64,000 bases of DNA from contig CAVOXA010000015.1 of assembly GCA_963700285.1 (NCBI GenBank), positions 1-64,000 on the forward strand. The letters are read 5' to 3'. Below, one piece after another: positions 1-64,000 of this stretch. The stretch is from an uncultured Chloroflexia bacterium. Lineage in GTDB: Bacteria; Chloroflexota; Anaerolineae; JAAYZQ01. Every line of letters begins with the position of its first letter. Positions within the stretch are counted from its first letter, which is position 1. The position numbers and the translations under genes are program-made. The notes under the pieces were generated by a model. That model was not told the origin of the DNA, ran no database searches, and worked only from the letters and a program-made list of their open reading frames with translations.

Positions 1-1302
1 GGCTACCCCCAATAGCTTGTTGATGCCCTGTACCTGGATGCAGGTGCTCACCACACCCATGGCCACGACGATCTCTTCGACGGGAGGAAAGGAGGGAGCA
101 AGGCGGATATTCCGATCTCGGGGATCCTTTCCATAGGGGAATGTCGCCCCGGCGGGAGTCAGCTTGACGCCTGCTTCGGCGGCCATACGCACCACTGCTT
201 GGGAGCATCCATCCAGCGTGTCAAGGTTGACAAAATACCCTCCCGCTGGCCGGCTCCAGGCCGCGATGCCCGTGCCGCCCAGTTCTTGCTCAAGGATGCC
301 CAGCACGGCATCGAACTTGGGCTTCAGGATTGCAGCGTGCTTGCGCATGTGGCTCTCTATGCCCGCCATGTTCCGGAAAAAGCGCACGTGCCGGAGCTGG
401 TTCAGTTTGTCCGGCCCGATGGTCTCAAAGGCCATCTGCCTCTTGGTAAACGCTATGTTCCTTTCACTGCCCGCCATCAAGGCCACGCCGGATCCGGCGA
501 AAGAGATCTTGGACGTAGAGCCAAAGATAAAGACCCGGTCGGGATTCCCAGCCTGTTTGCAGGCGGCAAGCATGTTCTTCAACCTGGCGGGTGTGTCTGT
601 CAGGTGGTGGACCGTATAGGCATTGTCCCAGAACACCCGAAAATCGGCTGCCGTTGTGTGCATGCTGGCCAGGCGCTCCACGACCTCGTCCGAGAAGGTC
701 ACCCCCGTGGGGTTGCTGTACTTGGGCACGGACCAGATGCCCTTGACGCTCTCGTCCTCGGCTACCACACTTTCCACGTGGTCCATGTCGGGACCATCCG
801 CCATCATTTCGACGGGGATCATCTCGATGCCCAGGTGTTCGCAGATGGAAAAGTGACGGTCATAGCCGGGGCTGGGGCATAAGAAGCGTACCCTGGGCAG
901 TTTGCTCCAGGGTATCTCGCTGTCGACGAGACCGTGGATCATGGCTCGTGCGACAGCATCGTACATCATGGCCAGGCTGGTATTGCCCCCGACAATGATC
1001 TCGTCCGGCTCGACCTCCAGGAATTGAGCAAAAAGCTCCTTGGCTTCCGGGATCCCGTCCAGCCCGCCATAGTTGCGACAGTCCAGGCCCCTGGAACTAT
1101 AGTTCGTGCCATCGACACATTTGAGCATGTCCAGCGCCAGGTCCAGTTGTGCGGCGCAGGGCTTGCCCCGCGTCATGTCGATGTTTAGTTTCTGGGCCTG
1201 GTAGTCCTGCAGGCGTTCCAGCAGTATCACCCGAAGCGCCCGCAGCTCGTTGGGATGCCTGGCGCCAAATTCATTGCTGCCCTGGCCTGTATCGTCCGTC
1301 AT
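1..1302 (-). CDS. PLP-dependent aminotransferase class I/II (Rv3722c-like aspartate aminotransferase family), runs off window edge
   Basis: Not in the ORF track because the stop lies outside the window. Manual translation gives LNIDMTRGKP, DCRNYGGLDG, CPSPGYDRHF, VPKYSNPTG, FWDNAY, FGSTSKISFAG (PLP Lys), PAGATFPYGKDPRDRNIRLAPSFP. RBS GGAGGAG precedes ATG at 1302. Confidence 0.9.
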   Translation of the reverse strand, partial: MTDDTGQGSNEFGARHPNELRALRVILLERLQDYQAQKLNIDMTRGKPCAAQLDLALDMLKCVDGTNYSSRGLDCRNYGGLDGIPEAKELFAQFLEVEPDEIIVGGNTSLAMMYDAVARAMIHGLVDSEIPWSKLPRVRFLCPSPGYDRHFSICEHLGIEMIPVEMMADGPDMDHVESVVAEDESVKGIWSVPKYSNPTGVTFSDEVVERLASMHTTAADFRVFWDNAYTVHHLTDTPARLKNMLAACKQAGNPDRVFIFGSTSKISFAGSGVALMAGSERNIAFTKRQMAFETIGPDKLNQLRHVRFFRNMAGIESHMRKHAAILKPKFDAVLGILEQELGGTGIAAWSRPAGGYFVNLDTLDGCSQAVVRMAAEAGVKLTPAGATFPYGKDPRDRNIRLAPSFPPVEEIVVAMGVVSTCIQVQGINKLLGVA

Positions 1303-1444
1303 GGTTCTCCTCCACGGCCTTCAATCGGTTCCGTTGGTAGTTTTATGTGGTAGACCGCAAGGAACGGCACTAAAGTTCCTACCGCGAACGGGTGCTGCGG
1401 TCTGGTGATACGCAGCAGGCTGAGCCGCGCCAGTCGGCCGCGTG

Positions 1445-2206
1445 TCAGATGGCGTCCCCAAAGCGTTCCATTAGCTTGTAGATGGCCTCGGTCCCAAAGC
1501 TCAACGCCTCCACGGGTACCCGTTCATCGGGGCCGTGGGCTAGCTTAAAGATGTCAAGCCCGGGCGGCAGGCTCATGGGTGTGAATCCATAGGTTTGGAT
1601 CCCCAGCCGCGCAAAGTGCCGGGCGTCGGTGCCGCCAGACACAAGCAGCGGCCCTGGCGTCCCGTCTGGATCGGCTTCTTTCAGGATGCCAGAGAGCGTT
1701 TCAAAGAGGCCCATGTCCGCTTCGGGAGGACCGGCCTCGTGCTTTATCACTGTTAGTTCCACCTCGTCGCCCAGCAGTTGGCCCAGTTCAGAGAGCATGT
1801 CTTTGTCCGTGTAGCCTGGCAGCAGACGGCCGTCCAACTCCACGCTGACCTCGCAGGGAATGACATTGATCTTGTCGCTGCCGTGAAGGATCGTCGGGCT
1901 GACGGTATTGTGCAGCAGCGGGTCCAGAAGGCGGCCCGTTGGCCCCAATTGGTCCAGCGCCGTGTCGGTTAGTTGCGGGTCGAGAACCTGGCGCAAAAGC
2001 TGATCTTTGGGAGAGGGAGGAGCGAGGCCATGCTCTCGACCATCTGCCGGGCGGCGGGGGTCACGTGAACCGGCAGGCGATGCTCGTCCAGCCGCTGCAG
2101 TGCCCGGCGGATTGGTTGTATCAAAGCGGATGAGGTTCTGCAGCAACTCGACCGGTCGTTGATAGAGCGTCGACGAGTCGACTGGCGATTCTGCGTGCGC
2201 GGTCAT
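1445..2206 (-). pseudogene. M20/M25/M40 metallopeptidase, internally deleted
   Basis: N-terminus LLQNLIRFDTTNPPG is joined directly to the C-terminal part (KINVIP, DGRLLPG, GGTDARHF, AHGPDERV). The metal-binding HxD, DMK and EE motifs are absent. Confidence 0.75.
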
Positions 2207-2260
2207 GGTTTCACCTCGGATTCTGTTGTGTCAATGATCACGGGTTGGTTGTCAATCTGA

Positions 2261-2510
2261 TCATAGTATCCAATGAAGCGAGCCGGTTCTGCGGCGTCGT
2301 ACTGGCTCAAGTTCTCGGCCCAGCGATAGCCGATGGACTGGTAGAGCAGGGCGGTCTGTACTGAAAAGGGCCCTTGGCGTCGCCCACGTCGACGGCGTAC
2401 AGGATCTGGTCGCTGCTATCGCAAAAGTCCTCGTCCTCCAGTACTGCGCCGTAGACAGCGATGTCGGCCCGGGAAGAGTTCTTGTCAAAGCCTGAGGGCG
2501 GCAGGACGGC
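2261..2510 (-). pseudogene. frameshifted gene remnant, resembles the C-terminus of Chloroflexota multiheme-cytochrome-like proteins
   Basis: Reading across frames gives LPPSGFDK..ADIAVYGAVLEDEDF..SDQILYAVDVGDAKGPF..LLYQSIGYRWAENLSQYDA. No upstream body is present. Family recognised from memory only. Confidence 0.35.
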
Positions 2511-2744
2511 AGGACGGCAAGAATCTGGAAGGGCAGGCTCTTCATGACTGCCTCCTTGCAGCACAAAAGTTTGCAGCAGTGCCAGGTGGGCCAAGACCTG
2601 GCTGTCACCCGGTGGGCGAGTGACGGCGCCAGTATAGCACGATGTAAAACAACAGTCAAAACCGCGAGTGCCTTTGCAGATGTCAGTGTGCCGGATGCCG
2701 GTTCTCGTGCCGGGCGACAGGTGCTTGCCATCGGGCGGCGTCAC

Positions 2745-2780
2745 AAAAAGAAGAGAATCCCCCACCCAAAGGTGGGGGAT
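2745..2780 (-). terminator. rho-independent terminator downstream of the DUF4332 gene
   Basis: Perfect 10-bp stem ATCCCCCACC/GGTGGGGGAT followed by a T-rich tract on the minus strand. Confidence 0.7.
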
Positions 2781-2887
2781 CTGCCTACATCTTCTGGTGG
2801 TCCAGGGCAAACCAAGACCGCGGCGGGCAAGATCTCAATGGCTTGCCAACCGGTACTGCGTCCGTACTAGAACTGACCTTGCCGGGG

Positions 2888-3292
2888 CTAGTAGTTGATA
2901 ACCCGAGGCAAGTCCTTCGCCTGCGCTACCCAATCGCTTACCTGAGCCTGGGTGGGCAGCCTGCGCACCAGTTTTTTCTCCTGGTTGGTCTCTACCAGCT
3001 TGGCGTGGAGATTTTCCGCATTCCGCTGGGCCAGTTCGGGCACTGTGTCGACGCCTGCCTCTTCAAGCAGGTCAGAATACTCTTCGCCCACACCCTTGAT
3101 CCGGAAAAGATCGGCGTGGTTGACCCATTCGAGGATCAGTTTGCCACTGATGCCTGTCTGCTCCGCAAGCTCATTGCGGTCCTGAGGAGCAGCGCCTGCC
3201 TGCAGCAGGTCATTGACTGTCTGGATGCCGGCTTTTTGTAGCTTCTGAGCGTAAACGTCGCCAATCCCTTCGATCTTTGCTATCCTCGCCAT
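2888..3292 (-). CDS. DUF4332 family helix-hairpin-helix protein
   Basis: IEGIGDVYAQKL, ADLFRIKGVGEEYSDLLEEAGVDTVPELAQRN. RBS GAGGAGGG before ATG 3292. Confidence 0.85.
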   Translation of the reverse strand: MARIAKIEGIGDVYAQKLQKAGIQTVNDLLQAGAAPQDRNELAEQTGISGKLILEWVNHADLFRIKGVGEEYSDLLEEAGVDTVPELAQRNAENLHAKLVETNQEKKLVRRLPTQAQVSDWVAQAKDLPRVINY

Positions 3293-3550
3293 CGTACTCC
3301 CTCCTCTTGACTGTTGGTTTGACAGAACCATTCTACACTGGGAATGTTACACTCCGGATTACAGTCATGCCTTCGATACCAACTTGCAGGATCTGTCCGA
3401 CTGTGCCGGTCAAGTTGTGACACAGCCATTGTACTCCAAAAATGAAACGCTGGCAAGTGGGCTTGATCTGCGGCCTCTCCGGGCAGGGTTGGCAGGTATT
3501 CACCAAAGGGACTTGATTGTCGTGGCCCCTTATGGTATACTGGAGGTGAG

Positions 3551-5818
3551 ATGAGGCAGATCGAGTACTTTGTCCCGGGTGTTCAGGGCGAGGGCGATGA
3601 TGCCCTGTCCCGCCTGCGATGGCCCATCCCGCCGGGCGTAGCCCACGCCTACACGGAGGCTTACACCGATCCTGGAGACGCGGTTCTGGTACCCTACTGC
3701 CAGGGCTCGGTCTCCGTGCGCGAGGTGCTGGCTTTGGATCGGCGGGTGCTGGCGCTGAATTTCGACCCCATCATGGTCCTCGTTGTCGACACGGCCCTCA
3801 ATCCGCCAACAGCGCGAGACCTGGATGCGGCGGTAGCGCGACTGGGTGACGTCTTGAAGCAGGGCGTGCCGCTTCGCCGCTACCTGGAGGACCTGTATGC
3901 GACGACCTGTCCGGCCTGCCTGCGTCCTGCCGTAGCCGTACATTTTGTCTGGGACCGGGATCAGGGCGCTCCGGTGGCCAAGTGCCTCCGCTGTCCGGTT
4001 TGCGCCTGGGATGGGCAGGCTGCTGTCGATCAGGATGACCTGGCCCGCCTGGCCCAGGTACCAGCGCAGGGGATGCACTATCACTATGTCCTGGACCGCG
4101 TGGCTGCCCAGTCGCTAGACGGTGCCCAGCGGGACCGCCTGGAGCCCCTGTTGAAGCTCTACTCGCCGCGCAATCTGTATGCCCTGGCTGAACTAACCCT
4201 CAGGCTAGAGGGCATCATTCCTGATGCCCGGTTGCGCCGGGCCCTAAATGTGGTACTCTTGGACTGCCTGGATCGCTGCTCATCCCTGACCCCGATCCCG
4301 ACCCGCAGCGCGCGCCGTCGAGGGCTGTCGCGTCCGGATCGCTTTCTGGAACGCAACGTTTGGTATGCCTTTGAAGAGGCAGTCACCCGCTTCCAGCGTT
4401 CGGCCCGGTCCTCAACCCCCGGATTGGCTGAATCGTTTGAGGCTTACCAGTCCTCAGCAGGGGAATATCAGGGCTTGGTAGGGCCGGGCCTTGTCCGCGA
4501 CCTGCCCCGCATGTTGCCTGGCCGCAGTGTGCGGTTGATCCTGACCAGCCCGCCCGCTCTCGACGTGGCCGCCTGGGTGTTATCCTATTTCTGGGGCGCG
4601 TGGCTGTTGGGCGCCAAAGCCGTCGCGCCTCTACGTCCACTGTTGCGCCAACGAACGCCCGATCCAATGTGGTACGCAAGAGTCATGGCCGGCTCGTATC
4701 GAAATCTGGCGACTCTCCTGCGCGACGATGGTCACCTTGTGCTGATCCTGTCGGACCAGCGGCCAGCCGTGCTCGAGGCTCTTCTCCTGGCTGCGGGTCG
4801 GGCGCGGTTGGGTGTCGCTGCTGTCGTGCAGTGTGGAAGCGACTACCGATTGGACCTGGTGCCCAAGCTGCCTCAAGCAACATCCCCATCCCACGCCGCG
4901 CTGAACGTACAGATCCAGGAGGCGGCTGCACAGGCTGCCTCTGAGACGATCCGGGCGCGGGGTGAGCCTGTCGCCTGGCGTACCTTGCACACCACGATCT
5001 TGGATCGTCTGGCGCAAAGGGGCCTTCTCGTTCGGGCATTGGGGGCCGAGGGTGAAGGGGCTTCGCCCCTCGATCTCGTGGCGGAACAGGTCCACGTGGG
5101 TCTGGAAGACCCTGGTCTTTTGCGTCTGCAAGGCAGCGACGGGGGCGACGAACTGTGGTGGCTGGCCGATCTCTCAGGGATGGCGTCTCCTCTCTGCGAC
5201 AGGGTGGAGCTGTTCGCCGATGAGGTGCTGAGAGGGGTGCCCTCCATGACTGAGGCCGAGTTCGCCCAGGCCGTATATGCCCAGTTTCCTGGCTCGCTCA
5301 CGCCTGAGAAAGAATTGGTGGCGGGTTGCCTGCGGGCTCTGAGCCAGGAAACAACCTCAGGCTGCTGGCAGCTTCGGCCTGAAGACATGCCTGGCTCACG
5401 GCAGACCGAGAGCCGCGCCATCATCGAGAGCCTGCTGGCCCTGGGAACACGGCTGGGCTTTCGGGCTGTACCCCGGCCTCCTTTTGATGCCGCTTGGTTC
5501 GAGGGGGAACAGGCCCGGGCAGCCTTTTCCGTGCGCTGGCAGGCGGCGGTAAGCGAGACTCTGTCCCTGGGTGGGCAGTTGGAGGGGGCCCAGCCCTACA
5601 TGGTCATCCCCGGCGGGCGGGCGGCGTTGGTGAGCTACAAGCTGGCCCGCAATCCTCTCTGGCAACAAGCTGTCGACGAGGAGGGCTGGCGCTTTATCAA
5701 ATACCGGCACGTGCGTCATCTGGCCACCCAGCTCGATGTGGACGAGTATACCCTGCAGACCATCGTCGGGCTCGATCCCATCGTCGAGAAGGAGCAGGCA
5801 CAGCTTGCGCTCTTTTGA
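3551..5818 (+). CDS. large DNA methyltransferase-like protein with Zn ribbon and degenerate motifs
   Basis: 755-aa ORF with RBS GGAGGTG. Motif-I-like YTDPGDAVLVPYCQG, CPAC...CPVC Zn ribbon, motif-IV-like LILTSPPA followed by LLRDDGHLVL. Confidence 0.65.
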   Translation: MRQIEYFVPGVQGEGDDALSRLRWPIPPGVAHAYTEAYTDPGDAVLVPYCQGSVSVREVLALDRRVLALNFDPIMVLVVDTALNPPTARDLDAAVARLGDVLKQGVPLRRYLEDLYATTCPACLRPAVAVHFVWDRDQGAPVAKCLRCPVCAWDGQAAVDQDDLARLAQVPAQGMHYHYVLDRVAAQSLDGAQRDRLEPLLKLYSPRNLYALAELTLRLEGIIPDARLRRALNVVLLDCLDRCSSLTPIPTRSARRRGLSRPDRFLERNVWYAFEEAVTRFQRSARSSTPGLAESFEAYQSSAGEYQGLVGPGLVRDLPRMLPGRSVRLILTSPPALDVAAWVLSYFWGAWLLGAKAVAPLRPLLRQRTPDPMWYARVMAGSYRNLATLLRDDGHLVLILSDQRPAVLEALLLAAGRARLGVAAVVQCGSDYRLDLVPKLPQATSPSHAALNVQIQEAAAQAASETIRARGEPVAWRTLHTTILDRLAQRGLLVRALGAEGEGASPLDLVAEQVHVGLEDPGLLRLQGSDGGDELWWLADLSGMASPLCDRVELFADEVLRGVPSMTEAEFAQAVYAQFPGSLTPEKELVAGCLRALSQETTSGCWQLRPEDMPGSRQTESRAIIESLLALGTRLGFRAVPRPPFDAAWFEGEQARAAFSVRWQAAVSETLSLGGQLEGAQPYMVIPGGRAALVSYKLARNPLWQQAVDEEGWRFIKYRHVRHLATQLDVDEYTLQTIVGLDPIVEKEQAQLALF

Positions 5819-6064
5819 GCCTGGCCTTTGCGGCTGTACGCAACTCACTGAGCTAGGGCACGCCGGCATTCATCCGCTACTCGAGACTGTGCAAAGAGCC
5901 CAGACTCGGGAAAGAAAAAGGGCAGACATTCCAGCTTCTTCATACAGTCTGGAGCGTCTGGGAATGCCTTAATGCGGCCTTAACCTCCTGCGGAACTGTC
6001 CTTACGGAAGTTGCGAGCAGGATATGCGACGATAGTACCAATCATACCATGAGGAGGAAGAACT

Positions 6065-6586
6065 GTGGAACTAGAGGGCAAACGAGTGGCCGTATTGGCC
6101 GAGAATAACTATCAGGAGCTGGAGCTTTGGTACCCCTTGCTGCGGCTACGGGAGGCGGGCGCCGAGACATTCGTGGTTGGTACAGGGAGCGCCGGTACTT
6201 ACAAGAGCAAGGGGGGCTATCCCGTGAATGTCGATGTGGAGGCCGGGCAGGTGAGCGCCGGTGATATAGACGCTGTGGTCGTCCCCGGCGGCTACGCTCC
6301 GGATCTGATGCGTCGCTATGCAGACGTTCTCAACCTGGTCCGTGAAGCATCCGCTCAAGGGAAAATTGTCGCGGCCATCTGCCACGCTGGCTGGGTGCTG
6401 GCTTCGGCTGACGTCCTCAGGGGCAAGAAAGCAACGTGTGTACCGGCCATCAAGGATGACGTCATAAACGCCGGCGCGACCTACATCGATGCCGAGGTCG
6501 TGCGTGACGGAAACCTGATCACGTCGCGGGTGCCCTCGGACCTGCCGGCTTTCTGCCGGACGATCATTGAGGCGCTCAGCGAGTAG
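6065..6586 (+). CDS. pfpI: PfpI/DJ-1 family protease/deglycase
   Basis: YQELELWYP, VPGGYAPD, AAICHAG nucleophile elbow, DGNLITSRVPSDLPAF. Confidence 0.92.
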   Translation: MELEGKRVAVLAENNYQELELWYPLLRLREAGAETFVVGTGSAGTYKSKGGYPVNVDVEAGQVSAGDIDAVVVPGGYAPDLMRRYADVLNLVREASAQGKIVAAICHAGWVLASADVLRGKKATCVPAIKDDVINAGATYIDAEVVRDGNLITSRVPSDLPAFCRTIIEALSE

Positions 6587-6654
6587 AATCGTCAGAGCTG
6601 ACAGGGCGGCGGCTAGGTACCCGGTGCAAACCTGTCAGGTCTCAGTGTCAAGAG

Positions 6655-7227
6655 GTGGACATGAAGGAATCCCAGTTCTACACGAGGGGCGGAGATGATG
6701 GCACCACGGGGCTCCTAGGGCCAGAGCGGGTGCCCAAGTGCGACCTGCGGCCGGAAGCCTATGGGGCGGTAGATGAGGTACAGGCCGTCCTTGGCCTGGC
6801 GCGGGCTGGAGGCTGTTCCCCCCGGTCGGCCGCCATCTTGCTGGAGGTCCAGCGGGACCTGCACCCCATGATGGCCGAACTCGCTTCGGCCGGCAGCAGG
6901 CATAGCGCCTTTTCCAACAGCATCACCGCGGATCACGTGGGCCAACTGGAGGGCTACATTGGGGAGTACGAGGTCCTGCTAGAAATGCCCAAAGAGTTTA
7001 TCATCCCCGGCGACAGTCCGCAGGGTGCCACCCTTCACTTGGGGCGCACGGTGGCCCGCCGGGCGGAGCGGCAGGCGGTACGATTGGCGGATGGAGGACT
7101 TTTGGACAACCTCCAAGTGCTTCGCTATCTCAACCGGCTTTCGTCACTGCTTTTTGTGTTGGCCCTTTACGAAGACCTGCAAGCGACGGGCAGGACTCCA
7201 ACGCCTGCGGTGGAGAAGGGAGTCTAG
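6655..7227 (+). CDS. pduO: ATP:cob(I)alamin adenosyltransferase (PduO type)
   Basis: YTRGGDDGTT, EAYGAVDE, FIIPG, RTVARRAER, YLNRLSSLLFVLA. Confidence 0.92.
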   Translation: MDMKESQFYTRGGDDGTTGLLGPERVPKCDLRPEAYGAVDEVQAVLGLARAGGCSPRSAAILLEVQRDLHPMMAELASAGSRHSAFSNSITADHVGQLEGYIGEYEVLLEMPKEFIIPGDSPQGATLHLGRTVARRAERQAVRLADGGLLDNLQVLRYLNRLSSLLFVLALYEDLQATGRTPTPAVEKGV

Positions 7228-7236
7228 ATAGAAGCT

Positions 7237-8106
7237 ATGCCAGAAAACAAGGTACTGTTGGGCGCTCACCAGTCGATTGCTGGTGGCGTGGAGATGGCGT
7301 TGCAGCGCGGACAGGATACGGGCTGCGACGTGGTTCAGATCTTTGTGAAGACACCCAACCGCTGGGCCTCCAAGGCCCTAGAGGAAAAGAACGTCGTCGC
7401 CTTCAAGGAGGCTGTGAACGACACCGGCATCTGGCCGGTGTTTGCCCATTCCCTGTACCTGATCAACTTGGCCACGCCTGACGATGCCCTCTGGGAAAAG
7501 TCCTTGGGCGCACTGACCGATGATCTGGAGCGGTGTGAGATGTTGGGATTGCCCGGGCTGGTCATGCATCCTGGGTCGCACAGGGGCTCGGGCGAGGAGG
7601 CGGGGGTCCAGCGTATCGCCTCCGCTCTGGACGAGGTGCACGCCCGCCTGCCAGGCTACGGTGTGCAGGTCTGGCTGGAGACGACGGCCGGCCAGGGCGA
7701 CCACCTGGGATACTCCTTCGACCAGTTGCGGGCCATGATCGACGGTGTGCATGATCCCGAGCGCCTGGGTGTCTGCTTTGACACGGCCCATGCCTTTGCC
7801 GCTGGCTATGAGCTGCGTACGCGCGAGGGATACGAGGCGACATGGGAAGCATTTGATGCCGCGTTGGGCCAGGAGCGTCTGCGGGCTATCCACCTCAATG
7901 ACTCCAAGAAAGACCTGGGCAGCCGGGTGGATCGTCACGAGCAGATCGGCCAGGGCCTGCTGGGCCTGGAACCATTCCGTTTCCTGGTAAACGACAGCCG
8001 CTTTCGGGGAATTCCGATGACGCTGGAGACGGACAAGGGACCAGATTTGGCCGAGGACAGGGAGAACCTCCGGGTTCTGCGCGACCTGGTGGCCCGGGCT
8101 CCCTGA
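7237..8106 (+). CDS. nfo: endonuclease IV
   Basis: GAHQSIAGG, HSLYLINLA, HPGS, LETTAGQG, CFDTAHAFAAGY, HLNDSK, DRHEQIGQG. Confidence 0.95.
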   Translation: MPENKVLLGAHQSIAGGVEMALQRGQDTGCDVVQIFVKTPNRWASKALEEKNVVAFKEAVNDTGIWPVFAHSLYLINLATPDDALWEKSLGALTDDLERCEMLGLPGLVMHPGSHRGSGEEAGVQRIASALDEVHARLPGYGVQVWLETTAGQGDHLGYSFDQLRAMIDGVHDPERLGVCFDTAHAFAAGYELRTREGYEATWEAFDAALGQERLRAIHLNDSKKDLGSRVDRHEQIGQGLLGLEPFRFLVNDSRFRGIPMTLETDKGPDLAEDRENLRVLRDLVARAP

Positions 8107-8335
8107 GCCTGCTGCAATCACCTGCGCCTGCCCCTGCTTGGGCGCAGGTGGGAGTAGTGGTATAATGGAGTGGCTGCCAAGCTCATCGAAGAGGCCGCCG
8201 AAGGCTGGGCCTTTGTGGCAAAGGCCCTGGAGATGGACATCCCCCGGGCTCAGATTGGAAGGTGGTGGCCCACATGCGGCTGAGGGTACAATCGCCGCAG
8301 GCGCCATCTTGAGCGAGGTTTCTCAGGAGTAGGAC

Positions 8336-9541
8336 ATGTTCCCATCCATCCAGATAGGCAGAGCAGAGTACGAGGCGCGCGTTCGATTGCTGGTAGACTA
8401 CCTCGACGGGGAAAGCCTCTCGGGCGCTGTCCTCTTTGATAACTACCATGTGAACTATTTCAGCGGTTTTGCCTTCATCCCCACCGAACGGCCCATTGCC
8501 CTGGCGCTCAGCGTTCAGGGTGAGAGCGTGCTGTTTGTCCCCCGCCTGGAGCTGGAGCACGCCCAGGGCGAGGCGGCGGTGGATCGGGTGGAGCATTACC
8601 TCGAGTACCCCGATGACCCGCACCCCATGGCTCGCTTCCGGGACATCCTGGCGCAGATGGGAATTGCCGGCTGGCACTCTCGGAGGATCGGCGCGGATAC
8701 CGATGGCTATCCCTGGATCTTGGGCTACCAGGGGCCGAGCCTGTCGGCCGTGACCGGCGCGGGGGTGGCTCCCATTGGCGCTTTTGTGGAAGCCCAGATG
8801 TGGATCAAAAGCCGCGCTGAACTGGCCCTCATCCGCGAGAGCGCCAAGTGGAGCAACCTGTCCCACCGCCTGCTGCAACGCTATACCCGCGCCGGCGAGA
8901 CTGAGACCGCGGTGAGCCTGCGGGCCAGCCAGGAGGCGACGCTGGCCCTGGTCGATGCCTTGGGTCCCCTCTATCGCGCGCGGAGCATGTTCTTCGATGG
9001 CGCTGTGGCCAGCTACCGGGGCCAGATCGGGCGACAGGCTGCGATTCCCCATTCCCTGGCCATGAACGCCACCTTTGCGGCCGGCGATGTGCTGGTCACG
9101 GGCGCGGCGGCAGCCATCTGGAGCTACCAGGCGGAACTTGAGCGGACCCTGATCATCGGGCCGCCCAGCGACGAGCAGCGTCGCTTCTTTGAACACATGG
9201 TCGCCCTCCAACAGGTCGCCTTTGAGGCGCTAAAGCCTGGCACTACCTGCAGCGAGGTGGATCTGGCGGTCCGCGGCTACTACGAGGAACATGATCTGAT
9301 GCCCTATTGGAAGCATCACACCGGTCATGGCATCGGCCTGCGCTATCACGAGGGGCCGTTCCTGGATTACAACGACCACACGGTCTTAAAGCCGGGCATG
9401 GTTCTCACTGTCGAGCCGGGGCTCTATATCAGCGGTCTGGGTGGTTTCCGCCACTCGGACACTGTCGTCATCACCGCGAGCGGCATGGAATTGATCACCT
9501 ACTACCCACGCGACCTGGGGAGCTTGACGATCCCGGTCTGA
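8336..9541 (+). CDS. Xaa-Pro peptidase family (M24)
   Basis: HHTGHGIGLRYHEGP, VLTVEPGLY, GFRHSDTVV. The acidic ligand pattern is partly atypical (creatinase-like). Confidence 0.88.
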   Translation: MFPSIQIGRAEYEARVRLLVDYLDGESLSGAVLFDNYHVNYFSGFAFIPTERPIALALSVQGESVLFVPRLELEHAQGEAAVDRVEHYLEYPDDPHPMARFRDILAQMGIAGWHSRRIGADTDGYPWILGYQGPSLSAVTGAGVAPIGAFVEAQMWIKSRAELALIRESAKWSNLSHRLLQRYTRAGETETAVSLRASQEATLALVDALGPLYRARSMFFDGAVASYRGQIGRQAAIPHSLAMNATFAAGDVLVTGAAAAIWSYQAELERTLIIGPPSDEQRRFFEHMVALQQVAFEALKPGTTCSEVDLAVRGYYEEHDLMPYWKHHTGHGIGLRYHEGPFLDYNDHTVLKPGMVLTVEPGLYISGLGGFRHSDTVVITASGMELITYYPRDLGSLTIPV

Positions 9542-9597
9542 GATCAGAGCCTTGCGCAGAACAGAAGCTGCGCGCAGGAAAAGGATGGCTTGTAGAT

Positions 9598-11139
9598 ATG
9601 ACAGAAGTTGATGGCAAAAACAAGGATGCCGAACAGGAGGGCATGGCTGCTACGGGTACCGCCGCTGACGGCCGGGCCCCTGGGGATGAGGTTGTTGAGC
9701 CGCAAAATGCCTTGCCCGAGGTGACGATGGAGACATTGCCTTCAAACCTGCGTGAGGCAGCCGCCCGGGCAGGTTGGGCAAAGCTGATGCCGGTCCAGGC
9801 CAAGGCCATTCCCTATCTATTGGCCGGACGTGACCTGATGATCCAGTCGCGCACGGGAAGCGGCAAGACGGGCGCCTTCCTCCTGTCGATCCTGGAACGG
9901 ATTGATCTGAAACGGGCCACGTGCCAGGCGATGGTACTGGTTCCCACGCGTGAACTCGCCCGGCAGGTCGCCCACGAGGCCGAGATCCTGGCCGGCGATG
10001 CGGGGATGCGTACCGCAGTCGTCTATGGTGGCGTGGCCTACGGGCCGCAGCTCAGCGCCTTCCGCCAGGGCGCGCACCTCGTAGTGGGTACTCCAGGACG
10101 CATCCTGGATCATCTACTCAAGCGCAATCTGTCGCTCAAGAACCTGCAGATGTTGGTCTTTGATGAAGCTGACCGCATGCTGTCCATGGGGTTCTACCCT
10201 GACATGAGGCGGGTGCAAGGTTACCTGCCCTCCCGTGGCGATTCTAATCGCATCAATGGCTATATGTTTTCTGCCACCTTTCCCGCCCATGTGATGCGCG
10301 TGGCAAAAGAGTTTCTTTACCAGCCCGAGTTCTTGAGCTTGAGCCGGGACCAGGTCCACGTGACAGACACCGAACACGTCTACTATACAGTCCCGCGCAT
10401 GGACAAGGACCGCAGCCTGGTACGCATCATCGAGATCGAGAATCCAGCCTTCGCCCTCATCTTTTGCAACACCAAGGCTCGCGTGCACTATGTGGCCACG
10501 GTCCTGCAGCGTTTTGGCTACGATGCCGACGAGTTGAGTTCCGACCTCTCGCAGAAGGCGCGCGAAAAGATCATGGCCCGTATGCGTGAAGGGAGCCTGC
10601 GTTTCCTAGTGGCCACGGACGTGGCGGCACGTGGCATCGACCTGCCGGACCTTTCCCACGTCATTATCTACGAGCCGCCGGAAGACCTCGAAGACTATAT
10701 CCATCGTGCTGGACGTACCGGACGCGCCGGCGCAAGCGGAGTGGCTATCTCTCTGGTGGATGTCCTGGATCTGATGCAGTTGGAACGCATTGCCAAAAGG
10801 TATGGCATCGAGCTTCAGGAATGGCCCCTCCCTAGCGACGAGGACGTCACGACCATCGTCTCACAGCGCGTCACGGCGATGCTGGAAGCCCGCTTGCGGG
10901 ATCGCGACCGTCTGCAGACCGAACGTATGCAGCGTTTTCTTCCCCTGATTCACAGCTTGAACCAGAGCGACGAGGGGCTGGCTCTCTTGACTATGCTGCT
11001 GGATGATTATTACCAGCTCACCCTGCATGGCCCCTTGCTCCAACCGCCGCCGAGGGAGCTGTCCAGGCAGACCCAAGGCTCGCCCAGCAAAAAATCTGGC
11101 TCCAGGCAACGGAGGGGTGGCCGCGGCCGGCGCAGGTAA
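9598..11139 (+). CDS. DEAD-box RNA helicase
   Basis: Q motif (MPVQ), RTGSGKT, PTRELA, DEAD, SAT, ARGID, HRAGRTGR, basic C-terminal tail. Confidence 0.95.
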   Translation: MTEVDGKNKDAEQEGMAATGTAADGRAPGDEVVEPQNALPEVTMETLPSNLREAAARAGWAKLMPVQAKAIPYLLAGRDLMIQSRTGSGKTGAFLLSILERIDLKRATCQAMVLVPTRELARQVAHEAEILAGDAGMRTAVVYGGVAYGPQLSAFRQGAHLVVGTPGRILDHLLKRNLSLKNLQMLVFDEADRMLSMGFYPDMRRVQGYLPSRGDSNRINGYMFSATFPAHVMRVAKEFLYQPEFLSLSRDQVHVTDTEHVYYTVPRMDKDRSLVRIIEIENPAFALIFCNTKARVHYVATVLQRFGYDADELSSDLSQKAREKIMARMREGSLRFLVATDVAARGIDLPDLSHVIIYEPPEDLEDYIHRAGRTGRAGASGVAISLVDVLDLMQLERIAKRYGIELQEWPLPSDEDVTTIVSQRVTAMLEARLRDRDRLQTERMQRFLPLIHSLNQSDEGLALLTMLLDDYYQLTLHGPLLQPPPRELSRQTQGSPSKKSGSRQRRGGRGRRR

Positions 11140-11176
11140 GCCCGGGTTTTGGGGGCAAGCGTTCTCTGCGCGTGCT

Positions 11177-11206
11177 TTGACCAAGATGGTGGGGGTGTGC
11201 TACAAT
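11177..11206 (+). promoter_or_regulatory. sigma70-type promoter for the translin gene
   Basis: TTGACC-18 bp-TACAAT with extended -10 TG. Confidence 0.55.
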
Positions 11207-11235
11207 CTACCAAATCAGGTTCTTGAGGAGCTTAT

Positions 11236-11874
11236 ATGGAAAAGCTGGACACCGTTGTTGAAGAGATCCGTTCCGAGCTTGAGGCCAAAAGTGCCGTGCG
11301 GGACACGGCGCTGCAGCGATCCCGTGCCCTGATTCGTTACTGCGCCAACGCCATCCGTGCCGCTCACCGGGGCGATTTTGAGGATTCAGAAGCCCTACTG
11401 GCCACGACACGAGACGCTGCCTGCGAGTTGATAGATGGTGTGGGAGCTTATCCCGACCTCTACTATGCCGGATACACCCGGGATGCACTCAAAGAATACG
11501 TAGAAGCCCAGGTGGTCTATGCCTTTATTACGGACGGCGCCCTGCCGTCCCATGAAGACCTGGGAGTAGAAGCCTCGGTTTACCTCAAGGGTCTGGCCGA
11601 GGCGGCCAGCGAGATGCGGCGTCACGCATTGGACCTGATGCGGCAGAACCAGTTGGATCGTGCCGAGCAGATGCTGGGCATCATGGACGCCGTCTACAGC
11701 CAGCTCATCACCGTGGACTTTCCTGATGCCATCACCGATGGATTGCGGCGTACAACCGACATGCTGCGTGGCGTGGTACAGCGTACCCGAGGCGATCTGA
11801 CCACAGCCATCCGGCAGGAGATGATGCGGCAGGCACTGCGGGACTTTGAGGATCGCATGGGGATGAACGAATGA
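11236..11874 (+). CDS. translin/TRAX family protein
   Basis: RDTALQRSR..IR..ANAIRAAHRG, KEYVEA, YLKGLAEAASEMRR, DFPDAITDGLRRTTD. Confidence 0.85.
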   Translation: MEKLDTVVEEIRSELEAKSAVRDTALQRSRALIRYCANAIRAAHRGDFEDSEALLATTRDAACELIDGVGAYPDLYYAGYTRDALKEYVEAQVVYAFITDGALPSHEDLGVEASVYLKGLAEAASEMRRHALDLMRQNQLDRAEQMLGIMDAVYSQLITVDFPDAITDGLRRTTDMLRGVVQRTRGDLTTAIRQEMMRQALRDFEDRMGMNE

Positions 11875-12095
11875 CCAGCCAGGACCAGGCGGTGACGCTC
11901 ATTCGAGAACTGCTTGTGGCGGGAAGCAACGAGGATCTGCAAAAGCTCATCGCGCTGAACCTGCCTCGCATGGACGATACCTTTTTCTCCGTACTGACGG
12001 ATGCCGCGGAGGCAGAGTCGATGCGGAACCCAGCCGTATCTGAGCATCTCATGGCCCTGGCGCAAACGCTATTGCCCTTGCGTACATTGATCTAG
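11871..12095 (+). CDS. hypothetical protein (74 aa)
   Basis: ATGA overlap with the translin stop codon, host-like codon usage. Confidence 0.65.
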   Translation: MTSQDQAVTLIRELLVAGSNEDLQKLIALNLPRMDDTFFSVLTDAAEAESMRNPAVSEHLMALAQTLLPLRTLI

Positions 12096-12239
12096 GATCG
12101 GTAGACCGCAGTACCCGCTTGTAGCAGGCTCCCTGGTACCTTTCTTCCTGGCATTCGTGAGCGTATCGGGGCACTAGGGTGCCCACCACGAATCATCGTT
12201 CGTTGCCAGTCTCTTCCAATCGGACCAGATCAGCCCATT

Positions 12240-12268
12240 TTGACATCTGGTGCGCGCTGTTGTATAAT
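12240..12268 (+). promoter_or_regulatory. consensus sigma70 promoter of the sdh operon
   Basis: TTGACA-17 bp-TATAAT, perfect consensus. Confidence 0.85.
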
Positions 12269-12322
12269 CTCAAGCGCAGTTTTCCGCAGCAGGATCTGTG
12301 ACCAAACAAGGAGGTTAGCGCA

Positions 12323-12718
12323 ATGGCTGCGATCACCAACCTAACTCGCGCCGTGACCTACCGGGGCCGCGAAGGGCAGATCGCCTGGATGCTGCACCGG
12401 TTTGCCGGTGTGAGCGTTTTCTTTTTCCTCGCCCTTCACATCATCGACATTTTCCTCATGGCCTTTGGCCCCGAAGTCTTTGATACCCTGCTCTTCTTCT
12501 ATCACAAATGGTTTTTCAAGCTCGCCATTGTGTTTGGGCTGTACCCGGGCGTCGTGTACCACGGCTTGAACGGCATCCGGGTGATCCTCATCGACTTTTG
12601 GCCCGATCTCGGCAAGAAACAGGCGATGCTCTTCCGGGGCCAGATCGTTGTCTTCCTTGTCATCTACATCCCGTCAGCCGTCATCATGCTGATCAAGATG
12701 TTTGGCAGCCACGCCTAG
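12323..12718 (+). CDS. sdhC: succinate dehydrogenase cytochrome b556 subunit
   Basis: AWMLHRFAG, LALHIID, YHGLNGIRVILIDFWP. First gene of the sdh operon. Confidence 0.9.
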   Translation: MAAITNLTRAVTYRGREGQIAWMLHRFAGVSVFFFLALHIIDIFLMAFGPEVFDTLLFFYHKWFFKLAIVFGLYPGVVYHGLNGIRVILIDFWPDLGKKQAMLFRGQIVVFLVIYIPSAVIMLIKMFGSHA

Positions 12719-12732
12719 AAGGAGGCCCGATC

Positions 12733-13098
12733 ATGCAATTCAGTCCTGCTCGACCCCGTCCTGCCAGCAACTTTGAGCTCTATAGCTGGTGGTTCATGCG
12801 CATTTCGGCCATCGTCATGATCTTGCTGGTTGGCTTCCACCTATTCTACATGCATGTCATCCTGGGTGTGGATGCGATCGACTTTGAGGTCATTGCCCAG
12901 CGCTGGCAGTCGCCATTCTGGCGCCTCTTTGATCTGTTCATGTTGGTGTTTGCCTGGCTCCACTGTACAAACGGCGTACGCATCGTTGTTGACGACTATA
13001 TCCATTCACAGGGCTGGCGCACCCTGGCCAAATCTGGGCTCTATATGCTTGCTTTTGTCATCATTGTCCTGGGGGCCTATGTGATCTTTACCTTTTGA
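12733..13098 (+). CDS. sdhD: succinate dehydrogenase membrane anchor subunit
   Basis: NFELYSWWFMRISA, LHCTNGVRIVVDDY. RBS GGAGG before ATG 12733. Confidence 0.9.
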   Translation: MQFSPARPRPASNFELYSWWFMRISAIVMILLVGFHLFYMHVILGVDAIDFEVIAQRWQSPFWRLFDLFMLVFAWLHCTNGVRIVVDDYIHSQGWRTLAKSGLYMLAFVIIVLGAYVIFTF

Positions 13099-13186
13099 CC
13101 TGGGCCTACACGGCAACGCCCAGGTTGCCAGTGGGGGCGCTCCCGGCGACAGTTGGGGGCATCCGGTGAATTCTTGAGGAGTTGAT

Positions 13187-14911
13187 ATGTACCATTCTTA
13201 CGATGCAGTCATCGTTGGTGCTGGAGGGGCGGGGTTGCGCGCTGCCCTGGAACTGGGCCAGGTGGGTAGCGTGGCAGTTCTCAGCAAGCTTTACCCGACC
13301 CGGTCGCACACAGGCGCAGCCCAGGGCGGCATTGGCGCCGCACTGGGCAACACCGAGGAAGACCTTGCGGAGTGGCATGCCTTCGATACGGTCAAAGGCG
13401 GCGACTATCTGGTTGACCAGGACGCGGCCGAAGCGATGTGCCAGGAGGCCATCGAGATCGTCTATGAGTTGGAGCACTGGGGCCTGCCCTTTGACCGTAC
13501 GCCAGACGGCAAGATCGCCCAACGCCCTTTTGGCGGCCATACCCACCACTTTGGCCGGGGACCGGTACGTCGTTCGTGCTACGCCGCCGACCGGACCGGG
13601 CACATGATCGTACAGACCATGTACCAGCAGTGCATCCGCCACAACGTCCGCTTCTTTGACGAATACCACGTCCTCGACCTGTTGGTGGAGGATGGCGTGG
13701 CCTGCGGGGTAACGGCCTACCAGATCCTCACCGGCGAGATCCACACGTTCCGGGCCAAGACCATCCTGTTCGCCACTGGCGGCATGGGCCGGATGTTCAA
13801 GATTACGTCGAACGCCCACGCCCTGAGCGGCGATGGCCCCGCCATTGCGCTGCGGCGTGGGATTCCAATGGAGGACATGGAGTTCTTTCAGTTCCACCCT
13901 ACAGGCATATACAAAATGGGTATTCTCATCACCGAGGCGGTGCGCGGCGAGGGGGGTATCCTGCTCAATAGCGAGGGTGAGCGCTTTATGGAGCGCTATT
14001 CGCCCACGCTCCTCGATCTGGCGCCGCGGGACATTGTCTCTCGGGCCATCTACCTGGAGGTGCAGGAGGGCAGGGGGCATGATGGCAAGGACTATGTGAA
14101 CCTCGACGCCAGCCACCTTGGTCGCGAGGTTGTTGAGGCCAAGCTGCCCGACATTGCCGATTTCTGCCTGACCTATCTGGGCATCGATCCGGCCGTCCAG
14201 CCCATGCCGGTGCAGCCCACGGCCCACTATGCCATGGGTGGCATCCCCACTGACATGGATGGCCGGGTGGTCATTGATGATGTGAACACGCCCATGCCCG
14301 GGTTCTACTCGGCCGGTGAGTGCGCCTGTGTGTCGGTGCACGGCGCCAATCGCCTGGGCACCAACTCACTGGTGGACATCCTCGTCTTTGGACGGCGCGC
14401 GGGGCGCGATATGGCCCGCTACATACGCGAGAACGATTTTGTGCCCCTGCCGTCGGAGCCCGAGTGCGATGCCTGCGACGAAGTGGAACACTTGCTCGAT
14501 GGCTCTGGGGACGAAAGTGTGGCGGATATCCGTACAGAGTTGCAGGCGACCATGATGGACAACATCGGTGTGTTCCGCATCGAGAGTCAGATGCAGGCTG
14601 CTGTGGACAGGGTCCACGAGCTGCAGGAGCGGTACCGCCGGGTCAGCATCCAGGATCGGGGCAAGACCTTCAACACCGAGTTGCTGGAAGCCCTGGAATT
14701 GGGCTACCTGCTGGACCTGGCCGAGGTTACAGCCGAGAGCGCCCTGGCTCGCACGGAGAGCCGTGGCGCCCACTCACGGGAGGATTACCCGGAACGGGAC
14801 GATGAGAACTGGCTAAAGCACACGTTGGCCTACCGTACCGAGCGTGGCGTGGAACTCAAGTACAAGCCGGTGGCTATCACACGCTTTGAGCCGAAGCCGA
14901 GAACGTATTGA
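13187..14911 (+). CDS. sdhA: succinate dehydrogenase flavoprotein subunit
   Basis: GAGGAG, RSHTGAAQGG (FAD His), QFHPTG, HYAMGG, HGANRLGTNSL. Confidence 0.97.
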   Translation: MYHSYDAVIVGAGGAGLRAALELGQVGSVAVLSKLYPTRSHTGAAQGGIGAALGNTEEDLAEWHAFDTVKGGDYLVDQDAAEAMCQEAIEIVYELEHWGLPFDRTPDGKIAQRPFGGHTHHFGRGPVRRSCYAADRTGHMIVQTMYQQCIRHNVRFFDEYHVLDLLVEDGVACGVTAYQILTGEIHTFRAKTILFATGGMGRMFKITSNAHALSGDGPAIALRRGIPMEDMEFFQFHPTGIYKMGILITEAVRGEGGILLNSEGERFMERYSPTLLDLAPRDIVSRAIYLEVQEGRGHDGKDYVNLDASHLGREVVEAKLPDIADFCLTYLGIDPAVQPMPVQPTAHYAMGGIPTDMDGRVVIDDVNTPMPGFYSAGECACVSVHGANRLGTNSLVDILVFGRRAGRDMARYIRENDFVPLPSEPECDACDEVEHLLDGSGDESVADIRTELQATMMDNIGVFRIESQMQAAVDRVHELQERYRRVSIQDRGKTFNTELLEALELGYLLDLAEVTAESALARTESRGAHSREDYPERDDENWLKHTLAYRTERGVELKYKPVAITRFEPKPRTY

Positions 14912-14918
14912 TAGGGAT

Positions 14919-14979
14919 GGACCATGGACGACGGACGATGGAGGAGGAAGCGCCGTCTGTCGTCAGCCGTCGGTCGTCC
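14919..14979. repeat. inverted heptamer tandem repeat between sdhA and sdhB
   Basis: GGACCAT GGACGAC GGACGAT (GGAGGAG) followed by CGTCTGT CGTCAGC CGTCGGT CGTCC. Can fold back on itself. Confidence 0.65.
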
Positions 14980-15001
14980 TTGTTCAAGAGGGGAGTATCC
15001 C

Positions 15002-15703
15002 ATGGAAGTTACACTCAAGATCCAGCGTTTCAATCCCGATACCGATAAGAAGCCCTATTGGGCCAAGTACCAGGTTGAGGCAGAAGCTACCGACCGGCTG
15101 CTGGATGCGTTGCACGGGGTCAAGTGGTATCAGGACGGGACACTGGCCTTCCGCCGCTCCTGCGCCCACGGGGTTTGCGGCTCCGACGCGCTGACGGTCA
15201 ATAGCGTCAACCGCTTGGCCTGCAAAGTGCTCATGCAGGATCTGGGCTCCAAGGTCACGGTCGAACCCCTGCGCGGCTTTCCCATTGTCAAGGATCTGGT
15301 CGTGGATATGGAGCCTTTCTTTGAGAAGTATCGGTTGGTCAAGCCCTACTTTGTCACCTACGACCCCGATCCGCCTGTGGAGCGCTATCAGAGCCAGGAG
15401 GACCGGGCCAAGTTCGACGACACCACCAAATGCATCCTCTGTGGCGCCTGCACCAGTTCCTGCCCCTCCTTCTGGGGCAACCGCGACTATGTTGGGCCAG
15501 CGGCTATTGTCCAGGCCCATCGTTTCATCTTTGACAGCCGCGACCAGGGCGCCAACGAGCGATTGGAGATCCTCAACGATCGGGACGGCGTATGGCGCTG
15601 CCGGACCATCTTTAACTGCGTGGGAGCCTGTCCCCGCGAGATCGACGTGACGCGGGCCATTGGCGAGGTCAAGAAGCTGCTGTTGTTCAATCGGATGGTG
15701 TAG
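15002..15703 (+). CDS. sdhB: succinate dehydrogenase iron-sulfur subunit
   Basis: RRSCAHGVCGSD, CILCGACTSSCP, CRTIFNCVGACP. Confidence 0.97.
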   Translation: MEVTLKIQRFNPDTDKKPYWAKYQVEAEATDRLLDALHGVKWYQDGTLAFRRSCAHGVCGSDALTVNSVNRLACKVLMQDLGSKVTVEPLRGFPIVKDLVVDMEPFFEKYRLVKPYFVTYDPDPPVERYQSQEDRAKFDDTTKCILCGACTSSCPSFWGNRDYVGPAAIVQAHRFIFDSRDQGANERLEILNDRDGVWRCRTIFNCVGACPREIDVTRAIGEVKKLLLFNRMV

Positions 15704-15742
15704 CGGTAGGGAACTGGTGGACACTATCCACCGGAGATGAGG

Positions 15743-15781
15743 GGCGCTGCCAGCAGGAGGCTGGCGGCGCCTTTTCGTTTT
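15743..15781 (+). terminator. rho-independent terminator of the sdh operon
   Basis: GGCGCTGCCAGC/GCTGGCGGCGCC stem followed by TTTTCGTTTT. Confidence 0.75.
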
Positions 15782-15784
15782 CGC

Positions 15785-16294
15785 TTAGCTCATTGCCTCG
15801 ATCTGTGTGGCCAAGAACCGGGCTACCTCGGCCATGCTGAAGGGCCAGGCGTAGGCTATCGGGATGCCAGGGTATCGCACCCGCGCCCGTTCAATGGCTG
15901 CCGGAATGTCCAGCTCGGCATGTTCGCCGCCGCGGGTCATCATCGGCGTGATCACCGTGATGCTGCTGGCTTCTCTGGCCACGGCCTGCTCAAGCGCTTC
16001 GTCCAGCGCCGGTCCGCAGAACTCGCCAAAGCCAACGATCACTTCCCGGCCGGACTCCTGCCTCAGGTATTCGGCCATCTCCATGGAGGCCGCGAAGAAA
16101 GGGTCATTCTCCGCCGTTCTCGGCCAGGCTCGCATTTTGGCATGCAATTCGTCATAGCGCCGCCCCATTTCCCGGCGCTGGGCGTCGGAGGCGTGTGCCA
16201 TCCGGCCATACAAGCCAAAGAACTCGGCTGTTTCCTGACGCGGAAAATCATTGGGCGGCGCGCCGTGCATGGCCAGAACGATGATTGATGGCAT
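15785..16294 (-). CDS. cbiX: CbiX/SirB-type sirohydrochlorin chelatase (short form)
   Basis: IVLAMHG, VGFGEFCGPAL, ITPMMTRGGEHAELDIP, YAWPF. Confidence 0.8.
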   Translation of the reverse strand: MPSIIVLAMHGAPPNDFPRQETAEFFGLYGRMAHASDAQRREMGRRYDELHAKMRAWPRTAENDPFFAASMEMAEYLRQESGREVIVGFGEFCGPALDEALEQAVAREASSITVITPMMTRGGEHAELDIPAAIERARVRYPGIPIAYAWPFSMAEVARFLATQIEAMS

Positions 16295-16399
16295 AGGTAT
16301 CTCCTCTAGATCAGAAGGGCGGAACCAGAATGGTTCCGCCCTCATCGAATCAGTTTCGGTTAGAGATCCTAGAAAGTGGATCCCTTCAGCGCGTTCGCC

Positions 16400-16894
16400 C
16401 TAGCCGCCACGCGCGCCCAACTGGCGGTCCAACATAAAGAGCGCCTGCCCTTTGTCGCCGATCCTTTTCAGGATCTCAAGGACCTTGGTGGCGTTCTCCT
16501 CTTCCTCGACCTGCTCGTCCACAAACCACTGCAGCGTGCTTAGGCTGGCATAGTCCTTCTCTTCGACAGCCATGCCGTACAGGTTGTGGATGCAGCCGGT
16601 GATGTACTGCTCGTGAGCCAGTGTCTTCTCAAAGACGCCGACAGGCCCATCGAACTCCAGGGGCGGCTTTGCGATGGCCTCCAGAACCACGCGCCCACCA
16701 CGGCTATGGACAAAGCCGTAGAACTTCATGGCATGTTCCATCTCTTCGTTGGTCTGCGCGCGCATCCACTTGGCAAAGCCCGGAAGGTTGATCGACTCGC
16801 AATAGGCTGCCATCGAGAGGTAGATGTAGGCCGAGGCCAACTCCTCGTTGATCTGCTTGTTGATGGCGTCCTGCATCTTTTTGCTCAGCTCCAT
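16400..16894 (-). CDS. ftnA: non-heme ferritin
   Basis: INKQINEELASAYIYLSM, EEMEHAMKF, HEQYIT, LQWFVDEQVEEE. Confidence 0.95.
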   Translation of the reverse strand: MELSKKMQDAINKQINEELASAYIYLSMAAYCESINLPGFAKWMRAQTNEEMEHAMKFYGFVHSRGGRVVLEAIAKPPLEFDGPVGVFEKTLAHEQYITGCIHNLYGMAVEEKDYASLSTLQWFVDEQVEEEENATKVLEILKRIGDKGQALFMLDRQLGARGG

Positions 16895-17128
16895 TTTTCG
16901 CTCCTTTTTCTTTTTGCTATTGGTGCCACGGATGTCACCGTGATGGCTCCAATTTAAGCAGTTATTATTGTAGAAATCAGTATAGCACGGAAAGCGACGA
17001 CTGTCAAAACTTGGACCGGGATTGGTTCGCTGTCGGCGCTCTCGCGGGTGTAGACCAGGTGCGGTATGCGCTAGAGGGAGCCAAACCAAGACCTGAAACT
17101 CGCAACCCGTAGGCGTCTGCCAGGGATC

Positions 17129-17157
17129 TTGACAAGGTCAATAATGTGGGCTATAAC
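17129..17157 (+). promoter_or_regulatory. sigma70-type promoter
   Basis: TTGACA-17 bp-TATAAC upstream of the nitroreductase gene. Confidence 0.65.
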
Positions 17158-17185
17158 AGACCCAGCCAGCGTATGAGGGGAAGCC

Positions 17186-18820
17186 ATGCCCGACCTTGGT
17201 CAAGTTCTGGTCTACCACGAGGCCACCAAGCATCATTTCAACCGTTTTGCCCGCGGGCCGGGCGGTCTCGACTGGGCGACCCAGCCTGATCCGTTTCGCC
17301 GCTATCAAGGCGCGCCTGTGCTGCGCCTGACGCGGGTCGAACCTGGCGCTGGCCCACCGTATGAAGCCGCTTTCTGGCCGGGGCAGGTCGAGACCCGGAG
17401 GCTGGATCTCACCAGCATCTCTCAACTCTTTTTGGACAGCCTGGCGCTGTCGGCCTGGAAGCGGGCCGGGGAGGTGAGTTGGGCGCTGCGGGTCAATCCT
17501 TCCAGCGGCAACCTGCACCCAACCGAGGGATATCTCATCTGCGGTCCGGTGGCCGGTCTGACCGGGACGCCCATGGTGGCCCACTATGCACCGCGCGAAC
17601 ATGCCCTGGAAGTGCGGGCCGAATTCGCGCTGGAGATCTGGCAGGCCCTGACCAACGATCTGCCTGAGGACGCGATCCTGATTGGCCTGTCCTCCATTCA
17701 CTGGCGTGAAGCCTGGAAGTATGGCGAGCGTGCCTTCCGCTACTGCCAGCATGACGTGGGCCATGCTATGGCCGCCATCAGCCTTGCCGCCGCAGGTTTG
17801 GGTTGGCAGGTTACCTTGTTGGATGGTCTGGGCTCGGAGCAGCTATCCCAACTGATGGGGATCTCGGAGCCCCAAGGTGTGGAAGCGGAGCATCCAGATT
17901 GCCTTCTGGCGGTCTATCCTCAGGACCCGTCTTTTGCTGATAGGGGTCTGCCAGAGCAGGTTCTCGCGGAGTTTGTCGATCTCCCCTGGAAGGGCAAACC
18001 CAACCTGCTCAGCCCAGGACACCGGGAGTGGCCGGCCATCGACAGGGCCGCTGTTGCGACCGAAAAGCCACCTACACAGGGCATCTACGACCAGGCTGCT
18101 ACTCCTCAGAGCCCGGACGTCCCGAATGCTTCCGAATCGTCCACCCCACTTTCGCTGCGTCAGATCGTCCGGCAGCGCCGCAGCGCCGTGGCCATGGACC
18201 CGCACGCCACCCTGAGGCGCGATCTGTTCTACCAGATCCTGTGCAAGATGCAGGCTGCGCGGGGGCAGTTCCCCTTCAGCACACTGCCATGGAATCCGCT
18301 GGTTCACCTGGCGATCTTGTTGCACCGGGTCGAGGATCTGGAACCTGGACTATACTTTCTGATCCGGCAGCCTGGGATGGAAAAGGCTCTTCGATCCGCG
18401 ATGGGGAGAGATTTCTTGTGGCAAAAGCCGGAATCCTGCCCCGCAGATCTGGCGCTGTACCTGCTGGCGCCAGGGGACGCACGGGACGCGGCAAAGCAGT
18501 TGTCCTGTCACCAGGATATTGCCTCCGACGGGTGCTTTAGTCTCGGCATGCTGGCCAGCTACGAGGCGCCTCTCCAGCGTTTTGGCTCTTGGTTCTACCG
18601 GCGGCTGTTCTGGGAATGCGGCATGGTCGGGCAGGTGCTTTACCTGGAGGCCGAGGCGGCCGGGTTGCGAGGAACCGGCATCGGCTGTTTTTTTGACGAT
18701 GGGGTGCATGATCTGCTGGGCCTGGAAGGCCAGTCTTACCAGAGCCTCTATCATTTTACCGTAGGCCACCCGATGGAAGATGAGCGTTTGACGACCTTGC
18801 CCGCCTACCCTGATGATTGA
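17186..18820 (+). CDS. SagB/ThcOx-family tandem nitroreductase-domain protein
   Basis: YHEATKH, LDWATQPDPFRRY, LRVNPSSGNLHPTEGY, WREAWKYGERAFRY, second domain RQRRSA...GTGIGCFFDD. Confidence 0.88.
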   Translation: MPDLGQVLVYHEATKHHFNRFARGPGGLDWATQPDPFRRYQGAPVLRLTRVEPGAGPPYEAAFWPGQVETRRLDLTSISQLFLDSLALSAWKRAGEVSWALRVNPSSGNLHPTEGYLICGPVAGLTGTPMVAHYAPREHALEVRAEFALEIWQALTNDLPEDAILIGLSSIHWREAWKYGERAFRYCQHDVGHAMAAISLAAAGLGWQVTLLDGLGSEQLSQLMGISEPQGVEAEHPDCLLAVYPQDPSFADRGLPEQVLAEFVDLPWKGKPNLLSPGHREWPAIDRAAVATEKPPTQGIYDQAATPQSPDVPNASESSTPLSLRQIVRQRRSAVAMDPHATLRRDLFYQILCKMQAARGQFPFSTLPWNPLVHLAILLHRVEDLEPGLYFLIRQPGMEKALRSAMGRDFLWQKPESCPADLALYLLAPGDARDAAKQLSCHQDIASDGCFSLGMLASYEAPLQRFGSWFYRRLFWECGMVGQVLYLEAEAAGLRGTGIGCFFDDGVHDLLGLEGQSYQSLYHFTVGHPMEDERLTTLPAYPDD

Positions 18821-18992
18821 TGGCGCTCCAAAGGAGGCGCCGGGCCCAGTTTTTCTGGCCCACAGCACTTGCGCTCCCCCTTGTTTTCTGCTAACATTGG
18901 GTTTCGGGGGAAGGGGGAGAGGATCGCACCAGTGATCTACTGCCCCTTTCTTGTTCAATCGGACCGGATTGGGTGGGTGTGGGAGTGAGAGC

Positions 18993-21900
18993 GTGGGAAT
19001 AGACGCACAAGAACGAGTGTGGTTGCTGCGCCAACGGCGCCAACGGCGCCAGCGGGCCAAGGGTGGTATTGGCAAGTGGCTTGTACGCGTGGCCATTGTC
19101 CTGTTTTTGGTCACGCTGCTCAGTGTGGCCTTTGCCTTCCTGGCTGGGGTAGGAACCCTTGCCGGCGTATACGCCAACTATGCCAAGGACCTGCCCGACC
19201 CCAACGAGATCGTCACCCGCCAGGAAAAGTTCGAGACGACCAAGATCTATGATCGCACCGGCCAGGTCCTGCTCATGGAGGTGATCGACCCCCGGCGCGG
19301 CGACCGCACGCTGCTGCCCCTGGAGCAGATCCCCGAGGACTTTCGCAACGCCACCATCGCCCTGGAGGACAAGACCTTCTACAGCAACCTGGGCATCGAT
19401 CCCATGGGCATCGCCCGCGCCTTTCTGCTGAACCTGCAGGGCAAGGGCGTCCAGGGCGGCAGCTCGATCACGGTCCAGTTGGTCAAGAACATCCTCATCC
19501 CCGAGGAAGAGCGCTACCAGATATCGTACGCTCGCAAGATCAAGGAGGCCATCCTGGCCCTGGAGATCTCGCGGCTCTACTCCAAGGACCAGATCCTGGA
19601 GTGGTACCTGAACACCAACTACTATGGCAACTGGGCCATCGGTGTGGAGGCGGCCGCCCAGGTCTACTTTGGCAAACATGCCCAGGAGCTGAGCCTGGCC
19701 GAGTGCGCCATGCTGGCACCCATCGTCCAGTACCCGGCCATGAATCCCATCGACAACCCCGACGAGGCCAAGAAGCGGCAAAAGATCGCCCTGGATCGCC
19801 TGGTGGCGGAGGGCTATATCACCCAGACCGAGGCCGACGCCGCCTTTGCGGAGAATCTGCAGGTCCACACTTCGCATGCTCAAGCGCTACGACATCGTGG
19901 CTCCTCACTTTGCCATGTACGTGCGCAAGCAGTTGGAGGACCAGTTCGGCCCGGATCTGCTCTACCAGGGCGGGCTGAAGGTCTATACGACCGTGGACCT
20001 GGATGTCCAACGCATTGCCGAGGAGGAGGCGCGGAACCAGGTGGCCACGCTCCAGGAGCAGGGAAAGGACGTCTCCAACGCAGCCGTGGTGGTCATGCGC
20101 GCCCGCACCGGCGAGATCCTGGCCATGGTGGGCAGCATCGACTATTGGAACGAAGAGATTGACGGCAACGTCAACGTCGCCATCGCTCCACGCCAGCCGG
20201 GCTCTTCGTTCAAGCCCTTCAGCTATGTGACCGCCTTCCACCAGGGGCACACGGCCGCCGAGATGGTGATGGATGTGCACTCCTGCTTTGACGACTATCC
20301 CAACCCGCCCTACTGCCCGGAGAACTATGACCGCAAGTACCACGGCCCGCAGAGCTTTCGCACGGCGCTGGCCCGGTCCTACAACATCCCGGCCGTCAAG
20401 GTGCTGGACATGGTCGGGGTGGGCAATGTCATCCGCACCGCCCACGCCATGGGCATCAATACCCTCAACCAGGACCTGGACTACTATGGCCTGAGCCTGA
20501 CCCTGGGTGGCGGCGAGGTCTGGCTGCTGGATCATGGTCTATGCCTACAGCGTCTTTGCCAATGGCGGGGTGATGATGGGCCAGCCGGCCAAGATTGCCC
20601 CGCCCGGGCTATCGCCAGTTGGATCCGGTCTCCATCCTGCGGGTGGAGGATCCCGATGGGCGAGGTGCTGTGGCAGTACGACCAGCCCGAGGCGCGCAAC
20701 GTGGTCCTGGCCGACGGGCGCGAGCTGTCGCCCCAGGAGGCCTATCTGCTGACCAATGTTCTCTCGGACAACAACGCCCGGGCCGCGGCCTTTGGCTCCA
20801 ACAGCGCGCTGCGACTGAGCCGGCCGGCAGCGGCCAAGACCGGCACGACGACCGACTATAAGGACGTGTGGACCATCGGCTATACGCCGCAGATCGTGAC
20901 CGGCGTGTGGGTGGGCAACAATGACAACACGCCGATGGAGGGCGTGTCCAGCTCGCGGGGCGCGGCGCCCCTCTGGCACAATGTCATGGAGCGGATCTAC
21001 AACGAGGGACACGCCGAGCGGCTCCTGGGCGAGGTCGTGGAAGAGTTTCCCAGGCCGCCTGGCTCTGACGAGGTGGAGGTCTGCGCCGTTTCGGGCCTGC
21101 TGCCCACCGAGCATTGTCCCAACCGGATCAAGGCGCTCTTTATCGAGGGCACCGAGCCGACCGAGTACTGCAATGTCCACCGCGTGGAGCGGGTCAACCG
21201 CGAGACCGGCAAGCTGGCGACGGTCTGCACGCCGCCCGAGCTGGTGGAGGATCGGGTGTACGAGGTCTATCCGCCCGAGGCCGCCGACTGGGTGCGCGAG
21301 CAGGGCATCCCCCAGCCGCCCACCCAGCGGGACGAGATCTATGGCTGCAGCCCCGAGGGCGGCGAGGTGGTCATTCTCGATCCGACGCTGGGCGGCCACG
21401 TCAAGGGAGTTGTGTCCGTTCAGGGCAATGCCCGCTCTGGCGATTTTAACTTCTACCGGCTGGAGTTTGGCGAAGGGCTCAACCCCTCTGCCTGGAGCCA
21501 GATCGGCGGCGACCACTACAACCAGGTGGACAACAACGTGCTGGAGTTCTGGGATGTGCGGGGGCTGCAGGATGGGCTCTATACGCCTGCAACTGACCGT
21601 CGTCGAGCACAGCCAGAACGTCAAGCGGGCGACGATCTATGTCACGGTGGACAACCAGCCGCCGGAGGCCTACGTCGGCTATCCCTGGCCCGGCCGCGTC
21701 TACGAGCTGGAGGCGCGACGAGTGGGCCAACCTGACGGCCGATGTGAGCGACAACGTGCAGATCGACAAGGTCGAGTTCTACCTGGACGACGAGCTGCTG
21801 GACTTTAGCGTGGTGGAGCCCTACAGCTTCAAGTGGGTATTGGCCATGTCCGACACGATCCCGATTCCCGGTGCGAGGCCCATCACCGAGACAAGGCATA

Positions 21901-22333
21901 TCACCCAGATTCAGCCCATCACCGGCCCGCCCATGATCCTGCCAGAGGGTTCGTGGACGACGGAGGTGGTGACGGTCACTGGGTGGAGGTAAACGCGGAA
22001 ACCAAGACCATAACGCAGACTTGGGACAGCGGGAAGATGATCATCTCCAGCACTCATGGTTACACCGAGTCGCACGTGGTGCACGTCATCGCCTATGATG
22101 CCGCCGGCAATGAGACGGAGAGTGAGAAGGTACGCTTCTATATCGTCCACAAGCCCAAGGAGAAAGAGGAGGAAGAAGAGGGGGCGGGCGAGACGGGAGA
22201 GATTTGGTGGCGAAAGGACAGCCCGGCGGCCGTCCTGGGGGACAGAGGCGGTGCTGTCTGGCGTGGGCCACCCGAGTCCTCCAACCCTCGACTTGACGCC
22301 AACAGAGCCCCGCCGCGGCGGGAAGTTGGTTGA
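18993..22333 (+). CDS. class A penicillin-binding protein (transglycosylase/transpeptidase) with C-terminal Cys-rich and Ig-like domains; several frameshifts
   Basis: EDKTFY, GGSSITVQLVKN, RKIKE, GSSFKP (SxxK), SYN, KTGTT are spread over ORFs 18951, 19846, 21639 and 21833. The frameshifts are probably assembly errors. Confidence 0.85.
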
Positions 22334-22346
22334 CGAGCTAGGCGCC

Positions 22347-24024
22347 TTACACCTCCATCACCACCGGCAGGATCATGGGCCGTCGTTTGGTCTGTTCGTA
22401 CAAGAAATCGGCAAGGCTGTCCTTGATTCTGTTGCTGGCTGTAGCGCCTGATTCGCCATTCTCCAGGGCCTCCAGCACGCACAACTCGGCCTCATCGATC
22501 AAGTCCCCAGACTCGCGGATATAGACGAATCCGCGGGTGATGATGTCTGGCCCCTCGAGGACCTCGCCGGTAGTCAGCATCCACGACGACCACTACAACG
22601 ACAAAGCCATCTCTGGACAGCAGATGGCGGTCGCGCAGAACGACATTGCCCATGTCACCAACGCCCAGCCCATCCACCATGACGTGTCCCTCGGTCACCT
22701 GGCCGTTGATCCGTCCCCAATCCGGTCCAAATTCCAGCACGGTTCCGCTTTCGACGACAAAGATGTTCTCTGTGGGGATGCCCACGTCTTCGGCCATGCG
22801 CGCGTGGTGCACCAGGTGGCGGTACTCGCCATGGATCGGCACAAAGAAACGAGGGCGGATGAGGTTGAGCATCAGTTTGTGTTCCTCGCGGCTGCCGTGA
22901 CCTGAGACGTGAACCTGCATCCGCTGCGTGATGGAATACTTGTGCGCCAGCGCGGAACAGGTTGTTGATGGTGCGGTTCACCAACTCCTCGTTGCCAGGG
23001 ATGGGCGTGGCTGAGACGATGACGCTGTCGCCGGGGCGGACGTTCACCTGGCGATGCTCGCCCAAAGCCATGCGCACCAGGGCCGAGGTTGGTTCTCCCT
23101 GGCTACCGGTGCAGGCAATGGCCACCTGGTCCGGCGGCAGGCTGTTCATTTGCTGTGGACGTCAGCAGCTCGTCGGGATCGAGGTCCAGGTAGCCCAGTT
23201 CGGCAGCCTGCTTGGCATAGTTGACCATGGATCGTCCCACGATGCCCCACCCGTCGTCCGTGTTTGCGGGCCGTGTCCACCACCTGTTGGACTCGCGAGA
23301 TGTTGGAGGCAAAGGTAGCGACAATGATTCGGCCCTGTGCTCTGGCAAAGATCCGGTCAAAGGTCTCCCCCACAACCTGTTCTGAAGGGGTCTGTCCTTC
23401 GGTCTCGGAGTTGGTCGAGTCGGAAAGTAGAACATGCACGCCGCGTCCTCCCAACTCGGCCAGCTTGGCAAAGTCGGTGAGCCTGCCATCTACGGGTGTC
23501 TGGTCAAACTTAAAGTCGCCGGAATGGACGACCAGACCCACCGGCGTTGTGATGCCCAGTCCCACCCCATCGGGGATGGAATGGCAGACGCGAAAGAAGT
23601 CGACCGTGAAGGGATCCAGATCCAGCACGTCTTCGGGGGTCACGGTGTGTAGCTCGGCTCCATCCAGCAGGTGGTGTTCCTTGAGCTTGACCTCGATCAG
23701 GCCCCGGGTCAGCCGGGTGGCGTACAGCGGCGCTTTGACCTGTTGCATCAGGTAGGGCAGGCCGCCGACATGGTCTTCGTGGCCGTGGGTGACGACGATG
23801 GCCCGCACCCGATCCTTTCGCTCAAAGACATAGTTCATGTCGGGGATGACAATGTCGATGCCCAGCATGTCGCTCTCGGGGAACATTAGCCCACAGTCGA
23901 CGATCAGCAGCTGATCATCGTACTCAAAGACCATCATATTCTTGCCGATCTGGCCGATACCGCCGAGGGGGATGATTCGCAGACAGTCTTGAGACAATGG
24001 GAACTCCTTTGTTGATGGCGCCAA
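22347..24024 (-). CDS. rnj: ribonuclease J (frameshifted in this sequence)
   Basis: PLGGIGQIGKNM, THGHEDHVGG, CHSIPD, TGSQGEP, HVSGH, PIHGEYRH, RRPMILPVVMEV across five overlapping ORFs. Confidence 0.92.
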
Positions 24025-24099
24025 TGCATCGATTGGGTCTTGGGGGATGCCAGGCGTACCGTCCGCCGCCCGAGCCCTGCCAGGCCCTGCTGCTCTTTC

Positions 24100-24704
24100 C
24101 TAGAACAGACTCAATTGTTGCGCTTGGGGCAGTTCTGGTTCTTCCTCTTCGACTTCATCGAGTTTGGCCAAGAGGTCAGGGATCTTGAGGATGTCCTCTT
24201 CCACCAGGCTGCGCCAGCGAGGTTGGTGAAGTGCCGCGGCAGGGTGAAACATGGGATAGTAGATCACATTGCCCACCCGTTTCGGCTGTCCGTGGATGCG
24301 GGAGATCGATGCACCTGGGAAGTAGCGCTGCATTGAAAAGCGACCCAGCGTAACCACCAGTCGGGGCCGGACGAGATCAATTTGCTTGTCCAGGTAGGCT
24401 TTGCACGCTGAAATCTCTTCGGGCTGCGGGTCGCGATTGCCAGGCGGCCGGCACTTGACCACGTTGGTGATATACACGCCTTTCCGTTCGATATCGATCT
24501 GCTCCAACAGCTCTTCCAGGTATTTGCCTGCCGCTCCCACAAAGGGCTCGCCCTGGCGATCTTCGTGAAAACCGGGGCCTTCGCCAATGAACATGATTTG
24601 GGCGTCTTCTGGACCCTTCCTGGTACGGCCTTGGTCCGGCCCTGGCTCAGAATACATGCCTGGCACACCTGTATATCTTGATAGAGTTCAGTCAGTTCAG
24701 ACAA
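24100..24704 (-). CDS. uracil-DNA glycosylase family 4 (frameshift near 24620)
   Basis: TTG start LSELTELYQDIQVCQACIL, then MFIGEGPG, PFVGAAG, NVVKCRPPGNRDP, MFHPAAAL. Confidence 0.9.
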
Positions 24705-24885
24705 TCTATTTCTCCTCGCTCCAAGCTGCCGACCACACGGTGCTTTGCTATGCAAAGTATCTGCCGCACGCTTTTCGTTGTACGGAACTAGATCGAATGA
24801 GACACACGCTCAAGCGTAGGCGTTTTCTGTCCTCGTACTGGCCAGGGGACTATTGTCCCATTTTACCCTATCTAGCGCGATTTGT

Positions 24886-25515
24886 CTACCCCATTCCCGC
24901 GCGATGGCTTGGACCTTTCCTGTCATCGCCAGATGCTGTTTCAAGTCTATTACGCAGTCGCGCTCGGCGTTGGTGCAGGTTCACCCGAAACTCGGGAGTC
25001 TCAAACAGAGGCGTAGCCATGATGTAGGCGTCTTCGTTGTTGTCCGCGTAGTAGCGATTCTGTCTGGAAACGACCGCAAAACCATACTTGTGATAGAGCC
25101 CCTGAGCCGGCAGATTGGAGACACGTACTTCCAAGGTGGCGTTGCCGGCACCAAGTTTGATCCCCTCATCCAGGAGCGAGACGAGAAGCAGCTCGCCCAA
25201 GCCCTGTCGCTGCCATTTGGAGTGCACGGCGATTGTGCTGATGTGGATCTCATCAACCAGCAACCAGAAGCCACCATAGCCCAGTACCGGGCTTGGTTTG
25301 ATCAGCCCGAGCAAGGACAGCATCGACTCCGATCGGCTCTGGAAGGACGCTGCTTGCCTGACCACCAACATGGTACTGTATTCATTCTTTGTGATTTCGT
25401 AACGATAGGCCTGCGGGGACCAGGGGGCAGAAAAGGCAGATCGCTCTATGACCATGACCTGATCCAGGTCAGCCAGGGTCATCGGCTCGACGACGTAGGG
25501 CAACTGAGAAGACAT
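24886..25515 (-). CDS. rimI: ribosomal protein S18 alanine N-acetyltransferase
   Basis: IERSAFSAPWS, HISTIAVH..QRQGLG, LEVRVSNLPAQGLY, RYYADNNEDAYIM. Located next to tsaB. Confidence 0.9.
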   Translation of the reverse strand: MSSQLPYVVEPMTLADLDQVMVIERSAFSAPWSPQAYRYEITKNEYSTMLVVRQAASFQSRSESMLSLLGLIKPSPVLGYGGFWLLVDEIHISTIAVHSKWQRQGLGELLLVSLLDEGIKLGAGNATLEVRVSNLPAQGLYHKYGFAVVSRQNRYYADNNEDAYIMATPLFETPEFRVNLHQRRARLRNRLETASGDDRKGPSHRAGMG

Positions 25516-25530
25516 CAGGCAGTGACAAAC

Positions 25531-26205
25531 CTATGAATTGATTTGAGGATTTTGCAGGTATATCGGTGCCAAGGTGGCGGCGTCGTCGGTATCACCCCTG
25601 GCCAATCTCTTCCAACCGAGTTCAGCCAGATAGGCTGCGCGGCGCAATGAAGCGGCTGGAGAAGCGACAGTAACAGACGGTCCCAATTTTCGGCGGATCA
25701 ACGCAGCATCCGGGGCTCTGATTTCTCCGCAGATGAGAGATGGCTCTTTGATCTGGTCGCAAATTGCCTCCATCGTGGCGAGTTGGTATGCCCCTCGCCG
25801 GTGCCAGTTTCCGCTTCGGCAGGCATACTGGCCAACGCAGAACCGCCCCCGGCCTGCCTCCAGAACGGCCCAGATAGGCAGTTGTTGGCTCATGTGAGCT
25901 TGAGCTACTACGTCCAATGTCGGGATTCCGACGAGAGGCAGCTTGCGAGCCAGCGCCAGCCCCTTGCTCACACCAAGTCCAATACGCAGCCCGGTGAAAG
26001 ACCCTGGCCCCAGGCTAACCGCCAGACCAGTAAGGTCAGCAGGAGAGATCCCCTGTTGCTTCAGCAGGTGGGCCAGGCGAGGCATCAGTTCGACAGTATG
26101 GTTGTTGACCGAATGCCAGGTCTCTTCACCCAAGATCCAGTTCGAGACGTGATCATAGAGAGCGAGTCCGGCCATTCTTGTTGCAGTGTCGATGGCTAAT
26201 AACAT
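25531..26205 (-). CDS. tsaB: tRNA t6A biosynthesis protein TsaB
   Basis: MLLAIDTAT, HTVELMP, GPGSFTGLRIG, LAPIYL. Confidence 0.95.
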   Translation of the reverse strand: MLLAIDTATRMAGLALYDHVSNWILGEETWHSVNNHTVELMPRLAHLLKQQGISPADLTGLAVSLGPGSFTGLRIGLGVSKGLALARKLPLVGIPTLDVVAQAHMSQQLPIWAVLEAGRGRFCVGQYACRSGNWHRRGAYQLATMEAICDQIKEPSLICGEIRAPDAALIRRKLGPSVTVASPAASLRRAAYLAELGWKRLARGDTDDAATLAPIYLQNPQINS

Positions 26206-26215
26206 TTGGGCTACC

Positions 26216-26719
26216 TTACACGCCAAAAGCGCTTTGGCGGAACTTGAGAAGGAGTTCGTCGTAATGGCGGCTGGTCGCTTGCATAACGATGCCTCGTTTC
26301 CCAGTATCCAGGTGTCGGAGCGTGATCCAGATGCGCTCCTCAGGGAGCGCGGTTTTGACACGGTCAGCCCACTCGATGATGCAGGCGCCATAGCCACCCA
26401 GATAATCATCCAGGCCAAAGGCCCATGCCTCGTTCACAGGAGCATCCAGGCGATAGAGATCGACGTGATAGAGGATAGGCGCTGGCGGAGGAGGCCGGTA
26501 CTCGGCGACGAGGGTAAAGGTAGGGCTGGTAATCGGCTCGACGATGCCCATGCCCCCGCCCACACCCTGGACCAGGCAGGTTTTGCCCGTGCCGAGGTCG
26601 CCTTCCAGGCAGACCAGATCGCCCTCCTGCAAGAGCGCGCCCAGGCGTACGCCAAACCGGCGCGTTTGCTCTGGGCTATGGCTGATGAAATCAAGTGTAT
26701 GCTCGTCCAGAATTGGCAT
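26216..26719 (-). CDS. tsaE: tRNA t6A biosynthesis ATPase TsaE
   Basis: LEGDLGTGKT, SPTFTL, HVDLYRL, IEWA. Confidence 0.95.
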   Translation of the reverse strand: MPILDEHTLDFISHSPEQTRRFGVRLGALLQEGDLVCLEGDLGTGKTCLVQGVGGGMGIVEPITSPTFTLVAEYRPPPPAPILYHVDLYRLDAPVNEAWAFGLDDYLGGYGACIIEWADRVKTALPEERIWITLRHLDTGKRGIVMQATSRHYDELLLKFRQSAFGV

Positions 26720-26940
26720 GGCTTCCAGTGCTAGAATTCGGCGCGCAACTCGCTCGAGCCCCCGTTTGCGAACGGGTTCTGTGCCCGGGGGCGGGTCCGG
26801 GAGCCACTTGTGTTTTCCACACACCCATTATACACCGAACACGAGGAAACGACAAGCATTTGACCGCAGCTGGGCTTGTATGGTATCATGACCGCCACTT
26901 TGCAGAAAGGCCTCGAAGGGCCTTGGAATGAGGACAGGTC

Positions 26941-27669
26941 TTGCGGTATCTGGTGCTCTCTGATATTCATAGTAACTTGGAAGCTTTCGAGACGGTACTG
27001 GACGATGCCGGAACCGTGGATGAGATCTGGTGTCTGGGAGATATCGTGGGCTATGGCCCTGATCCCAATGGCTGTGTTGAACTCCTTGGATCCTACCCGC
27101 ACCAGTGTATTGCGGGAAACCATGATTGGGCCACAGTGGGCAGGTTGGATCTGGATGATTTCAATTGCGATGCCCGCCTGGCCAACCTCTGGAACCGAGA
27201 TCAATTGACGCCGCAGAATCTGGCTTACCTGAGTTCCCTGTGTGAGACGCTGGTGATGGGAGAGTTCACCTTGGCTCATGGCAGCCCCCGCAACCCCATC
27301 TGGGAGTATGTCATGGAGAGCGCCACAGCATTGGAGAGCTTTTCCCACTTTGATACGCCTTTTTGCTTTGTTGGCCATACCCATGTTCCGTTGATTTTTT
27401 GCTTGGACAGTACCAACAAAAGCGTAGATGATATGGCTCCGTCGTCGAATGCCCCGGTAGATCTGGATACAGAGCGCTTGATCATCAATCCGGGGAGTGT
27501 GGGCCAGCCCCGCGACGGCGATTCACGGGCAAGCTATGTCATATTGGACACCGAGGCAAATACTGTGGAGTATTGTCGTGTGGCCTACTCCATTGAAGTG
27601 ACGCAGCAAAAGATGACAGAGCTGGGTCTGCCTTCCCGCCTGGCGACAAGGCTGCAATATGGCTGGTAA
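26941..27669 (+). CDS. calcineurin-like metallophosphoesterase
   Basis: SDIHSN, CLGDIVGYGP, GNHD, HGSP, GHTH, NPGSVGQPRDGD. Confidence 0.92.
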   Translation: MRYLVLSDIHSNLEAFETVLDDAGTVDEIWCLGDIVGYGPDPNGCVELLGSYPHQCIAGNHDWATVGRLDLDDFNCDARLANLWNRDQLTPQNLAYLSSLCETLVMGEFTLAHGSPRNPIWEYVMESATALESFSHFDTPFCFVGHTHVPLIFCLDSTNKSVDDMAPSSNAPVDLDTERLIINPGSVGQPRDGDSRASYVILDTEANTVEYCRVAYSIEVTQQKMTELGLPSRLATRLQYGW

Positions 27670-28462
27670 GGCGGACCGGGATCGGCAGAAACCTCAGGCG
27701 GAGGATGCTGCGTTGGAACAGGATAAGACCATCACCCTGGGACATCCCAGCTATGTCTGGGGTTATGGTCAGCAGCGCCGGCTCGATCTCGTCCGGCGCT
27801 ACGTGACCCTTGAGGATCGGGTGATCCTGGATGTAGGGTGTGGGTTGGGGATGTATGTGCGGGCTTTGCGCGCTTTCAGCCAGGACGTGCATGGTGTGGA
27901 TATCGATGAGGAGAAGGTAGCCGAAGCCAGTCGAGAACTGCCCAACATCCGTGTGGCTCCCGCCGAGACACTGCCCTATCCAGATGGCATGTTTGACGTG
28001 GTTCTCTCCCATGAGGTTATCGAGCACGTCGTCGACGACCGGCAAGCCATTGCTGAAGCAGCGCGCGTGCTCCAGCGTCCCGATGCAGAGAGGGGGCTGC
28101 CGGGCGGGCGCCTCATCGTTTTCGCCCCGAACCGTCTCCACCCCTTCGAGACGCATGGAGCATACTGGGGCGGGCGCTATCATTTCGGCAATATTCCGCT
28201 GGTGAATTACCTTCCTGACAAGTGGCGATCGCACTTTTGCCCTCACGTGAAAGCTTATACCCGGCGTGACCTGCACCAACTGTTGGCGGGCTTACCACTG
28301 AGGGTCATAGCCCACGCGCAGATTTACCCGGCCTATGACAAGATAGTCGCGAGCCGCCCACGCCTGGGCCGTACACTGCGCCGCGTAACCCATTCTCTGG
28401 AGGACAGCCCACTGCAAGCCTTCGGCCTGTCCCACCTGTTGGTCGCAGAGAGAACCGCCTAG
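27659..28462 (+). CDS. class I SAM-dependent methyltransferase
   Basis: ILDVGCGLG, GVDID, AETLPY..FDVV, HEVIEHV. Confidence 0.88.
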   Translation: MAGKADRDRQKPQAEDAALEQDKTITLGHPSYVWGYGQQRRLDLVRRYVTLEDRVILDVGCGLGMYVRALRAFSQDVHGVDIDEEKVAEASRELPNIRVAPAETLPYPDGMFDVVLSHEVIEHVVDDRQAIAEAARVLQRPDAERGLPGGRLIVFAPNRLHPFETHGAYWGGRYHFGNIPLVNYLPDKWRSHFCPHVKAYTRRDLHQLLAGLPLRVIAHAQIYPAYDKIVASRPRLGRTLRRVTHSLEDSPLQAFGLSHLLVAERTA

Positions 28463-28673
28463 CATTCATGAGGCGGTCCCACGAACCGCCTCCAGCAACA
28501 AAGAATACGAGGAGATTAGACATCACCACGGGATAGTCAGGGGCTGATTGACTGTCCATGGAGGATCGAGCTGCAAATAGAGGCAGGGAGAACCTATGTC
28601 AGCGAAACAACTCGCTGACCAAAAAGGAAAAAGACTAGATTAGGAGGGTTACGGCCTGGAACGAGAGGAACAG

Positions 28674-29480
28674 CTAAGGTGGAGCAAACCGAATCTGAAG
28701 GCGTGCGTCCAGCATCTGCTGAATCTGGTCGGTGCTCAGGCGCAAATTGCGCCACGCTTCCAGTAGGCGGAAAGCGATGTTTTTGGCAGAGCCCACACCT
28801 GTCGGAAATGCCCGGCGAAACAAGCTGCCCCGCTCGATCAACTGGGCAATGAGGTGAGCAATCTGGTAAGAGAAGATAGAAGACCTTGCTGGCGGTAGGA
28901 TGGGTGGTGTAAGCGTGTTCCAGGCCGAACCCTCAGTTTTTCTGGACATTGAAGCCCTTATTTCCTTCGGCTTCGCTCAGGACAGGCTTCGATTTTCCAG
29001 CGTATACGCCCTCCTTGGTTGGCCAACTCAATGACTTGCTTGTCCTTGAGCGTCAGATTGGTGATCCAGCGGAAGCGTGTGGTCTTGGTCTGGCTGGGCT
29101 GCTTTGGATCCGGCTCGTCTTCCACACACTCCAGAACACCGACCGTGTGTTTCTTCTTCTCCGAATCGGTGTAGGATATATCGTTGATCCAGCGGTACTC
29201 CTGGCGGGTTTTGCCCTGCAGACCGGTGAGAAAGGTGAAATGGTTTTCAGGTGTAAGCGGCAGAAGCAATTCGAACTCCTTGAGAATACAGAAAGTAGTG
29301 GTCGAGCAGGCGATAGCGATACAGGACCTTTTTCCGAATCAAGGTCCTGACCAGAGCCGTGACAACCGCTTGCACCTGGTCGGGGCTCAGTCGACCAAAA
29401 GCCACGTTGAGAGTGTCACCGTGGGGACAGGTATCCGTACCGAACAGGGCCTGAAACTTGGCTATTGGGTTCAGGCATCG
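28674..29480 (-). pseudogene. degraded DDE transposase fragments
   Basis: PHGDTLN..F..L, F.WITNL, GRIRWKIE..GFNVQKN, QIAHLIAQL. Broken by stops, an internal deletion and a short insertion. Confidence 0.7.
28964..28987. repeat. short REP-like element inserted in the transposase remnant
   Basis: CCTTCGGCTTCGCTCAGGACAGGC sits between the codons for RWKIE and N-x-GFNVQKN. Reads ACPERSRR on the minus strand. Confidence 0.6.
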
Positions 29481-30087
29481 CACTGTTCATGCTCGACATC
29501 GGCACCTCTTCTTGCAGAACGTTCTGGGTACGGCCTACTTGAGGATACTCCAAAACGGTTGCGAGTGCGAAAAAAAGATGCGAAGGTCAAGCGTGGACAC
29601 TTGAAAAAAGACAATCGCTGTCCCAGGGCAGGGTAGAGACAGAGTTTACCAAAAGAAATGGGTAGAAGCAGCAAGATAAAGGCTCCGTGCCAGGGAGGAA
29701 GACTCGGTACTCAGGGAAAGGAAAGTGAGTTTGCGCGAAAAGTTCGCGCTGATATTGACGGCAAGGCGATTCTAACCCGGGGGGCCAAGGTTCTGTAACG
29801 GAGCCAACCACGTTCCACGACAGATAGTAGCGATCAGTACCTGCTGCCCCGGATATTGGGGGCAGCAGGAAGCGCTCGCTCTCTGCGTCGCAGGCAATCT
29901 GGGAACCTCAGCCGACGGCGGAGGTTCTGTGCGAAAAATGGAGTATTCTTTGTTGCTAAAGTAGGACATGGTCGCAGCGCAGAACTGCGGCTGGATACTC
30001 AACCCTGCTCAAACTAGCCTTTGCGCCAGGGATTTCTTGCTCCTGTTGGCTATCTGTAATACAGTGCGAGCAGAAAATCGGAAATTC

Positions 30088-30269
30088 TTCCCTGGAGGAT
30101 CTCGGGGATGGCTCCTTCCTGCTCATCCCCCAAGTCTCCAAGGTCGCCCGCCTTGGCGACCGCGTGGCCGAGGCGATGTCCGGCGAAGAAGTGAGCCTCG
30201 AAGAGATGCTGGCAGCGCTGGATGAAGAGCGCGAGGCCTACTACTAGGAACACTATGTCCAGCCCTGAG
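30088..30269 (+). pseudogene. 5'-truncated AbrB/MazE-like antitoxin
   Basis: LEDLGDGSFLLIP / VSKVARLGDRVAE...VSLEEMLAALDEEREAYY*EHYV. Has a frameshift and an internal TAG, and overlaps the PIN gene start. Confidence 0.5.
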
Positions 30270-30710
30270 CTTTACTTCGATAGTATCGCTCTCTTTGCCG
30301 GGATCGTCTCGTGCAGTGGCGCAAGCCGCGCCCTCTTGCTTCTAGCTGAAGCCGGACAGATCACCGTCAGCGTATCTGAACAGGTAATCACCGAGACAGA
30401 GCGGGCCGTCGCACGCAAGGTACCCCGAGCCTTGTCTGATTTCCGGGAAGCGATCCGGTCCACGGGCCTGTACATTGTCCCAGACCCCTCTTCACACGAG
30501 ATAGAGGCTTTCGTCGACATCATCGCCCGCCAGGCCGATATGCCAATTATGGTGGCAGCCATGCGGGTCAAAACAGACTACCTCGTCACACTCAAACGTC
30601 GCCATTTCATAGACGATCCCGGCGTGGCCACCCGTTCCAAGCTCCGCATCGGTACACCAGACGATGCACTGGCCTGGGTACGGCGAGGTCTTGACAAGAC
30701 GCCAACGTGA
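30255..30710 (+). CDS. PIN-domain toxin
   Basis: YFDS.ALFAG..S.SGASR.LL, SEQVITETER, AD.PI.VAA, DYLVTL.RRHF. Confidence 0.75.
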   Translation: MSSPELYFDSIALFAGIVSCSGASRALLLLAEAGQITVSVSEQVITETERAVARKVPRALSDFREAIRSTGLYIVPDPSSHEIEAFVDIIARQADMPIMVAAMRVKTDYLVTLKRRHFIDDPGVATRSKLRIGTPDDALAWVRRGLDKTPT

Positions 30711-30885
30711 AGTGGATGCTCTTACCGATTCACGCGGCACCGGCATTATTCCCTCATTCCCCTCGGGACAGACCTCACCGGTTATGCTCCCTCTGCCATG
30801 TCTGCGATAAACCTGCAGGGGTAGAATCCAGGGCTGTCGCACAGTCTCCTTGCACAATGCCTCGAACGGACACTGCAATCGGTAG

Positions 30886-33360
30886 CTACAAATCAGCCAA
30901 GCTCTCCCCCAGAACCCGGCGCAGGTCCAGGGGCACCGCCACCAATAGTTCACCATTCACCGTCGTCTCCACCAATAGCCCGTGCAGTCGCAAACGGCCC
31001 ATCGTCGTCTTGGGTTCGTGGTACTGCCAGTACTGAGATTCTTCCAGGTCGTTTCCGTACTGGGCGTCAAAGCTGTGCCATGGCATGTGCCCTCCATCGG
31101 CCAGCACCTGCTGCAAGGCTTCCCGCTCCGTCTCGCTCAACTGGGCGACGACTCGCTCCACGGTATCCGCATGCTCGAGTTCCTCAACCACCCTCTCCAG
31201 CAACTCCGCCTTGCGCAAGCCCGACCAACCACCATAGGGCAGGATCACACGGGCCATGGCGACGAGCACGTCTTTGCTATAGAGGGGTAGTGCCTCTGCC
31301 AGGGACGGGTCCGGCGTTGAGAGCCTGGCCTGCAGCCGGGCGCGTTTGGCTTGATCGCGCCTGTGCTGCCGCTCAAAATACGACTCAAACCCTGTCTTCA
31401 TCATGCTGATCATCTGCAAGCGCTCAAGCAGCTCCTCGGCCATTTCGTACCCAGGCCATACTTCCAACGCTGCCTCCAAAGCGTTGCGCGCCGCTTCATA
31501 ATCCTCTTCGTGTATAGCAACTCGAGCCTGGAGACAGGAATAGAAGGCCATCTCCTGTGGATGAAAACGGGTCACGTCGGCCAATGGCGAGATCATGGCC
31601 TTCGCCCCTTCTACGTCATCATCGTCCAGGAGGTATGTAGCCAGGTTGCAGCGCGGGATCACATAAAGGGGATCGATCTCCACTGCTGCCTGGAACATCT
31701 CTCTGGCCCGCCTGTGCTCATCACGGCGGGCATAGATCGTACCCAGGTTGTTGCACGCTTCCTTGGCTTGGGGTTCCAGATCCAGGGCGCGCCGGAAAAA
31801 CTGCTCCGCGCGTTCGTCGTCATCCTGCTTGTAGGCTTGCATCCCCCTGTTCAGTAGATCGGCGACCCTGGGGGTGTACTCCGATCTGGATTCATCGGAG
31901 ATCTCGTACTGGCGCAACTGTACCTCTCGCCACTCCCCTTGGCCCCAGAAACGCAGCGTTTCATCCTGCCCGATCTGGCCTTCCGCCAGGAGGGAGTACA
32001 ATGCCTGCATTCGCAGATCATCATCACCGACTTGGCTCAGCCCAAAGCGGCGAAGGGCGGCGTAGGCAGCGGGCGTGCCTACAGTTTTGAGCAGGCCAAT
32101 GCCGGCTTCAGGTTGATTCTCTTCCCAGACCAGCTTCTCCGCCATGAGAACGATCTGCGGAACCCGGGCCACAAATCGGTTCATCTGCTGCCGAAATCTC
32201 TTTGGGGACATCCTGTCTTGCCGGCTGACCAAGTCAACCATCTCTTCCATAAGGCGCCTGGGCACCAGTTCGGTGCTGTGAAAATAGGGAAACCGGTCAG
32301 CCCAGCCAGGTCCCGGCCGTCCAGCTTCCAGCGCCCGTAACAATTCGCCCGCCCAGGAGACGCTTTCCTGCAGCGCCTTCAGCCGCGCTCGCGCCGTACG
32401 CCTGCCCAGGTTGGCCTCTGCCACAGCCAGGAACAACTGCAGGCCGCTCCCCTGCCCGGGCGCTCCCACCTGCGTCGCCTCGGACCTGTCAAGGGGTTTG
32501 AGCAGTTGGTACACGCGCTCGTCTTTGTGCAGAATGGCAGCCGCCTCCGCCATCTTGAGGCGATCAATGGCTTCCTCTGGCTCAATCGCCTTCAACCGCG
32601 GCCACAGGTCCCAGGCCTCCGTCTCCTGCCCCGTCCAGACCAGGAAGCGGATAGCATTGCTCAATGCCTGGATGTTGTCTGGCGCTTGCGACAGCACTTG
32701 GCGCGCCACCGCAATGGCCTCGTTCGGTTGGCCATCAAAGAAAAGAGCCAGGGCGAGATTGTTGCGAGGCGGTGGCCAGTCGGCTAGCAGCTTGATGGCC
32801 TGCTGGTTGGCTGTGATGCACGCCCGAAAATCGCCTCGCTGCAGCGCGCCGTTACCAGTCTCCAGATAGCGGAGGCCTCGTTCCACTTGGGGCAGCGGAA
32901 GCGCCAAAGCCTGTGCGAGTTCGGTCATCTCCTGCTCGAGCAGCGCGATCATGCTACGAGCATCATCCATCACCTCACCGCCAATGCCGTGTCTCACCGC
33001 TTGACGAGAAGCATGCAGGGCGTGAGCATTCATCTCCAGTTCCAGATAGATCGCGGCCAACGGGTACCAGTAGGCAGGATCGCGGCTCAGCCTCATCGCC
33101 TGTTCGTATGCTGGCATCGCGCCCGGCATATCACCGGCGGCGACACATGCATAACCATAAGTGTGGTGCACATCAGGCACGCTGGGATGGGACAAGCGTG
33201 CTGGCTCCAGGAGCTCGATGGCTTCCTGAGCGCGTCCGCGCTCTATCAGCATCTCAGCCTGCTCAAGAATCCTTTGCACTGACAACGATGGCTGGCGTGG
33301 CCGTCGTGATCGCGAGGTGGGTCGCGGTTTGCGCTGTTTCCTGCTCTTTTGCTTGCTCAA
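30886..33360 (-). CDS. large tetratricopeptide-repeat protein
   Basis: Multiple TPR-like helices (YGYACVAAGD..A...YEQA, NNLALAL, NNLGTIY, CNLATY). Likely TTG start at 33360 with RBS GGAGG. Confidence 0.85.
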   Translation of the reverse strand: MSKQKSRKQRKPRPTSRSRRPRQPSLSVQRILEQAEMLIERGRAQEAIELLEPARLSHPSVPDVHHTYGYACVAAGDMPGAMPAYEQAMRLSRDPAYWYPLAAIYLELEMNAHALHASRQAVRHGIGGEVMDDARSMIALLEQEMTELAQALALPLPQVERGLRYLETGNGALQRGDFRACITANQQAIKLLADWPPPRNNLALALFFDGQPNEAIAVARQVLSQAPDNIQALSNAIRFLVWTGQETEAWDLWPRLKAIEPEEAIDRLKMAEAAAILHKDERVYQLLKPLDRSEATQVGAPGQGSGLQLFLAVAEANLGRRTARARLKALQESVSWAGELLRALEAGRPGPGWADRFPYFHSTELVPRRLMEEMVDLVSRQDRMSPKRFRQQMNRFVARVPQIVLMAEKLVWEENQPEAGIGLLKTVGTPAAYAALRRFGLSQVGDDDLRMQALYSLLAEGQIGQDETLRFWGQGEWREVQLRQYEISDESRSEYTPRVADLLNRGMQAYKQDDDERAEQFFRRALDLEPQAKEACNNLGTIYARRDEHRRAREMFQAAVEIDPLYVIPRCNLATYLLDDDDVEGAKAMISPLADVTRFHPQEMAFYSCLQARVAIHEEDYEAARNALEAALEVWPGYEMAEELLERLQMISMMKTGFESYFERQHRRDQAKRARLQARLSTPDPSLAEALPLYSKDVLVAMARVILPYGGWSGLRKAELLERVVEELEHADTVERVVAQLSETEREALQQVLADGGHMPWHSFDAQYGNDLEESQYWQYHEPKTTMGRLRLHGLLVETTVNGELLVAVPLDLRRVLGESLADL

Positions 33361-33624
33361 GGTTTCCCTCCAAGCCTTTCTGGGGCATCGCTGTCTCTTG
33401 GGCGCCAGCCACCCTAGCCCGGAACCGCGATAACTGCGGTAAATGCGGCGACTTGCTACCCCTTCGATTTTAGGAGGCAGTGTTGCCTCATGGGCACTTG
33501 CTGACAGGAGGCAAACATATGCCCCATATCCCGGTAGAACCGCGAACTGCACCACTGCCAGAGGCAGTGGGTTCAACGCTCACTAAAAACAGCTAGTAGT
33601 TCTTCAGGGTGAAAATGCCGTACT

Positions 33625-33725
33625 TGTCATTGCGAGCGTGGCGCAGCAATCCCCACGGAATCGTGAGAAACCGATAGATTAGCGCAAATGGGGATTTCTT
33701 CGTCACTTCGCTCCTCGCAATGACA
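33625..33725. repeat. palindromic REP/RPE-like element
   Basis: Terminal inverted repeats TGTCATTGCGAG ... CTCGCAATGACA with inner AATCCCCA/TGGGGATT arms. Confidence 0.75.
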
Positions 33726-33771
33726 CCTATCACAACCATGTTGGACAGGTACTAGGTTCAGCAGTTCAAAT

Positions 33772-34683
33772 TCAGCTAGAAATGTGTTTTATATATCCGT
33801 CCAGCATGTGCCAGGGTACGAAGCCACAGGCTTGGTAGAGCCCTCGAGCGGCTTCATTATGGCCGAAATTTGCTACCGTTGCGAATTCCATCCCGGCGGC
33901 TGCCATCTGCTGCATGCCGTACATCAGTATCGCCCGCCCAAAACCACGGCGTCTATGATCCTTATGCGTGCCCACCGGTTCGAACAGTCCGGTGCGGTTA
34001 AGATGATCATACCAGGTGACGGTAAAGGCCGCGAAGGTACCAACCGGAGCTTGGATGACCAGCTCCCGTTCGGGCGCATAGCCCGGGGACTCCATGACTT
34101 GCCGGTACAGCTCAGGGGTCCAGCCCACCCCGAAGGAGGCCCTATGCACCTCAGCCAGGGCGGCAGCATCTTCAATGCCGTTAGCCGGCCGGAATGAGTA
34201 GCCTTCCGGGAGAGCAGGCACATCAATGGTATTGATTTCGGTGCGGTTCAATGCATAGGGCAACTCATTGTCGGACTCCCAGCCCAATGCCGCGAGAAGC
34301 TCAGCTCGAGCTGTATCACCCCGAAAGGCGTCTGCGTAGATGCAGTCGCCAGCAATATCATACCGCTGCATGAGTTCTACAGTGCGTTCATCGGCATATT
34401 CCAGAACTTCTCGCTCGAAATCACCACCCCGCAGATCTGGGCGTACCTGAGCATCATAACTCTTATGACGGGGTCCCACCAGCAGCCACGCGGCCACCCC
34501 TTGATCATCCTCCCAAATCGTCATGAGCTCAGCGGGAGCATAATATCTGTTGCCATTATAAATGTGATGGGGAATGTCTCCGGGATGGAGATATCCGCAG
34601 TGATCGGTCGCGGCGATCGCCGCGGCATTAAAGTTTTGGAGCAGTGTAAGATCGGCTTCTCCGGTATAAGTGCGTCTTATCAT
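33772..34683 (-). CDS. GNAT family N-acetyltransferase (cassette-like)
   Basis: GLFEPVGTH..HRRRGFGRA, N.AARGLY..CGF. Starts 28 bp after an attC site. Confidence 0.88.
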   Translation of the reverse strand: MIRRTYTGEADLTLLQNFNAAAIAATDHCGYLHPGDIPHHIYNGNRYYAPAELMTIWEDDQGVAAWLLVGPRHKSYDAQVRPDLRGGDFEREVLEYADERTVELMQRYDIAGDCIYADAFRGDTARAELLAALGWESDNELPYALNRTEINTIDVPALPEGYSFRPANGIEDAAALAEVHRASFGVGWTPELYRQVMESPGYAPERELVIQAPVGTFAAFTVTWYDHLNRTGLFEPVGTHKDHRRRGFGRAILMYGMQQMAAAGMEFATVANFGHNEAARGLYQACGFVPWHMLDGYIKHISS

Positions 34684-34710
34684 ACTGCTTGATCCTTCAC
34701 AGATTTTTCG

Positions 34711-34783
34711 TGATTACGCCGCGCATCAGCGACAAACCAAAGGCGTTGCCTTTGGTTTGTCCGGCTGCATGCGCTTGTTATGT
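34711..34783 (-). mobile_element. integron attC site
   Basis: Minus strand: ACATAAC (overlapping the upstream gene's TAA) AAGCGCATGCAGCCG, perfect 14-bp stem GACAAACCAAAGGC/GCCTTTGGTTTGTC, then GCTGATGCGCGGC GTAATCA (degenerate core site). Confidence 0.8.
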
Positions 34784-35341
34784 GGCTCCTTCTGCACGCC
34801 AATATCCAGGATAAACAGTCGCAAAACCATCTGAGCGAATTTCAAGAATACTGGTAAATTTACTCCCAGGTGATTGGTAACGATATTGAGTGCCAGTCAG
34901 TCGGGTGTAGATTTGTTCCGAGGGAACCAAGGACAAGCTTGGAAACTGGAGCCAGGCTACTTTTATTTTTGCAGATTCCCCTTCATCCAGTGAAAGCCTT
35001 CTGATGGGAAGCAGATTGGTTGACGGACTGAAACCCAGGTCGATATCGATACAACCCTCAGTTCCGGGGTGTTCTGTTCCATTGATACACCAGGTACCCT
35101 CAGATACCTCAATCTCGTAGCTACATTGGCTAATTCCAATGTGGCCAAATACTTTCACGGATTGTGTAAGCCAATATTCATCGCAATAGATGGTATAGCC
35201 GAAACCACAATTCTGGTGCTCATCTTGGAATACCGCGAAACCAGATAGCCTCCACCCACTGGTGATCTTTTCTAGCAGCGCGCTTTCACAGCCAGGAACA
35301 TCCAGGCGGCGCCATAGAATTGCTGTCTTCATCACGTCCAC
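34778..35341 (-). CDS. putative glycolipid-binding domain protein (gene cassette)
   Basis: WRRLDVPGCE, GCIDIDLGFSPSTNLLPIRRL, EQIYTRL..YRY, GF...YPGYW. Low GC, stop codon inside the attC. Confidence 0.82.
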   Translation of the reverse strand: MDVMKTAILWRRLDVPGCESALLEKITSGWRLSGFAVFQDEHQNCGFGYTIYCDEYWLTQSVKVFGHIGISQCSYEIEVSEGTWCINGTEHPGTEGCIDIDLGFSPSTNLLPIRRLSLDEGESAKIKVAWLQFPSLSLVPSEQIYTRLTGTQYRYQSPGSKFTSILEIRSDGFATVYPGYWRAEGAT

Positions 35342-35353
35342 CTTGAGTAGCTG

Positions 35354-35380
35354 GCCGAACGCAAAGATCTGCGCCTCGGG
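35354..35380 (-). mobile_element. attC right-arm remnant
   Basis: GGCGCAGATCTTTGCGTTCGGC lies immediately upstream of the cassette gene. The left arm is missing. Confidence 0.4.
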
Positions 35381-35399
35381 CCGCGCCTTGGTACCGAAT

Positions 35400-35962
35400 G
35401 CCCACGTTCAGTACTTCGCGCGTCATCAGTAAGGGACTGGGGCGGTGGTAGTATGCTCCCGCCAACCTCATCATGGAAGGCATGAACTCGCTGGGTTCAA
35501 TCTGCCCACTATAAAAGCGCCGGGCCGTCTCCACCGTGGCCGGCCGGAAACCGCGTTTGGCCAGAATCTCGGGCGCGTTCTGTTGCACCCGCCATATCTG
35601 GCCCCACACGTGTCCAGCAGCAGGGGACGGTGGGAGAGGCTCTTTGGATAGCGGAGCGCATACTCGAGGGCGACCATGCCGCCAAATGGCCAAGCACCGC
35701 CACTTGTCGAAGCCCAATGCCTGGCGCAGCGCCTCGGCGTCGGCGGTCAGGTTGTCTACGTCATGGATGAAACCTCGGCCCCCGCTGAGCGGCCGTTGCA
35801 GCGGTGGTCATAGAAGACCAACGTGAATTGATCGGCGCAAGGCCGTAAGGAAAGCAAGGAGTGGTGATCGGCCCCTGGACCGCCGTGCATTAGCACCAAC
35901 GGGTGTCCGTGCCCGATGACTTTCACAAAGAAGGAGATTCCCCGGACCGGCATGGTTGTCAT
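35400..35962 (-). pseudogene. alpha/beta hydrolase (proline iminopeptidase-like), disrupted
   Basis: LVLMHGGPG, YDHRCNGRS, GH..GGMVALEYALRYP in different frames. 3' truncated. Confidence 0.75.
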
Positions 35963-36012
35963 TAGCTACTCTCCCAGCGAGCAATGCACTAGGCTACGCC
36001 GAGCGGTGTGGC

Positions 36013-36230
36013 TCACCTGCTGCGCAGCAAGAGGTACGAGCTTCTGGCGATCGGGAGCAGGGTGACAATCTGCAGGATCTGATGCAACCCCAGCACGACT
36101 GATGGCATCGGCTTGTCGGAGGTTGGCAAAGCTCCCGCTGCAACAGTGCCGGTAAAGAACAGGACGGTGACCACGCTGGCGGCGATCTTGAGCAGGCCCA
36201 ACGGTGCTGCTTTCTTCTGTATGATCGTCT
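36013..36230 (-). pseudogene. C-terminal fragment of a small membrane protein, paralog of 36452-36830
   Basis: IAASVVTVLFFTGTVAAGAL aligns with IAAIVITVLFFIGTVAAGGL. Confidence 0.55.
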
Positions 36231-36451
36231 TTGAGATCAGATGACCATGGCTTCACGATGCAGAGTATATCATTTCGTAGGTGAGTTGTCAAAGAGAATG
36301 CGCGTCCACAGCAATCAGTGCTTGTCGCAAGACCGCGAACGCGATCCTCTGCCCATGACCAACCGGCTGATCCCCGCACGAATGGCGCTTTTCGGCCAGG
36401 GCAATCTGGCTCCCTTCCTCATCAGGTTCTCTCCCACGGGACAGGCTCCAG

Positions 36452-36830
36452 CTAGCTGCCCCGGAGCAACAGAACCAGAGTCCCGGCGGTAGAGAGCACG
36501 GTGAGAACCGGTAGGAATCGGTGTAGTTTCTGGACGAAGGCCGGCACCTCCAGGTCGATGCTCAACAAACCACCGGCAGCCACAGTGCCGATGAAAAACA
36601 GGACGGTGATCACGATGGCGGCGATCTGGACCGGGTCCAACGGCGTCGCTTTGTAAGTCTGAATATACCATTGCCCCTAGCAAAATGCCGACCGCCAGTC
36701 CAACCAGCTTGTGGACTGTAAACACACCTGTATTGTATGGTTTTCCGAGGTGGCTAAGCCAAATCCCCGAAAAGATGATCAGGACAAACGATAGTACAAC
36801 TCCTGCGACTGTTACTTGCAAAGTGCTCAT
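36452..36830 (-). CDS. small multi-TM membrane protein (frameshifted)
   Basis: FSGIWLSHLGKPYNTGVFTVHKL then PVQIAAIVITVLFF...LHRFLP in a second frame. RBS GGAG. Confidence 0.6.
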
Positions 36831-36876
36831 TTTCAACTCCTTGTGTGCCTGAAGCTTGATTGCGAAACCGCTAGCG

Positions 36877-37435
36877 CTACGTCACTCCCGGCGCGAACAG
36901 GACAATGTTGCCGGTGACCTGCCCGCTTTCCAACAGTGCATTCGCCTTGGCTGCTTCCAGGAGGGGGAAACGCTCGGCAATGATCGGCTCGATCTTGCCT
37001 TCCTCCAGCAGCTGGAAAAGCGCTGACCAATCTTCCGCAAGGATCCGATGGTCACGCGATGAGTCCGTAGCCCTTGATCGACTTGCCATTGGGCAAGAGG
37101 TTGAACCAGATGAGCTTGGCCGCCAACCGTAGGAAACCTGCCAAGCTCTGCGGGCCACCCATAATGGACAAAAGCACCGCAACGCCGCAGCACAGCCAAT
37201 CCCCGCTCAAAGTACTCGTCCGCCATGCCATTGAACACGTAATCGATGCCGTCTGGTTCCGCCTGGCGGAGCACTTGCACAAAATCCTGGGTGCGGTAGT
37301 CGATCGGGATCGCTCCGTATTCGGCCAGGATGTGGTGCTTGCTCTTCGACGCAAGGCCATACATCTTTAGCTCCGCCAGCTTGCCGAGTTGTAGGAACGC
37401 GGTACCCACGCCCGCTCGCACCGACGATGAGCACC
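36877..37435 (-). pseudogene. medium-chain dehydrogenase/quinone oxidoreductase, 5'-truncated
   Basis: LIVGASG.VGTAFLQLG, IDYRTQDF, LLEEGKIEPII..FPLLEAAKANALLESGQVTGNIVL. The N-terminal GroES-like domain is absent. Confidence 0.75.
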
Positions 37436-37444
37436 TATATCTCC

Positions 37445-37972
37445 GGCCATCATGGAGTCCTCCACTTCCTCAGGCGATGGGTCGATATCACCGGACAGGA
37501 TTGTTTCCTTAAACGCTCGGTACATTGAGCCATCTGGATCCTCAGGAGGCAGTTCGCTACCGCAGGCGGGAGTCTGCACGGCCAACGCCGCGATGCATTC
37601 ATCGATGCCCGCAACCGCCACTGCGCTTGCTCCAGAGAGGCTGTCGCCCCAGAGGGCAATCCGGTCTGGGTCGACACCGTCGAGCTCTCTGGCGTAAGAG
37701 ACAGCGTCTCTGTAACCTCGTGCCTGTCTCCAGGTGTTCACCTGCAATCGCGGTTCGCCTCCGCTATCCCCGAAACCATAGTGATCGTAGAGAAGGGCTG
37801 CGAAGCCCCGCGCCTGAAATACCTCCGCGTAGTTATCCGCCGTCATGTGACGACGAGTTGCGGAGAATCCGTGTGCCATGACAACGATCGGCCACGGCGG
37901 TTGCGAGTCCGGAGTGTAGAGCCATCCGCCAAGTTCCACACCTTCCGATTCAAACTCGACGTCTTGCCTCAT
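37445..37972 (-). pseudogene. alpha/beta hydrolase (CocE/NonD-like), 3'-truncated
   Basis: VVMAHGFSA, YDHYGFGDSGGEPR, IALWGDSLSG. Fused directly to the dehydrogenase fragment. Confidence 0.7.
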
Positions 37973-37987
37973 GAATTTCTCCAATGC

Positions 37988-38012
37988 CGCCTAAGTACTG
38001 AGTAGACCGAAC
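37988..38012 (-). mobile_element. possible degenerate attC right end
   Basis: Minus strand GTTCGGTCTACTCAGTACTTAGGC (core CTTAGGC, one mismatch from GTTAGGC) directly before the RBS and ATG. Partner arm not found. Confidence 0.25.
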
Positions 38013-38388
38013 TATTACGGCCGATCTGCCCGGGTACCTATGCTGAATCTATTCAGAATAGCCTGCCCATAGAGTTGACTTATGCCGAAAACTGGCTCCG
38101 TAATCTGAGGCCCAAATAAGAGAGCTGGTTGCCGTGCAAGCTCCAACGATGCCCATATTGTGCAACAGAAATCCTTTCATGTCAAACGGAGGCGTCAGCC
38201 CATGGAAGAGCACTGTTCAATCTACACAACTGGATGGACGTATCGTTTTCAGGCAATTGCTTCTGCATTGCCATGTAGCGGTATCAATGTCCATATACCG
38301 GAGTTTGGATTGCTAATCAAAACGGCACGGCCAATCAAGTGGATCAAAAGGAAGCGAGGCTGGTATCGTGGTGAGACGGGCATTGTCC

Positions 38389-38507
38389 AGGGTCGATACC
38401 CTCTTTATCATGTACCACACTCATACCACTGACGGTAGAGTCACTGGCCGCAATAGGCCGCGCCCTGAGTGACCACAACTGAACCCGACTTCTACGGCTG
38501 AAAATGA
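38389..38507 (-). repeat. 119-bp yjbQ-derived module, copy 1
   Basis: Colinear and ungapped with 47720-47838 and 49411-49529. Confidence 0.9.
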
Positions 38508-38761
38508 TTCCTTCGTATGTTCTCGTCTCAGCCAGAGCAGTGCGCTACAAGCGATCGCATTCCTTGGTCCCGCAACGGCGTTCTCGCCTCTCACCCAGCG
38601 CCACAGCAAGCGGAGGACAATGAAGACGGCGACGACCATGGGCACCACAAAGCCCGGATAGGCCAGGCGGGAAACAAAACCGCGCTACGCTCCGGCCGGA
38701 GAAAGGCGATCACGCTGGTGGCAATGGTATGGCCCATTCATGGCTTTTATTTGATATTAAC

Positions 38762-38790
38762 TTGACAAATAGTCTACAATCAAGTATAAT
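38762..38790 (+). promoter_or_regulatory. consensus sigma70 promoter of the radical SAM gene
   Basis: TTGACA-17 bp-TATAAT, perfect consensus. Confidence 0.8.
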
Positions 38791-38917
38791 GGTGCATAGA
38801 TGGAATCCACCGGCTTTGAGACGAGAGCAAAAACATCGCAGGTGAGTTGTCCACTAGGAGTCGACGGCGATCATGGTCGCCACTGTGTGAGATTCCGCTG
38901 GAAAGCAAGGAACGCGT

Positions 38918-40352
38918 ATGAGAGTGATGCTCATTCAGCCGCCCATGTATCATCTAAAGATGCAGCTATCCCCGAACCTGGGGCTCGCCTACATTGCGGC
39001 GGTTCTGGAGCGCGACGGCTTTGAAGTCCAGGTCCTCGATGCTGCGGCTGAGAACCTGGACTTTGACGGCGTCATTGAGCGCATACGAGCGTTTTCCCCT
39101 TCTGTCATTGGGGCTGGCGGGCAGACGCCGGTCAGCCGGCGCTCGATGACCATCTTTGCGCGTGCAAAGGAGGAGATCAGCCAGGATATCATCACAGTCG
39201 CAGGAGGACCGCATTTCTCGTTTGCGGATAGGGAATCGCTGGCAGAGTGCCCGCAGCTGGATGTGATCGTGCGGGGCGAAGGCGAGGAGACCATGAGCCG
39301 CCTCTGCAAGAGGGTTGCGGCTGGCGAGCCCTTGGATGATCTACGCGGGATCACCTGGCGCAACGACGCAGGGAGAGGCGGTGCGCAACCCCGATCGCCC
39401 GCCTATCGCAGATATCGATTCCATCCCTTTTCCGGCTTGGCACTTGTTTCCGGTGGACAAATACCACTGGGTGGGCAACAGACTTCTGGCAACATCGTCA
39501 TCGCGTGGATGCCCGTATCATTGCCCCTATTGCATCACCTGGAAAATGCACCGCGGTGTAAGACAAAGAGACCCTGCCAGAATCGTGGAGGAGATGGTGT
39601 GGGCCAAGAAGCACTTTGGCCACGACACCTTTTTCTTTCAAGATGACGCTTCGTTTCTTGTGCGTGAGCAGCTCGAGGGGTTCCTGGATGAGCTCGAAAA
39701 GTGCGGAGAGAAGCTGTACTGGTATTACGAAACGCGTGAGGATGTCTTTCTGCGCTTCCGAGATCTCTGGGAGCGAATGAAAAGGAATGGGCTTTTCAAG
39801 ATTGTGTTCGGGCTGGAGTCGCCTGACCCCGAGCAGCGAGAGCGCTTTGGCAAGCGGGGGTATGATCTCAGCTCTGTCGAGTCCATGATGCGTACGTTGG
39901 AGAAGGAACTCGACATCATGGTGTCGGTGTATCTCATCTTCGGTGTGCCTGAAGACACCGAGGAGTCACTGGACTCCATTCTGGAGTATGCCAGGCATCT
40001 GTACCCGGACTACTGCTCGTTTGTTGTGGGCTCTTTGGCCGTTCCTTTCCCCGGAACCGACAAGTTCATTGAGCTGAAGGAAAAAGACCTGATCAGCAGC
40101 TACAATTGGGATGACTACGGCTTTGGCAAATCGGTGATACGGTCTTCAATACCTCCTGAAAAGCTGCAAGACGTATTCAGTGGATTCTGGATCGGCACCT
40201 ATGTGCGGCCAAAGGCGGTAATGAAACAGGTACAACTACTCCTCTCTCGAAACCGGTTCAGAAGAGCAATGGCCAAGCAGTACATCGCCATGGCAGCCGA
40301 AATGATCTCCGATGTCCAGAAGATGAAAGGGGAGAAGCGAGACGGATTCTAG
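38918..40352 (+). CDS. cobalamin-binding radical SAM protein (frameshift near 39375)
   Basis: N-terminal B12 domain (PNLGLAYIAAVL, VAGGPH, VRGEGEET) plus SSRGCPYHCPYC and FGLES. Confidence 0.9.
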
Positions 40353-40475
40353 GCGGGGAGAACGGGGATAGAAACTCGGAACGTCCGGGAACTGCTCAAG
40401 GCGTGCTCGACCGAACTGGACGCGGGCCATGTGACCGGCTAGGAGGTCGAGGCTGAATGCCTGGGCCAGACCCGT

Positions 40476-41232
40476 TTAGCGATCGCCGTCTTGGGGTCGA
40501 AGCCTGGAGACTAGCTCTGAGAGCAGATCCGCCACCGAGCGCTGTTGTGCCACCCCTCGATCCAAACGGCTCGTCACCCTTACTTCAGTAGCGAGCTGCA
40601 GCTTGTCCAGCTCCCCCTTACGCTTGAGGTCGAAGCATCTGCCGCCATTCAGGGATCATTGATGCCGAGTAGATGATCACCACCGCTACCGAATAGATTC
40701 GCTCAGGCCAGCCGTGGGAGCCGAGCCAGATCCAGGGGACCATGAGCCCCAGCCAGATCCCGGAGGAGAGGAGCGGATTCCTGATGACCAGGTCGCTGGC
40801 CAAGCCCAGAATATTCGTGACGACAACCCCCAGCCAGTCGACGACCAGCATTCCACCGATGCTAGGCGATACGCCTCTACCCCCCTGGAAGCGATAGTAG
40901 ATGGGCCAATTGTGGCCGACGACAGCCATGCCGGCAGCCAGGAGGTAGTAGGGCGCGTCTGGCATCCACAGCTTGAAGGCCAGCGCCGGGATGGCAGCCT
41001 TGAGTATGTCCAGGATGCCGACCAGGCAGCCGTACCCGGGTCCGAGGTGCAGTCGCACCGATGTGGCGCTGACCGCATCGGACTCAAATCTTCCCTCTCC
41101 GTCCGTTCCCTCGACAACGATCTTGCTGATGTCCTGCTGCGGCGCAACCCGCCTGGCTACCAAGCGAGCGAAGGAAACGGAACCGACAAAGTATCCGATG
41201 ACCATAGCGAGCAGTGCAACCAGCAGATTCAC
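40476..41232 (-). CDS. divergent PlsY-like glycerol-3-phosphate acyltransferase family protein, copy 1
   Basis: GYFVGSVSFA, LDILKA, VVGHNWPIYYRFQGGRGV. An extra base near 40628 hides the tail RLKRKGEL...; corrected stop at 40476. Confidence 0.75.
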
Positions 41233-41468
41233 GATTTCTCCCTCATAGTGCCGGTCTCGTTAGGTGTGGTACCCCAGGTATCATAGAGGTGCACGCAGAG
41301 CCAGTTCCACAGGCAGCCATTGTTCTCCATGTTGCGCCTCCACATAGCTTCAGAGAGTGGGTGACAACCCACCTGGAGCGCCACTTTGAAACCACATGCT
41401 GTTCCAGTACGGCTCAGGGTTGGCGCCAGAGACGGGCTGAGCTACCAGCGTACCCTCTCGGTCAACGA

Positions 41469-42134
41469 TCACCCGGAGGAGCTACCGTCCTTTTTCCCAG
41501 AAAAGAGGTTGGCCAGGCTGAACCGCTGCACCACGCGATACACACTGCCCATTCCCATGAACTCCGCAACCTGCTGTTCATCCGGCAGCTCACCCTCTCT
41601 CCTTAGACGAATATATTGCCTCAGTTCGGGCAACATCGCAAACCAGAACAATGCATTGGCCAGCAGGACGTATGCAAGTTTTGCTACATCATGGGTTCGG
41701 AACCAGATCCAGGGGATCATCAACAGGAGCCCTGCCCAGCGCATCAGGAGCACCTGTCCCAGCAGCCCGCCCACTAGCATACCGGTGGTGTTGGTCACCA
41801 GTACGCCGACCCAGTCGAGCACCAAGAACCCCCCGTATATTGTTGCTAGACCGCGGCCACCTCTGAAGCCGTAGTAAAGGGGGTAGTTGTGTCCGATGAT
41901 GGTCAGGGTCGCGGTGATCAGATAGTAGGGGGCATCCGGTTGCCAGAGCTTGAATAACAGCGTGGGGACCAGCGCTTTAAGGATATCCAAGATCGCAACC
42001 AGGCAGCCATATCTGCTTCCCAACTGAAACCGGACCGCGGTAGCGCTGATGGAGCCGGATTCGAAAACCTCGCCGCTGCCCTCTACATCGTGCTCGATCC
42101 TCGAGACATCGGCACCAGGAGCACGGATTCGTAC
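41469..42134 (-). pseudogene. divergent PlsY-like protein, copy 2, 5' end removed at the IS3 boundary
   Basis: SISATAVR, LDILKA, IIGHNYPLYYGFRGGRGL. The first TM helix is missing and homology stops at the IS end. Confidence 0.75.
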
Positions 42135-42216
42135 TGAGGTTGGCCCCAAAAACTGGACCACGTGCTAAGGTGAAGGAACTTGGTGTATAATGTGCACAGC
42201 ACGTGGAGGTTCAAAC

Positions 42217-42507
42217 ATGTCCAAGAAACGTCGCCGGTTCAGCGCTGAATTCAAGTTCAAGGTTGCGCTGGAAGCAGCCAAAGGCACGAAGACGCTGAAC
42301 GAACTGTCGAGTGAATACGGGGTCCATCCCAACCAGATCAGCGGCTGGAAGCGCGAGTTGTTGGAAGGAGGTGCCACGCTCTTCTCCAGCAACAGCGCCC
42401 AGCAGGTGCGAGAGCAAGAAGCGCTGCAAACAGAGCTCTATGAGCAGATCGGGCGCTTGAAGATGGAGCTGGAGTGGCTGAAAAAAAAAGCTGCCCGCTA
42501 CGATTGA
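42217..42507 (+). CDS. IS3 OrfA (HTH)
   Basis: RRRFSAEFKFKVALEA..G.KTLNELSSEYGVHPNQISGWK, LYEQIGRLKMELEWLKKK. Confidence 0.92.
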   Translation: MSKKRRRFSAEFKFKVALEAAKGTKTLNELSSEYGVHPNQISGWKRELLEGGATLFSSNSAQQVREQEALQTELYEQIGRLKMELEWLKKKAARYD

Positions 42508-42520
42508 GGCCAAGCGCGGC

Positions 42521-43325
42521 ATGATCGAACGAGGCCATCCAGAACTCAGTGTGCGGCGCCAGTGTGAACTCATCGGCGTGAACCGCTCTTCACTGTACTA
42601 CCAGCCGGTGGGCGAATCGGCGTACAACCTGCAGTTGATGCGGCTGCTCGACGAGCAGTATACGCGGACACCGTTCTATGGCTGGCCGCGAATGACGGCC
42701 TGGCTGCGCCAAGAAGGGCACAAGATCAACCCCAAGCGTGTGCGTAGATTGATGGCTTTGATGGGTTTGCAGGCAATTCATCCGAAACGCAGAACCAGCA
42801 TCCCGGCTCCGGGTCACAAACGGTACCCGTACTTGCTGCGCGGTCTCAAGATCACGCATCCTTGTCAGGTCTGGAGCACAGACATCACGTACGTGCCGAT
42901 GCGGGGCGGTTTCATGTTCCTGGTGGCCGTCATCGATTGGTTCAGCCGATATGTCTTGGCCTGGCAACTGTCGAACACGCTGGATGGTCTCTTCTGTCGG
43001 GTCGCGCTCCGGCAAGCATTGGAGCAAGGTATAGCCGGACATCTTCAACACCGACCAAGGAGCCCAGTTCACGGCGGAGGAGTTCACCAGCATCCTGGAA
43101 GCAGCCACCGTCCGGATCAGCATGGATGGCCAAGGCCGAGCCCTGGACAACGTATTCGTCGAGCGCTTGTGGCGCACCGTCAAGTACGAGAATATCTATC
43201 TCGTGGACTATGCTTCTGTCCCGGACCTGGAAATGGGATTGCATGCCTACTTCCGTTTCTACAACCATGAACGTCTGCACCAGAGCCTGGACTATCAGAC
43301 GCCGGCAGAGGTGCACCGTGCCTGA
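42521..43325 (+). CDS. IS3 OrfB DDE transposase (frameshift near 43030)
   Basis: WSTDITYVP, VIDWFSRYVLAW, IFNTDQGAQFT, DNVFVERLWRTVKYE, YNHERLHQSLDYQTP. Confidence 0.92.
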
Positions 43326-43470
43326 TCAGCTCCTGCCCAGGCCGGCAGGCGTTCACCTTATTTTGGCCGATCCGTGGTCCAAAGAATGGGGCCAACCTCA
43401 CTTTGACTTCATCGCACGACCTCCCCTGCAAACTGTGAAATCGCAATCAAGCCGAAGCTCAAACCGGGTA

Positions 43471-43600
43471 GCCCAACAGACCGCACATCAGCCGCCGCCG
43501 GGCGAAACGACGCACCCGACAAGAACGGATCCGACAGACTACCGACACCGGCAGCAACCAAACCCTCGAGGAGGCGGTCGGCTGCATGCGCTGGTTGGTA
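43471..43600 (-). mobile_element. integron attC site (130 bp)
   Basis: Minus strand: TACCAAC CAGCGCATGCAGCCGACCGCC ... GGCGGCGGCTGATGTGCGGTCT GTTGGGC (GTTRRRY core). Same L-box arms as the attC at 34711. Confidence 0.8.
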
Positions 43601-43679
43601 GAGAACGGATACCCTCAGAACTGAAACCATACCGAGAAACACGACGGAACCTACTGACAGCACACTGCTCGAATGGGCA

Positions 43680-44400
43680 TCAGGCATCTTGCTTGACGAA
43701 TACCAGGTTAGACACCCTGCCTCCAGAATCCGAGAGACGGAAACCGGAAACCGCGTCGTTCGCATCCCGCTCAAATGCCAGCATCATAGGTTTGGCCGCG
43801 GAATGTAGTATGGGTCCTATCCAACCGTCGCAGAAGACATCGGCGATCATGGGCGTCAAGGGACTGCGGCCCTGTCTCTTGCGCTGTACAACAAGGTTGT
43901 CGCCATCTGAGCGTTATTGTCCAATAGACATCCAACTCAGGACTGTAGTAGCGTCCGGTGTATGCTCGCAGTGAATCGGGCGTTGGCACCACTGATTCTG
44001 CCCAGGCGTAGCGCGTACGGCCTGTATCGGTGTCGACCAGCACTTGTGCCGGCCCAGTTGCGGTTGCGGGACTAAAGCTCGCGCTGGCCTCTGGGAAAGC
44101 AGCGAAGATGAAGTTGTGCCTGCTCACCGGCGCCAGATCGTAGCCCAAAATCTGCAGTGTGCCATCGTTGAATTCAATGTCTATGAATGCCGACGTATCC
44201 GCATTGTAATAACGGCCCGCTTTCGCGGATAGTTGCGCTTCTTCCAGTTCGATCGTTTCGGGAATGGCGGCGGCTGGGGCATCTGGTTGTGCGTCGCCCA
44301 GATAAAGGTCCGCAACCTGCTGTGCCAGTTGTCGCGCCTTGAGCGCGCCATGATTGCCCAAAATGGCGACGCTGAAATGCTCCCCTACCCCCGCCTGCCC
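43680..44400 (-). pseudogene. C-terminal fragment of a beta-lactamase-family serine hydrolase
   Basis: HFSVAILGN..LAQQVADLYL, AYTGRYYSPELDV, FERD....VSGFRL..GRVSNLVF. The catalytic N-terminus is absent. Confidence 0.6.
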
Positions 44401-44465
44401 GGCGGCTCGGTGACTGTGGCCTTGTGTGCCATACTCCATGGCGGCCAGGATCGCTCTGAGTGCCA

Positions 44466-44504
44466 CTACTCCCCAATAATCTTGACCAACACCCGTTTCC
44501 GTCG
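44466..44504 (-). pseudogene. yjbQ: yjbQ 3'-end stub
   Basis: Encodes [12 protein letters not shown]-stop, identical to the last 12 residues of intact YjbQ. Confidence 0.85.
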
Positions 44505-44566
44505 CTAGCATCCAGGATTACAAAGGCGCCAAGCCAACCCTGCTCAAACTGACGGATATAGATCGG

Positions 44567-45982
44567 CTATCGCAGATGCCGCATGGCAGCTCGGGCTGCA
44601 TGGGTCCCGCACATGCCGTGCACCCCGCCCCCAGGCGGTGTGGAAGACGAGCAGAGATAGAGACCCCGGACAGGCGTAGTATAGGGATTCACGCGGACGA
44701 CAGGCCGGGTGAAGAACTGGCGCAGATCCTGTACTCCTGCGTTGATGTCGCCGCCGACATAGTTGGGATTGTACGCCTCCATCTGGCTGGCGTCCATGGT
44801 GCTCAGGGCCAGGATCCGGTCCCGAAAGCCGGGAGCAAAGCGTTCGATCTGCGCCTCCACGCGACCGGTCATGTCCTCCGTCGAGCTGTGGGGGACGTGA
44901 CAGTATGCCCAGGCCGTATGCTTGCCTTCTGGCGCGCGGGTAGCATCAAAAAGGCTCTGCTGGGCCAGGATGACGTAGGGTCGTTCCGGGTGCTCCCCCT
45001 GCCAGACGGCGGCCTCGCTCTCGGTTATCTCCTCCAGGGTGCCGCCCAGGTGCACGGTGCCGGCCCGCAAGCACTCCTCTGCCCGCCACGGAATCGGTCC
45101 GTCCAGGGCATAGTCGAGCTTGAACACGCCGGGCCCGTAGCGAAAGCGCAACAGGGCATCCCGGTACCCCGCCGGCAGACGGTCGCCCGAGATCCCGACT
45201 AGCGCGCGCGGCGAGGTGTCAAAGAGAGTCGCCCGAGCCTGGGGCAGGTCGTGGGTGGAGTGCACTGGACTGCCGGTGTGGAATTCCCCGCCCAGCGATT
45301 CCAGATGGGCGCCAAGGGCGTCGGCGATCCGCTGCGATCCGCCGCGCGCTATCGGCCAGCCGATGGCATGTGACAGCATGCCGAGGATCAGGCCAATCGC
45401 CGCCGTGGCGGGCGACGTCAGGGGGAGCATGGCATGGGCAGCCATGCCCGCAAACACGGCTCGGGCACGCTCGCCGCGAAAGACCGCTCGTGCCAGGGTG
45501 GCGGCAGGCAAAAGCGCGGTCAGCCCAAAACGGGCCATCAGCAGGGCATGCGATGGGAAGCGAAGCGGGCCGAGGACGTCGTCCAAAAGCCCCTGCCAGC
45601 CGTCGACCAGCGGCTCCATGAGCCGCCGGTAGGCGCCTGCATCCGGGCCGAGATTGGCCGCGGTCTGCTCGACGGTGCCTTCGACCATCACGGCGGTGCC
45701 GTCGTCCAGGGGATGCGCCAGCGAGGCAGGAGGGTAGACCCACTCCAGACCGTGCTGCGCGAGGGGTAGGTCCCGAAAGAAGGGCGAGGCTACGCCCAGC
45801 GGATGCAGGGCCGAGCAGACGTCGTGCATGAAGCCCGGAATGGTCAGTTGGGCCGTGCGGGTGCCCCCGCCGATGGTGGGCTTGGCCTCCAGGACGAGGA
45901 CCGACTTGCCGCCCCGAGCCAGCGTGATGCCAGCAGCCAGGCCATTGGGGCCGGAGCCCACTATCACGGCGTCGTAGGTCAT
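44567..45982 (-). CDS. phytoene dehydrogenase-like NAD(P)/FAD-dependent oxidoreductase
   Basis: DAVIVGSGPNGLAA, HDVCSALHPL, AWAYCHVP, SSTPPGGGVHGMCG. Confidence 0.9.
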   Translation of the reverse strand: MTYDAVIVGSGPNGLAAGITLARGGKSVLVLEAKPTIGGGTRTAQLTIPGFMHDVCSALHPLGVASPFFRDLPLAQHGLEWVYPPASLAHPLDDGTAVMVEGTVEQTAANLGPDAGAYRRLMEPLVDGWQGLLDDVLGPLRFPSHALLMARFGLTALLPAATLARAVFRGERARAVFAGMAAHAMLPLTSPATAAIGLILGMLSHAIGWPIARGGSQRIADALGAHLESLGGEFHTGSPVHSTHDLPQARATLFDTSPRALVGISGDRLPAGYRDALLRFRYGPGVFKLDYALDGPIPWRAEECLRAGTVHLGGTLEEITESEAAVWQGEHPERPYVILAQQSLFDATRAPEGKHTAWAYCHVPHSSTEDMTGRVEAQIERFAPGFRDRILALSTMDASQMEAYNPNYVGGDINAGVQDLRQFFTRPVVRVNPYTTPVRGLYLCSSSTPPGGGVHGMCGTHAARAAMRHLR

Positions 45983-46716
45983 CGTGCGAACAGGCCGCGG
46001 ACCCAGCGGATGGGCAGGTACAATGTGGTACGCATCGCGGCGTTGTACCAGAGGTTGGTTGCCCTGGCCCAATATATCGTCGGATCCAGTAGGACTGCGT
46101 CCTGGTGCATCGCCTCGCCCTCGGCGCCAAAGTGGGCGGCCAAGTTGGTCAGCGTGCCTTGCCAGAACTGGTCTTCCGCCTCAACGGCGAATCCAAGCCG
46201 CTGCCCCAGTTCGTACAGCGGATCGCCGGAGCGCAGCATCGCCTGGACCTGCGCCACGGTGACGCCGTCCTCCTCGTAGGCGCTGAAGGTGATCATGCCG
46301 CCGAACATGTGGCCTTCCACGCTCAGGAAGCAGAACGACTCCTCGTCGGCATAGGCCACAAAGATGCCGGTGGCAATGGTCGTGCCCACCGGGCCCGCGA
46401 GATTCAGCACGCCAACGTCGCCGAGCTCGATCGGCCTGTCTGCGCCGTAGAAGGTGCTGCCCGGAGGCCAGAAGCCGGCGAATCGCTCTTTCCATACCCG
46501 ACAAACCTGAGCGGGGGTCGCCGCTGAGCCAGTCAGGCCGATCTGGTAGGTCCTCAGCCACAGCGGGCCAAAGCCCTTCATCGGGCCCATAGGGCGCCTG
46601 CCCTGAACGTTCAGGTTGATCGCCTCTTTGGGCAGGTCCGGTACACTCAGCCGCTCGACCGGTGTGGCCCACTGTCCCTGCGGTCCCGTCTTGAGCTCTG
46701 TCTGTTTTTCAGTCAT
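45979..46716 (-). CDS. conserved hypothetical protein (SRPBCC/DUF1990-like)
   Basis: INLNVQGRR..GP..GFG.LW, WKERF..FWP, EGHMFGGMITFSA, DPLYELG. ATGA overlap with the next gene. Confidence 0.7.
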   Translation of the reverse strand: MTEKQTELKTGPQGQWATPVERLSVPDLPKEAINLNVQGRRPMGPMKGFGPLWLRTYQIGLTGSAATPAQVCRVWKERFAGFWPPGSTFYGADRPIELGDVGVLNLAGPVGTTIATGIFVAYADEESFCFLSVEGHMFGGMITFSAYEEDGVTVAQVQAMLRSGDPLYELGQRLGFAVEAEDQFWQGTLTNLAAHFGAEGEAMHQDAVLLDPTIYWARATNLWYNAAMRTTLYLPIRWVRGLFAR

Positions 46717-46776
46717 GCGCGCCTCCTTGATGGTCACAATGCCGCGGGTCGCGGTGAATGGTGCAGAACCCTGGCA

Positions 46777-47127
46777 TCACAGGCTCTGCAACGCCTCGGC
46801 CTCGCCGGCGTAGACCTCCAACGCCTCATCAAGATAGGTCACCAGGAAGGCCTGCTGCAACGGGACGCCAAGTCCGCACGCCACCAGGCGCTGCTTCTGG
46901 TGTTGGGCACGCGCCAGCAGCGCGATCAGCAGCCCAAGGCCAGAGCTGTCCATAGCCTCCACTTCACCAAAGTTGAGGATGACGGTCTCCGCACCGCCGC
47001 TACTAGCTTCCTGGTACGCAGCCGTCAGCGGCTCTTCGGCAGTGCGGGTGATGGGACCCCGGAGATCAAGGATGTGAACCCGGTCGGCCGGTTCGCGGAC
47101 TGCTACTTCGAGCTTGGCTTGTACCAT
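46777..47127 (-). CDS. STAS-domain anti-sigma factor antagonist
   Basis: VILNFGEVEAMDSSGLGLLI phospho-Ser motif. RBS GGAGG. Confidence 0.9.
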   Translation of the reverse strand: MVQAKLEVAVREPADRVHILDLRGPITRTAEEPLTAAYQEASSGGAETVILNFGEVEAMDSSGLGLLIALLARAQHQKQRLVACGLGVPLQQAFLVTYLDEALEVYAGEAEALQSL

Positions 47128-47417
47128 GCTGGACCCTCCTGTTCAGTTGGCGGACACGGTGTGCCGAGAGAATGGCTCCCCGGTGCTCGATCACGCTGCC
47201 AGTGTGTCGGGGCTTGTTGTACGGGATGATCTCATTGTAATCAGTTTTATGAAAAACGCAACTCCATAAGGATGCTTGCGTGTACTTTGTCCAAATCTGT
47301 CCTGCGGGTCTCAATCCGGGATCTGAGCCTGTGATGCCCACATGGCTCGCAGCCGGGACAGGTCACCGGCTGCCTCCGTCGGTCCACCCAAGTTAGAAGC
47401 CCATGTTCAGCAGCGAC

Positions 47418-47722
47418 TTATTCACCTATGATCTTGACCAACACCCGCTTCCGCCGCCGCCCGTCAAACTCGCCGTAGAAGATGCGCTCCCAGGTGCCAA
47501 AGTCGAGGCGGCCGTTGGTCACCGCCACCACCACCTCACGGCCCATCACCTGCCGCTTCAGGTGCGCGTCTGCATTGTCCTCGCCGGTGCGGTTGTGCCA
47601 GTACTGGCTCGATCGGCGCGTGCGGTGCCAGCTCTTCGAGCCACACCTCGTAATCGTGGTGCAGGCCACTCTCGTCGTCGTTGATGAACACACTCGCAGT
47701 AATGTGCATCGCCGATACAAGG
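47418..47722 (-). pseudogene. yjbQ: yjbQ pseudogene (3' two-thirds, frameshifted)
   Basis: [29 protein letters not shown] / [58 protein letters not shown]. Confidence 0.92.
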
Positions 47723-47838
47723 GTCAATACCCTCTTTATCATATACCACTCTCATGCCCCTGACGGCAGAGGCCATGGCGGCCATAGGCCGCGCCCTGAG
47801 CAACCGCACTTAGGCCCTAATTCTACGATCGGAAATGA
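47720..47838 (-). repeat. 119-bp yjbQ-derived module, copy 2
   Basis: 79 of the first 86 bp are identical to copy 3 (manual count). Confidence 0.9.
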
Positions 47839-47945
47839 ATCTTGCCATCGCTCTGCTCGCTGATAATGGGCTCCAGAATCGAGCAGGTAGCAAGGCACAG
47901 AGAGTGTGTGACTCAGATTTTCGCTGCCTGCGCTGGTATTACCCG

Positions 47946-49166
47946 CTATCTTGACATGTCAATGAGGGCCTGATAGGTAAGCGTCTGGAGTTGCTGAAAC
48001 AGGAGATATGGGCTGTGGTTAAGCTGAATCATGCAGAGGCCTATCAGTTTTTCTTGAGGATCGGCCCAGAAAAAGGTACCATGTCCGCCGTCGCCAGCAA
48101 AGGTGCCCGGTGATCCCAGAACCCCAGATTGTGCTACGTCCATCAACACACGTACACCCAAGCCATGGCCATATCCCACATGGGCAGACGGAACCATACC
48201 CGCGGGCAGATGATTGAAGGTCATCATCTGCACCGTCTTGGGACTGAGCGGGCGTGCCCCTTCCAGTTCGCCACCGTTAAGCAGCATCGTGGCAAAGCGC
48301 GCGTAATCCATGGCTGTAGAGACCAGCATACCACTGCCGGATGTCCAGCCAGTGCCGGATTCATAGGAGAAGTCCGGCGGCAAGACGTGGGGGTTGTTGT
48401 CTGATGTTTCGACTACATCGATGTTGCCACTAGCTGTGGGCTGATACAATGTCGCCAGGCGATCTTCGCTCCCTGGCGCAACCAGGTAAGCTGTATCTGT
48501 CATGCCCAGAGGTTTATACAGGCGTTCACGCAGAAAGACGTCAAACCAATCCCCAGAGAGGATTTCAACAAGGCGCGCAAGTACTTCATACGATAGGCCA
48601 TAGGTCCAGGCACTTCCGGGCTGGTGAGCGAGTGGCAATTCAGCCAATCCCTCAACCGCTTGTTGCAGCGTAACTCCGCGCTGCTTGAGTTCGTCAACTC
48701 CTCGCGTATACAGGGCCTCAATGGGTGAGCCGTCCCCAGCTCCCAAGCCAATGCCCGAAGTGTGCGTGAATAGATCCCGGATTGTGATGGGACGCTGTGC
48801 CTTTACGGTCTCATAGCCTGTTTCAGTTTCCTCCACAAATACCGCAGCATCTTCGAAAGCTGGGATGAAATTGGCGATCGGATCGTTCAGTTGGAATAAC
48901 CCCTCCTCAAACAGCATCATGAGTGCCGTCGCCGTGATTGGCTTGGTCATAGAGGCAATACGGAAGATGGTATTTCGTTGCATGGCTTTATGAGCACCAA
49001 TATCCATCATACCAGCACACTCGAAGTATACGATCTGGTTCCTCCGCGCGATCAGCGTGACAGCGCCGGCGATCTTGCCTTCATCCACATAGCGCTGCAG
49101 TGTGTCCGTGATCCGATGCAGACGTTCTGATATGAAACCGACAGTTGTAGAATCAACGATATTCAT
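47946..49166 (-). CDS. beta-lactamase-family serine hydrolase
   Basis: IASMTK (SxxK), LFTHTSG, PGSAWTYG, LVSTAMDYARF, GGHGTFFWADP. Confidence 0.92.
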   Translation of the reverse strand: MNIVDSTTVGFISERLHRITDTLQRYVDEGKIAGAVTLIARRNQIVYFECAGMMDIGAHKAMQRNTIFRIASMTKPITATALMMLFEEGLFQLNDPIANFIPAFEDAAVFVEETETGYETVKAQRPITIRDLFTHTSGIGLGAGDGSPIEALYTRGVDELKQRGVTLQQAVEGLAELPLAHQPGSAWTYGLSYEVLARLVEILSGDWFDVFLRERLYKPLGMTDTAYLVAPGSEDRLATLYQPTASGNIDVVETSDNNPHVLPPDFSYESGTGWTSGSGMLVSTAMDYARFATMLLNGGELEGARPLSPKTVQMMTFNHLPAGMVPSAHVGYGHGLGVRVLMDVAQSGVLGSPGTFAGDGGHGTFFWADPQEKLIGLCMIQLNHSPYLLFQQLQTLTYQALIDMSR

Positions 49167-49289
49167 CGCATGGCTTCCCTGGATATGAGACTGAAAACCT
49201 CTTCAGGCATAAGCGAACAGCCGAGCCTCGGTCTTCAGTATGTGGACTTGCGCACTTAATAGATGTCTATGCGTCGCGCGTGTCCCCAT

Positions 49290-49413
49290 GGCGATACGGG
49301 CGCGCCGGCTCGCGGAGGCCAGCGATTCGAGCCAGGCGTCGTGATCCCGGTGAACATCGCTGCCATCACCTCTTGTGAGAATGCAGGATATGACACGGAT
49401 GGCGCTCACCAGG
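49290..49413 (-). pseudogene. yjbQ: heavily decayed internal yjbQ fragment
   Basis: LVSAIRVISCILTRGDGSDVHRDHDAWLESLA aligns without gaps to [32 protein letters not shown]. Confidence 0.65.
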
Positions 49414-49529
49414 GTCAGTTCCCTCTTTATCATATACCACTCTCGTACCCCTGACGGCCGAGGCCATTGCTGCCATAGGCCGCGCCCTGAGCAACCAAAA
49501 CTGAACCCAGCTTTTACGACTACTTATGG
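49411..49529 (-). repeat. 119-bp yjbQ-derived module, copy 3
   Basis: Colinear with copies 1 and 2. Confidence 0.9.
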
Positions 49530-49698
49530 TACTTCTAGCTCCCTTCGGATGGATCAAGATCACGAAATGAACTGGTAAATGTAAGGGCGGTTAATGCCTA
49601 TGGTTGACAATACCTTGTATAGGATACCCTTATGCGTTTTACCCAGTTTGACTCTGAAAGAGAATAGAATGATTCCGGGGCGAGAAGTGGCTTTGTGG

Positions 49699-50451
49699 TT
49701 ATTGATTCTGCATGATGAAATCCAGCATGATTTCGGCAACCTTTTCATGCTGCTCGGCTAAGCTTATTGAGGCAACAACATCACCTTTCTGGGGACCATA
49801 ATCGCCAAATTGAGCATGGCTGGCACCTTCAATGCCAACAAATACAGTGTTTGCTGGTAACAGGTGTCTCTTGTCATTCAAGTTGTCGGTGTTCGGAGAA
49901 TCATTCGTGGTACCGAAAATGGAAAGTGCAGATATGGCGTTATCTGACAAGTCAGCACTGTCGGGTGGATAAGAATCCCAGAATGCGATTGCATCTATCC
50001 TGGTTGGGTTATTCTCCGCAAATATGGCTGCTGAGGCGCCCCCCAGAGAATGCCCAGCAAGGATCCAGGTAGAAATGTCCGGATACTCGTCAATCACGGC
50101 ATTAGCAGCACCTGTATCCAATATTGCCAAGTTCAATGGCATGGGGGTGATAACGACGAGTACCCCTTCTTCTGCGATTCTACGCAGAATAGGTGCGTAG
50201 GCGGTTGGTTCTACCAAGCCGCCTGGGTAGAAGATCAATCCGGTTTCCGTCTCCTCCCCGGGTGTAAATACGATCCATTTGTCTTGTGTAATTGTTACCC
50301 TGTCCGTTGATTCAAGTGCGGACAATGCAACAGTTCTGGCAGGGTATGTTCCTGTTTTTGCCCAAACCAGCATCCCCAAGACACCAATAATGACTATCGA
50401 AACGAGACCAATGAATGCAAACCGTATGATTCTTTTTGCCTTCATACTCAA
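49699..50451 (-). CDS. membrane-anchored alpha/beta hydrolase
   Basis: N-terminal TM helix, GLIFYPGG.V...AY, AGHSLGG, IEGASHAQFGDYGPQ.GD. Low GC. Confidence 0.9.
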   Translation of the reverse strand: MSMKAKRIIRFAFIGLVSIVIIGVLGMLVWAKTGTYPARTVALSALESTDRVTITQDKWIVFTPGEETETGLIFYPGGLVEPTAYAPILRRIAEEGVLVVITPMPLNLAILDTGAANAVIDEYPDISTWILAGHSLGGASAAIFAENNPTRIDAIAFWDSYPPDSADLSDNAISALSIFGTTNDSPNTDNLNDKRHLLPANTVFVGIEGASHAQFGDYGPQKGDVVASISLAEQHEKVAEIMLDFIMQNQ

Positions 50452-50661
50452 TCCTTAGTAATTCCGCAAAGGAAGTTTGCTATCGAGTAAACGGTTTCAG
50501 GAAGGGGGCAATTCTCCAGACCTACAAACAGAATATGGCTTTTCTCTTAGCAAGTCACCAATATCCCAATGAAAATTCGTTTGGATAATAGAGGTACCTT
50601 TCCACAGTCTCTTCTATTGCATTTCTGCCAACACCTACGCTAAAGATAGCTCTGAGCGCAC

Positions 50662-51081
50662 CTATTCGCCGATGATCTTGACCAACACCCGCTTCCGCCG
50701 CCGGCCGTCGAACTCCCCGTAAAAGATCTGCTCCCACGTGCCAAAGTCTAGCCGCCCGTTGGTCACCGCCACCACCACCTCGCGCCCCATCACCTGCCGC
50801 TTCAGGTGCGCGTCGGCATTGTCCTCGCCGGTGCGGTTGTGCTGGTACTGGCTGACCGGCGCGTGCGGCGCGAGCCCCTCCAGCCACTTTTCGTAATCGG
50901 CGTGGAGGCCGCGCTCGTCGTCGTTGATAAAGACCGACGCCGTGATATGCATCGCATTCACCAGGACCAGCCCTTCCTGAACGCCACTTTCCCGCAGGCA
51001 CTCTTCCACCTGTGGTGTGATGTTGATAAAGGCACGTCTACTGGGAACTTGGAACCATAACTCTTTTCGATAGCTCTTCAT
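50662..51081 (-). CDS. yjbQ: YjbQ (UPF0047, secondary thiamine-phosphate synthase family), intact
   Basis: [52 protein letters not shown]. Confidence 0.95.
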
Positions 51082-51147
51082 GAACCCTCCTTCTGAAATA
51101 AGTCGCTAGGGGGACTTGTCCAACTCAACAGGAGCCAATGCCTCTCC

Positions 51148-52794
51148 CTATGCCTCGTACACCCACCGCCCACCGACCATCGTACGCTCGATCGGAATGT
51201 GCACCAGAGATCCAGGGTCCGCGGTCCTTGGATCTGCCCCGAGCACGACCAGGTCCGCCAGCTTTCCAGGTTCCAGGGAGCCCTTCAGCCCTTCTTCGAA
51301 GGAGGCGTAGGCACCATGCAGGGTGCTGACCCGGATCACTTCCTCGACCGTGATCCGCTGGCTCGCGCCCCAGACCTGACCGGTGGTGTCGGTACGCGTC
51401 ACAGCCGATTGTAGCGCCATCATCGGCTCGAAGGGGCCTGGCGGATAGTCCGAGCCCGGAGCAATCATGACCCCCGCGTCCAGCAGGCTGCGCAGGGCGA
51501 ACATGGACTCCAGGCGCTCGGCGCCGTACTCGGACATCTTTTCGCCGTGATAGTAGATGTACGCCCCAAAGGGGGTAGGCACGGCATTCAAGGCCTTGAT
51601 CCGGCGGATAAGCGCGTCGTTGAGCACCGTACAGTGTTCCAGGCGGAAGCGAGGGTCGGTGCGCGGGTATTCGCGCTGCAACCGCTCGTAGATGCGCAGC
51701 ACCATGTCGATGGCCACGTCGCCGTTGGCGTGGACGCCGATCTGCCAGCCGGCCCGGTGAGCCTGGACCGCGTAGCCGTATAGCTCCTCCTCGCCCATGA
51801 CCAGGATGCCATAGTCGTCCGGCCTCCCGGCGTAGGGCTCCGACAGGAGGGCGGTGCGCTCCGAAATCGACCCGTCGCACACGAGCTTCAGCCCGCCCAG
51901 GCGCACCCACGGATCGCCGAAACCGGTACGCAGGCCGGCCTCGAGCATCTTGTGCCAGCGCGAATAGTGGATCATGCAATACACGCGCAGGGACAGCTCG
52001 CCAGCCAGGTGGGCGTCCTGGTAGGCACGCAGATCCTCCGGACTTGCCCACATGTCGTGGGCCGAAGTGATGCCGGCCCGGCTCATCATGCCTGTGATCA
52101 GCTTGGCGGCCGCCTGACCGACGGATCTGGAATAGCTGGTGGGGATGGCTGCCATGAAGGGGTCCATGGCCGTCTCGCACACTCGGCCTGTCAGACGGCC
52201 GCTTCCAGGCTCGCGCTCCAGCCTGCCCCCCGCCGGATCATCGGTTGACTCGACAATGCCAACCCGTTCCAGGGCAAGAGAGTTGACATAGGCCGTATGG
52301 CCACCCCGGTGCAGGACGAGCACGGGATGTCGCGGCGCGGCCGCATCCAGATCGTCGCGCGTGAGAAAGCGGCGCTCGGCCGTCTTGCCATCGTCGTATT
52401 TGAAGCCCTGCACCCACTCGCCTTGTGGGGTGTGTTCCGCCCGGCTGCGCAAGGCCCTCTGTATCTCGGCTACAGAGGGGAGGGCGCAGTCCACACAGCG
52501 CAGGTGCATCAGGCCGGCATAATTCAGGTGGCAGTGCGCGTCGACAAAGCCAGGGACGACCGTCCGGCCACCCAGATCGAGCTGCCGCGTGCCGACAGCG
52601 GCCAGGGCCCGGACGCTGGCGTCGTCGCCAACGGCCCAGATCCGGTCGTCCAGCACGGCCAGGGCCCGGGCGCGCGGCTGCGCGGGGTTGACGGTCAGAA
52701 TGTCCGCGTTGTACAGGATCAGTTGTGGCCCCCGCAGCGACAGCGATGGGCCTGCCGGGCCCACAAGCCTCTGGCGTGGCTCAGCCTGTGCCAT
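51148..52794 (-). CDS. amidohydrolase 3 family (YtcJ-like)
   Basis: PGFVDAHCH, LK...DGS, HANGD.AI, RLEHC, GSDYP, KGSLEPGKLADLVVL. Confidence 0.92.
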   Translation of the reverse strand: MAQAEPRQRLVGPAGPSLSLRGPQLILYNADILTVNPAQPRARALAVLDDRIWAVGDDASVRALAAVGTRQLDLGGRTVVPGFVDAHCHLNYAGLMHLRCVDCALPSVAEIQRALRSRAEHTPQGEWVQGFKYDDGKTAERRFLTRDDLDAAAPRHPVLVLHRGGHTAYVNSLALERVGIVESTDDPAGGRLEREPGSGRLTGRVCETAMDPFMAAIPTSYSRSVGQAAAKLITGMMSRAGITSAHDMWASPEDLRAYQDAHLAGELSLRVYCMIHYSRWHKMLEAGLRTGFGDPWVRLGGLKLVCDGSISERTALLSEPYAGRPDDYGILVMGEEELYGYAVQAHRAGWQIGVHANGDVAIDMVLRIYERLQREYPRTDPRFRLEHCTVLNDALIRRIKALNAVPTPFGAYIYYHGEKMSEYGAERLESMFALRSLLDAGVMIAPGSDYPPGPFEPMMALQSAVTRTDTTGQVWGASQRITVEEVIRVSTLHGAYASFEEGLKGSLEPGKLADLVVLGADPRTADPGSLVHIPIERTMVGGRWVYEA

Positions 52795-52842
52795 ACTCAC
52801 CTCCTGCAGCAAAAGGTCGGGACCTTGGGCCCGTCAGGATCG

Positions 52843-54220
52843 CTACTCCGGAACAGGCAGGATCAGGCCCCTGTCCATCAAAAAGTGGGTCATGTCCTGA
52901 GCCTGCCGGATCATCTGCTCTGCCCTGCCCAGCAACTCGCCCCGGGAGAGCTTCAGGCGCGCAACGCCTTGCTCCTGCGCCTTCACGTCCGACGGCCGCC
53001 GCCTGCCGGGCAAAGACTGCCCGGTCCTCAATGGTCGGGATGATATGCTCCGCATCGAGTCCCTTTTCCTGCTGGTAGCAGGCCAGCTCCTCGGCGGCCG
53101 CGATGGCCATCTCGTCGGTGATGGTCCGCGCCCGCACGTCCAGCACGCCCCGGAAGACGCCGGGAAAGACCAGCGAGTTGTTGATCTGGTTGGCAAAGTC
53201 GCCCCGGCTCGTGCCCACCACGCGCGCCCCGGCCTCCTTTGCCTCCCAGGGCCAGATCTCGGGGATAGGATTGGCCAGCGCAAAGACGACGGCATCCTCG
53301 GCCATGGCCGCGACCCATTCCGGCCTGAGGGCGCCGGGACCCGGCCTGCTGGCGGCAATGCACACGTCGGCGCCGCGTATGGTCTCGGCCATGCCGCCCC
53401 TCCGGCCCTCCGCGTTGCTCTGCAGGCAGATCTGCCACTTGCCCGCGAATTCTTCCTGACGTTGTTCGATGTCCTGGCGTTCCGGGTGCAGGATGCCCTG
53501 GCTGTCGCAGACCACAATGTCGCCGTAGCGTACCCCGCTAGCGAGCAACAGGGGGATGAGGGGCACGTTGACCGCCCCGGCGCCGATCAGCGCGACCCGG
53601 ATCTCGTCAAAGCGCTTGCCAACCACGCGCAGGGCGTTGATCAGCCCGGCCAGGATGACCGTCGCCGTTCCCTGCTGGTCATCGTGCCACACCGGGATGC
53701 GAAAGTCGGGATCGGCGCGCAGCGCGTCCAGGACCCGGAAGCACTTGGGCTGGGAGATGTCCTCCAGGTTGACCCCGCCAAAGGAGGGCTGGAGCCATTT
53801 GGTGGCCTGCACGATCTGGTCCGGGTCCTTGGTGTCCAGGCAGATGGGAACCGCGTCCACCCCGCCCAGGTACTTGAACAGCAGCGCCTTGCCCTCCATC
53901 AGCGGCAGCCCGGCTCCCCCGAGGATCTCCGGCTCGGTGAACCCCACCTGGAGGCCCTGCACCCGGGTGCTGTCGGAGACTACGGCCACCGTGTTGCCCT
54001 TGTTGGTATACTCGTAGGCCAGGTCCTCGTTTTCCTGGATGGCCCGGCAGGGCGCGGCCACGCCAGGCGTGTACCACACCGCAAAGTCGTCCACGACGTC
54101 GTGAATGGGGCACTTGGGCGCCATCTGCACCTTGCCCCGGTACAGCGGATGGAGGCGCATGGCGTCTTCACCCGGTTTCCTGGCCTTGGCCAGCAGTTGT
54201 TCCTCGGACATCACAGCCAT
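52843..54220 (-). CDS. NAD(P)-dependent malic-enzyme family protein, variant (frameshift near 52988)
   Basis: WYTPGVA, MEGKALLFK, NLEDI, HDDQQGT, GAGA, FALANP.PEI, NQINNSLVFPG. Confidence 0.9.
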
Positions 54221-54366
54221 CCGGCTACGGCTCCTCTCCACGATTCCACAGGTACCCTGGGTTTCCAGGTCGCGCCGCAGGTCCGCCCGCGCCCAGCTAC
54301 AACCTTGCGATGGTAGCCGGCGGGTTGGCCTGGTTCTCTTCTGGGGCGATGAGGGCGCCCGCGTGC

Positions 54367-55668
54367 TCAGCCCGACGGCAGACTTTGGTCCGCGATCTCC
54401 AACACCTCGTCGATGATGCTCAGGCCATCACGCAGCTCGGTCTCGCTGATGCATAGCGGCGGCGCGACAAAGATCAGGTTGGCCGGGAAGAAGGTGGACA
54501 GCCCCCGCTCGCGGCACAGCTTGGCCAGGGGAGCCGTGGGCATTGGTTCCTTGGTCTCCCGATCCACCACCAGCTCGATGGCCGCGAACAGTCCGATATA
54601 CCGCACGTCCCCCACCGAGGGGTGCCGGGCCTTGAGCTCCTCGAGTTGCTCACCCAAGACCACCCCCAGCCGGGCCGCGTTCTCGATCAGCCCGTCGTCG
54701 TGGTAGACCTGCAAAGTGGCAACCCCCGCCGCGCAGCTCAAGGGGTGCGCGCTGTAGGTCAGGCCGCAGTAGAGCATCCTGTCCTCAAAGTACTGGGCCA
54801 TGGGCTCTGAGACGATGACGGCGGCCAGCGGCACATACCCCGCTGTCAGACCCTTGGCCGTGGTGATCATATCGGGCACCACGTCCCAGTGGTCCACCGC
54901 GAACCAGGTGCCCGTCCGGCCAAAGCCGCTCATCACCTCATCGGCGACGAGGAGGATGCCATACTTGTCGCACAGCGCGCGCATGCGCGGCCAGTAGTCA
55001 TCTGGCGGAACCAGGATCCCGTTCGTGCCGGTCACCCCTTCCAAAAAGATGGCCGCCACGTTGTCCGGACCCTCAAACTTGATGACATCTTCGATGTGGG
55101 TGACGCACTCCCGGTGGCACGTGTCCGGCGTCCACCCAAACGGACAGCGATAGCAATAGGGGTCAAAGACGTGGATCACGCCGGGGATGGTGGGTTCGGC
55201 CGCCCAGCGCCGGTGGTCGCCGGTCAGGGCGATGGCGCCATGGGTCGCGCCATGGTAGGACCGGTAGCGGGCCAGGATCTTGCGCCGGCCGCTGTACATC
55301 CGGGCCAGCTTGATGGCGTTCTCGTTGGCCTCCGCGCCGCCCAAACAGAAGAACGACTTTTGCAGGTTTCCCGGCGCGACCTCGGCCAGCATCTGCCCGA
55401 GCCGCGCCCTGGGTTCGGTCACGGCGCTGGGCTGGGCAAAACAGAGTACGTCCGCCTGGTCCTTGATGGCCTGCACCACCTTGGGGTGCTGGTGCCCGAT
55501 GTTCAGGTTTATCAGTTGGGACGAAAAGTCGATGTAGCGCTTGCCATTGGAATCCCAATAATAGACCCCTTCACCCCGGACCATAGGGATGGGATCGACC
55601 GTGGATTGAACGGACCAGGAGAACAGCGTATAGTCCCGGCTCAACCCGATAATCTCAGCAGCGTCCAT
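54367..55668 (-). CDS. class III (omega-amino acid) aminotransferase
   Basis: YIDFSSQL, GGAEANE, SYHGAT, ADEVMSGFGRTG, TTAKGLT (PLP Lys), GLTYSAHP. Confidence 0.92.
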   Translation of the reverse strand: MDAAEIIGLSRDYTLFSWSVQSTVDPIPMVRGEGVYYWDSNGKRYIDFSSQLINLNIGHQHPKVVQAIKDQADVLCFAQPSAVTEPRARLGQMLAEVAPGNLQKSFFCLGGAEANENAIKLARMYSGRRKILARYRSYHGATHGAIALTGDHRRWAAEPTIPGVIHVFDPYCYRCPFGWTPDTCHRECVTHIEDVIKFEGPDNVAAIFLEGVTGTNGILVPPDDYWPRMRALCDKYGILLVADEVMSGFGRTGTWFAVDHWDVVPDMITTAKGLTAGYVPLAAVIVSEPMAQYFEDRMLYCGLTYSAHPLSCAAGVATLQVYHDDGLIENAARLGVVLGEQLEELKARHPSVGDVRYIGLFAAIELVVDRETKEPMPTAPLAKLCRERGLSTFFPANLIFVAPPLCISETELRDGLSIIDEVLEIADQSLPSG

Positions 55669-55788
55669 GGTTTCGGCTCCTTTTGGAGAAAAGATATGCC
55701 TGGACGGGAACCCGCCAGCTCCCATCCAGGTTCCAGCCTACATCAGATCTCACTGCCCGGCCAGGATCCGGGCCCGCCAGGCCAGCCC

Positions 55789-57154
55789 TCAGGCAAACTT
55801 GAGGCCGTAGCCAGCCAGCTCTCCTTTGACCCTACCGTAGAGGTCGACGTATTCCTGGCAGGGCTCGATGGAACCCCAGTCGTGGCTCTCTTGGAAGGGC
55901 GTGCCCTTGGGTGGATCGAGCAGCCGGTCCTCGTACTTGGGCAGCAGCTTTCCGACAATCTCGTTGGCCTCCACCCGGCTCAGGCCAGCGGCAGCATGGG
56001 CCACCTCAGAGGCGAAACGAGGCTCCACCGGGCTGAGGTGATCGACGTTTCTGGCGGCGCCCACCCCGCCAAACTCGATGTTGCCCCCGGACACGACGCC
56101 GGTGATCATGCCGGTGGCGATCTCGTAAAAGTTCATCTCCGTCATCGGGCCCGCCGCACAGTAAGTATACCACAAATGCGGCATGTGATTGTTGCGGCTG
56201 ATAGCCTGTGTGGCCAGGCTCTGCGTCCACAAAAGCTGCTGGTTGCTGTTCCAGCCGCGCAGGTGCAAGGGGAAAGTGAGGTGGACGGATGCTCTCAGAA
56301 CCAGGATGGAGTAGAGCAGGTAGGCCGTGCTGACCACGGCCACCCCCTCCGGCCCTCCGGCAAAGCCGCCCAGAATCGGCCCGCATTCCCCAATGAGCTG
56401 GCCGCCACGGGCAAGAATGTAGGCGACCTCGTTCAGCCGCTGGAACGACACCTTGAACTCGGCCGCAAAACCGACGACCCAGCAGTCGGAATCCCGCAAC
56501 CCAAACTCGCTGCCCGTGATCTTGCCCGCATCGGTGACCGCCGTCGAGATGGAGTTCATGATCGGCAGGCCGGGCCGCTGGGCGCGGCGAAGCGCAGCGC
56601 GTCCAAGCTCGACGGCCCGGATGCAAGCCAGCAGTTCCAGGGGCGACCCTGCGCGCGTGGACATGCCATTGATGGTCGCCAGGTTCGGGCACGTGACCGA
56701 GTTCGGCCAGCGGATTGCGGCCGTAGCCCTCTACCAGGCGCACGTACACATCTTCGGTGCTGCACGTCGCCCCGCCTGCTCCCAAAAAGCACCAGGGTTC
56801 GACGCTGCTCTCTGGTTTCCGGCCCAGCATCGCCTTGCGGTCCCGCCCCTCCCCGAACACCGGCGCCCTGGGCGCGTCCCGCAGTCCCTCCAGCAGTTCC
56901 TCTTTGGTGAAGCGTATGACCCGGCTCGTGTCCGTGCAGTAGCAACCCGTTTCCGCGCACAGCTCCAGCGCCGCCTGGAACAGGTCGTCGGCGAGCTGGT
57001 CGTCGTTTGGCACGGAAGTCCCGGGGTCGAAGCGGATGCCATACTTTTTGACCACCTGCCGCAGCTTGGGGACCACGACCTTCATGTCAAAGTCCCGCTC
57101 CGAGTAATAGGGACCGTTCAACGCCCGCCTGATCACCTCAAAGAAGTCTATCAT
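55789..57154 (-). CDS. mtmB: monomethylamine:corrinoid methyltransferase (MtmB) family, non-pyrrolysine, paralog 2 (one extra base near 56705)
   Basis: Colinear with the upstream paralog. LADDLFQAALEL...G.YC.DT.R.I.F, GSPLE, RPGLPIM, GG.AGGPEG, PPKG..F.E. One extra G restores the frame. Confidence 0.85.
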
Positions 57155-57164
57155 CTCTCCTCCT

Positions 57165-58532
57165 CTACTTGAACCTCAGGCCATAGCCGGCGAGTTCGTC
57201 CTTGATCTGTCCATAAAGGTCCAGGTATTCCTGGCGCGGCTCGATGGAGTCCCAGTCATAGCATTCGGGAAACTTCCTGCCTTTGGGCGGGCTGGGCAGC
57301 CTGTCCCGGTATTTGGGCACCAGCTTCTTGACCATTTCATTCGCCTCGGCGCGGCTCAGGCCTGCTGTGGCGTGGGCGACCTCCGAGGCGAACCTGGGCT
57401 CCAGGGGGGTGAAGGTATCGAGGCTGATCGCCTTGGCCACGCCGCCAAACTCGATGTGGCCACCAGAGGCCACCCGCCCTATCTGGGTGGCAGCGATCTC
57501 GTAGAAGCACATGTCGGTCATCGGTCCCGCGGCCAGGTAAGTGAGGTTCAGCATCGGCAGGTGGCTGTTGCGGCAGATGGCCTGCGTGCTGACATTGATG
57601 GGCCACATGATCTCCCAACTGGTGTTGCAGCCATATCGAAAGTCCATGGGAAAGGTCAGGTGCGCGGAAGCCCGGAGCACCAGGATCACCAGCAGGTGAT
57701 AGGCCACGTTGCTCACCGCCACACCCTCGGGACCGCCCGCATAGCCGCCCATGATCTCACCGGTCTCACCAACGATCTGCCCTCCCCGGGCAGTGACGTA
57801 GGCGACCTCGTTCAGCCGCTCGAAGGGTACCTGGAGCGGGGAGGTGAAACCGATGACCCAGCCATCGCTGTCCCGCAGGCCAAACGCGCTCCCCGTGATC
57901 TTGCCGGCCGCGGTGACCGCCGTGGCGATGGAGTTCATAATCGGCAAGCCGGGCCGCTGTGCCCGCCGCAACGCGGCTCGGCCCAGCTCGACGGAGCGGA
58001 TGCAGGCCAGCATCTCCAGGGGTGAGCCGGCCACCACCTCCATGCCGTTGATCATGGTCAGCGTGGGACAGGTCACCGAATTGATCAGCGGGTTGCGCCC
58101 ATAGCCTTCAACCAGGCGGACGTACACCTCCTCGCTGGATGAGATGCCACCGCCCGCCCCCAGAAAGCAGTAGGGGGGATCGGCGCTCTCCGGCCTTCGG
58201 GCCGGCATGGCTTTCCTGTCACGTCCCTCTCCGAACACCGGGCTGGCAGGTGCGTCCCTCAAAGCCTCGCGGAGCTCTTCTTTTGTGAAGCGAATGATGC
58301 GGGAAGTGTCCTTACAGTAGCAGCCGACTTCCGCGCACAGCTCCAGGCCGGCCTCCCACACGGCATCCGCCAGGTCATCGTCGCCGGGCACCGGCGTTTC
58401 GGGATCGTAGCGGATGTTGTACTTTTTGATCAGCTCCCTCAGTTTGGGCACCAGGATCTTGATGGCAAAGTCCTGCTCAGTGGAGTAGGGACCGTCCAGC
58501 GCGCGCCTGATGATCTCAAAAAAGTCGATCAT
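57165..58532 (-). CDS. mtmB: monomethylamine:corrinoid methyltransferase (MtmB) family, non-pyrrolysine, paralog 1
   Basis: 455 aa. DLADAVWEAGLEL..EVG.YC.DTSRII.FT.EE, AGSPLE, RPG, GGYAGGPEG, AGPMTDMCFYE, LE.RF, PPKG.KF.ECYD. No in-frame TAG. Confidence 0.88.
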   Translation of the reverse strand: MIDFFEIIRRALDGPYSTEQDFAIKILVPKLRELIKKYNIRYDPETPVPGDDDLADAVWEAGLELCAEVGCYCKDTSRIIRFTKEELREALRDAPASPVFGEGRDRKAMPARRPESADPPYCFLGAGGGISSSEEVYVRLVEGYGRNPLINSVTCPTLTMINGMEVVAGSPLEMLACIRSVELGRAALRRAQRPGLPIMNSIATAVTAAGKITGSAFGLRDSDGWVIGFTSPLQVPFERLNEVAYVTARGGQIVGETGEIMGGYAGGPEGVAVSNVAYHLLVILVLRASAHLTFPMDFRYGCNTSWEIMWPINVSTQAICRNSHLPMLNLTYLAAGPMTDMCFYEIAATQIGRVASGGHIEFGGVAKAISLDTFTPLEPRFASEVAHATAGLSRAEANEMVKKLVPKYRDRLPSPPKGRKFPECYDWDSIEPRQEYLDLYGQIKDELAGYGLRFK

Positions 58533-58547
58533 TTGCTCTCTCCTTTG

Positions 58548-59201
58548 CTAGCGGTCCACGAGTTTGAGGGCCAATGTCACCGCCCCGCTGGCTGTCTCAG
58601 CGTAGCCGTCGGCGCCGATCTTGTCGGCCCATTCCTGGGTTACTGGCGCGCCGCCCACCATGACGGCATACGTTTCTCGCTCGCCCACGTCTCGAAGCAG
58701 GTTGATGACATCCCGCTGTCCAGGCATCGTCGAGGTCATCAGGGCGGATATGGCAATGATGTCAACCTTGCGCTTTCTCGCCTCCTCCAGGAACGTGGTC
58801 GCGGCCACATCCTCGCCCAAGTCGTACACCCTGAAGCCGGCCAGCTTGAACAGCATGGTCAAGATATTCTTCCCGATGGTGTGAATATCGCCCTTGGCCG
58901 TTCCGATGAGGACGGTTCCGGGCACGCCAGCGTCCTGCCCCGCGGCGGCCATCGCCGGCTCCAGCACCTCCATGACCCCGTTGCCGGCCTCGGCAGCCAT
59001 GATCATCTCTGGCAAAAAGACCTCGAGGCGTTCGAATTGCTCGCCGACAATGCGCAGACCATCGCGCAATCCCGTCTCCACGGCCTCCATGGGCGAGATT
59101 CCGGCATCCAGACAGCGCTGAGCCGCCTGCCTGGCGCCCTCCTCGTCGCCCTCAATGACGGCCCGTTGGAGCGCTAGCAGTAGATCACTTTTGTTGGTCA
59201 T
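58548..59201 (-). CDS. cognate corrinoid protein (MtmC/MtbC/MttC-like)
   Basis: N-terminal cap, FLPEMIMAA, GDIHTIGKN (DxHxxG), SALMTST, VMVGGAPVT..WA.KIGADGY. Confidence 0.93.
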   Translation of the reverse strand: MTNKSDLLLALQRAVIEGDEEGARQAAQRCLDAGISPMEAVETGLRDGLRIVGEQFERLEVFLPEMIMAAEAGNGVMEVLEPAMAAAGQDAGVPGTVLIGTAKGDIHTIGKNILTMLFKLAGFRVYDLGEDVAATTFLEEARKRKVDIIAISALMTSTMPGQRDVINLLRDVGERETYAVMVGGAPVTQEWADKIGADGYAETASGAVTLALKLVDR

Positions 59202-59674
59202 TGTGAGATTCTCCTTTCATTGAGTTCCATCTTTATGAATGTCTTCCTGGTACAGCACCCTGGCGTACACCAGGCACGTCTCACAGGCTGGTCATGCTGC
59301 CATTCGCCCGGCGGCATGGACTGCAAGCCCCCGCGCGGCATCAAAAAGCCCAAGGAGGAAACCAAAAGAGGATGTCGAACCGGCGTCTCGCACAGATGGA
59401 CAACTGGCAGGCCCAAGCCCAGAACCCGATAGGCCAAGCCCTTCGGCCACGACCAGCCTATCACGGCAGCCAGATCCAGGGCCGGCAGTCCGTCCGCGTT
59501 TGCGCCCCGACCTGGATTCTAGCACAGCTCCAGGGTCTTGTCAACGAAGCCAAGGCCGCGCTTGCCTGCGACCCGCCGTTCGAACCGCGTGACGATCGTC
59601 TGGTACACCAGCCACCGGCCACCCAGGTAGGCCCCCAAGAGTGCCAGGCCCATCGCGGTCGAGTGGGAGAAGCC

Positions 59675-59731
59675 GATAAAGGCCCGCCGGCCGGGAACCT
59701 GGAACCATAGTTCTTTGCGGTAGCTCTTCAT
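59675..59731 (-). pseudogene. yjbQ: yjbQ 5'-end stub (19 codons)
   Basis: [19 protein letters not shown] with RBS GAGG. 18/19 aa and 47/57 nt identical to the intact gene's start. Confidence 0.9.
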
Positions 59732-59985
59732 ATGAAAACCTCGCGATTTCGGATTTGTGAAAGACATAGTTGTTTGGCCATCAACCTTGTCCAGCCACAC
59801 CCTTGAGCCCTATTATATCCACAAAACCAAGCTGGGGCAAGTAGTGGTTTTCGGGCTGGGCCGTGTGCACAATCGTATCCTCGCGTTCAGTCTCTCGTTG
59901 TTTCATTGGGAGCTGTCGTAGTGCAGTATACTCGTGTACTATCATCTGGCGTATCGATTTCGGTGGGAAAGCCGCCAACCTGACC

Positions 59986-60017
59986 TGTCATTCCCGCATG
60001 TTCTTGGCGGGAATCCA
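59986..60017. repeat. short REP/RPE-like palindrome half-site
   Basis: TGTCATTCCCGC ATGTTCTTG GCGGGAATCCA, with stem ATTCCCGC/GCGGGAAT. Confidence 0.55.
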
Positions 60018-60501
60018 TGCCACCAGCAACGGTCACCGCCGCAGAGTGAATGTCCACCAAGACCATGCGGGCATGATAGGGCTGCCCGTTGGTGCCCGCC
60101 AGGACCACGCGGGCAGTCATCCGTTGACCCTAGCTCGCGGTAACGACGCCGGGTGAGCTTCCACCGACTTGTACACACCGTCCAAAAGCCTCGCGGCTCT
60201 AGCCAGCCGGAGGCACGACCGAGGCGACAATGGCGCGCGTAGCACCTCCATCTGACCATGGTAGCCCATCTGCCGCTCGACGCTGAGGATACTCCATGCT
60301 GCTCGTGCCCCCCGTACCACCAAAAGCCATCGTGCGCGGTCCCTGCTTTGTGACCTCTGCGCCTCCGCGGTGCAGTCTGCCCCTGGAGCAGGTACTGGGC
60401 ACTTGTGGGCAATCATCAACGGATCGAGAATTGCAGGAACAGGCGATATAGGGTAAAATGTAGCATCAATCCTGTACACTTTTTGGACTACTGGAGGTGC
60501 T

Positions 60502-60780
60502 ATGTCTTTGATTGGGGTCCGCGACCTGAGACAACAGGCCAGTGAGGTGCTCCGCCGGGTGCGCGAAGAGAGCGCCGAGTACGTGATCACCTATCAGGGC
60601 CGGCCGGTCGCCATCCTCCTGCCCCTGGACGCCGAGCAAGCCGAGAAGGAGATGGTTCAGGCCGGCAAAAAGGCCGTTCTCGACAATTGGGATCGTTACG
60701 AACTACTGGCCCAGGAACTTCGCCAGGATTGGCCGGCGGAGCTCTCGACCCAGGACCTGATCGACGCCGTCCGGCGCTAG
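60502..60780 (+). CDS. Phd/YefM family antitoxin
   Basis: IGVRDLRQQASEVLRRV...YVITYQGRPVAILLP. RBS GGAGG. Confidence 0.9.
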   Translation: MSLIGVRDLRQQASEVLRRVREESAEYVITYQGRPVAILLPLDAEQAEKEMVQAGKKAVLDNWDRYELLAQELRQDWPAELSTQDLIDAVRR

Positions 60781-60790
60781 GGCCACAGCC

Positions 60791-61177
60791 ATGTACACCC
60801 TCGATGCCAGCGTCCACGTCAGCGCCCTGAATCCCTACGAGCCCGAGTCCGGCGCCAGTCAGGCCCTGCTGCGCCTGCTTCACCAGCGCCAGATCCCGCT
60901 CTTCTGCCCGACCCTGCTGCCTGTCGAAGTGGCCGCTGCGATCGCCCGCAGGATGGACGATCCCCATCGGGCCGTGGCCCTGGCCGCCCTCATCCGCAGT
61001 TGGCCCCACCAAACCCTGCTGCCCCTCGACGGCGCCCTGGCGGATTGCGCCATCGCGCTGGCAGCCGGCTTGCGGCTGCGAGGCGCCGACGCGGTCTATG
61101 CCGCCGTAGCCCAGCAGGCCGGTTCCACCCTGATCACCCTCGACCGCCAGCAGTTGGAGCGGCTCCGCCCGAGGTGA
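60791..61177 (+). CDS. vapC: VapC/PIN-domain toxin
   Basis: YTLDASV, PTLL.VEVAAA, LRGADAVYAAVA, LITLD..Q. Confidence 0.88.
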   Translation: MYTLDASVHVSALNPYEPESGASQALLRLLHQRQIPLFCPTLLPVEVAAAIARRMDDPHRAVALAALIRSWPHQTLLPLDGALADCAIALAAGLRLRGADAVYAAVAQQAGSTLITLDRQQLERLRPR

Positions 61178-61306
61178 GGACCGTGCGGCCGGCCGATCTG
61201 CTGGAAGAGTTGGAGCATGGCCTGATCCGGTGAAAGGCGATGTTGCTCCGCCCAGACCGTCTTCGTAGCTCATAGGCAAGCTAGCTCGAACAACCAGAGA
61301 AACAGC

Positions 61307-64000
<2,694 letters not shown>

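Follow-up and report, generated by a model that had tools for sequence, protein, structure and literature searches.

yjbQ pieces and cargo at the locus

The window, i.e. the whole stretch of 64,000 nucleotides that was analysed, contains five pieces of yjbQ, all located on the minus strand (Table 1). Six co-oriented pieces had been listed in a preliminary description; the common orientation was confirmed, and the supposed sixth piece, at 38.4 kb, is a copy of a sequence module without yjbQ. The 5' stub presumably represents an older resident copy that was cut off. The tail following the stop codon of the intact gene extends elsewhere up to ~330 bp, the heavily eroded 3' piece represents an allele also found at locus L110, and the breakpoint of the 3' stub is identical in C2, a second haplotype contig of the assembly, and in locus L108. 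As already described, the near-complete pieces differ from the closest intact allele mainly by synonymous changes (25 versus 3 codons for the 47.7-kb piece). The frameshift near position 47607 is missing from the contigs of all four sequencing runs examined and is therefore probably an assembly error.

Table 1. Coordinates of yjbQ pieces, module copies, integron remnants and other genes in the window.
Feature	Position	Strand	Basis or remark
yjbQ 5' stub, codons 1-19	59675..59731	-	
Corrinoid protein, two MtmB-like genes, class III aminotransferase, malic enzyme, amidohydrolase	51148..59201	-	block between 5' stub and intact gene
Intact yjbQ (UPF0047)	50662..51081	-	Pfam, PF01894; site of attB/attL type inside
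CT crossover core in intact yjbQ	50963..50964	-	first two bases of Leu40
Start of conserved post-stop tail	50636..50661	-	common to array-associated intact genes and fragments
Cargo 1, alpha/beta hydrolase	49699..50451	-	Pfam
Module copy, P-arm-like	49408..49537	-	core 49411-49412; attR-type junction
Decayed yjbQ 3' piece	about 49218..49410	-	
Cargo 2, beta-lactamase-family serine hydrolase	47946..49166	-	Pfam
Module copy	47717..47909	-	core 47720-47721; attR-type junction
Displaced yjbQ 3' part, codon 40 to stop	47418..47719	-	
Cargo 3, STAS protein, unknown protein, FAD oxidoreductase	44567..47127	-	
yjbQ 3' stub, last 12 codons	44466..44507	-	followed by ~60 bp of tail
attC site	43471..43600	-	bottom strand forms attC-type hairpin
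IS3-like element with terminal inverted repeats	42135..43400	+	adjoins plsY-like acyltransferase gene
Module copy	38387..38518	-	core 38389-38390; no yjbQ joined
Sigma70-like promoter across junction (TTGTCC, 17 nt, TATCAT)	38383..38411	+	consensus match only
Non-yjbQ right arm, P'-like	38217..38388	-	
First five codons of deleted integron integrase gene (intI)	38202..38216	+	
Integron promoter/attI region	37989..38201	-	attI boxes about 37989-38012
Cassette-like genes and remnants behind attI: hydrolase, dehydrogenase, glycolipid-binding, GNAT, TPR	30886..37984	-	co-oriented

The third cargo block recurs in C2 and L108. The attC site noted earlier behind the 3' stub was recovered together with its bottom-strand hairpin, while the "serine-hydrolase fragment" annotated at 43771-44511 gave no Pfam match. 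A tRNA search of the window returned none. The window had been described as free of recombinases; it does lack a site-specific one, but an IS3-like transposase and an integron remnant are present.

The stretch is spanned by no single contig of the four runs, and its exact order therefore rests on the assembly. Together with 6.5% contamination, the haplotype contig C2 and frameshift-rich sequence, this could point to an array assembled chimerically from strain variants with one yjbQ each. We regard such an artefact as very improbable, since the same architecture is found within individual short-read contigs of independent samples (L074, L099, L121, and L108 with three modules), the copies differ by 10-30%, and several joins of cargo and module recur elsewhere (L086, L110, L117, L108). 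Summed contig depth was 860-2520 in the bin with module and yjbQ 3' sequence (47.5-48.0 kb) versus 20-32 in the yjbQ 5' bin, values that do not represent copy number and were given no weight here.

The module and its junction with yjbQ

The module is up to ~243 bp long, and its junction with yjbQ is fixed at a CT within codon 40 of 139. It occurs only five times in the 7.05-Mb assembly (three in the window and two on C2, which also ends in a further junction) and was found in seven other genomes of the family and at 44 of 44 metagenome loci. Among 73 distinct module junctions 46 read TGACC/CT; a rough regular-expression sorting of the same 73 gave 51 joined to yjbQ, 4 to a yjbQ variant, 6 to a non-yjbQ arm, 10 truncated or other, and 2 at contig ends. 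Breakpoints at yjbQ recur across genera, and two other yjbQ subfamilies of the family (16 loci) are devoid of the module. A 2-bp crossover core at one fixed site, as required by elements of large serine integrases, is thus present. A single junction with efp (L096), considered as a second target, was read as a microhomology join.

At 38.4 kb the module and the non-yjbQ arm together form an imperfect inverted repeat of ~58 bp centred on the CT, which resembles an attP. Its palindrome score of 16 was reached by 0.4% of 5000 random CT centres. Such a repeat of ~50 bp on the core, as expected for attP, was recovered at six of seven junctions, the predicted CT ranking first of 400 centres in four and second in two, with rank 54 in the seventh. 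The far end of the arm resembles the 3' flank of intI in genome G001. No module closing the 38.4-kb unit was found within positions 1-38 kb of the window, and no yjbQ 5' part joined to an arm of this type was seen. At L021, in genome G007, codons 1-39 of yjbQ are joined at the CT to a variant of the P'-like arm, which corresponds to an attL form. Both forms therefore exist, attR in most copies and attL in L021 and the chimeric intact genes.

Hallmarks of IS110 elements are a 2-bp core and a promoter formed across the circle junction. The CT core, the -35/-10 pair across the 38.4-kb junction aimed into the module (a consensus match only) and seven IS110-family matches in the genome would be consistent with a module forming the left end of an element of IS110/IS1111 type, whose circle junction drives a bridge RNA guiding insertion into yjbQ. 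This seems improbable, because a structured guide RNA was not found: covariation (term +0.15; double change in 1 of 15 pairs), folding (z = 0.09 and -1.45) and an Rfam search (no match) all failed to support the module as structured RNA, and its variation is codon-like (p 0.006). Furthermore, the far end of the module abuts attC sites and no transposase, no DEDD recombinase was found inside the element, and in L117 and L126 an IS110 element interrupts the module, which thus serves as its target.

The module was also considered as a piece of a present-day gene and rejected as such. An HMM search of 1.84 billion representatives gave 43 matches, all of 28-204 aa, comprising 42 ORF calls on module copies and one repeat, and a search with P0001 for longer proteins gave none. 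Viral, phage and plasmid collections yielded no match to the module and arm patterns. Pfam scans near modules covered 200 of 256 ORFs at E<=1e-9.

The intact genes heading the arrays look, from their sequences, like chimeras of a host 5' part and an element 3' part. The intact gene of L074 is 75 and 73% alike to those of L099 and L121 in its 5' part and 88% alike to both in its 3' part, and the piece on C2 matches the intact allele of the window from the core onward (96, 100 and 100%). The displaced piece of L074 groups with other families and is 68-82% alike to its own intact gene over the whole length. In the allele tree the intact genes of L018, L020, L022, L024 and L152 are wrongly labelled as fragments; named pairs and clades were therefore taken from it, but no group counts.

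These allele switches bear on a mechanism without a dedicated enzyme, in which one ancient deletion fused an integron-flanking segment to codon 40 and RecA then loops out and re-inserts cargo circles, much like unconventional circularizable structures, via direct yjbQ repeats of ~300 bp. Long direct repeats are indeed present, both ends are ragged, and complete units and the genome are without recombinase. Insertions common to decayed alleles of several genomes indicate long inheritance, and C2 differs from the window by a 9-kb block at the tail and not at the core. On the other hand, the switches in L021, L074 and C2 sit at the core itself, the repeats are often only 70-85% alike, and neither the junction-centred palindrome nor the unrelated arms joined to yjbQ at one position (G388, G693, G786) is explained. 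We thus consider RecA unlikely as the principal route; it probably acts secondarily. Homology-anchored capture, offered earlier as one of two mechanisms, was likewise abandoned as the main route: the junctions fall repeatedly on one base, and the intact and displaced pair of L074 is so divergent throughout. It may explain the 5' stub.

Integron parts and candidate integrases

The attI region lies beside the intI start and matches the complete integron of G001 at 72%; its boxes also occur in L039 and in contig C4 of the window's own genome. No intact IntI was found in the latter genome; an intI gene is present in 7 of 23 genomes of the family. The co-oriented genes behind attI are presumably integron cassettes. 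A heuristic scan, which used no covariance model, detected one attC site in the window, where a CALIN would have at least two. Full-length modules start directly behind attC sites: of 65 module copies with enough flank, 7 have an R' box at -214 to -245, as do L098 and G001, and clean attC hairpins occur at L098, L031, L103, L092 and G001. L039 has the order attI, one gene, module and yjbQ 3' part, and cargo in L094 and L114 matches genes of the G001 integron array at 79-84%. G001 lacks synteny and therefore provided no empty site. The attI with the deleted intI, the attC in the window and the attC sites preceding full-length modules make it likely that an integron was part of the ancestral unit.

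No recombinase other than IntI is linked to this backbone, and the far end of the module starts at the attC R' crossover behind about seven different attC sequences. IntI might accordingly do everything, the module beginning a gene-less cassette and whole cassette arrays being inserted at a non-classical site in yjbQ. That it does so seems improbable, as crossover in yjbQ lies at the centre of a palindrome and not at the base of a hairpin, a GTT-type box is absent, and the yjbQ tail is closed by no attC. IntI accounts for the far end of the module, not for the yjbQ junction.

No intact serine integrase was found in this genome (PF07508 and PF00239, 0 matches; one broken piece), and the complete units L074, L099, L121 and L094 and the tandem units L097, L104 and L108 contain cargo only. 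An integrase gene on the element was not found, and the units are at most non-autonomous derivatives.

Serine integrases that split yjbQ do exist in other taxa, with crossover ~7 bp downstream of the CT core. In G786, an intact yjbQ is followed after 7.5 kb by the C-terminus of an integrase that extends into a displaced 3' piece, and the C-terminal ends of P0166-P0168 consist of out-of-frame yjbQ sequence. In L152, the host gene is split after codon 42, the element carries its own intact copy, and the integrase reads antisense over the site in the best-supported frame of the module. G388 and G693 possess a third arm, their yjbQ pieces beginning at nt 118. Since the verified yjbQ integrases cross ~7 bp downstream, their family is distinct from the cognate enzyme. 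P0167 had no match in 331 genomes of the class at 1e-25, the L152 integrase had weak matches only (2 of 23 family genomes), and module and arm peptides matched no integrase tails. In L112, a serine recombinase located 1.15 kb away from the module was rejected as a candidate: the same gene with a toxin-antitoxin (TA) pair occurs in G016 without module, and none of 121 proteins of its family (P0044-P0164) ends in yjbQ sequence. A further 38 integrase and intI loci contained no yjbQ.

Probable stacking of units at codon 40 and comparison with known systems

The array is best read as a tandem series of attL, attP and attR sites belonging to integrative units by which the last 100 codons of yjbQ are replaced. 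We hold it fairly probable that the yjbQ pieces are junctions of short cargo units stacked at a single CT within codon 40, with a serine integrase likely acting in trans. This candidate enzyme, a large serine integrase, would insert units at the CT, and each unit would restore yjbQ with the last 100 codons that it carries itself, pushing the earlier 3' end downstream. The module would be the P arm and its junction with the yjbQ 3' part attR, the junction with the non-yjbQ arm at 38.4 kb being a putative attP, formed again when a unit inserts in tandem or into an attR already in place. Copies of attR would also accept new units. Canonical serine integrases are not known to act on attP and attR together unless a directionality factor is present, and stacking at attR hence needs a relaxed enzyme. 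The ancestral unit may have had the order P' arm, integrase (lost), intI, attI, cassettes and module; the integron would have provided cargo, and later deletions would have trimmed both unit ends. The first ~28 antisense codons of the module may correspond to the terminal part of the lost integrase, which would have read across attP.

The preliminary description proposed a gene-capture hotspot on yjbQ with alleles from different donors and a trans-acting integrase, which is supported by the crossover fixed at one CT, the palindrome there and breakpoints recurring across genera. The description missed that the module is an element end, one copy being attP-like, and overlooked the integron platform. 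More tentatively, a two-tier gene capture can be envisaged in sediment Anaerolineae, possible though not the likelier outcome: IntI loads cassettes into an integron-bearing integrative unit, a relaxed serine integrase not previously described (predicted to perform attP x attB and attP x attR with its core at codon 40) moves the loaded units between genera and occasionally across phyla, and integrase-less, gene-restoring derivatives stack at one site of yjbQ.

The locus represents an integration hotspot that tolerates scars, in a sediment lineage that is abundant but uncultured, with attB, attP and attR candidates defined to the base, among them attP at 38361-38418 and attB at 50935-50992. It suggests a route for mobilising integron cassettes outside Proteobacteria without transposons or plasmids. 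An integrase that repeatedly stacks cargo while the target gene is kept intact, if such an enzyme exists, would be mechanistically unusual and a useful tool. The marker of module plus yjbQ 3' end lets recently exchanged genes be harvested from metagenomes.

The arrangement is not described in the literature searched, although tandem accretion resembling SCC and CIME is itself already known; new here are modules starting right behind attC, and attI with a deleted intI plus attC in the window. Displaced gene 3' ends also punctuate tandem islands in CIME accretion in streptococci, in the icd 3'-end replacement by e14 and phage 21, and in tRNA-fragment arrays, systems that use tyrosine integrases and longer identity cores. 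The elements of G786, L152 and P0166-P0168 share with the present units the gene, nearly the same site, the intact copy kept and an integrase reading across the att site, but they carry the integrase, their arms are unrelated, and L152 crosses after codon 42 instead of codon 40.

SCC composite islands at orfX/rlmH, a system of Ccr serine recombinases, in the accessible part of PMC7029136 likewise have a protein-coding target and tandem units with att repeats between them, and pseudo-SCC units lack a recombinase, as here. In SCC, the gene's 3' end and 18-bp repeats are used, in contrast to codon 40 of 139, a 300-bp replacement, units of 1-7 kb and integron parts. With no ccr and with yjbQ as target instead of orfX/rlmH, the array works like SCC composite islands and is not a member. 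Diverse large serine recombinases use a single site in a conserved coding gene with a dinucleotide core, as excerpts of Durrant et al. (PMC10083194) report, and the present site agrees in both respects. Integrons are known in Chloroflexi, and from the portion of PMC4889954 available, In0/CALIN remnants and mobile integrons resemble the window in attI, attC, intI remnant and cassette-like cargo; here, however, one attC is found and the platform lies inside att-bounded units, not on a transposon or plasmid. Finally, yjbQ is an island insertion hotspot in three strains of V. cholerae, with a recombinase label, in the accessible sections of two reports (10.1101/2024.07.25.605194; PMC12082036), where the islands are defence islands of 22-26 kb.

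yjbQ pieces and the junction at codon 40

The yjbQ pattern in the window is real. Of the six yjbQ pieces in the preliminary description, the intact gene and four pieces were recovered by similarity searches, while the copy at 38.4 kb is a lone module followed by non-yjbQ DNA. The module, non-yjbQ DNA of up to about 243 bp read as an element end, precedes two yjbQ pieces in the window. A second contig of the source assembly (C2) represents a second haplotype of this region (97–98% over two blocks) and carries two further module-yjbQ junctions with different cargo; the module is undispersed in the genome, with five matches in 7.05 Mb. The yjbQ fragments differ from intact alleles mainly by synonymous changes, as first described and as expected of 3' ends that formerly worked.

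Positions of features in the window
Feature	Position	Strand	Detection
yjbQ, intact	50662-51081	minus	TBLASTN and repeat searches
yjbQ piece, codon 40 to stop	47418-47719	minus	TBLASTN and repeat searches
yjbQ piece, decayed	about 49218-49410	minus	TBLASTN and repeat searches
yjbQ 3' stub, 12 codons	at 44466	minus	TBLASTN and repeat searches
yjbQ 5' stub, 19 codons	at 59731	minus	TBLASTN and repeat searches
Module without yjbQ, other DNA next	38387-38518	minus	
attC	43471-43600	minus	
Palindromic REP/MITE-like repeat, several further places in genome	~33590-33760		
Two tandem MtmB-family genes (DNA 72-77% alike) and corrinoid protein	55789-58532		
~130-bp element, probably a MITE, >20 matches in genome G001	~59950-60110		
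Phd/PIN toxin-antitoxin pair	60502-61177		
Frameshift-rich SNF2 helicase locus (L003), GIY-YIG and Swt1-like HEPN genes beyond	61307 onwards		

The right end of the module is fixed and its left end is ragged (−90 to −243). Recurrence of breakpoints at the same codon, already raised in the preliminary description, was borne out: module copies meet yjbQ-like sequence, which begins at the CT forming the first two bases of Leu40. Six module copies, the one at 38.4 kb among them, run into a common non-yjbQ arm instead of yjbQ, and this attP-like junction is an imperfect inverted repeat of ~58 bp with the same CT at its centre. Among 400 centres at each of seven junctions tested, the palindrome centred on CT ranked first in four, second in two and 54th in one, with p ≤ 0.0015 in a shuffle test for five of the seven. 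At one locus (L021), yjbQ codons 1–39 are joined at CT to a variant resembling the arm (P'-like). Intact yjbQ genes heading arrays are 87–88% alike in their 3' parts and 73–82% in their 5' parts, a pattern from which lone genes differ; the displaced piece of L074 and its own intact gene are 68–82% alike over the whole length. The junction shows the Campbell pattern with a 2-bp core, which is indicative of a serine integrase and would thus point to such an enzyme here. The 5' stub ends at codon 19, away from the core, and probably arose by illegitimate joining unrelated to it.

Two related IS110 elements (L117:861-2107 and L126:835-2229; proteins 93% identical) are each inserted in a different allele of the module, at the identical base ~31 bp before the core, and appear to target the module. 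In L096 (379-863), an efp gene is broken off after codon 155 and meets the attP-like junction at a microhomology stretch, possibly an off-target event. Elsewhere in the window, the complete MtmB-family gene may be a pyrrolysine-free homologue, because its predicted 455-aa ORF has no in-frame stop; the second copy is frameshifted. The region from 60502 onwards is a possible defence island.

Recurrence of module and units

Module DNA was matched in 9 of 23 family genomes (E ≤ 0.01), convincingly in the source genome (G000), G004, G006, G007, G008, G012, G013 and G022. Five of 401 genomes sampled from the class gave a match, all belonging to the source's family. When the genome collection was scanned with a pattern, 12 loci emerged. 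Nine of them contain a true module; among these are two bins, one labelled Planctomycetota and the other deltaproteobacterial, for which mis-binning is possible. Metagenome loci carried the module in 44 of 44 (49 copies). As the scan pattern fixes part of the module, conservation in that part is partly ascertained.

Complete units of 1.6–4.2 kb (L074, L099, L121, L094) have the order intact yjbQ, conserved tail, cargo, module and yjbQ 3' part, and tandem units occur in L097, L104 and L108. Fragments delimit variable genes elsewhere too, a check proposed in the preliminary description, with hydrolases, dehydrogenases, transporters, toxin-antitoxin pairs and ars genes lying between the yjbQ copies. 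No site-specific recombinase was found in these complete or tandem units.

Across different genomes, decayed yjbQ pieces (L025, L033, L038, L088, L105, L108 and L127) share identical short insertions at identical codons, which shows that dead junction alleles are widely inherited or exchanged. A group II intron reverse transcriptase is inserted just downstream of a module-yjbQ junction (L118:1-1413). In genome G052 (L207:8868-10316), an intact yjbQ is followed by an inverted AbrB/PIN toxin-antitoxin pair and a piece from codon 93 without module; L128 has a similar AbrB-like gene with yjbQ pieces on either side.

Link to integrons and proposed model

Genome G001, of the same genus as the source, contains attI, cassettes and an intI gene whose assembled sequence has a frameshift near residue 230; integron categories follow PMC4889954. 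Window positions 37993-38216 correspond (72% alike) to the region of G001 with the intI start and attI, and the arm (38217-38388) runs into sequence resembling the intI 3' flank, so that intI has evidently been deleted. In 7 of the 65 copies whose flank is long enough, and also in L098 and G001, the full-length module begins exactly at an attC R' crossover; about seven different attC sequences precede it, three folding less cleanly. L039 has the order attI, one gene, module and yjbQ 3' part, and L094 and L114 carry cargo similar to genes in the G001 array. Of 23 family genomes, 7 encode IntI; the module is absent from the other integron loci examined, so most integrons of the family lie outside this system. 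Further attI-like regions or intI scraps of G000 (C4:58402-58627, C4:69633, C6:16563, C6:27218-27379, C10:1612158) yielded no intact intI.

The ancestral unit would likely have had the order P', integrase, intI, attI, cassettes and P. In variants, a yjbQ 3' copy may have taken the place of P', so that the gene stays whole on integration. Units would have shed integrase and intI, undergone trimming and accumulated at attB or attR, and arrays would have been reshaped by RecA and deletions, the 3' stub and a 9-kb difference in C2 being candidate events of this kind. This mechanism of stacked units and a serine integrase is, as a whole, considered rather probable.

The enzyme and known systems

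No intact integrase was found in G000; one near L112 was rejected as the cognate enzyme. In other taxa, yjbQ is a serine-integrase target. In genome G786, an intact yjbQ is followed after 7.5 kb by an integrase whose C-terminus continues into a displaced yjbQ 3' piece, and three full-length relatives terminate in out-of-frame yjbQ sequence. In a viral-collection contig (L152), the host yjbQ is split after codon 42, an own intact copy is carried and the integrase reads antisense across the site. This family crosses over about 7 bp downstream of CT, and no close member was found in the family or class genome samples. The 7.5-kb G786 island (L230:7495-15718), with yjbQ at its bounds, holds glycosylation-type genes and a serine integrase truncated by a tyrosine-recombinase fragment. 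Genomes G388 and G693 have a third arm type, with yjbQ pieces starting at nt 118; their minimal units (G388:C3:178646-179491, L235; G693:C38:145-946, L236) comprise intact yjbQ, ~130 bp and the 3' piece behind a common arm unlike that of the window.

Variation in the first 80 bp of the module follows a 3-base period (p 0.006; 21 copies, none from the pattern scan), and among six frames synonymous change is highest in its antisense frame (0.43; four new stops). The L152 integrase crosses its own site in that same frame, an agreement with a chance basis of one in three per strand. An integrase tail existing only in the circle form would fit, a reading kept conditional because no full-length protein contains the module peptide.

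A literature search, conducted largely outside subscription journals, on yjbQ/UPF0047, on yjbQ as an integration site for integrases and on Anaerolineae integrons with a serine recombinase gave no account of this system among the papers listed. SCC composite islands at orfX, as presented in PMC7029136, work alike, yet the present system is not a member of that group.

Follow-up and report, generated by a model that had tools for sequence, protein, structure and literature searches.

The locus described here raises the question of what two MtmB-family proteins that carry methionine where the Methanosarcina enzyme has pyrrolysine (Pyl) might be doing in an operon that also encodes a corrinoid protein and carbon-skeleton enzymes. 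The answer we favor, to which we give about an even chance, is that the pair would carry out successive B12-dependent demethylation of a dimethyl or monomethyl omega-amino acid, the product then being transaminated, oxidized as the aldehyde, and oxidatively decarboxylated.

An operon with two pyrrolysine-free MtmB genes

The window (the whole 64,000-nucleotide stretch analyzed, CAVOXA010000015.1:1-64000) comes from an uncultured Chloroflexia bacterium (GCA_963700285.1), and the operon region occupies positions 51148..59201. It comprises six co-oriented minus-strand genes, in the order corrinoid protein, MtmB1 (B1), MtmB2 (B2), class III aminotransferase, malic enzyme, and amidohydrolase (Table 1). 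An earlier interpretation made from the DNA alone (the sequence-only reading) had described this order, these families, and this orientation, and gene calls and profile matches confirmed all three. The operon is flanked by yjbQ pieces and has a higher G+C content than the DNA just downstream.

Table 1. Features of the operon and its upstream region, with positions in the window
Feature	Position	Strand	Basis
Corrinoid (B12-binding) methyl-acceptor protein, 217 aa	58548..59201	-	PF02607+PF02310; DIHTIGKN motif
Non-Pyl MtmB homolog B1, 455 aa, intact	57165..58532	-	PF05369 E 1.7e-92
B1 ATG (Met199) at position of Pyl UAG codon	57936..57938	-	Sequence and 1L2Q alignment
Non-Pyl MtmB homolog B2, ~454 aa, frame split	55789..57154	-	Two PF05369 halves
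B2 ATG (Met) at Pyl position	56557..56559	-	Sequence, DNA alignment
Hairpin (14 bp) and T-rich tail in the B2-aminotransferase gap	55699..55730	-	
Class III PLP omega-aminotransferase, 433 aa, PRK06062 subfamily	54367..55668	-	PF00202, NF004718
Malic-enzyme variant, C terminus frameshifted	52843..54220 (approximate)	-	PF00390+PF03949
YtcJ-like Amidohydro_3 metal hydrolase, 548 aa	51148..52794	-	PF07969 E 4.4e-99
Sigma-70-like promoter match TTGACA-17-TAGAAT, 11/12	59516..59544	-	

Two of the genes are broken in the assembly, a point that had escaped the sequence-only reading: one extra base near 56704-56705 splits B2, and one near 52986 moves the true C terminus of the malic enzyme to another frame. 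Because near-identical short-read contigs do not have the extra base, an assembly error is the most likely cause of each break. The base at 56704/56705 is absent from short-read contigs in three of four runs (one a 234-nt piece otherwise identical) and that at 52986 from a contig in one of four (179 nt, one other difference), the support per run being a single contig at a depth of 2.4 to 3.5. A frame change splits 6 of the 42 testable genes of the assembly. The promoter match lies ~315 nt upstream of the corrinoid gene, within a decayed gene remnant that resembles positions 5066-5178 of the relative locus L088; five promoter-like sites were found versus 2.0 expected. The hairpin downstream of B2 is a possible partial terminator or RNA-stabilizing element, and the number of terminator-like sites (four, versus 6.0 expected in shuffles) is not significant.

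The pair belongs to the MtmB family and has methionine at the pyrrolysine site

Assignment of both proteins to the MtmB family, on which the sequence-only reading depended, was borne out: PF05369 matched B1 with 311 bits over positions 1-450 and B2 in two halves of 104 and 177 bits, the cut-off being 25. B1 aligned with Methanosarcina barkeri MtmB (1L2Q) at an E value of 3.9e-62, placing Met199, which is followed by Asn200, on the X (Pyl) of GMGVXG, and both paralogs have ATG rather than TAG at this site, as had been claimed (codons read at 57938-57936 in B1 and 56559-56557 in B2). Methionine occupies the Pyl position in 32 of 32 B1 and 31 of 32 B2 sequences. The structure modeling that had been called for agrees, in that the AlphaFold model of B1 (pLDDT 93.1) has the MtmB barrel fold (TM 0.95 to 1NTH, 1L2Q, and 1TV2; 1.8 Å rmsd and 30% identity relative to the M. 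barkeri enzyme). Of Glu229, Glu259, and Gln333, which we take to be active-site residues of Pyl-dependent MtmB, Glu259 is kept as Glu256, Glu229 has become Val226, and Gln333 has become Leu330 in B1 or Tyr in B2. The equivalent of Tyr335 is also kept. There is no amber codon, and PylB and PylS searches of the host genome (89% complete) gave only weak matches far below cut-off, the Methanosarcina acetivorans control passing.

B2 is 69% identical to B1, and intact B2 orthologs are at most 89% identical over the C-terminal half. The two form sister clades (FastTree support of 0.98 and 0.90; 32 sequences each) that have Met199-Asn200, Glu256, and Tyr332 in common and are separated by fixed differences in the pocket, among them P232 in 32/32 B1 versus E in 32/32 B2, K367 (31/32) versus A (32/32), L330 (30/32) versus Y (32/32), N329 (32/32) versus W (21/32), and Y300 (32/32) versus a gap (32/32). 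The B2 pocket has gained aromatic residues. Whatever the substrate, the two proteins could instead be subunits of a single hetero-oligomer that performs one demethylation, an idea that we find doubtful. The close tandem arrangement of the two genes in 11 of the 15 groups of relatives would suit it, as would the way in which each has lost a family-conserved residue that the other keeps (Glu232 lost in B1, Lys367 in B2) and a predicted B1-B2 complex with an ipSAE of 0.82 (best control, 0.00), partner pLDDT of at least 91, and agreement between runs in at least 98% of contacts; of 78 solved complexes, 51 attain this ipSAE mark, as do 2 of 108 mismatched pairs. However, the modeled interface is a symmetric two-fold one equally open to a homodimer, solved MtmB structures exist so that the predictor may have passed through memorization, a pass is also obtained with close cousins, and the relative L021 supplied the second chain of the model. 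Moreover, B1 stands without B2, directly ahead of other genes, in L025, L035, L053, and L081, and B2 without B1 in L032/L095.

The host encodes the remaining components of a corrinoid methyltransferase system

The corrinoid protein has the D-x-H-x-x-G motif and scores 214.4 bits in a profile search with TIGR02370 (cut-off, 215.3). Its orthologs, 71-79% identical, sit ahead of the MtmB pair in relatives, and the B12 link proposed for the cluster gained support from a scan of 12 relative loci, two of which (L022 and L086) have a cobalamin riboswitch ahead of the corrinoid gene. The operon itself provides the MT1 and corrinoid protein of a three-component corrinoid methyltransferase system, and the second methyltransferase, the activator, and the methyl sink are all present in the host outside the window, in the form of a pterin-binding methyltransferase, RACE-type activator homologs, and Wood-Ljungdahl genes (acetyl-CoA synthase, FTHFS, and CODH plus corrinoid Fe-S subunits). 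The genome also has 34 MttB matches and 14 matches to aldehyde:ferredoxin oxidoreductase (AOR), and it encodes a 73% ortholog of the AOR from L088, one of the loci with the malic variant.

The pair recurs with varying downstream genes

We collected 39 relative loci and placed them in 19 groups by 95% single linkage, which merged some loci differing in context; 15 groups were informative, having downstream sequence. As the loci were retrieved via MtmB, all neighbor counts are conditional on it. The tandem pair recurs across Anaerolineae/Chloroflexota, and conservation of the cluster elsewhere, on which the sequence-only reading had staked its case, held: B2 accompanies B1 in 11 of the 15 groups, alongside a corrinoid gene (14), a class III aminotransferase (8), AOR inside the operon (8), MoaD/ThiS (6), MttB (6), and the malic variant (3). 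AOR had been overlooked by the sequence-only reading. Sugar-acid dehydratase-like, FGGY kinase, and DXR-like genes adjoin the pair in relatives.

This variability could mean that the operon is part of a loose catabolic island, in which the substrate of the corrinoid/MtmB module differs from that of the aminotransferase or the methyl donor is an O-, S-, or halide compound. Its position between yjbQ pieces, its G+C content, and the failure to find a B1 ortholog in G001, a congeneric genome that is 90% complete, would fit, and a non-Pyl MtmB is reported as the most raised protein of strain DCMF on dichloromethane (PMC9768040). What makes this reading quite improbable in our view is that aminotransferases of different subfamilies (that of L022 and L035 is only 33-35% identical) and AORs of three unrelated clades were recruited independently beside the pair and its sister clades, which favors a functional link via an amine and an aldehyde.

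An aminotransferase suggestive of an omega-amino acid substrate, and a malic-enzyme variant

The aminotransferase passes NF004718 (552.7 bits; cut-off, 472), and among solved structures it comes nearest to 6JIX, the Bifidobacterium kashiwanohense taurine:2-oxoglutarate aminotransferase (E 9.6e-117; next best, 2.4e-87), to which its TTAKG PLP lysine aligns. It keeps the Trp and Arg that presumably bind the distal anion in 6JIX-type enzymes. Because of this relationship, polyamines, which had been proposed earlier as substrates alongside omega-amino acids, appear the less likely of the two; neither a taurine transporter nor a sulfoacetaldehyde reductase was found beside the gene. Orthologs 74-75% identical directly follow the pair in L024, L078, L092, L102, and L124 and lie one gene further away in L101. 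With ~21 class III aminotransferase matches in the 7.05-Mb genome, the chance of such a neighbor within 3 kb is ~1%. The predicted coupling to an omega-aminotransferase is supported by its presence in 8 of the 15 groups.

The malic-enzyme variant, singled out by the sequence-only reading, proved to be a real and distinct clade. It has both malic domains and the YTPG, GKA, LED, and DDQQG motifs, with an active-site loop, STRVQGLQVG plus an insertion, in place of GTRVLGLGDIG. The RVQGLQVG loop is present in 30 of 30 variant sequences (the 26 best-scoring database clusters and four locus proteins), versus the canonical RVLGLG(D/N)IG in 93 of 94 other malic sequences. By motif, it would be the counterpart of the Arg165/Leu167 loop of human ME2, which closes the active site and moves upon malate binding (PMC7847962, PMC12523003). 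Orthologs 75-83% identical lie beside the pair in L086, L087/L021, and L088; no aminotransferase was seen in L087, and a transposase-like ORF takes its place in L088. In genome G022 the variant is accompanied by an ordinary malic enzyme and is therefore extra there. Known D-malate decarboxylation is the work of a family other than the malic enzymes, and we know of no D-specific malic-family enzyme. In L024, the FAD oxidase adjoining the pair resembles alkyl-DHAP synthase more than it does the 2-hydroxyacid dehydrogenases.

The YtcJ-like amidohydrolase (structural-database match, 3ICJ) has six paralogs (30-38%) in other parts of the genome. None of the 15 groups has such a gene next to the pair, and 31-33% homologs occur only near more distant MtmBs (L036, L065), leaving the earlier suggestion of amide hydrolysis as a first step without conservation support. 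The amidohydrolase is probably peripheral to the system.

A proposed pathway and its competitors

In the favored reading, an oxygen-free route, an MttB-type enzyme encoded elsewhere would remove the first methyl of a betaine. B2 would then act on the resulting tertiary amine and B1 on the secondary one, both handing the methyl on to the corrinoid protein in its Co(I) state. The pterin-binding second methyltransferase, whose gene is present, would transfer the methyl to tetrahydrofolate and on into the Wood-Ljungdahl pathway. The Toa-like aminotransferase would convert the primary amine to an aldehyde, AOR (in-operon in relatives, elsewhere in this genome) would oxidize the aldehyde to an acid, and the malic variant may oxidatively decarboxylate that acid. 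Norcarnitine is the skeleton that would use every step most simply: 4-dimethylamino-3-hydroxybutyrate to 4-amino-3-hydroxybutyrate, malic semialdehyde, malate (the D-form if from L-carnitine), and pyruvate. We rank the norcarnitine type as the top single candidate, though doubtful by itself, and consider equally doubtful a route, using a D-malate-switched malic enzyme, that would complete carnitine degradation anaerobically with no trimethylamine released. Norcarnitine leaves the sugar-acid dehydratase-like, FGGY kinase, and DXR-like neighbors unaccounted for, and no carnitine-type transporter was identified near the pair, the transporters there being peptide-type or branched-chain-type ABC systems. 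Substrates of the 4-aminobutyrate/5-aminovalerate type seem improbable, and N-methyltaurine very much so. Against the favored reading as a whole stand the preference of the only characterized non-Pyl MtmB for quaternary amines, the varying downstream genes with the malic variant limited to 3 of 15 groups, the points on D-malate and on the L024 FAD oxidase given above, and a methylmalonate-semialdehyde dehydrogenase (MMSDH) gene pointing to a three-carbon skeleton.

That MMSDH gene, which scores above the TIGR01722 cut-off, comes after the pair and the aminotransferase gene of L086; MMSDH also adjoins MtmB in the sister-clade loci L052, L054, L061, L103, L111, and L128. It raises the second candidate within the favored reading, N-methyl-beta-alanine, in which N-methylated beta-alanine from beta-alanine betaine would yield malonate semialdehyde, the malic variant supplying pyruvate as amino acceptor or decarboxylating the semialdehyde. 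Beta-alanine aminotransferase and malonic semialdehyde dehydrogenase are a known pairing (PMC7332683). Yet MMSDH occurs in 1 of 15 pair groups, tblastn gave no match to it in this genome at E 1e-5, only one distant aldehyde-dehydrogenase-family match exists there, pyruvate supply alone leaves the rebuilt malic loop unexplained, and the closest solved aminotransferase is named as 2-oxoglutarate-using. We consider this skeleton unlikely.

A choline series has the precedent of MtqB, the non-Pyl MtmB of Methanococcoides methylutens Q3c, which methylates cob(I)alamin at 42 (choline), 37 (QMA), and 11 (MMA) nmol/min/mg, with no activity on TMA (PMC13044021). Choline or dimethylethanolamine would be demethylated to ethanolamine, or oxidized to glycine betaine/sarcosine, with transamination then giving glycolaldehyde, and oxidation of this giving glycolate. 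An Fe-ADH near the cluster passes the choline dehydrogenase GbsB cut-off in L022 and L077, a homolog lies in L053, and an 84% ortholog is present in this genome; a GlcD-like FAD oxidase with ETF follows AOR in L024 and L092, and glycerate kinase and enolase adjoin sister-clade MtmBs. Nevertheless, ethanolamine has no distal anion for the retained Trp and Arg (a role we assume) to bind, the 30% identity of the pair to Pyl-MtmB is no closer than that of most family members, and the malic variant would require two further steps. The choline series is, in our judgment, not a probable account.

Cyclic imino acids come into question through HypD, which adjoins B1 in three genomes: in L053 the genes right after B1 encode trans-4-hydroxy-L-proline dehydratase (NF043068 above cut-off) and its activase, in L025 B1 is followed by the activase, and in L027 a matching C-terminal fragment lies ahead of the cluster. 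B1, and perhaps B2, would demethylate N-methyl-4-hydroxyproline and N-methylproline left by MttB-type action on betonicine and stachydrine, and the aminotransferase and malic genes would serve later or separate steps. A 78% HypD ortholog in this genome, cyclodeaminase-family genes after the pair in L026, L077, and L079, and a proline-racemase-family gene near a sister-clade MtmB in L137 are consistent with this. But all three HypD-linked genomes are of family f44, so that a gene order inherited from a common ancestor may explain the link, the HypD gene of the present genome lies away from the operon, and the omega-aminotransferase and AOR arrangement is commoner; we rate the imino acid version as distinctly unlikely.

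Relation to known systems

Like MtqB/MtqC, the operon encodes a Pyl-free MtmB-family protein beside a corrinoid protein (MtqB being compared by description), but it is bacterial, has two tandem paralogs, and includes carbon-skeleton enzymes, and its proposed methyl sink is tetrahydrofolate/Wood-Ljungdahl rather than coenzyme M. The sequence-only reading had known of no established substrate for non-Pyl MtmB, a statement made out of date by MtqB, which acts on tetramethylammonium and choline; the remaining non-Pyl branches are called "of unknown function" (PMC13044021). With the MtmB/MtmC system of M. barkeri it shares an adjacent cognate corrinoid gene. The Pyl-free demethylases MtyB, MtcB, MtpB, and MtgB of Eubacterium limosum and Desulfitobacterium (PMC8604678) likewise feed corrinoid-dependent N-demethylation, as proposed here, into an acetogenic pathway, but unlike the present pair they are of the MttB family. 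The characterized Pyl-free MttB enzymes take the first methyl from betaines, MtyB removing only that one, and the fate of the dimethyl products is stated as unknown (PMC8604678). The last stretch proposed here, from malic semialdehyde via malate to pyruvate, is shared with the oxygen-dependent trimethylamine-releasing route, whereas here the methyls would leave singly, transamination would remove the nitrogen, and AOR and a malic-family enzyme would take the place of the NAD enzymes. Literature searches found no described enzyme for anaerobic removal of the last two methyls of a methylated amino acid with oxidation of its skeleton.

Pyl-free MtmB homologs make up 360 clusters at 50% identity (E up to 1e-30), a large family so far with one described function, and we propose that the present pair finishes the dimethyl products left by MttB-type enzymes. 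Conserved paralogs with distinct pockets, an omega-aminotransferase, and an altered malic enzyme make for a short, cheap assay panel. If the proposal is true, amines below the quaternary level would be demethylated efficiently without pyrrolysine, betaine osmolytes would have a trimethylamine-free sink in anoxic habitats, and uncultured acetogen-type Anaerolineae would be assigned a role. Should the norcarnitine/D-malate reading be true, the operon would encode both a Pyl-free corrinoid enzyme acting on tertiary as well as secondary amines and a malic enzyme of new stereospecificity.

Organization and integrity of the operon

The sequence-only reading had described a corrinoid protein, MtmB1, MtmB2, a class III aminotransferase, a malic-enzyme variant and a YtcJ-like amidohydrolase as products of one operon. 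All six genes and their named families were present on the minus strand, co-oriented and closely spaced, and the methionine codons reported in place of the pyrrolysine (Pyl) codon were found in both mtmB genes. In this assembly, the frames of mtmB2 and the malic-enzyme gene are each split by an extra base, the first of which is absent from short-read contigs of three of four runs (one low-depth contig each) and the second from those of one of the four (one low-depth contig). Some contigs lacking the extra base are otherwise identical to the window, orthologs of both genes have intact frames, and among 42 genes of this assembly that could be tested, 6 have similar splits. On the short-read contigs and intact orthologs, a pseudogene reading was rejected; the extra bases are most likely assembly errors, and both genes were treated as intact.

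The operon leader is a decayed gene remnant shared with locus L088, where the matching fragment sits between the MttB and corrinoid genes; in locus L078, a hybrid kinase/AraC regulator occupies the same position. The ancestral gene was possibly a sensor or regulator. An Rfam scan of the leader gave no riboswitch, only a single chance-level atpB match. Copies and remnants of yjbQ (UPF0047), 78 to 91% alike, surround the operon, whose G+C content is 64 to 67% versus 52 to 58% just downstream, and yjbQ looks like a site of repeated cassette insertion. Nearby, a helicase-like gene in many short frames, labeled from motifs recognized by eye and with two pieces lacking a Pfam match, adjoins a PIN-domain gene.

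Coordinates of the features discussed (window positions unless a contig or locus is named)
Feature	Position	Strand
Operon	59201-51148	minus
mtmB1	58532-57165	minus
Met codon of mtmB1	57936-57938	minus
mtmB2	57154-55789	minus
Met codon of mtmB2	56557-56559	minus
Frame split, mtmB2	near 56704-56705	
Frame split, malic-enzyme gene	near 52986	
Leader remnant	59500-59385	
Fragment matching leader remnant	L088 5066-5178	
yjbQ 5' remnant (57 nt), upstream of operon	59731-59675	minus
yjbQ, whole, directly 3' of operon	51081-50662	minus
yjbQ 3' remnants, further downstream	47712-47416; 44505-44449	minus
PIN-domain gene	60791-61177	
Helicase-like gene	61307-64000	plus
Third mtmB of host genome	G000:C10:182340-183730 (L066)	
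PYLIS_3 match within MttB	L077 14210-14309	
MtbB-family ORF	L140 4353-5396	
Tandem corrinoid-MtmB1-MtmB2 modules	L026 3615-10544	
AOR-downstream gene set	L024 11391-16044	
Lyase-like/MttB cluster	G000:C14 ~386400-396800 (L150)	
Aminotransferase paralog cluster	G000:C6 (L070 7069-13078)	

MtmB1 and MtmB2 form sister clades

MtmB1 aligned over its full length with Methanosarcina barkeri MtmB, placing Met199 on the Pyl position, and its structure model matched the M. barkeri structures (1NTH/1L2Q) with a TM score of 0.95. Among Glu229, Glu259 and Gln333, three active-site residues of MtmB, Glu259 is retained, Glu229 is replaced by Val and Gln333 by Leu or Tyr. An ESM Atlas search returned MtmB clusters only. 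Homologs of MtmB1 fell into two identity bands (73 to 96% and 62 to 70%), and a tree of 118 sequences placed MtmB1 and MtmB2 in sister clades (support 0.98 and 0.90, jointly 0.985). Fixed differences between them lie at positions 232, 300, 329-330 and 366-367; relative to the outgroup, MtmB1 has lost a Glu, and MtmB2 has lost a Lys and gained Trp/Tyr. In the MtmB sequence, Glu229-Glu235 and Gln333 are close to these positions, from which we infer that they line the pocket.

Two such proteins might act together or separately. A model of the MtmB1-MtmB2 complex passed (0.82 versus 0.00 for the best control), with contact agreement of at least 98% and partner pLDDT of at least 91. Of 78 solved complexes, 51 attained this mark, as did 2 of 108 mismatched pairs. 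The model indicates only that a heterodimer is possible, because the interface is symmetric, such that a homodimer could use it, and the solved MtmB structures may have been remembered. Four loci carry MtmB1 without MtmB2, which favors two independent enzymes over a joint complex. The pair itself is duplicated in three loci (L026, L084 and L093), where two complete tandem corrinoid-MtmB1-MtmB2 modules with diverged pocket residues precede one aminotransferase gene and one gene for aldehyde:ferredoxin oxidoreductase (AOR).

A third, distant non-Pyl MtmB of the host genome (34% identity) carries a frameshift and a TAG; its gene is flanked by a corrinoid gene and an MttB gene, with FGGY kinase, aldolase and FAD/CCG oxidoreductase genes coming next. 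Because the TAG precedes the Pyl site by ~18 residues and the frame is shifted, a hidden Pyl codon was ruled out. No PylB or PylS scored above cut-off in the host genome assembly (7.05 Mb, 89% complete). Elsewhere, an Rfam PYLIS_3 match above the gathering score, within an MttB frame free of internal stops, is probably plain coding likeness, and a 348-aa ORF of the MtbB (dimethylamine methyltransferase, PF09505) family lies directly 3' of a sister-clade mtmB.

Conservation of the gene neighborhood

Genes were called in 45 genome loci, 68 metagenome loci (from the best 80 of 400 matches) and an additional set of loci, and cluster representatives were annotated. The 39 loci with MtmB1 or MtmB2 collapsed into 19 groups at 95% identity. 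Counts refer to 15 of these, since in the other 4 the sequence stops at the mtmB gene. A corrinoid gene was found in 14 of the 15, MtmB2 together with MtmB1 in 11, a class III aminotransferase in 8 (in 5 at ≥60% identity to that of the window) and AOR in 8, followed by MoaD/ThiS (6), MttB (6), a DXR-like oxidoreductase (4), a galactonate-dehydratase-like enolase (4), the malic variant (3) and Fe-ADH (3). One more class III aminotransferase (L097) was found by tblastn only. The amidohydrolase, which the sequence-only reading had made part of the pathway, showed no conserved link: a YtcJ-like gene occurred in 0 of the 15 groups, and the operon copy has six paralogs (30 to 38%) in the host genome. 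Of 15 loci considered for a riboswitch scan, 12 were scanned and 3 were left out for size; in 2 of the 12, a cobalamin riboswitch lies ahead of the corrinoid gene. No group held both the malic variant and a DXR-like oxidoreductase, but chance alone would give this in roughly a third of cases, so the exclusion was not counted as evidence.

The same operon slot is filled by aminotransferases of different subfamilies and by AORs of three clades. What is conserved would thus be the chemistry, from amine via aldehyde to acid, and not a fixed set of genes. Single-MtmB sister clades mostly carry an aminotransferase with methylmalonate-semialdehyde dehydrogenase (MMSDH), for which the host genome gave no match. 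Three loci (L024, L092 and L102) have, 3' of AOR, genes for the DXR-like oxidoreductase (PF21135, closest solved structure 3UPL), an alkyl-DHAP-synthase-like FAD oxidase and ETF; upstream in L021/L087 is an FGGY kinase. A speculative candidate substrate would be ether-linked or polyhydroxy, for example the head group of a betaine lipid.

Two further clusters lie in the host genome. The C14 cluster encodes a methylaspartate-ammonia-lyase-like protein, with a 64% ortholog upstream of the pair in L023/L088/L090, together with a beta-keto acid cleavage enzyme, a class III aminotransferase, MttB, MmgE/PrpD and Zn-ADH. The C6 cluster, which may represent a polyamine route, holds a 63% paralog of the operon aminotransferase beside agmatinase, a cyclodeaminase, a YtcJ-like hydrolase and two genes resembling saccharopine dehydrogenase.

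The closest MtmB relatives are on Anaerolineae/Chloroflexota records, so that the host probably belongs to this class. Close MtmB1 orthologs are patchy, occurring in 6 of 400 other genomes of the class (E 1e-150), 1 of 22 others of the order and 5 of 14 in one family (f44). The host encodes acetyl-CoA synthase, FTHFS, CODH, corrinoid Fe-S subunits and homologs of a pterin-binding methyltransferase and a RACE-type activator, and thus has a ready sink for methyl groups on the corrinoid protein. Its genome gave 34 MttB and 14 AOR matches by tblastn; NCBIfam made no substrate-specific assignment for 15 neighboring or own-genome MttBs.

Downstream enzymes and a proposed pathway

The operon aminotransferase scored above the PRK06062 cut-off and is closest among solved structures to taurine:2-oxoglutarate aminotransferase (6JIX), which suggests an omega-amino acid or sulfonate as substrate. 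The malic enzyme retains its catalytic motifs. In its variant group (26 database clusters and 4 locus proteins), one loop carries S, Q and Q-V-G plus an insertion, and further fixed changes lie near the GAGA and NNSL motifs; of the 94 matches that rank next, 93 have RVLGLG(D/N)IG as the loop sequence. In human ME2, a loop with Arg165/Leu167 closes the active site and shifts upon malate binding (PMC7847962, PMC12523003). The variant is the only malic match in the host genome, which also encodes a 73% ortholog of the AOR accompanying the variant in L088; genome G022 has an ordinary malic enzyme in addition. Across 401 genomes of the class, the DNA pattern of the loop matched the window and, by chance, four non-malic genes, and none of the six other MtmB1-bearing genomes; no independent context of the variant emerged.

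The simplest account using two demethylases, an omega-aminotransferase, AOR and a malic-type enzyme is that an N,N-dimethyl omega-amino acid would be demethylated stepwise and its skeleton then broken down, a class of mechanism to which we give an even chance. Norcarnitine, which would pass through malic semialdehyde to malate, is the leading single candidate, held with low confidence. MtyB, a non-Pyl MttB demethylase, is reported to stop at 4-dimethylaminobutyrate, on which it is inactive, and to show <1% activity with the monomethyl form; the fate of 4-dimethylaminobutyrate and norcarnitine is termed unknown in that report (PMC8604678). Aerobic breakdown of L-carnitine yields D-malate (PMC11353897), which could explain the rebuilt malic pocket. 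Against the stepwise or norcarnitine reading stand MMSDH in L086, trans-4-hydroxy-L-proline dehydratase (HypD) beside MtmB1 in three genomes that belong to a single family, homologs of choline dehydrogenase close to the cluster in three loci, and sugar-type enzymes that norcarnitine leaves unexplained. Furthermore, no carnitine transporter was found, some malic-variant loci lack an aminotransferase, and where a clear 2-hydroxyacid dehydrogenase would be needed there is an FAD oxidase resembling alkyl-DHAP synthase.

MtqB of Methanococcoides methylutens (ACT9XH_RS04775), like the pair a non-Pyl MtmB, transfers methyl groups to cob(I)alamin from choline and tetramethylammonium and, to a small extent, from methylamine; the remaining non-Pyl branches are labeled of unknown function in the same report (PMC13044021). 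Another report describes a non-Pyl MtmB raised on dichloromethane (PMC9768040). A literature search, with subscription papers mostly outside its scope, found no description of the pair or of an MtmB/aminotransferase/AOR operon. We concluded that the arrangement is real, conserved and undescribed, within a known kind of system. Loss of pyrrolysine alone is no longer surprising; what makes the operon a good, directly testable lead is the combination of a specialized pair with a variant malic enzyme and a connection to a recognized gap in the breakdown of betaines.
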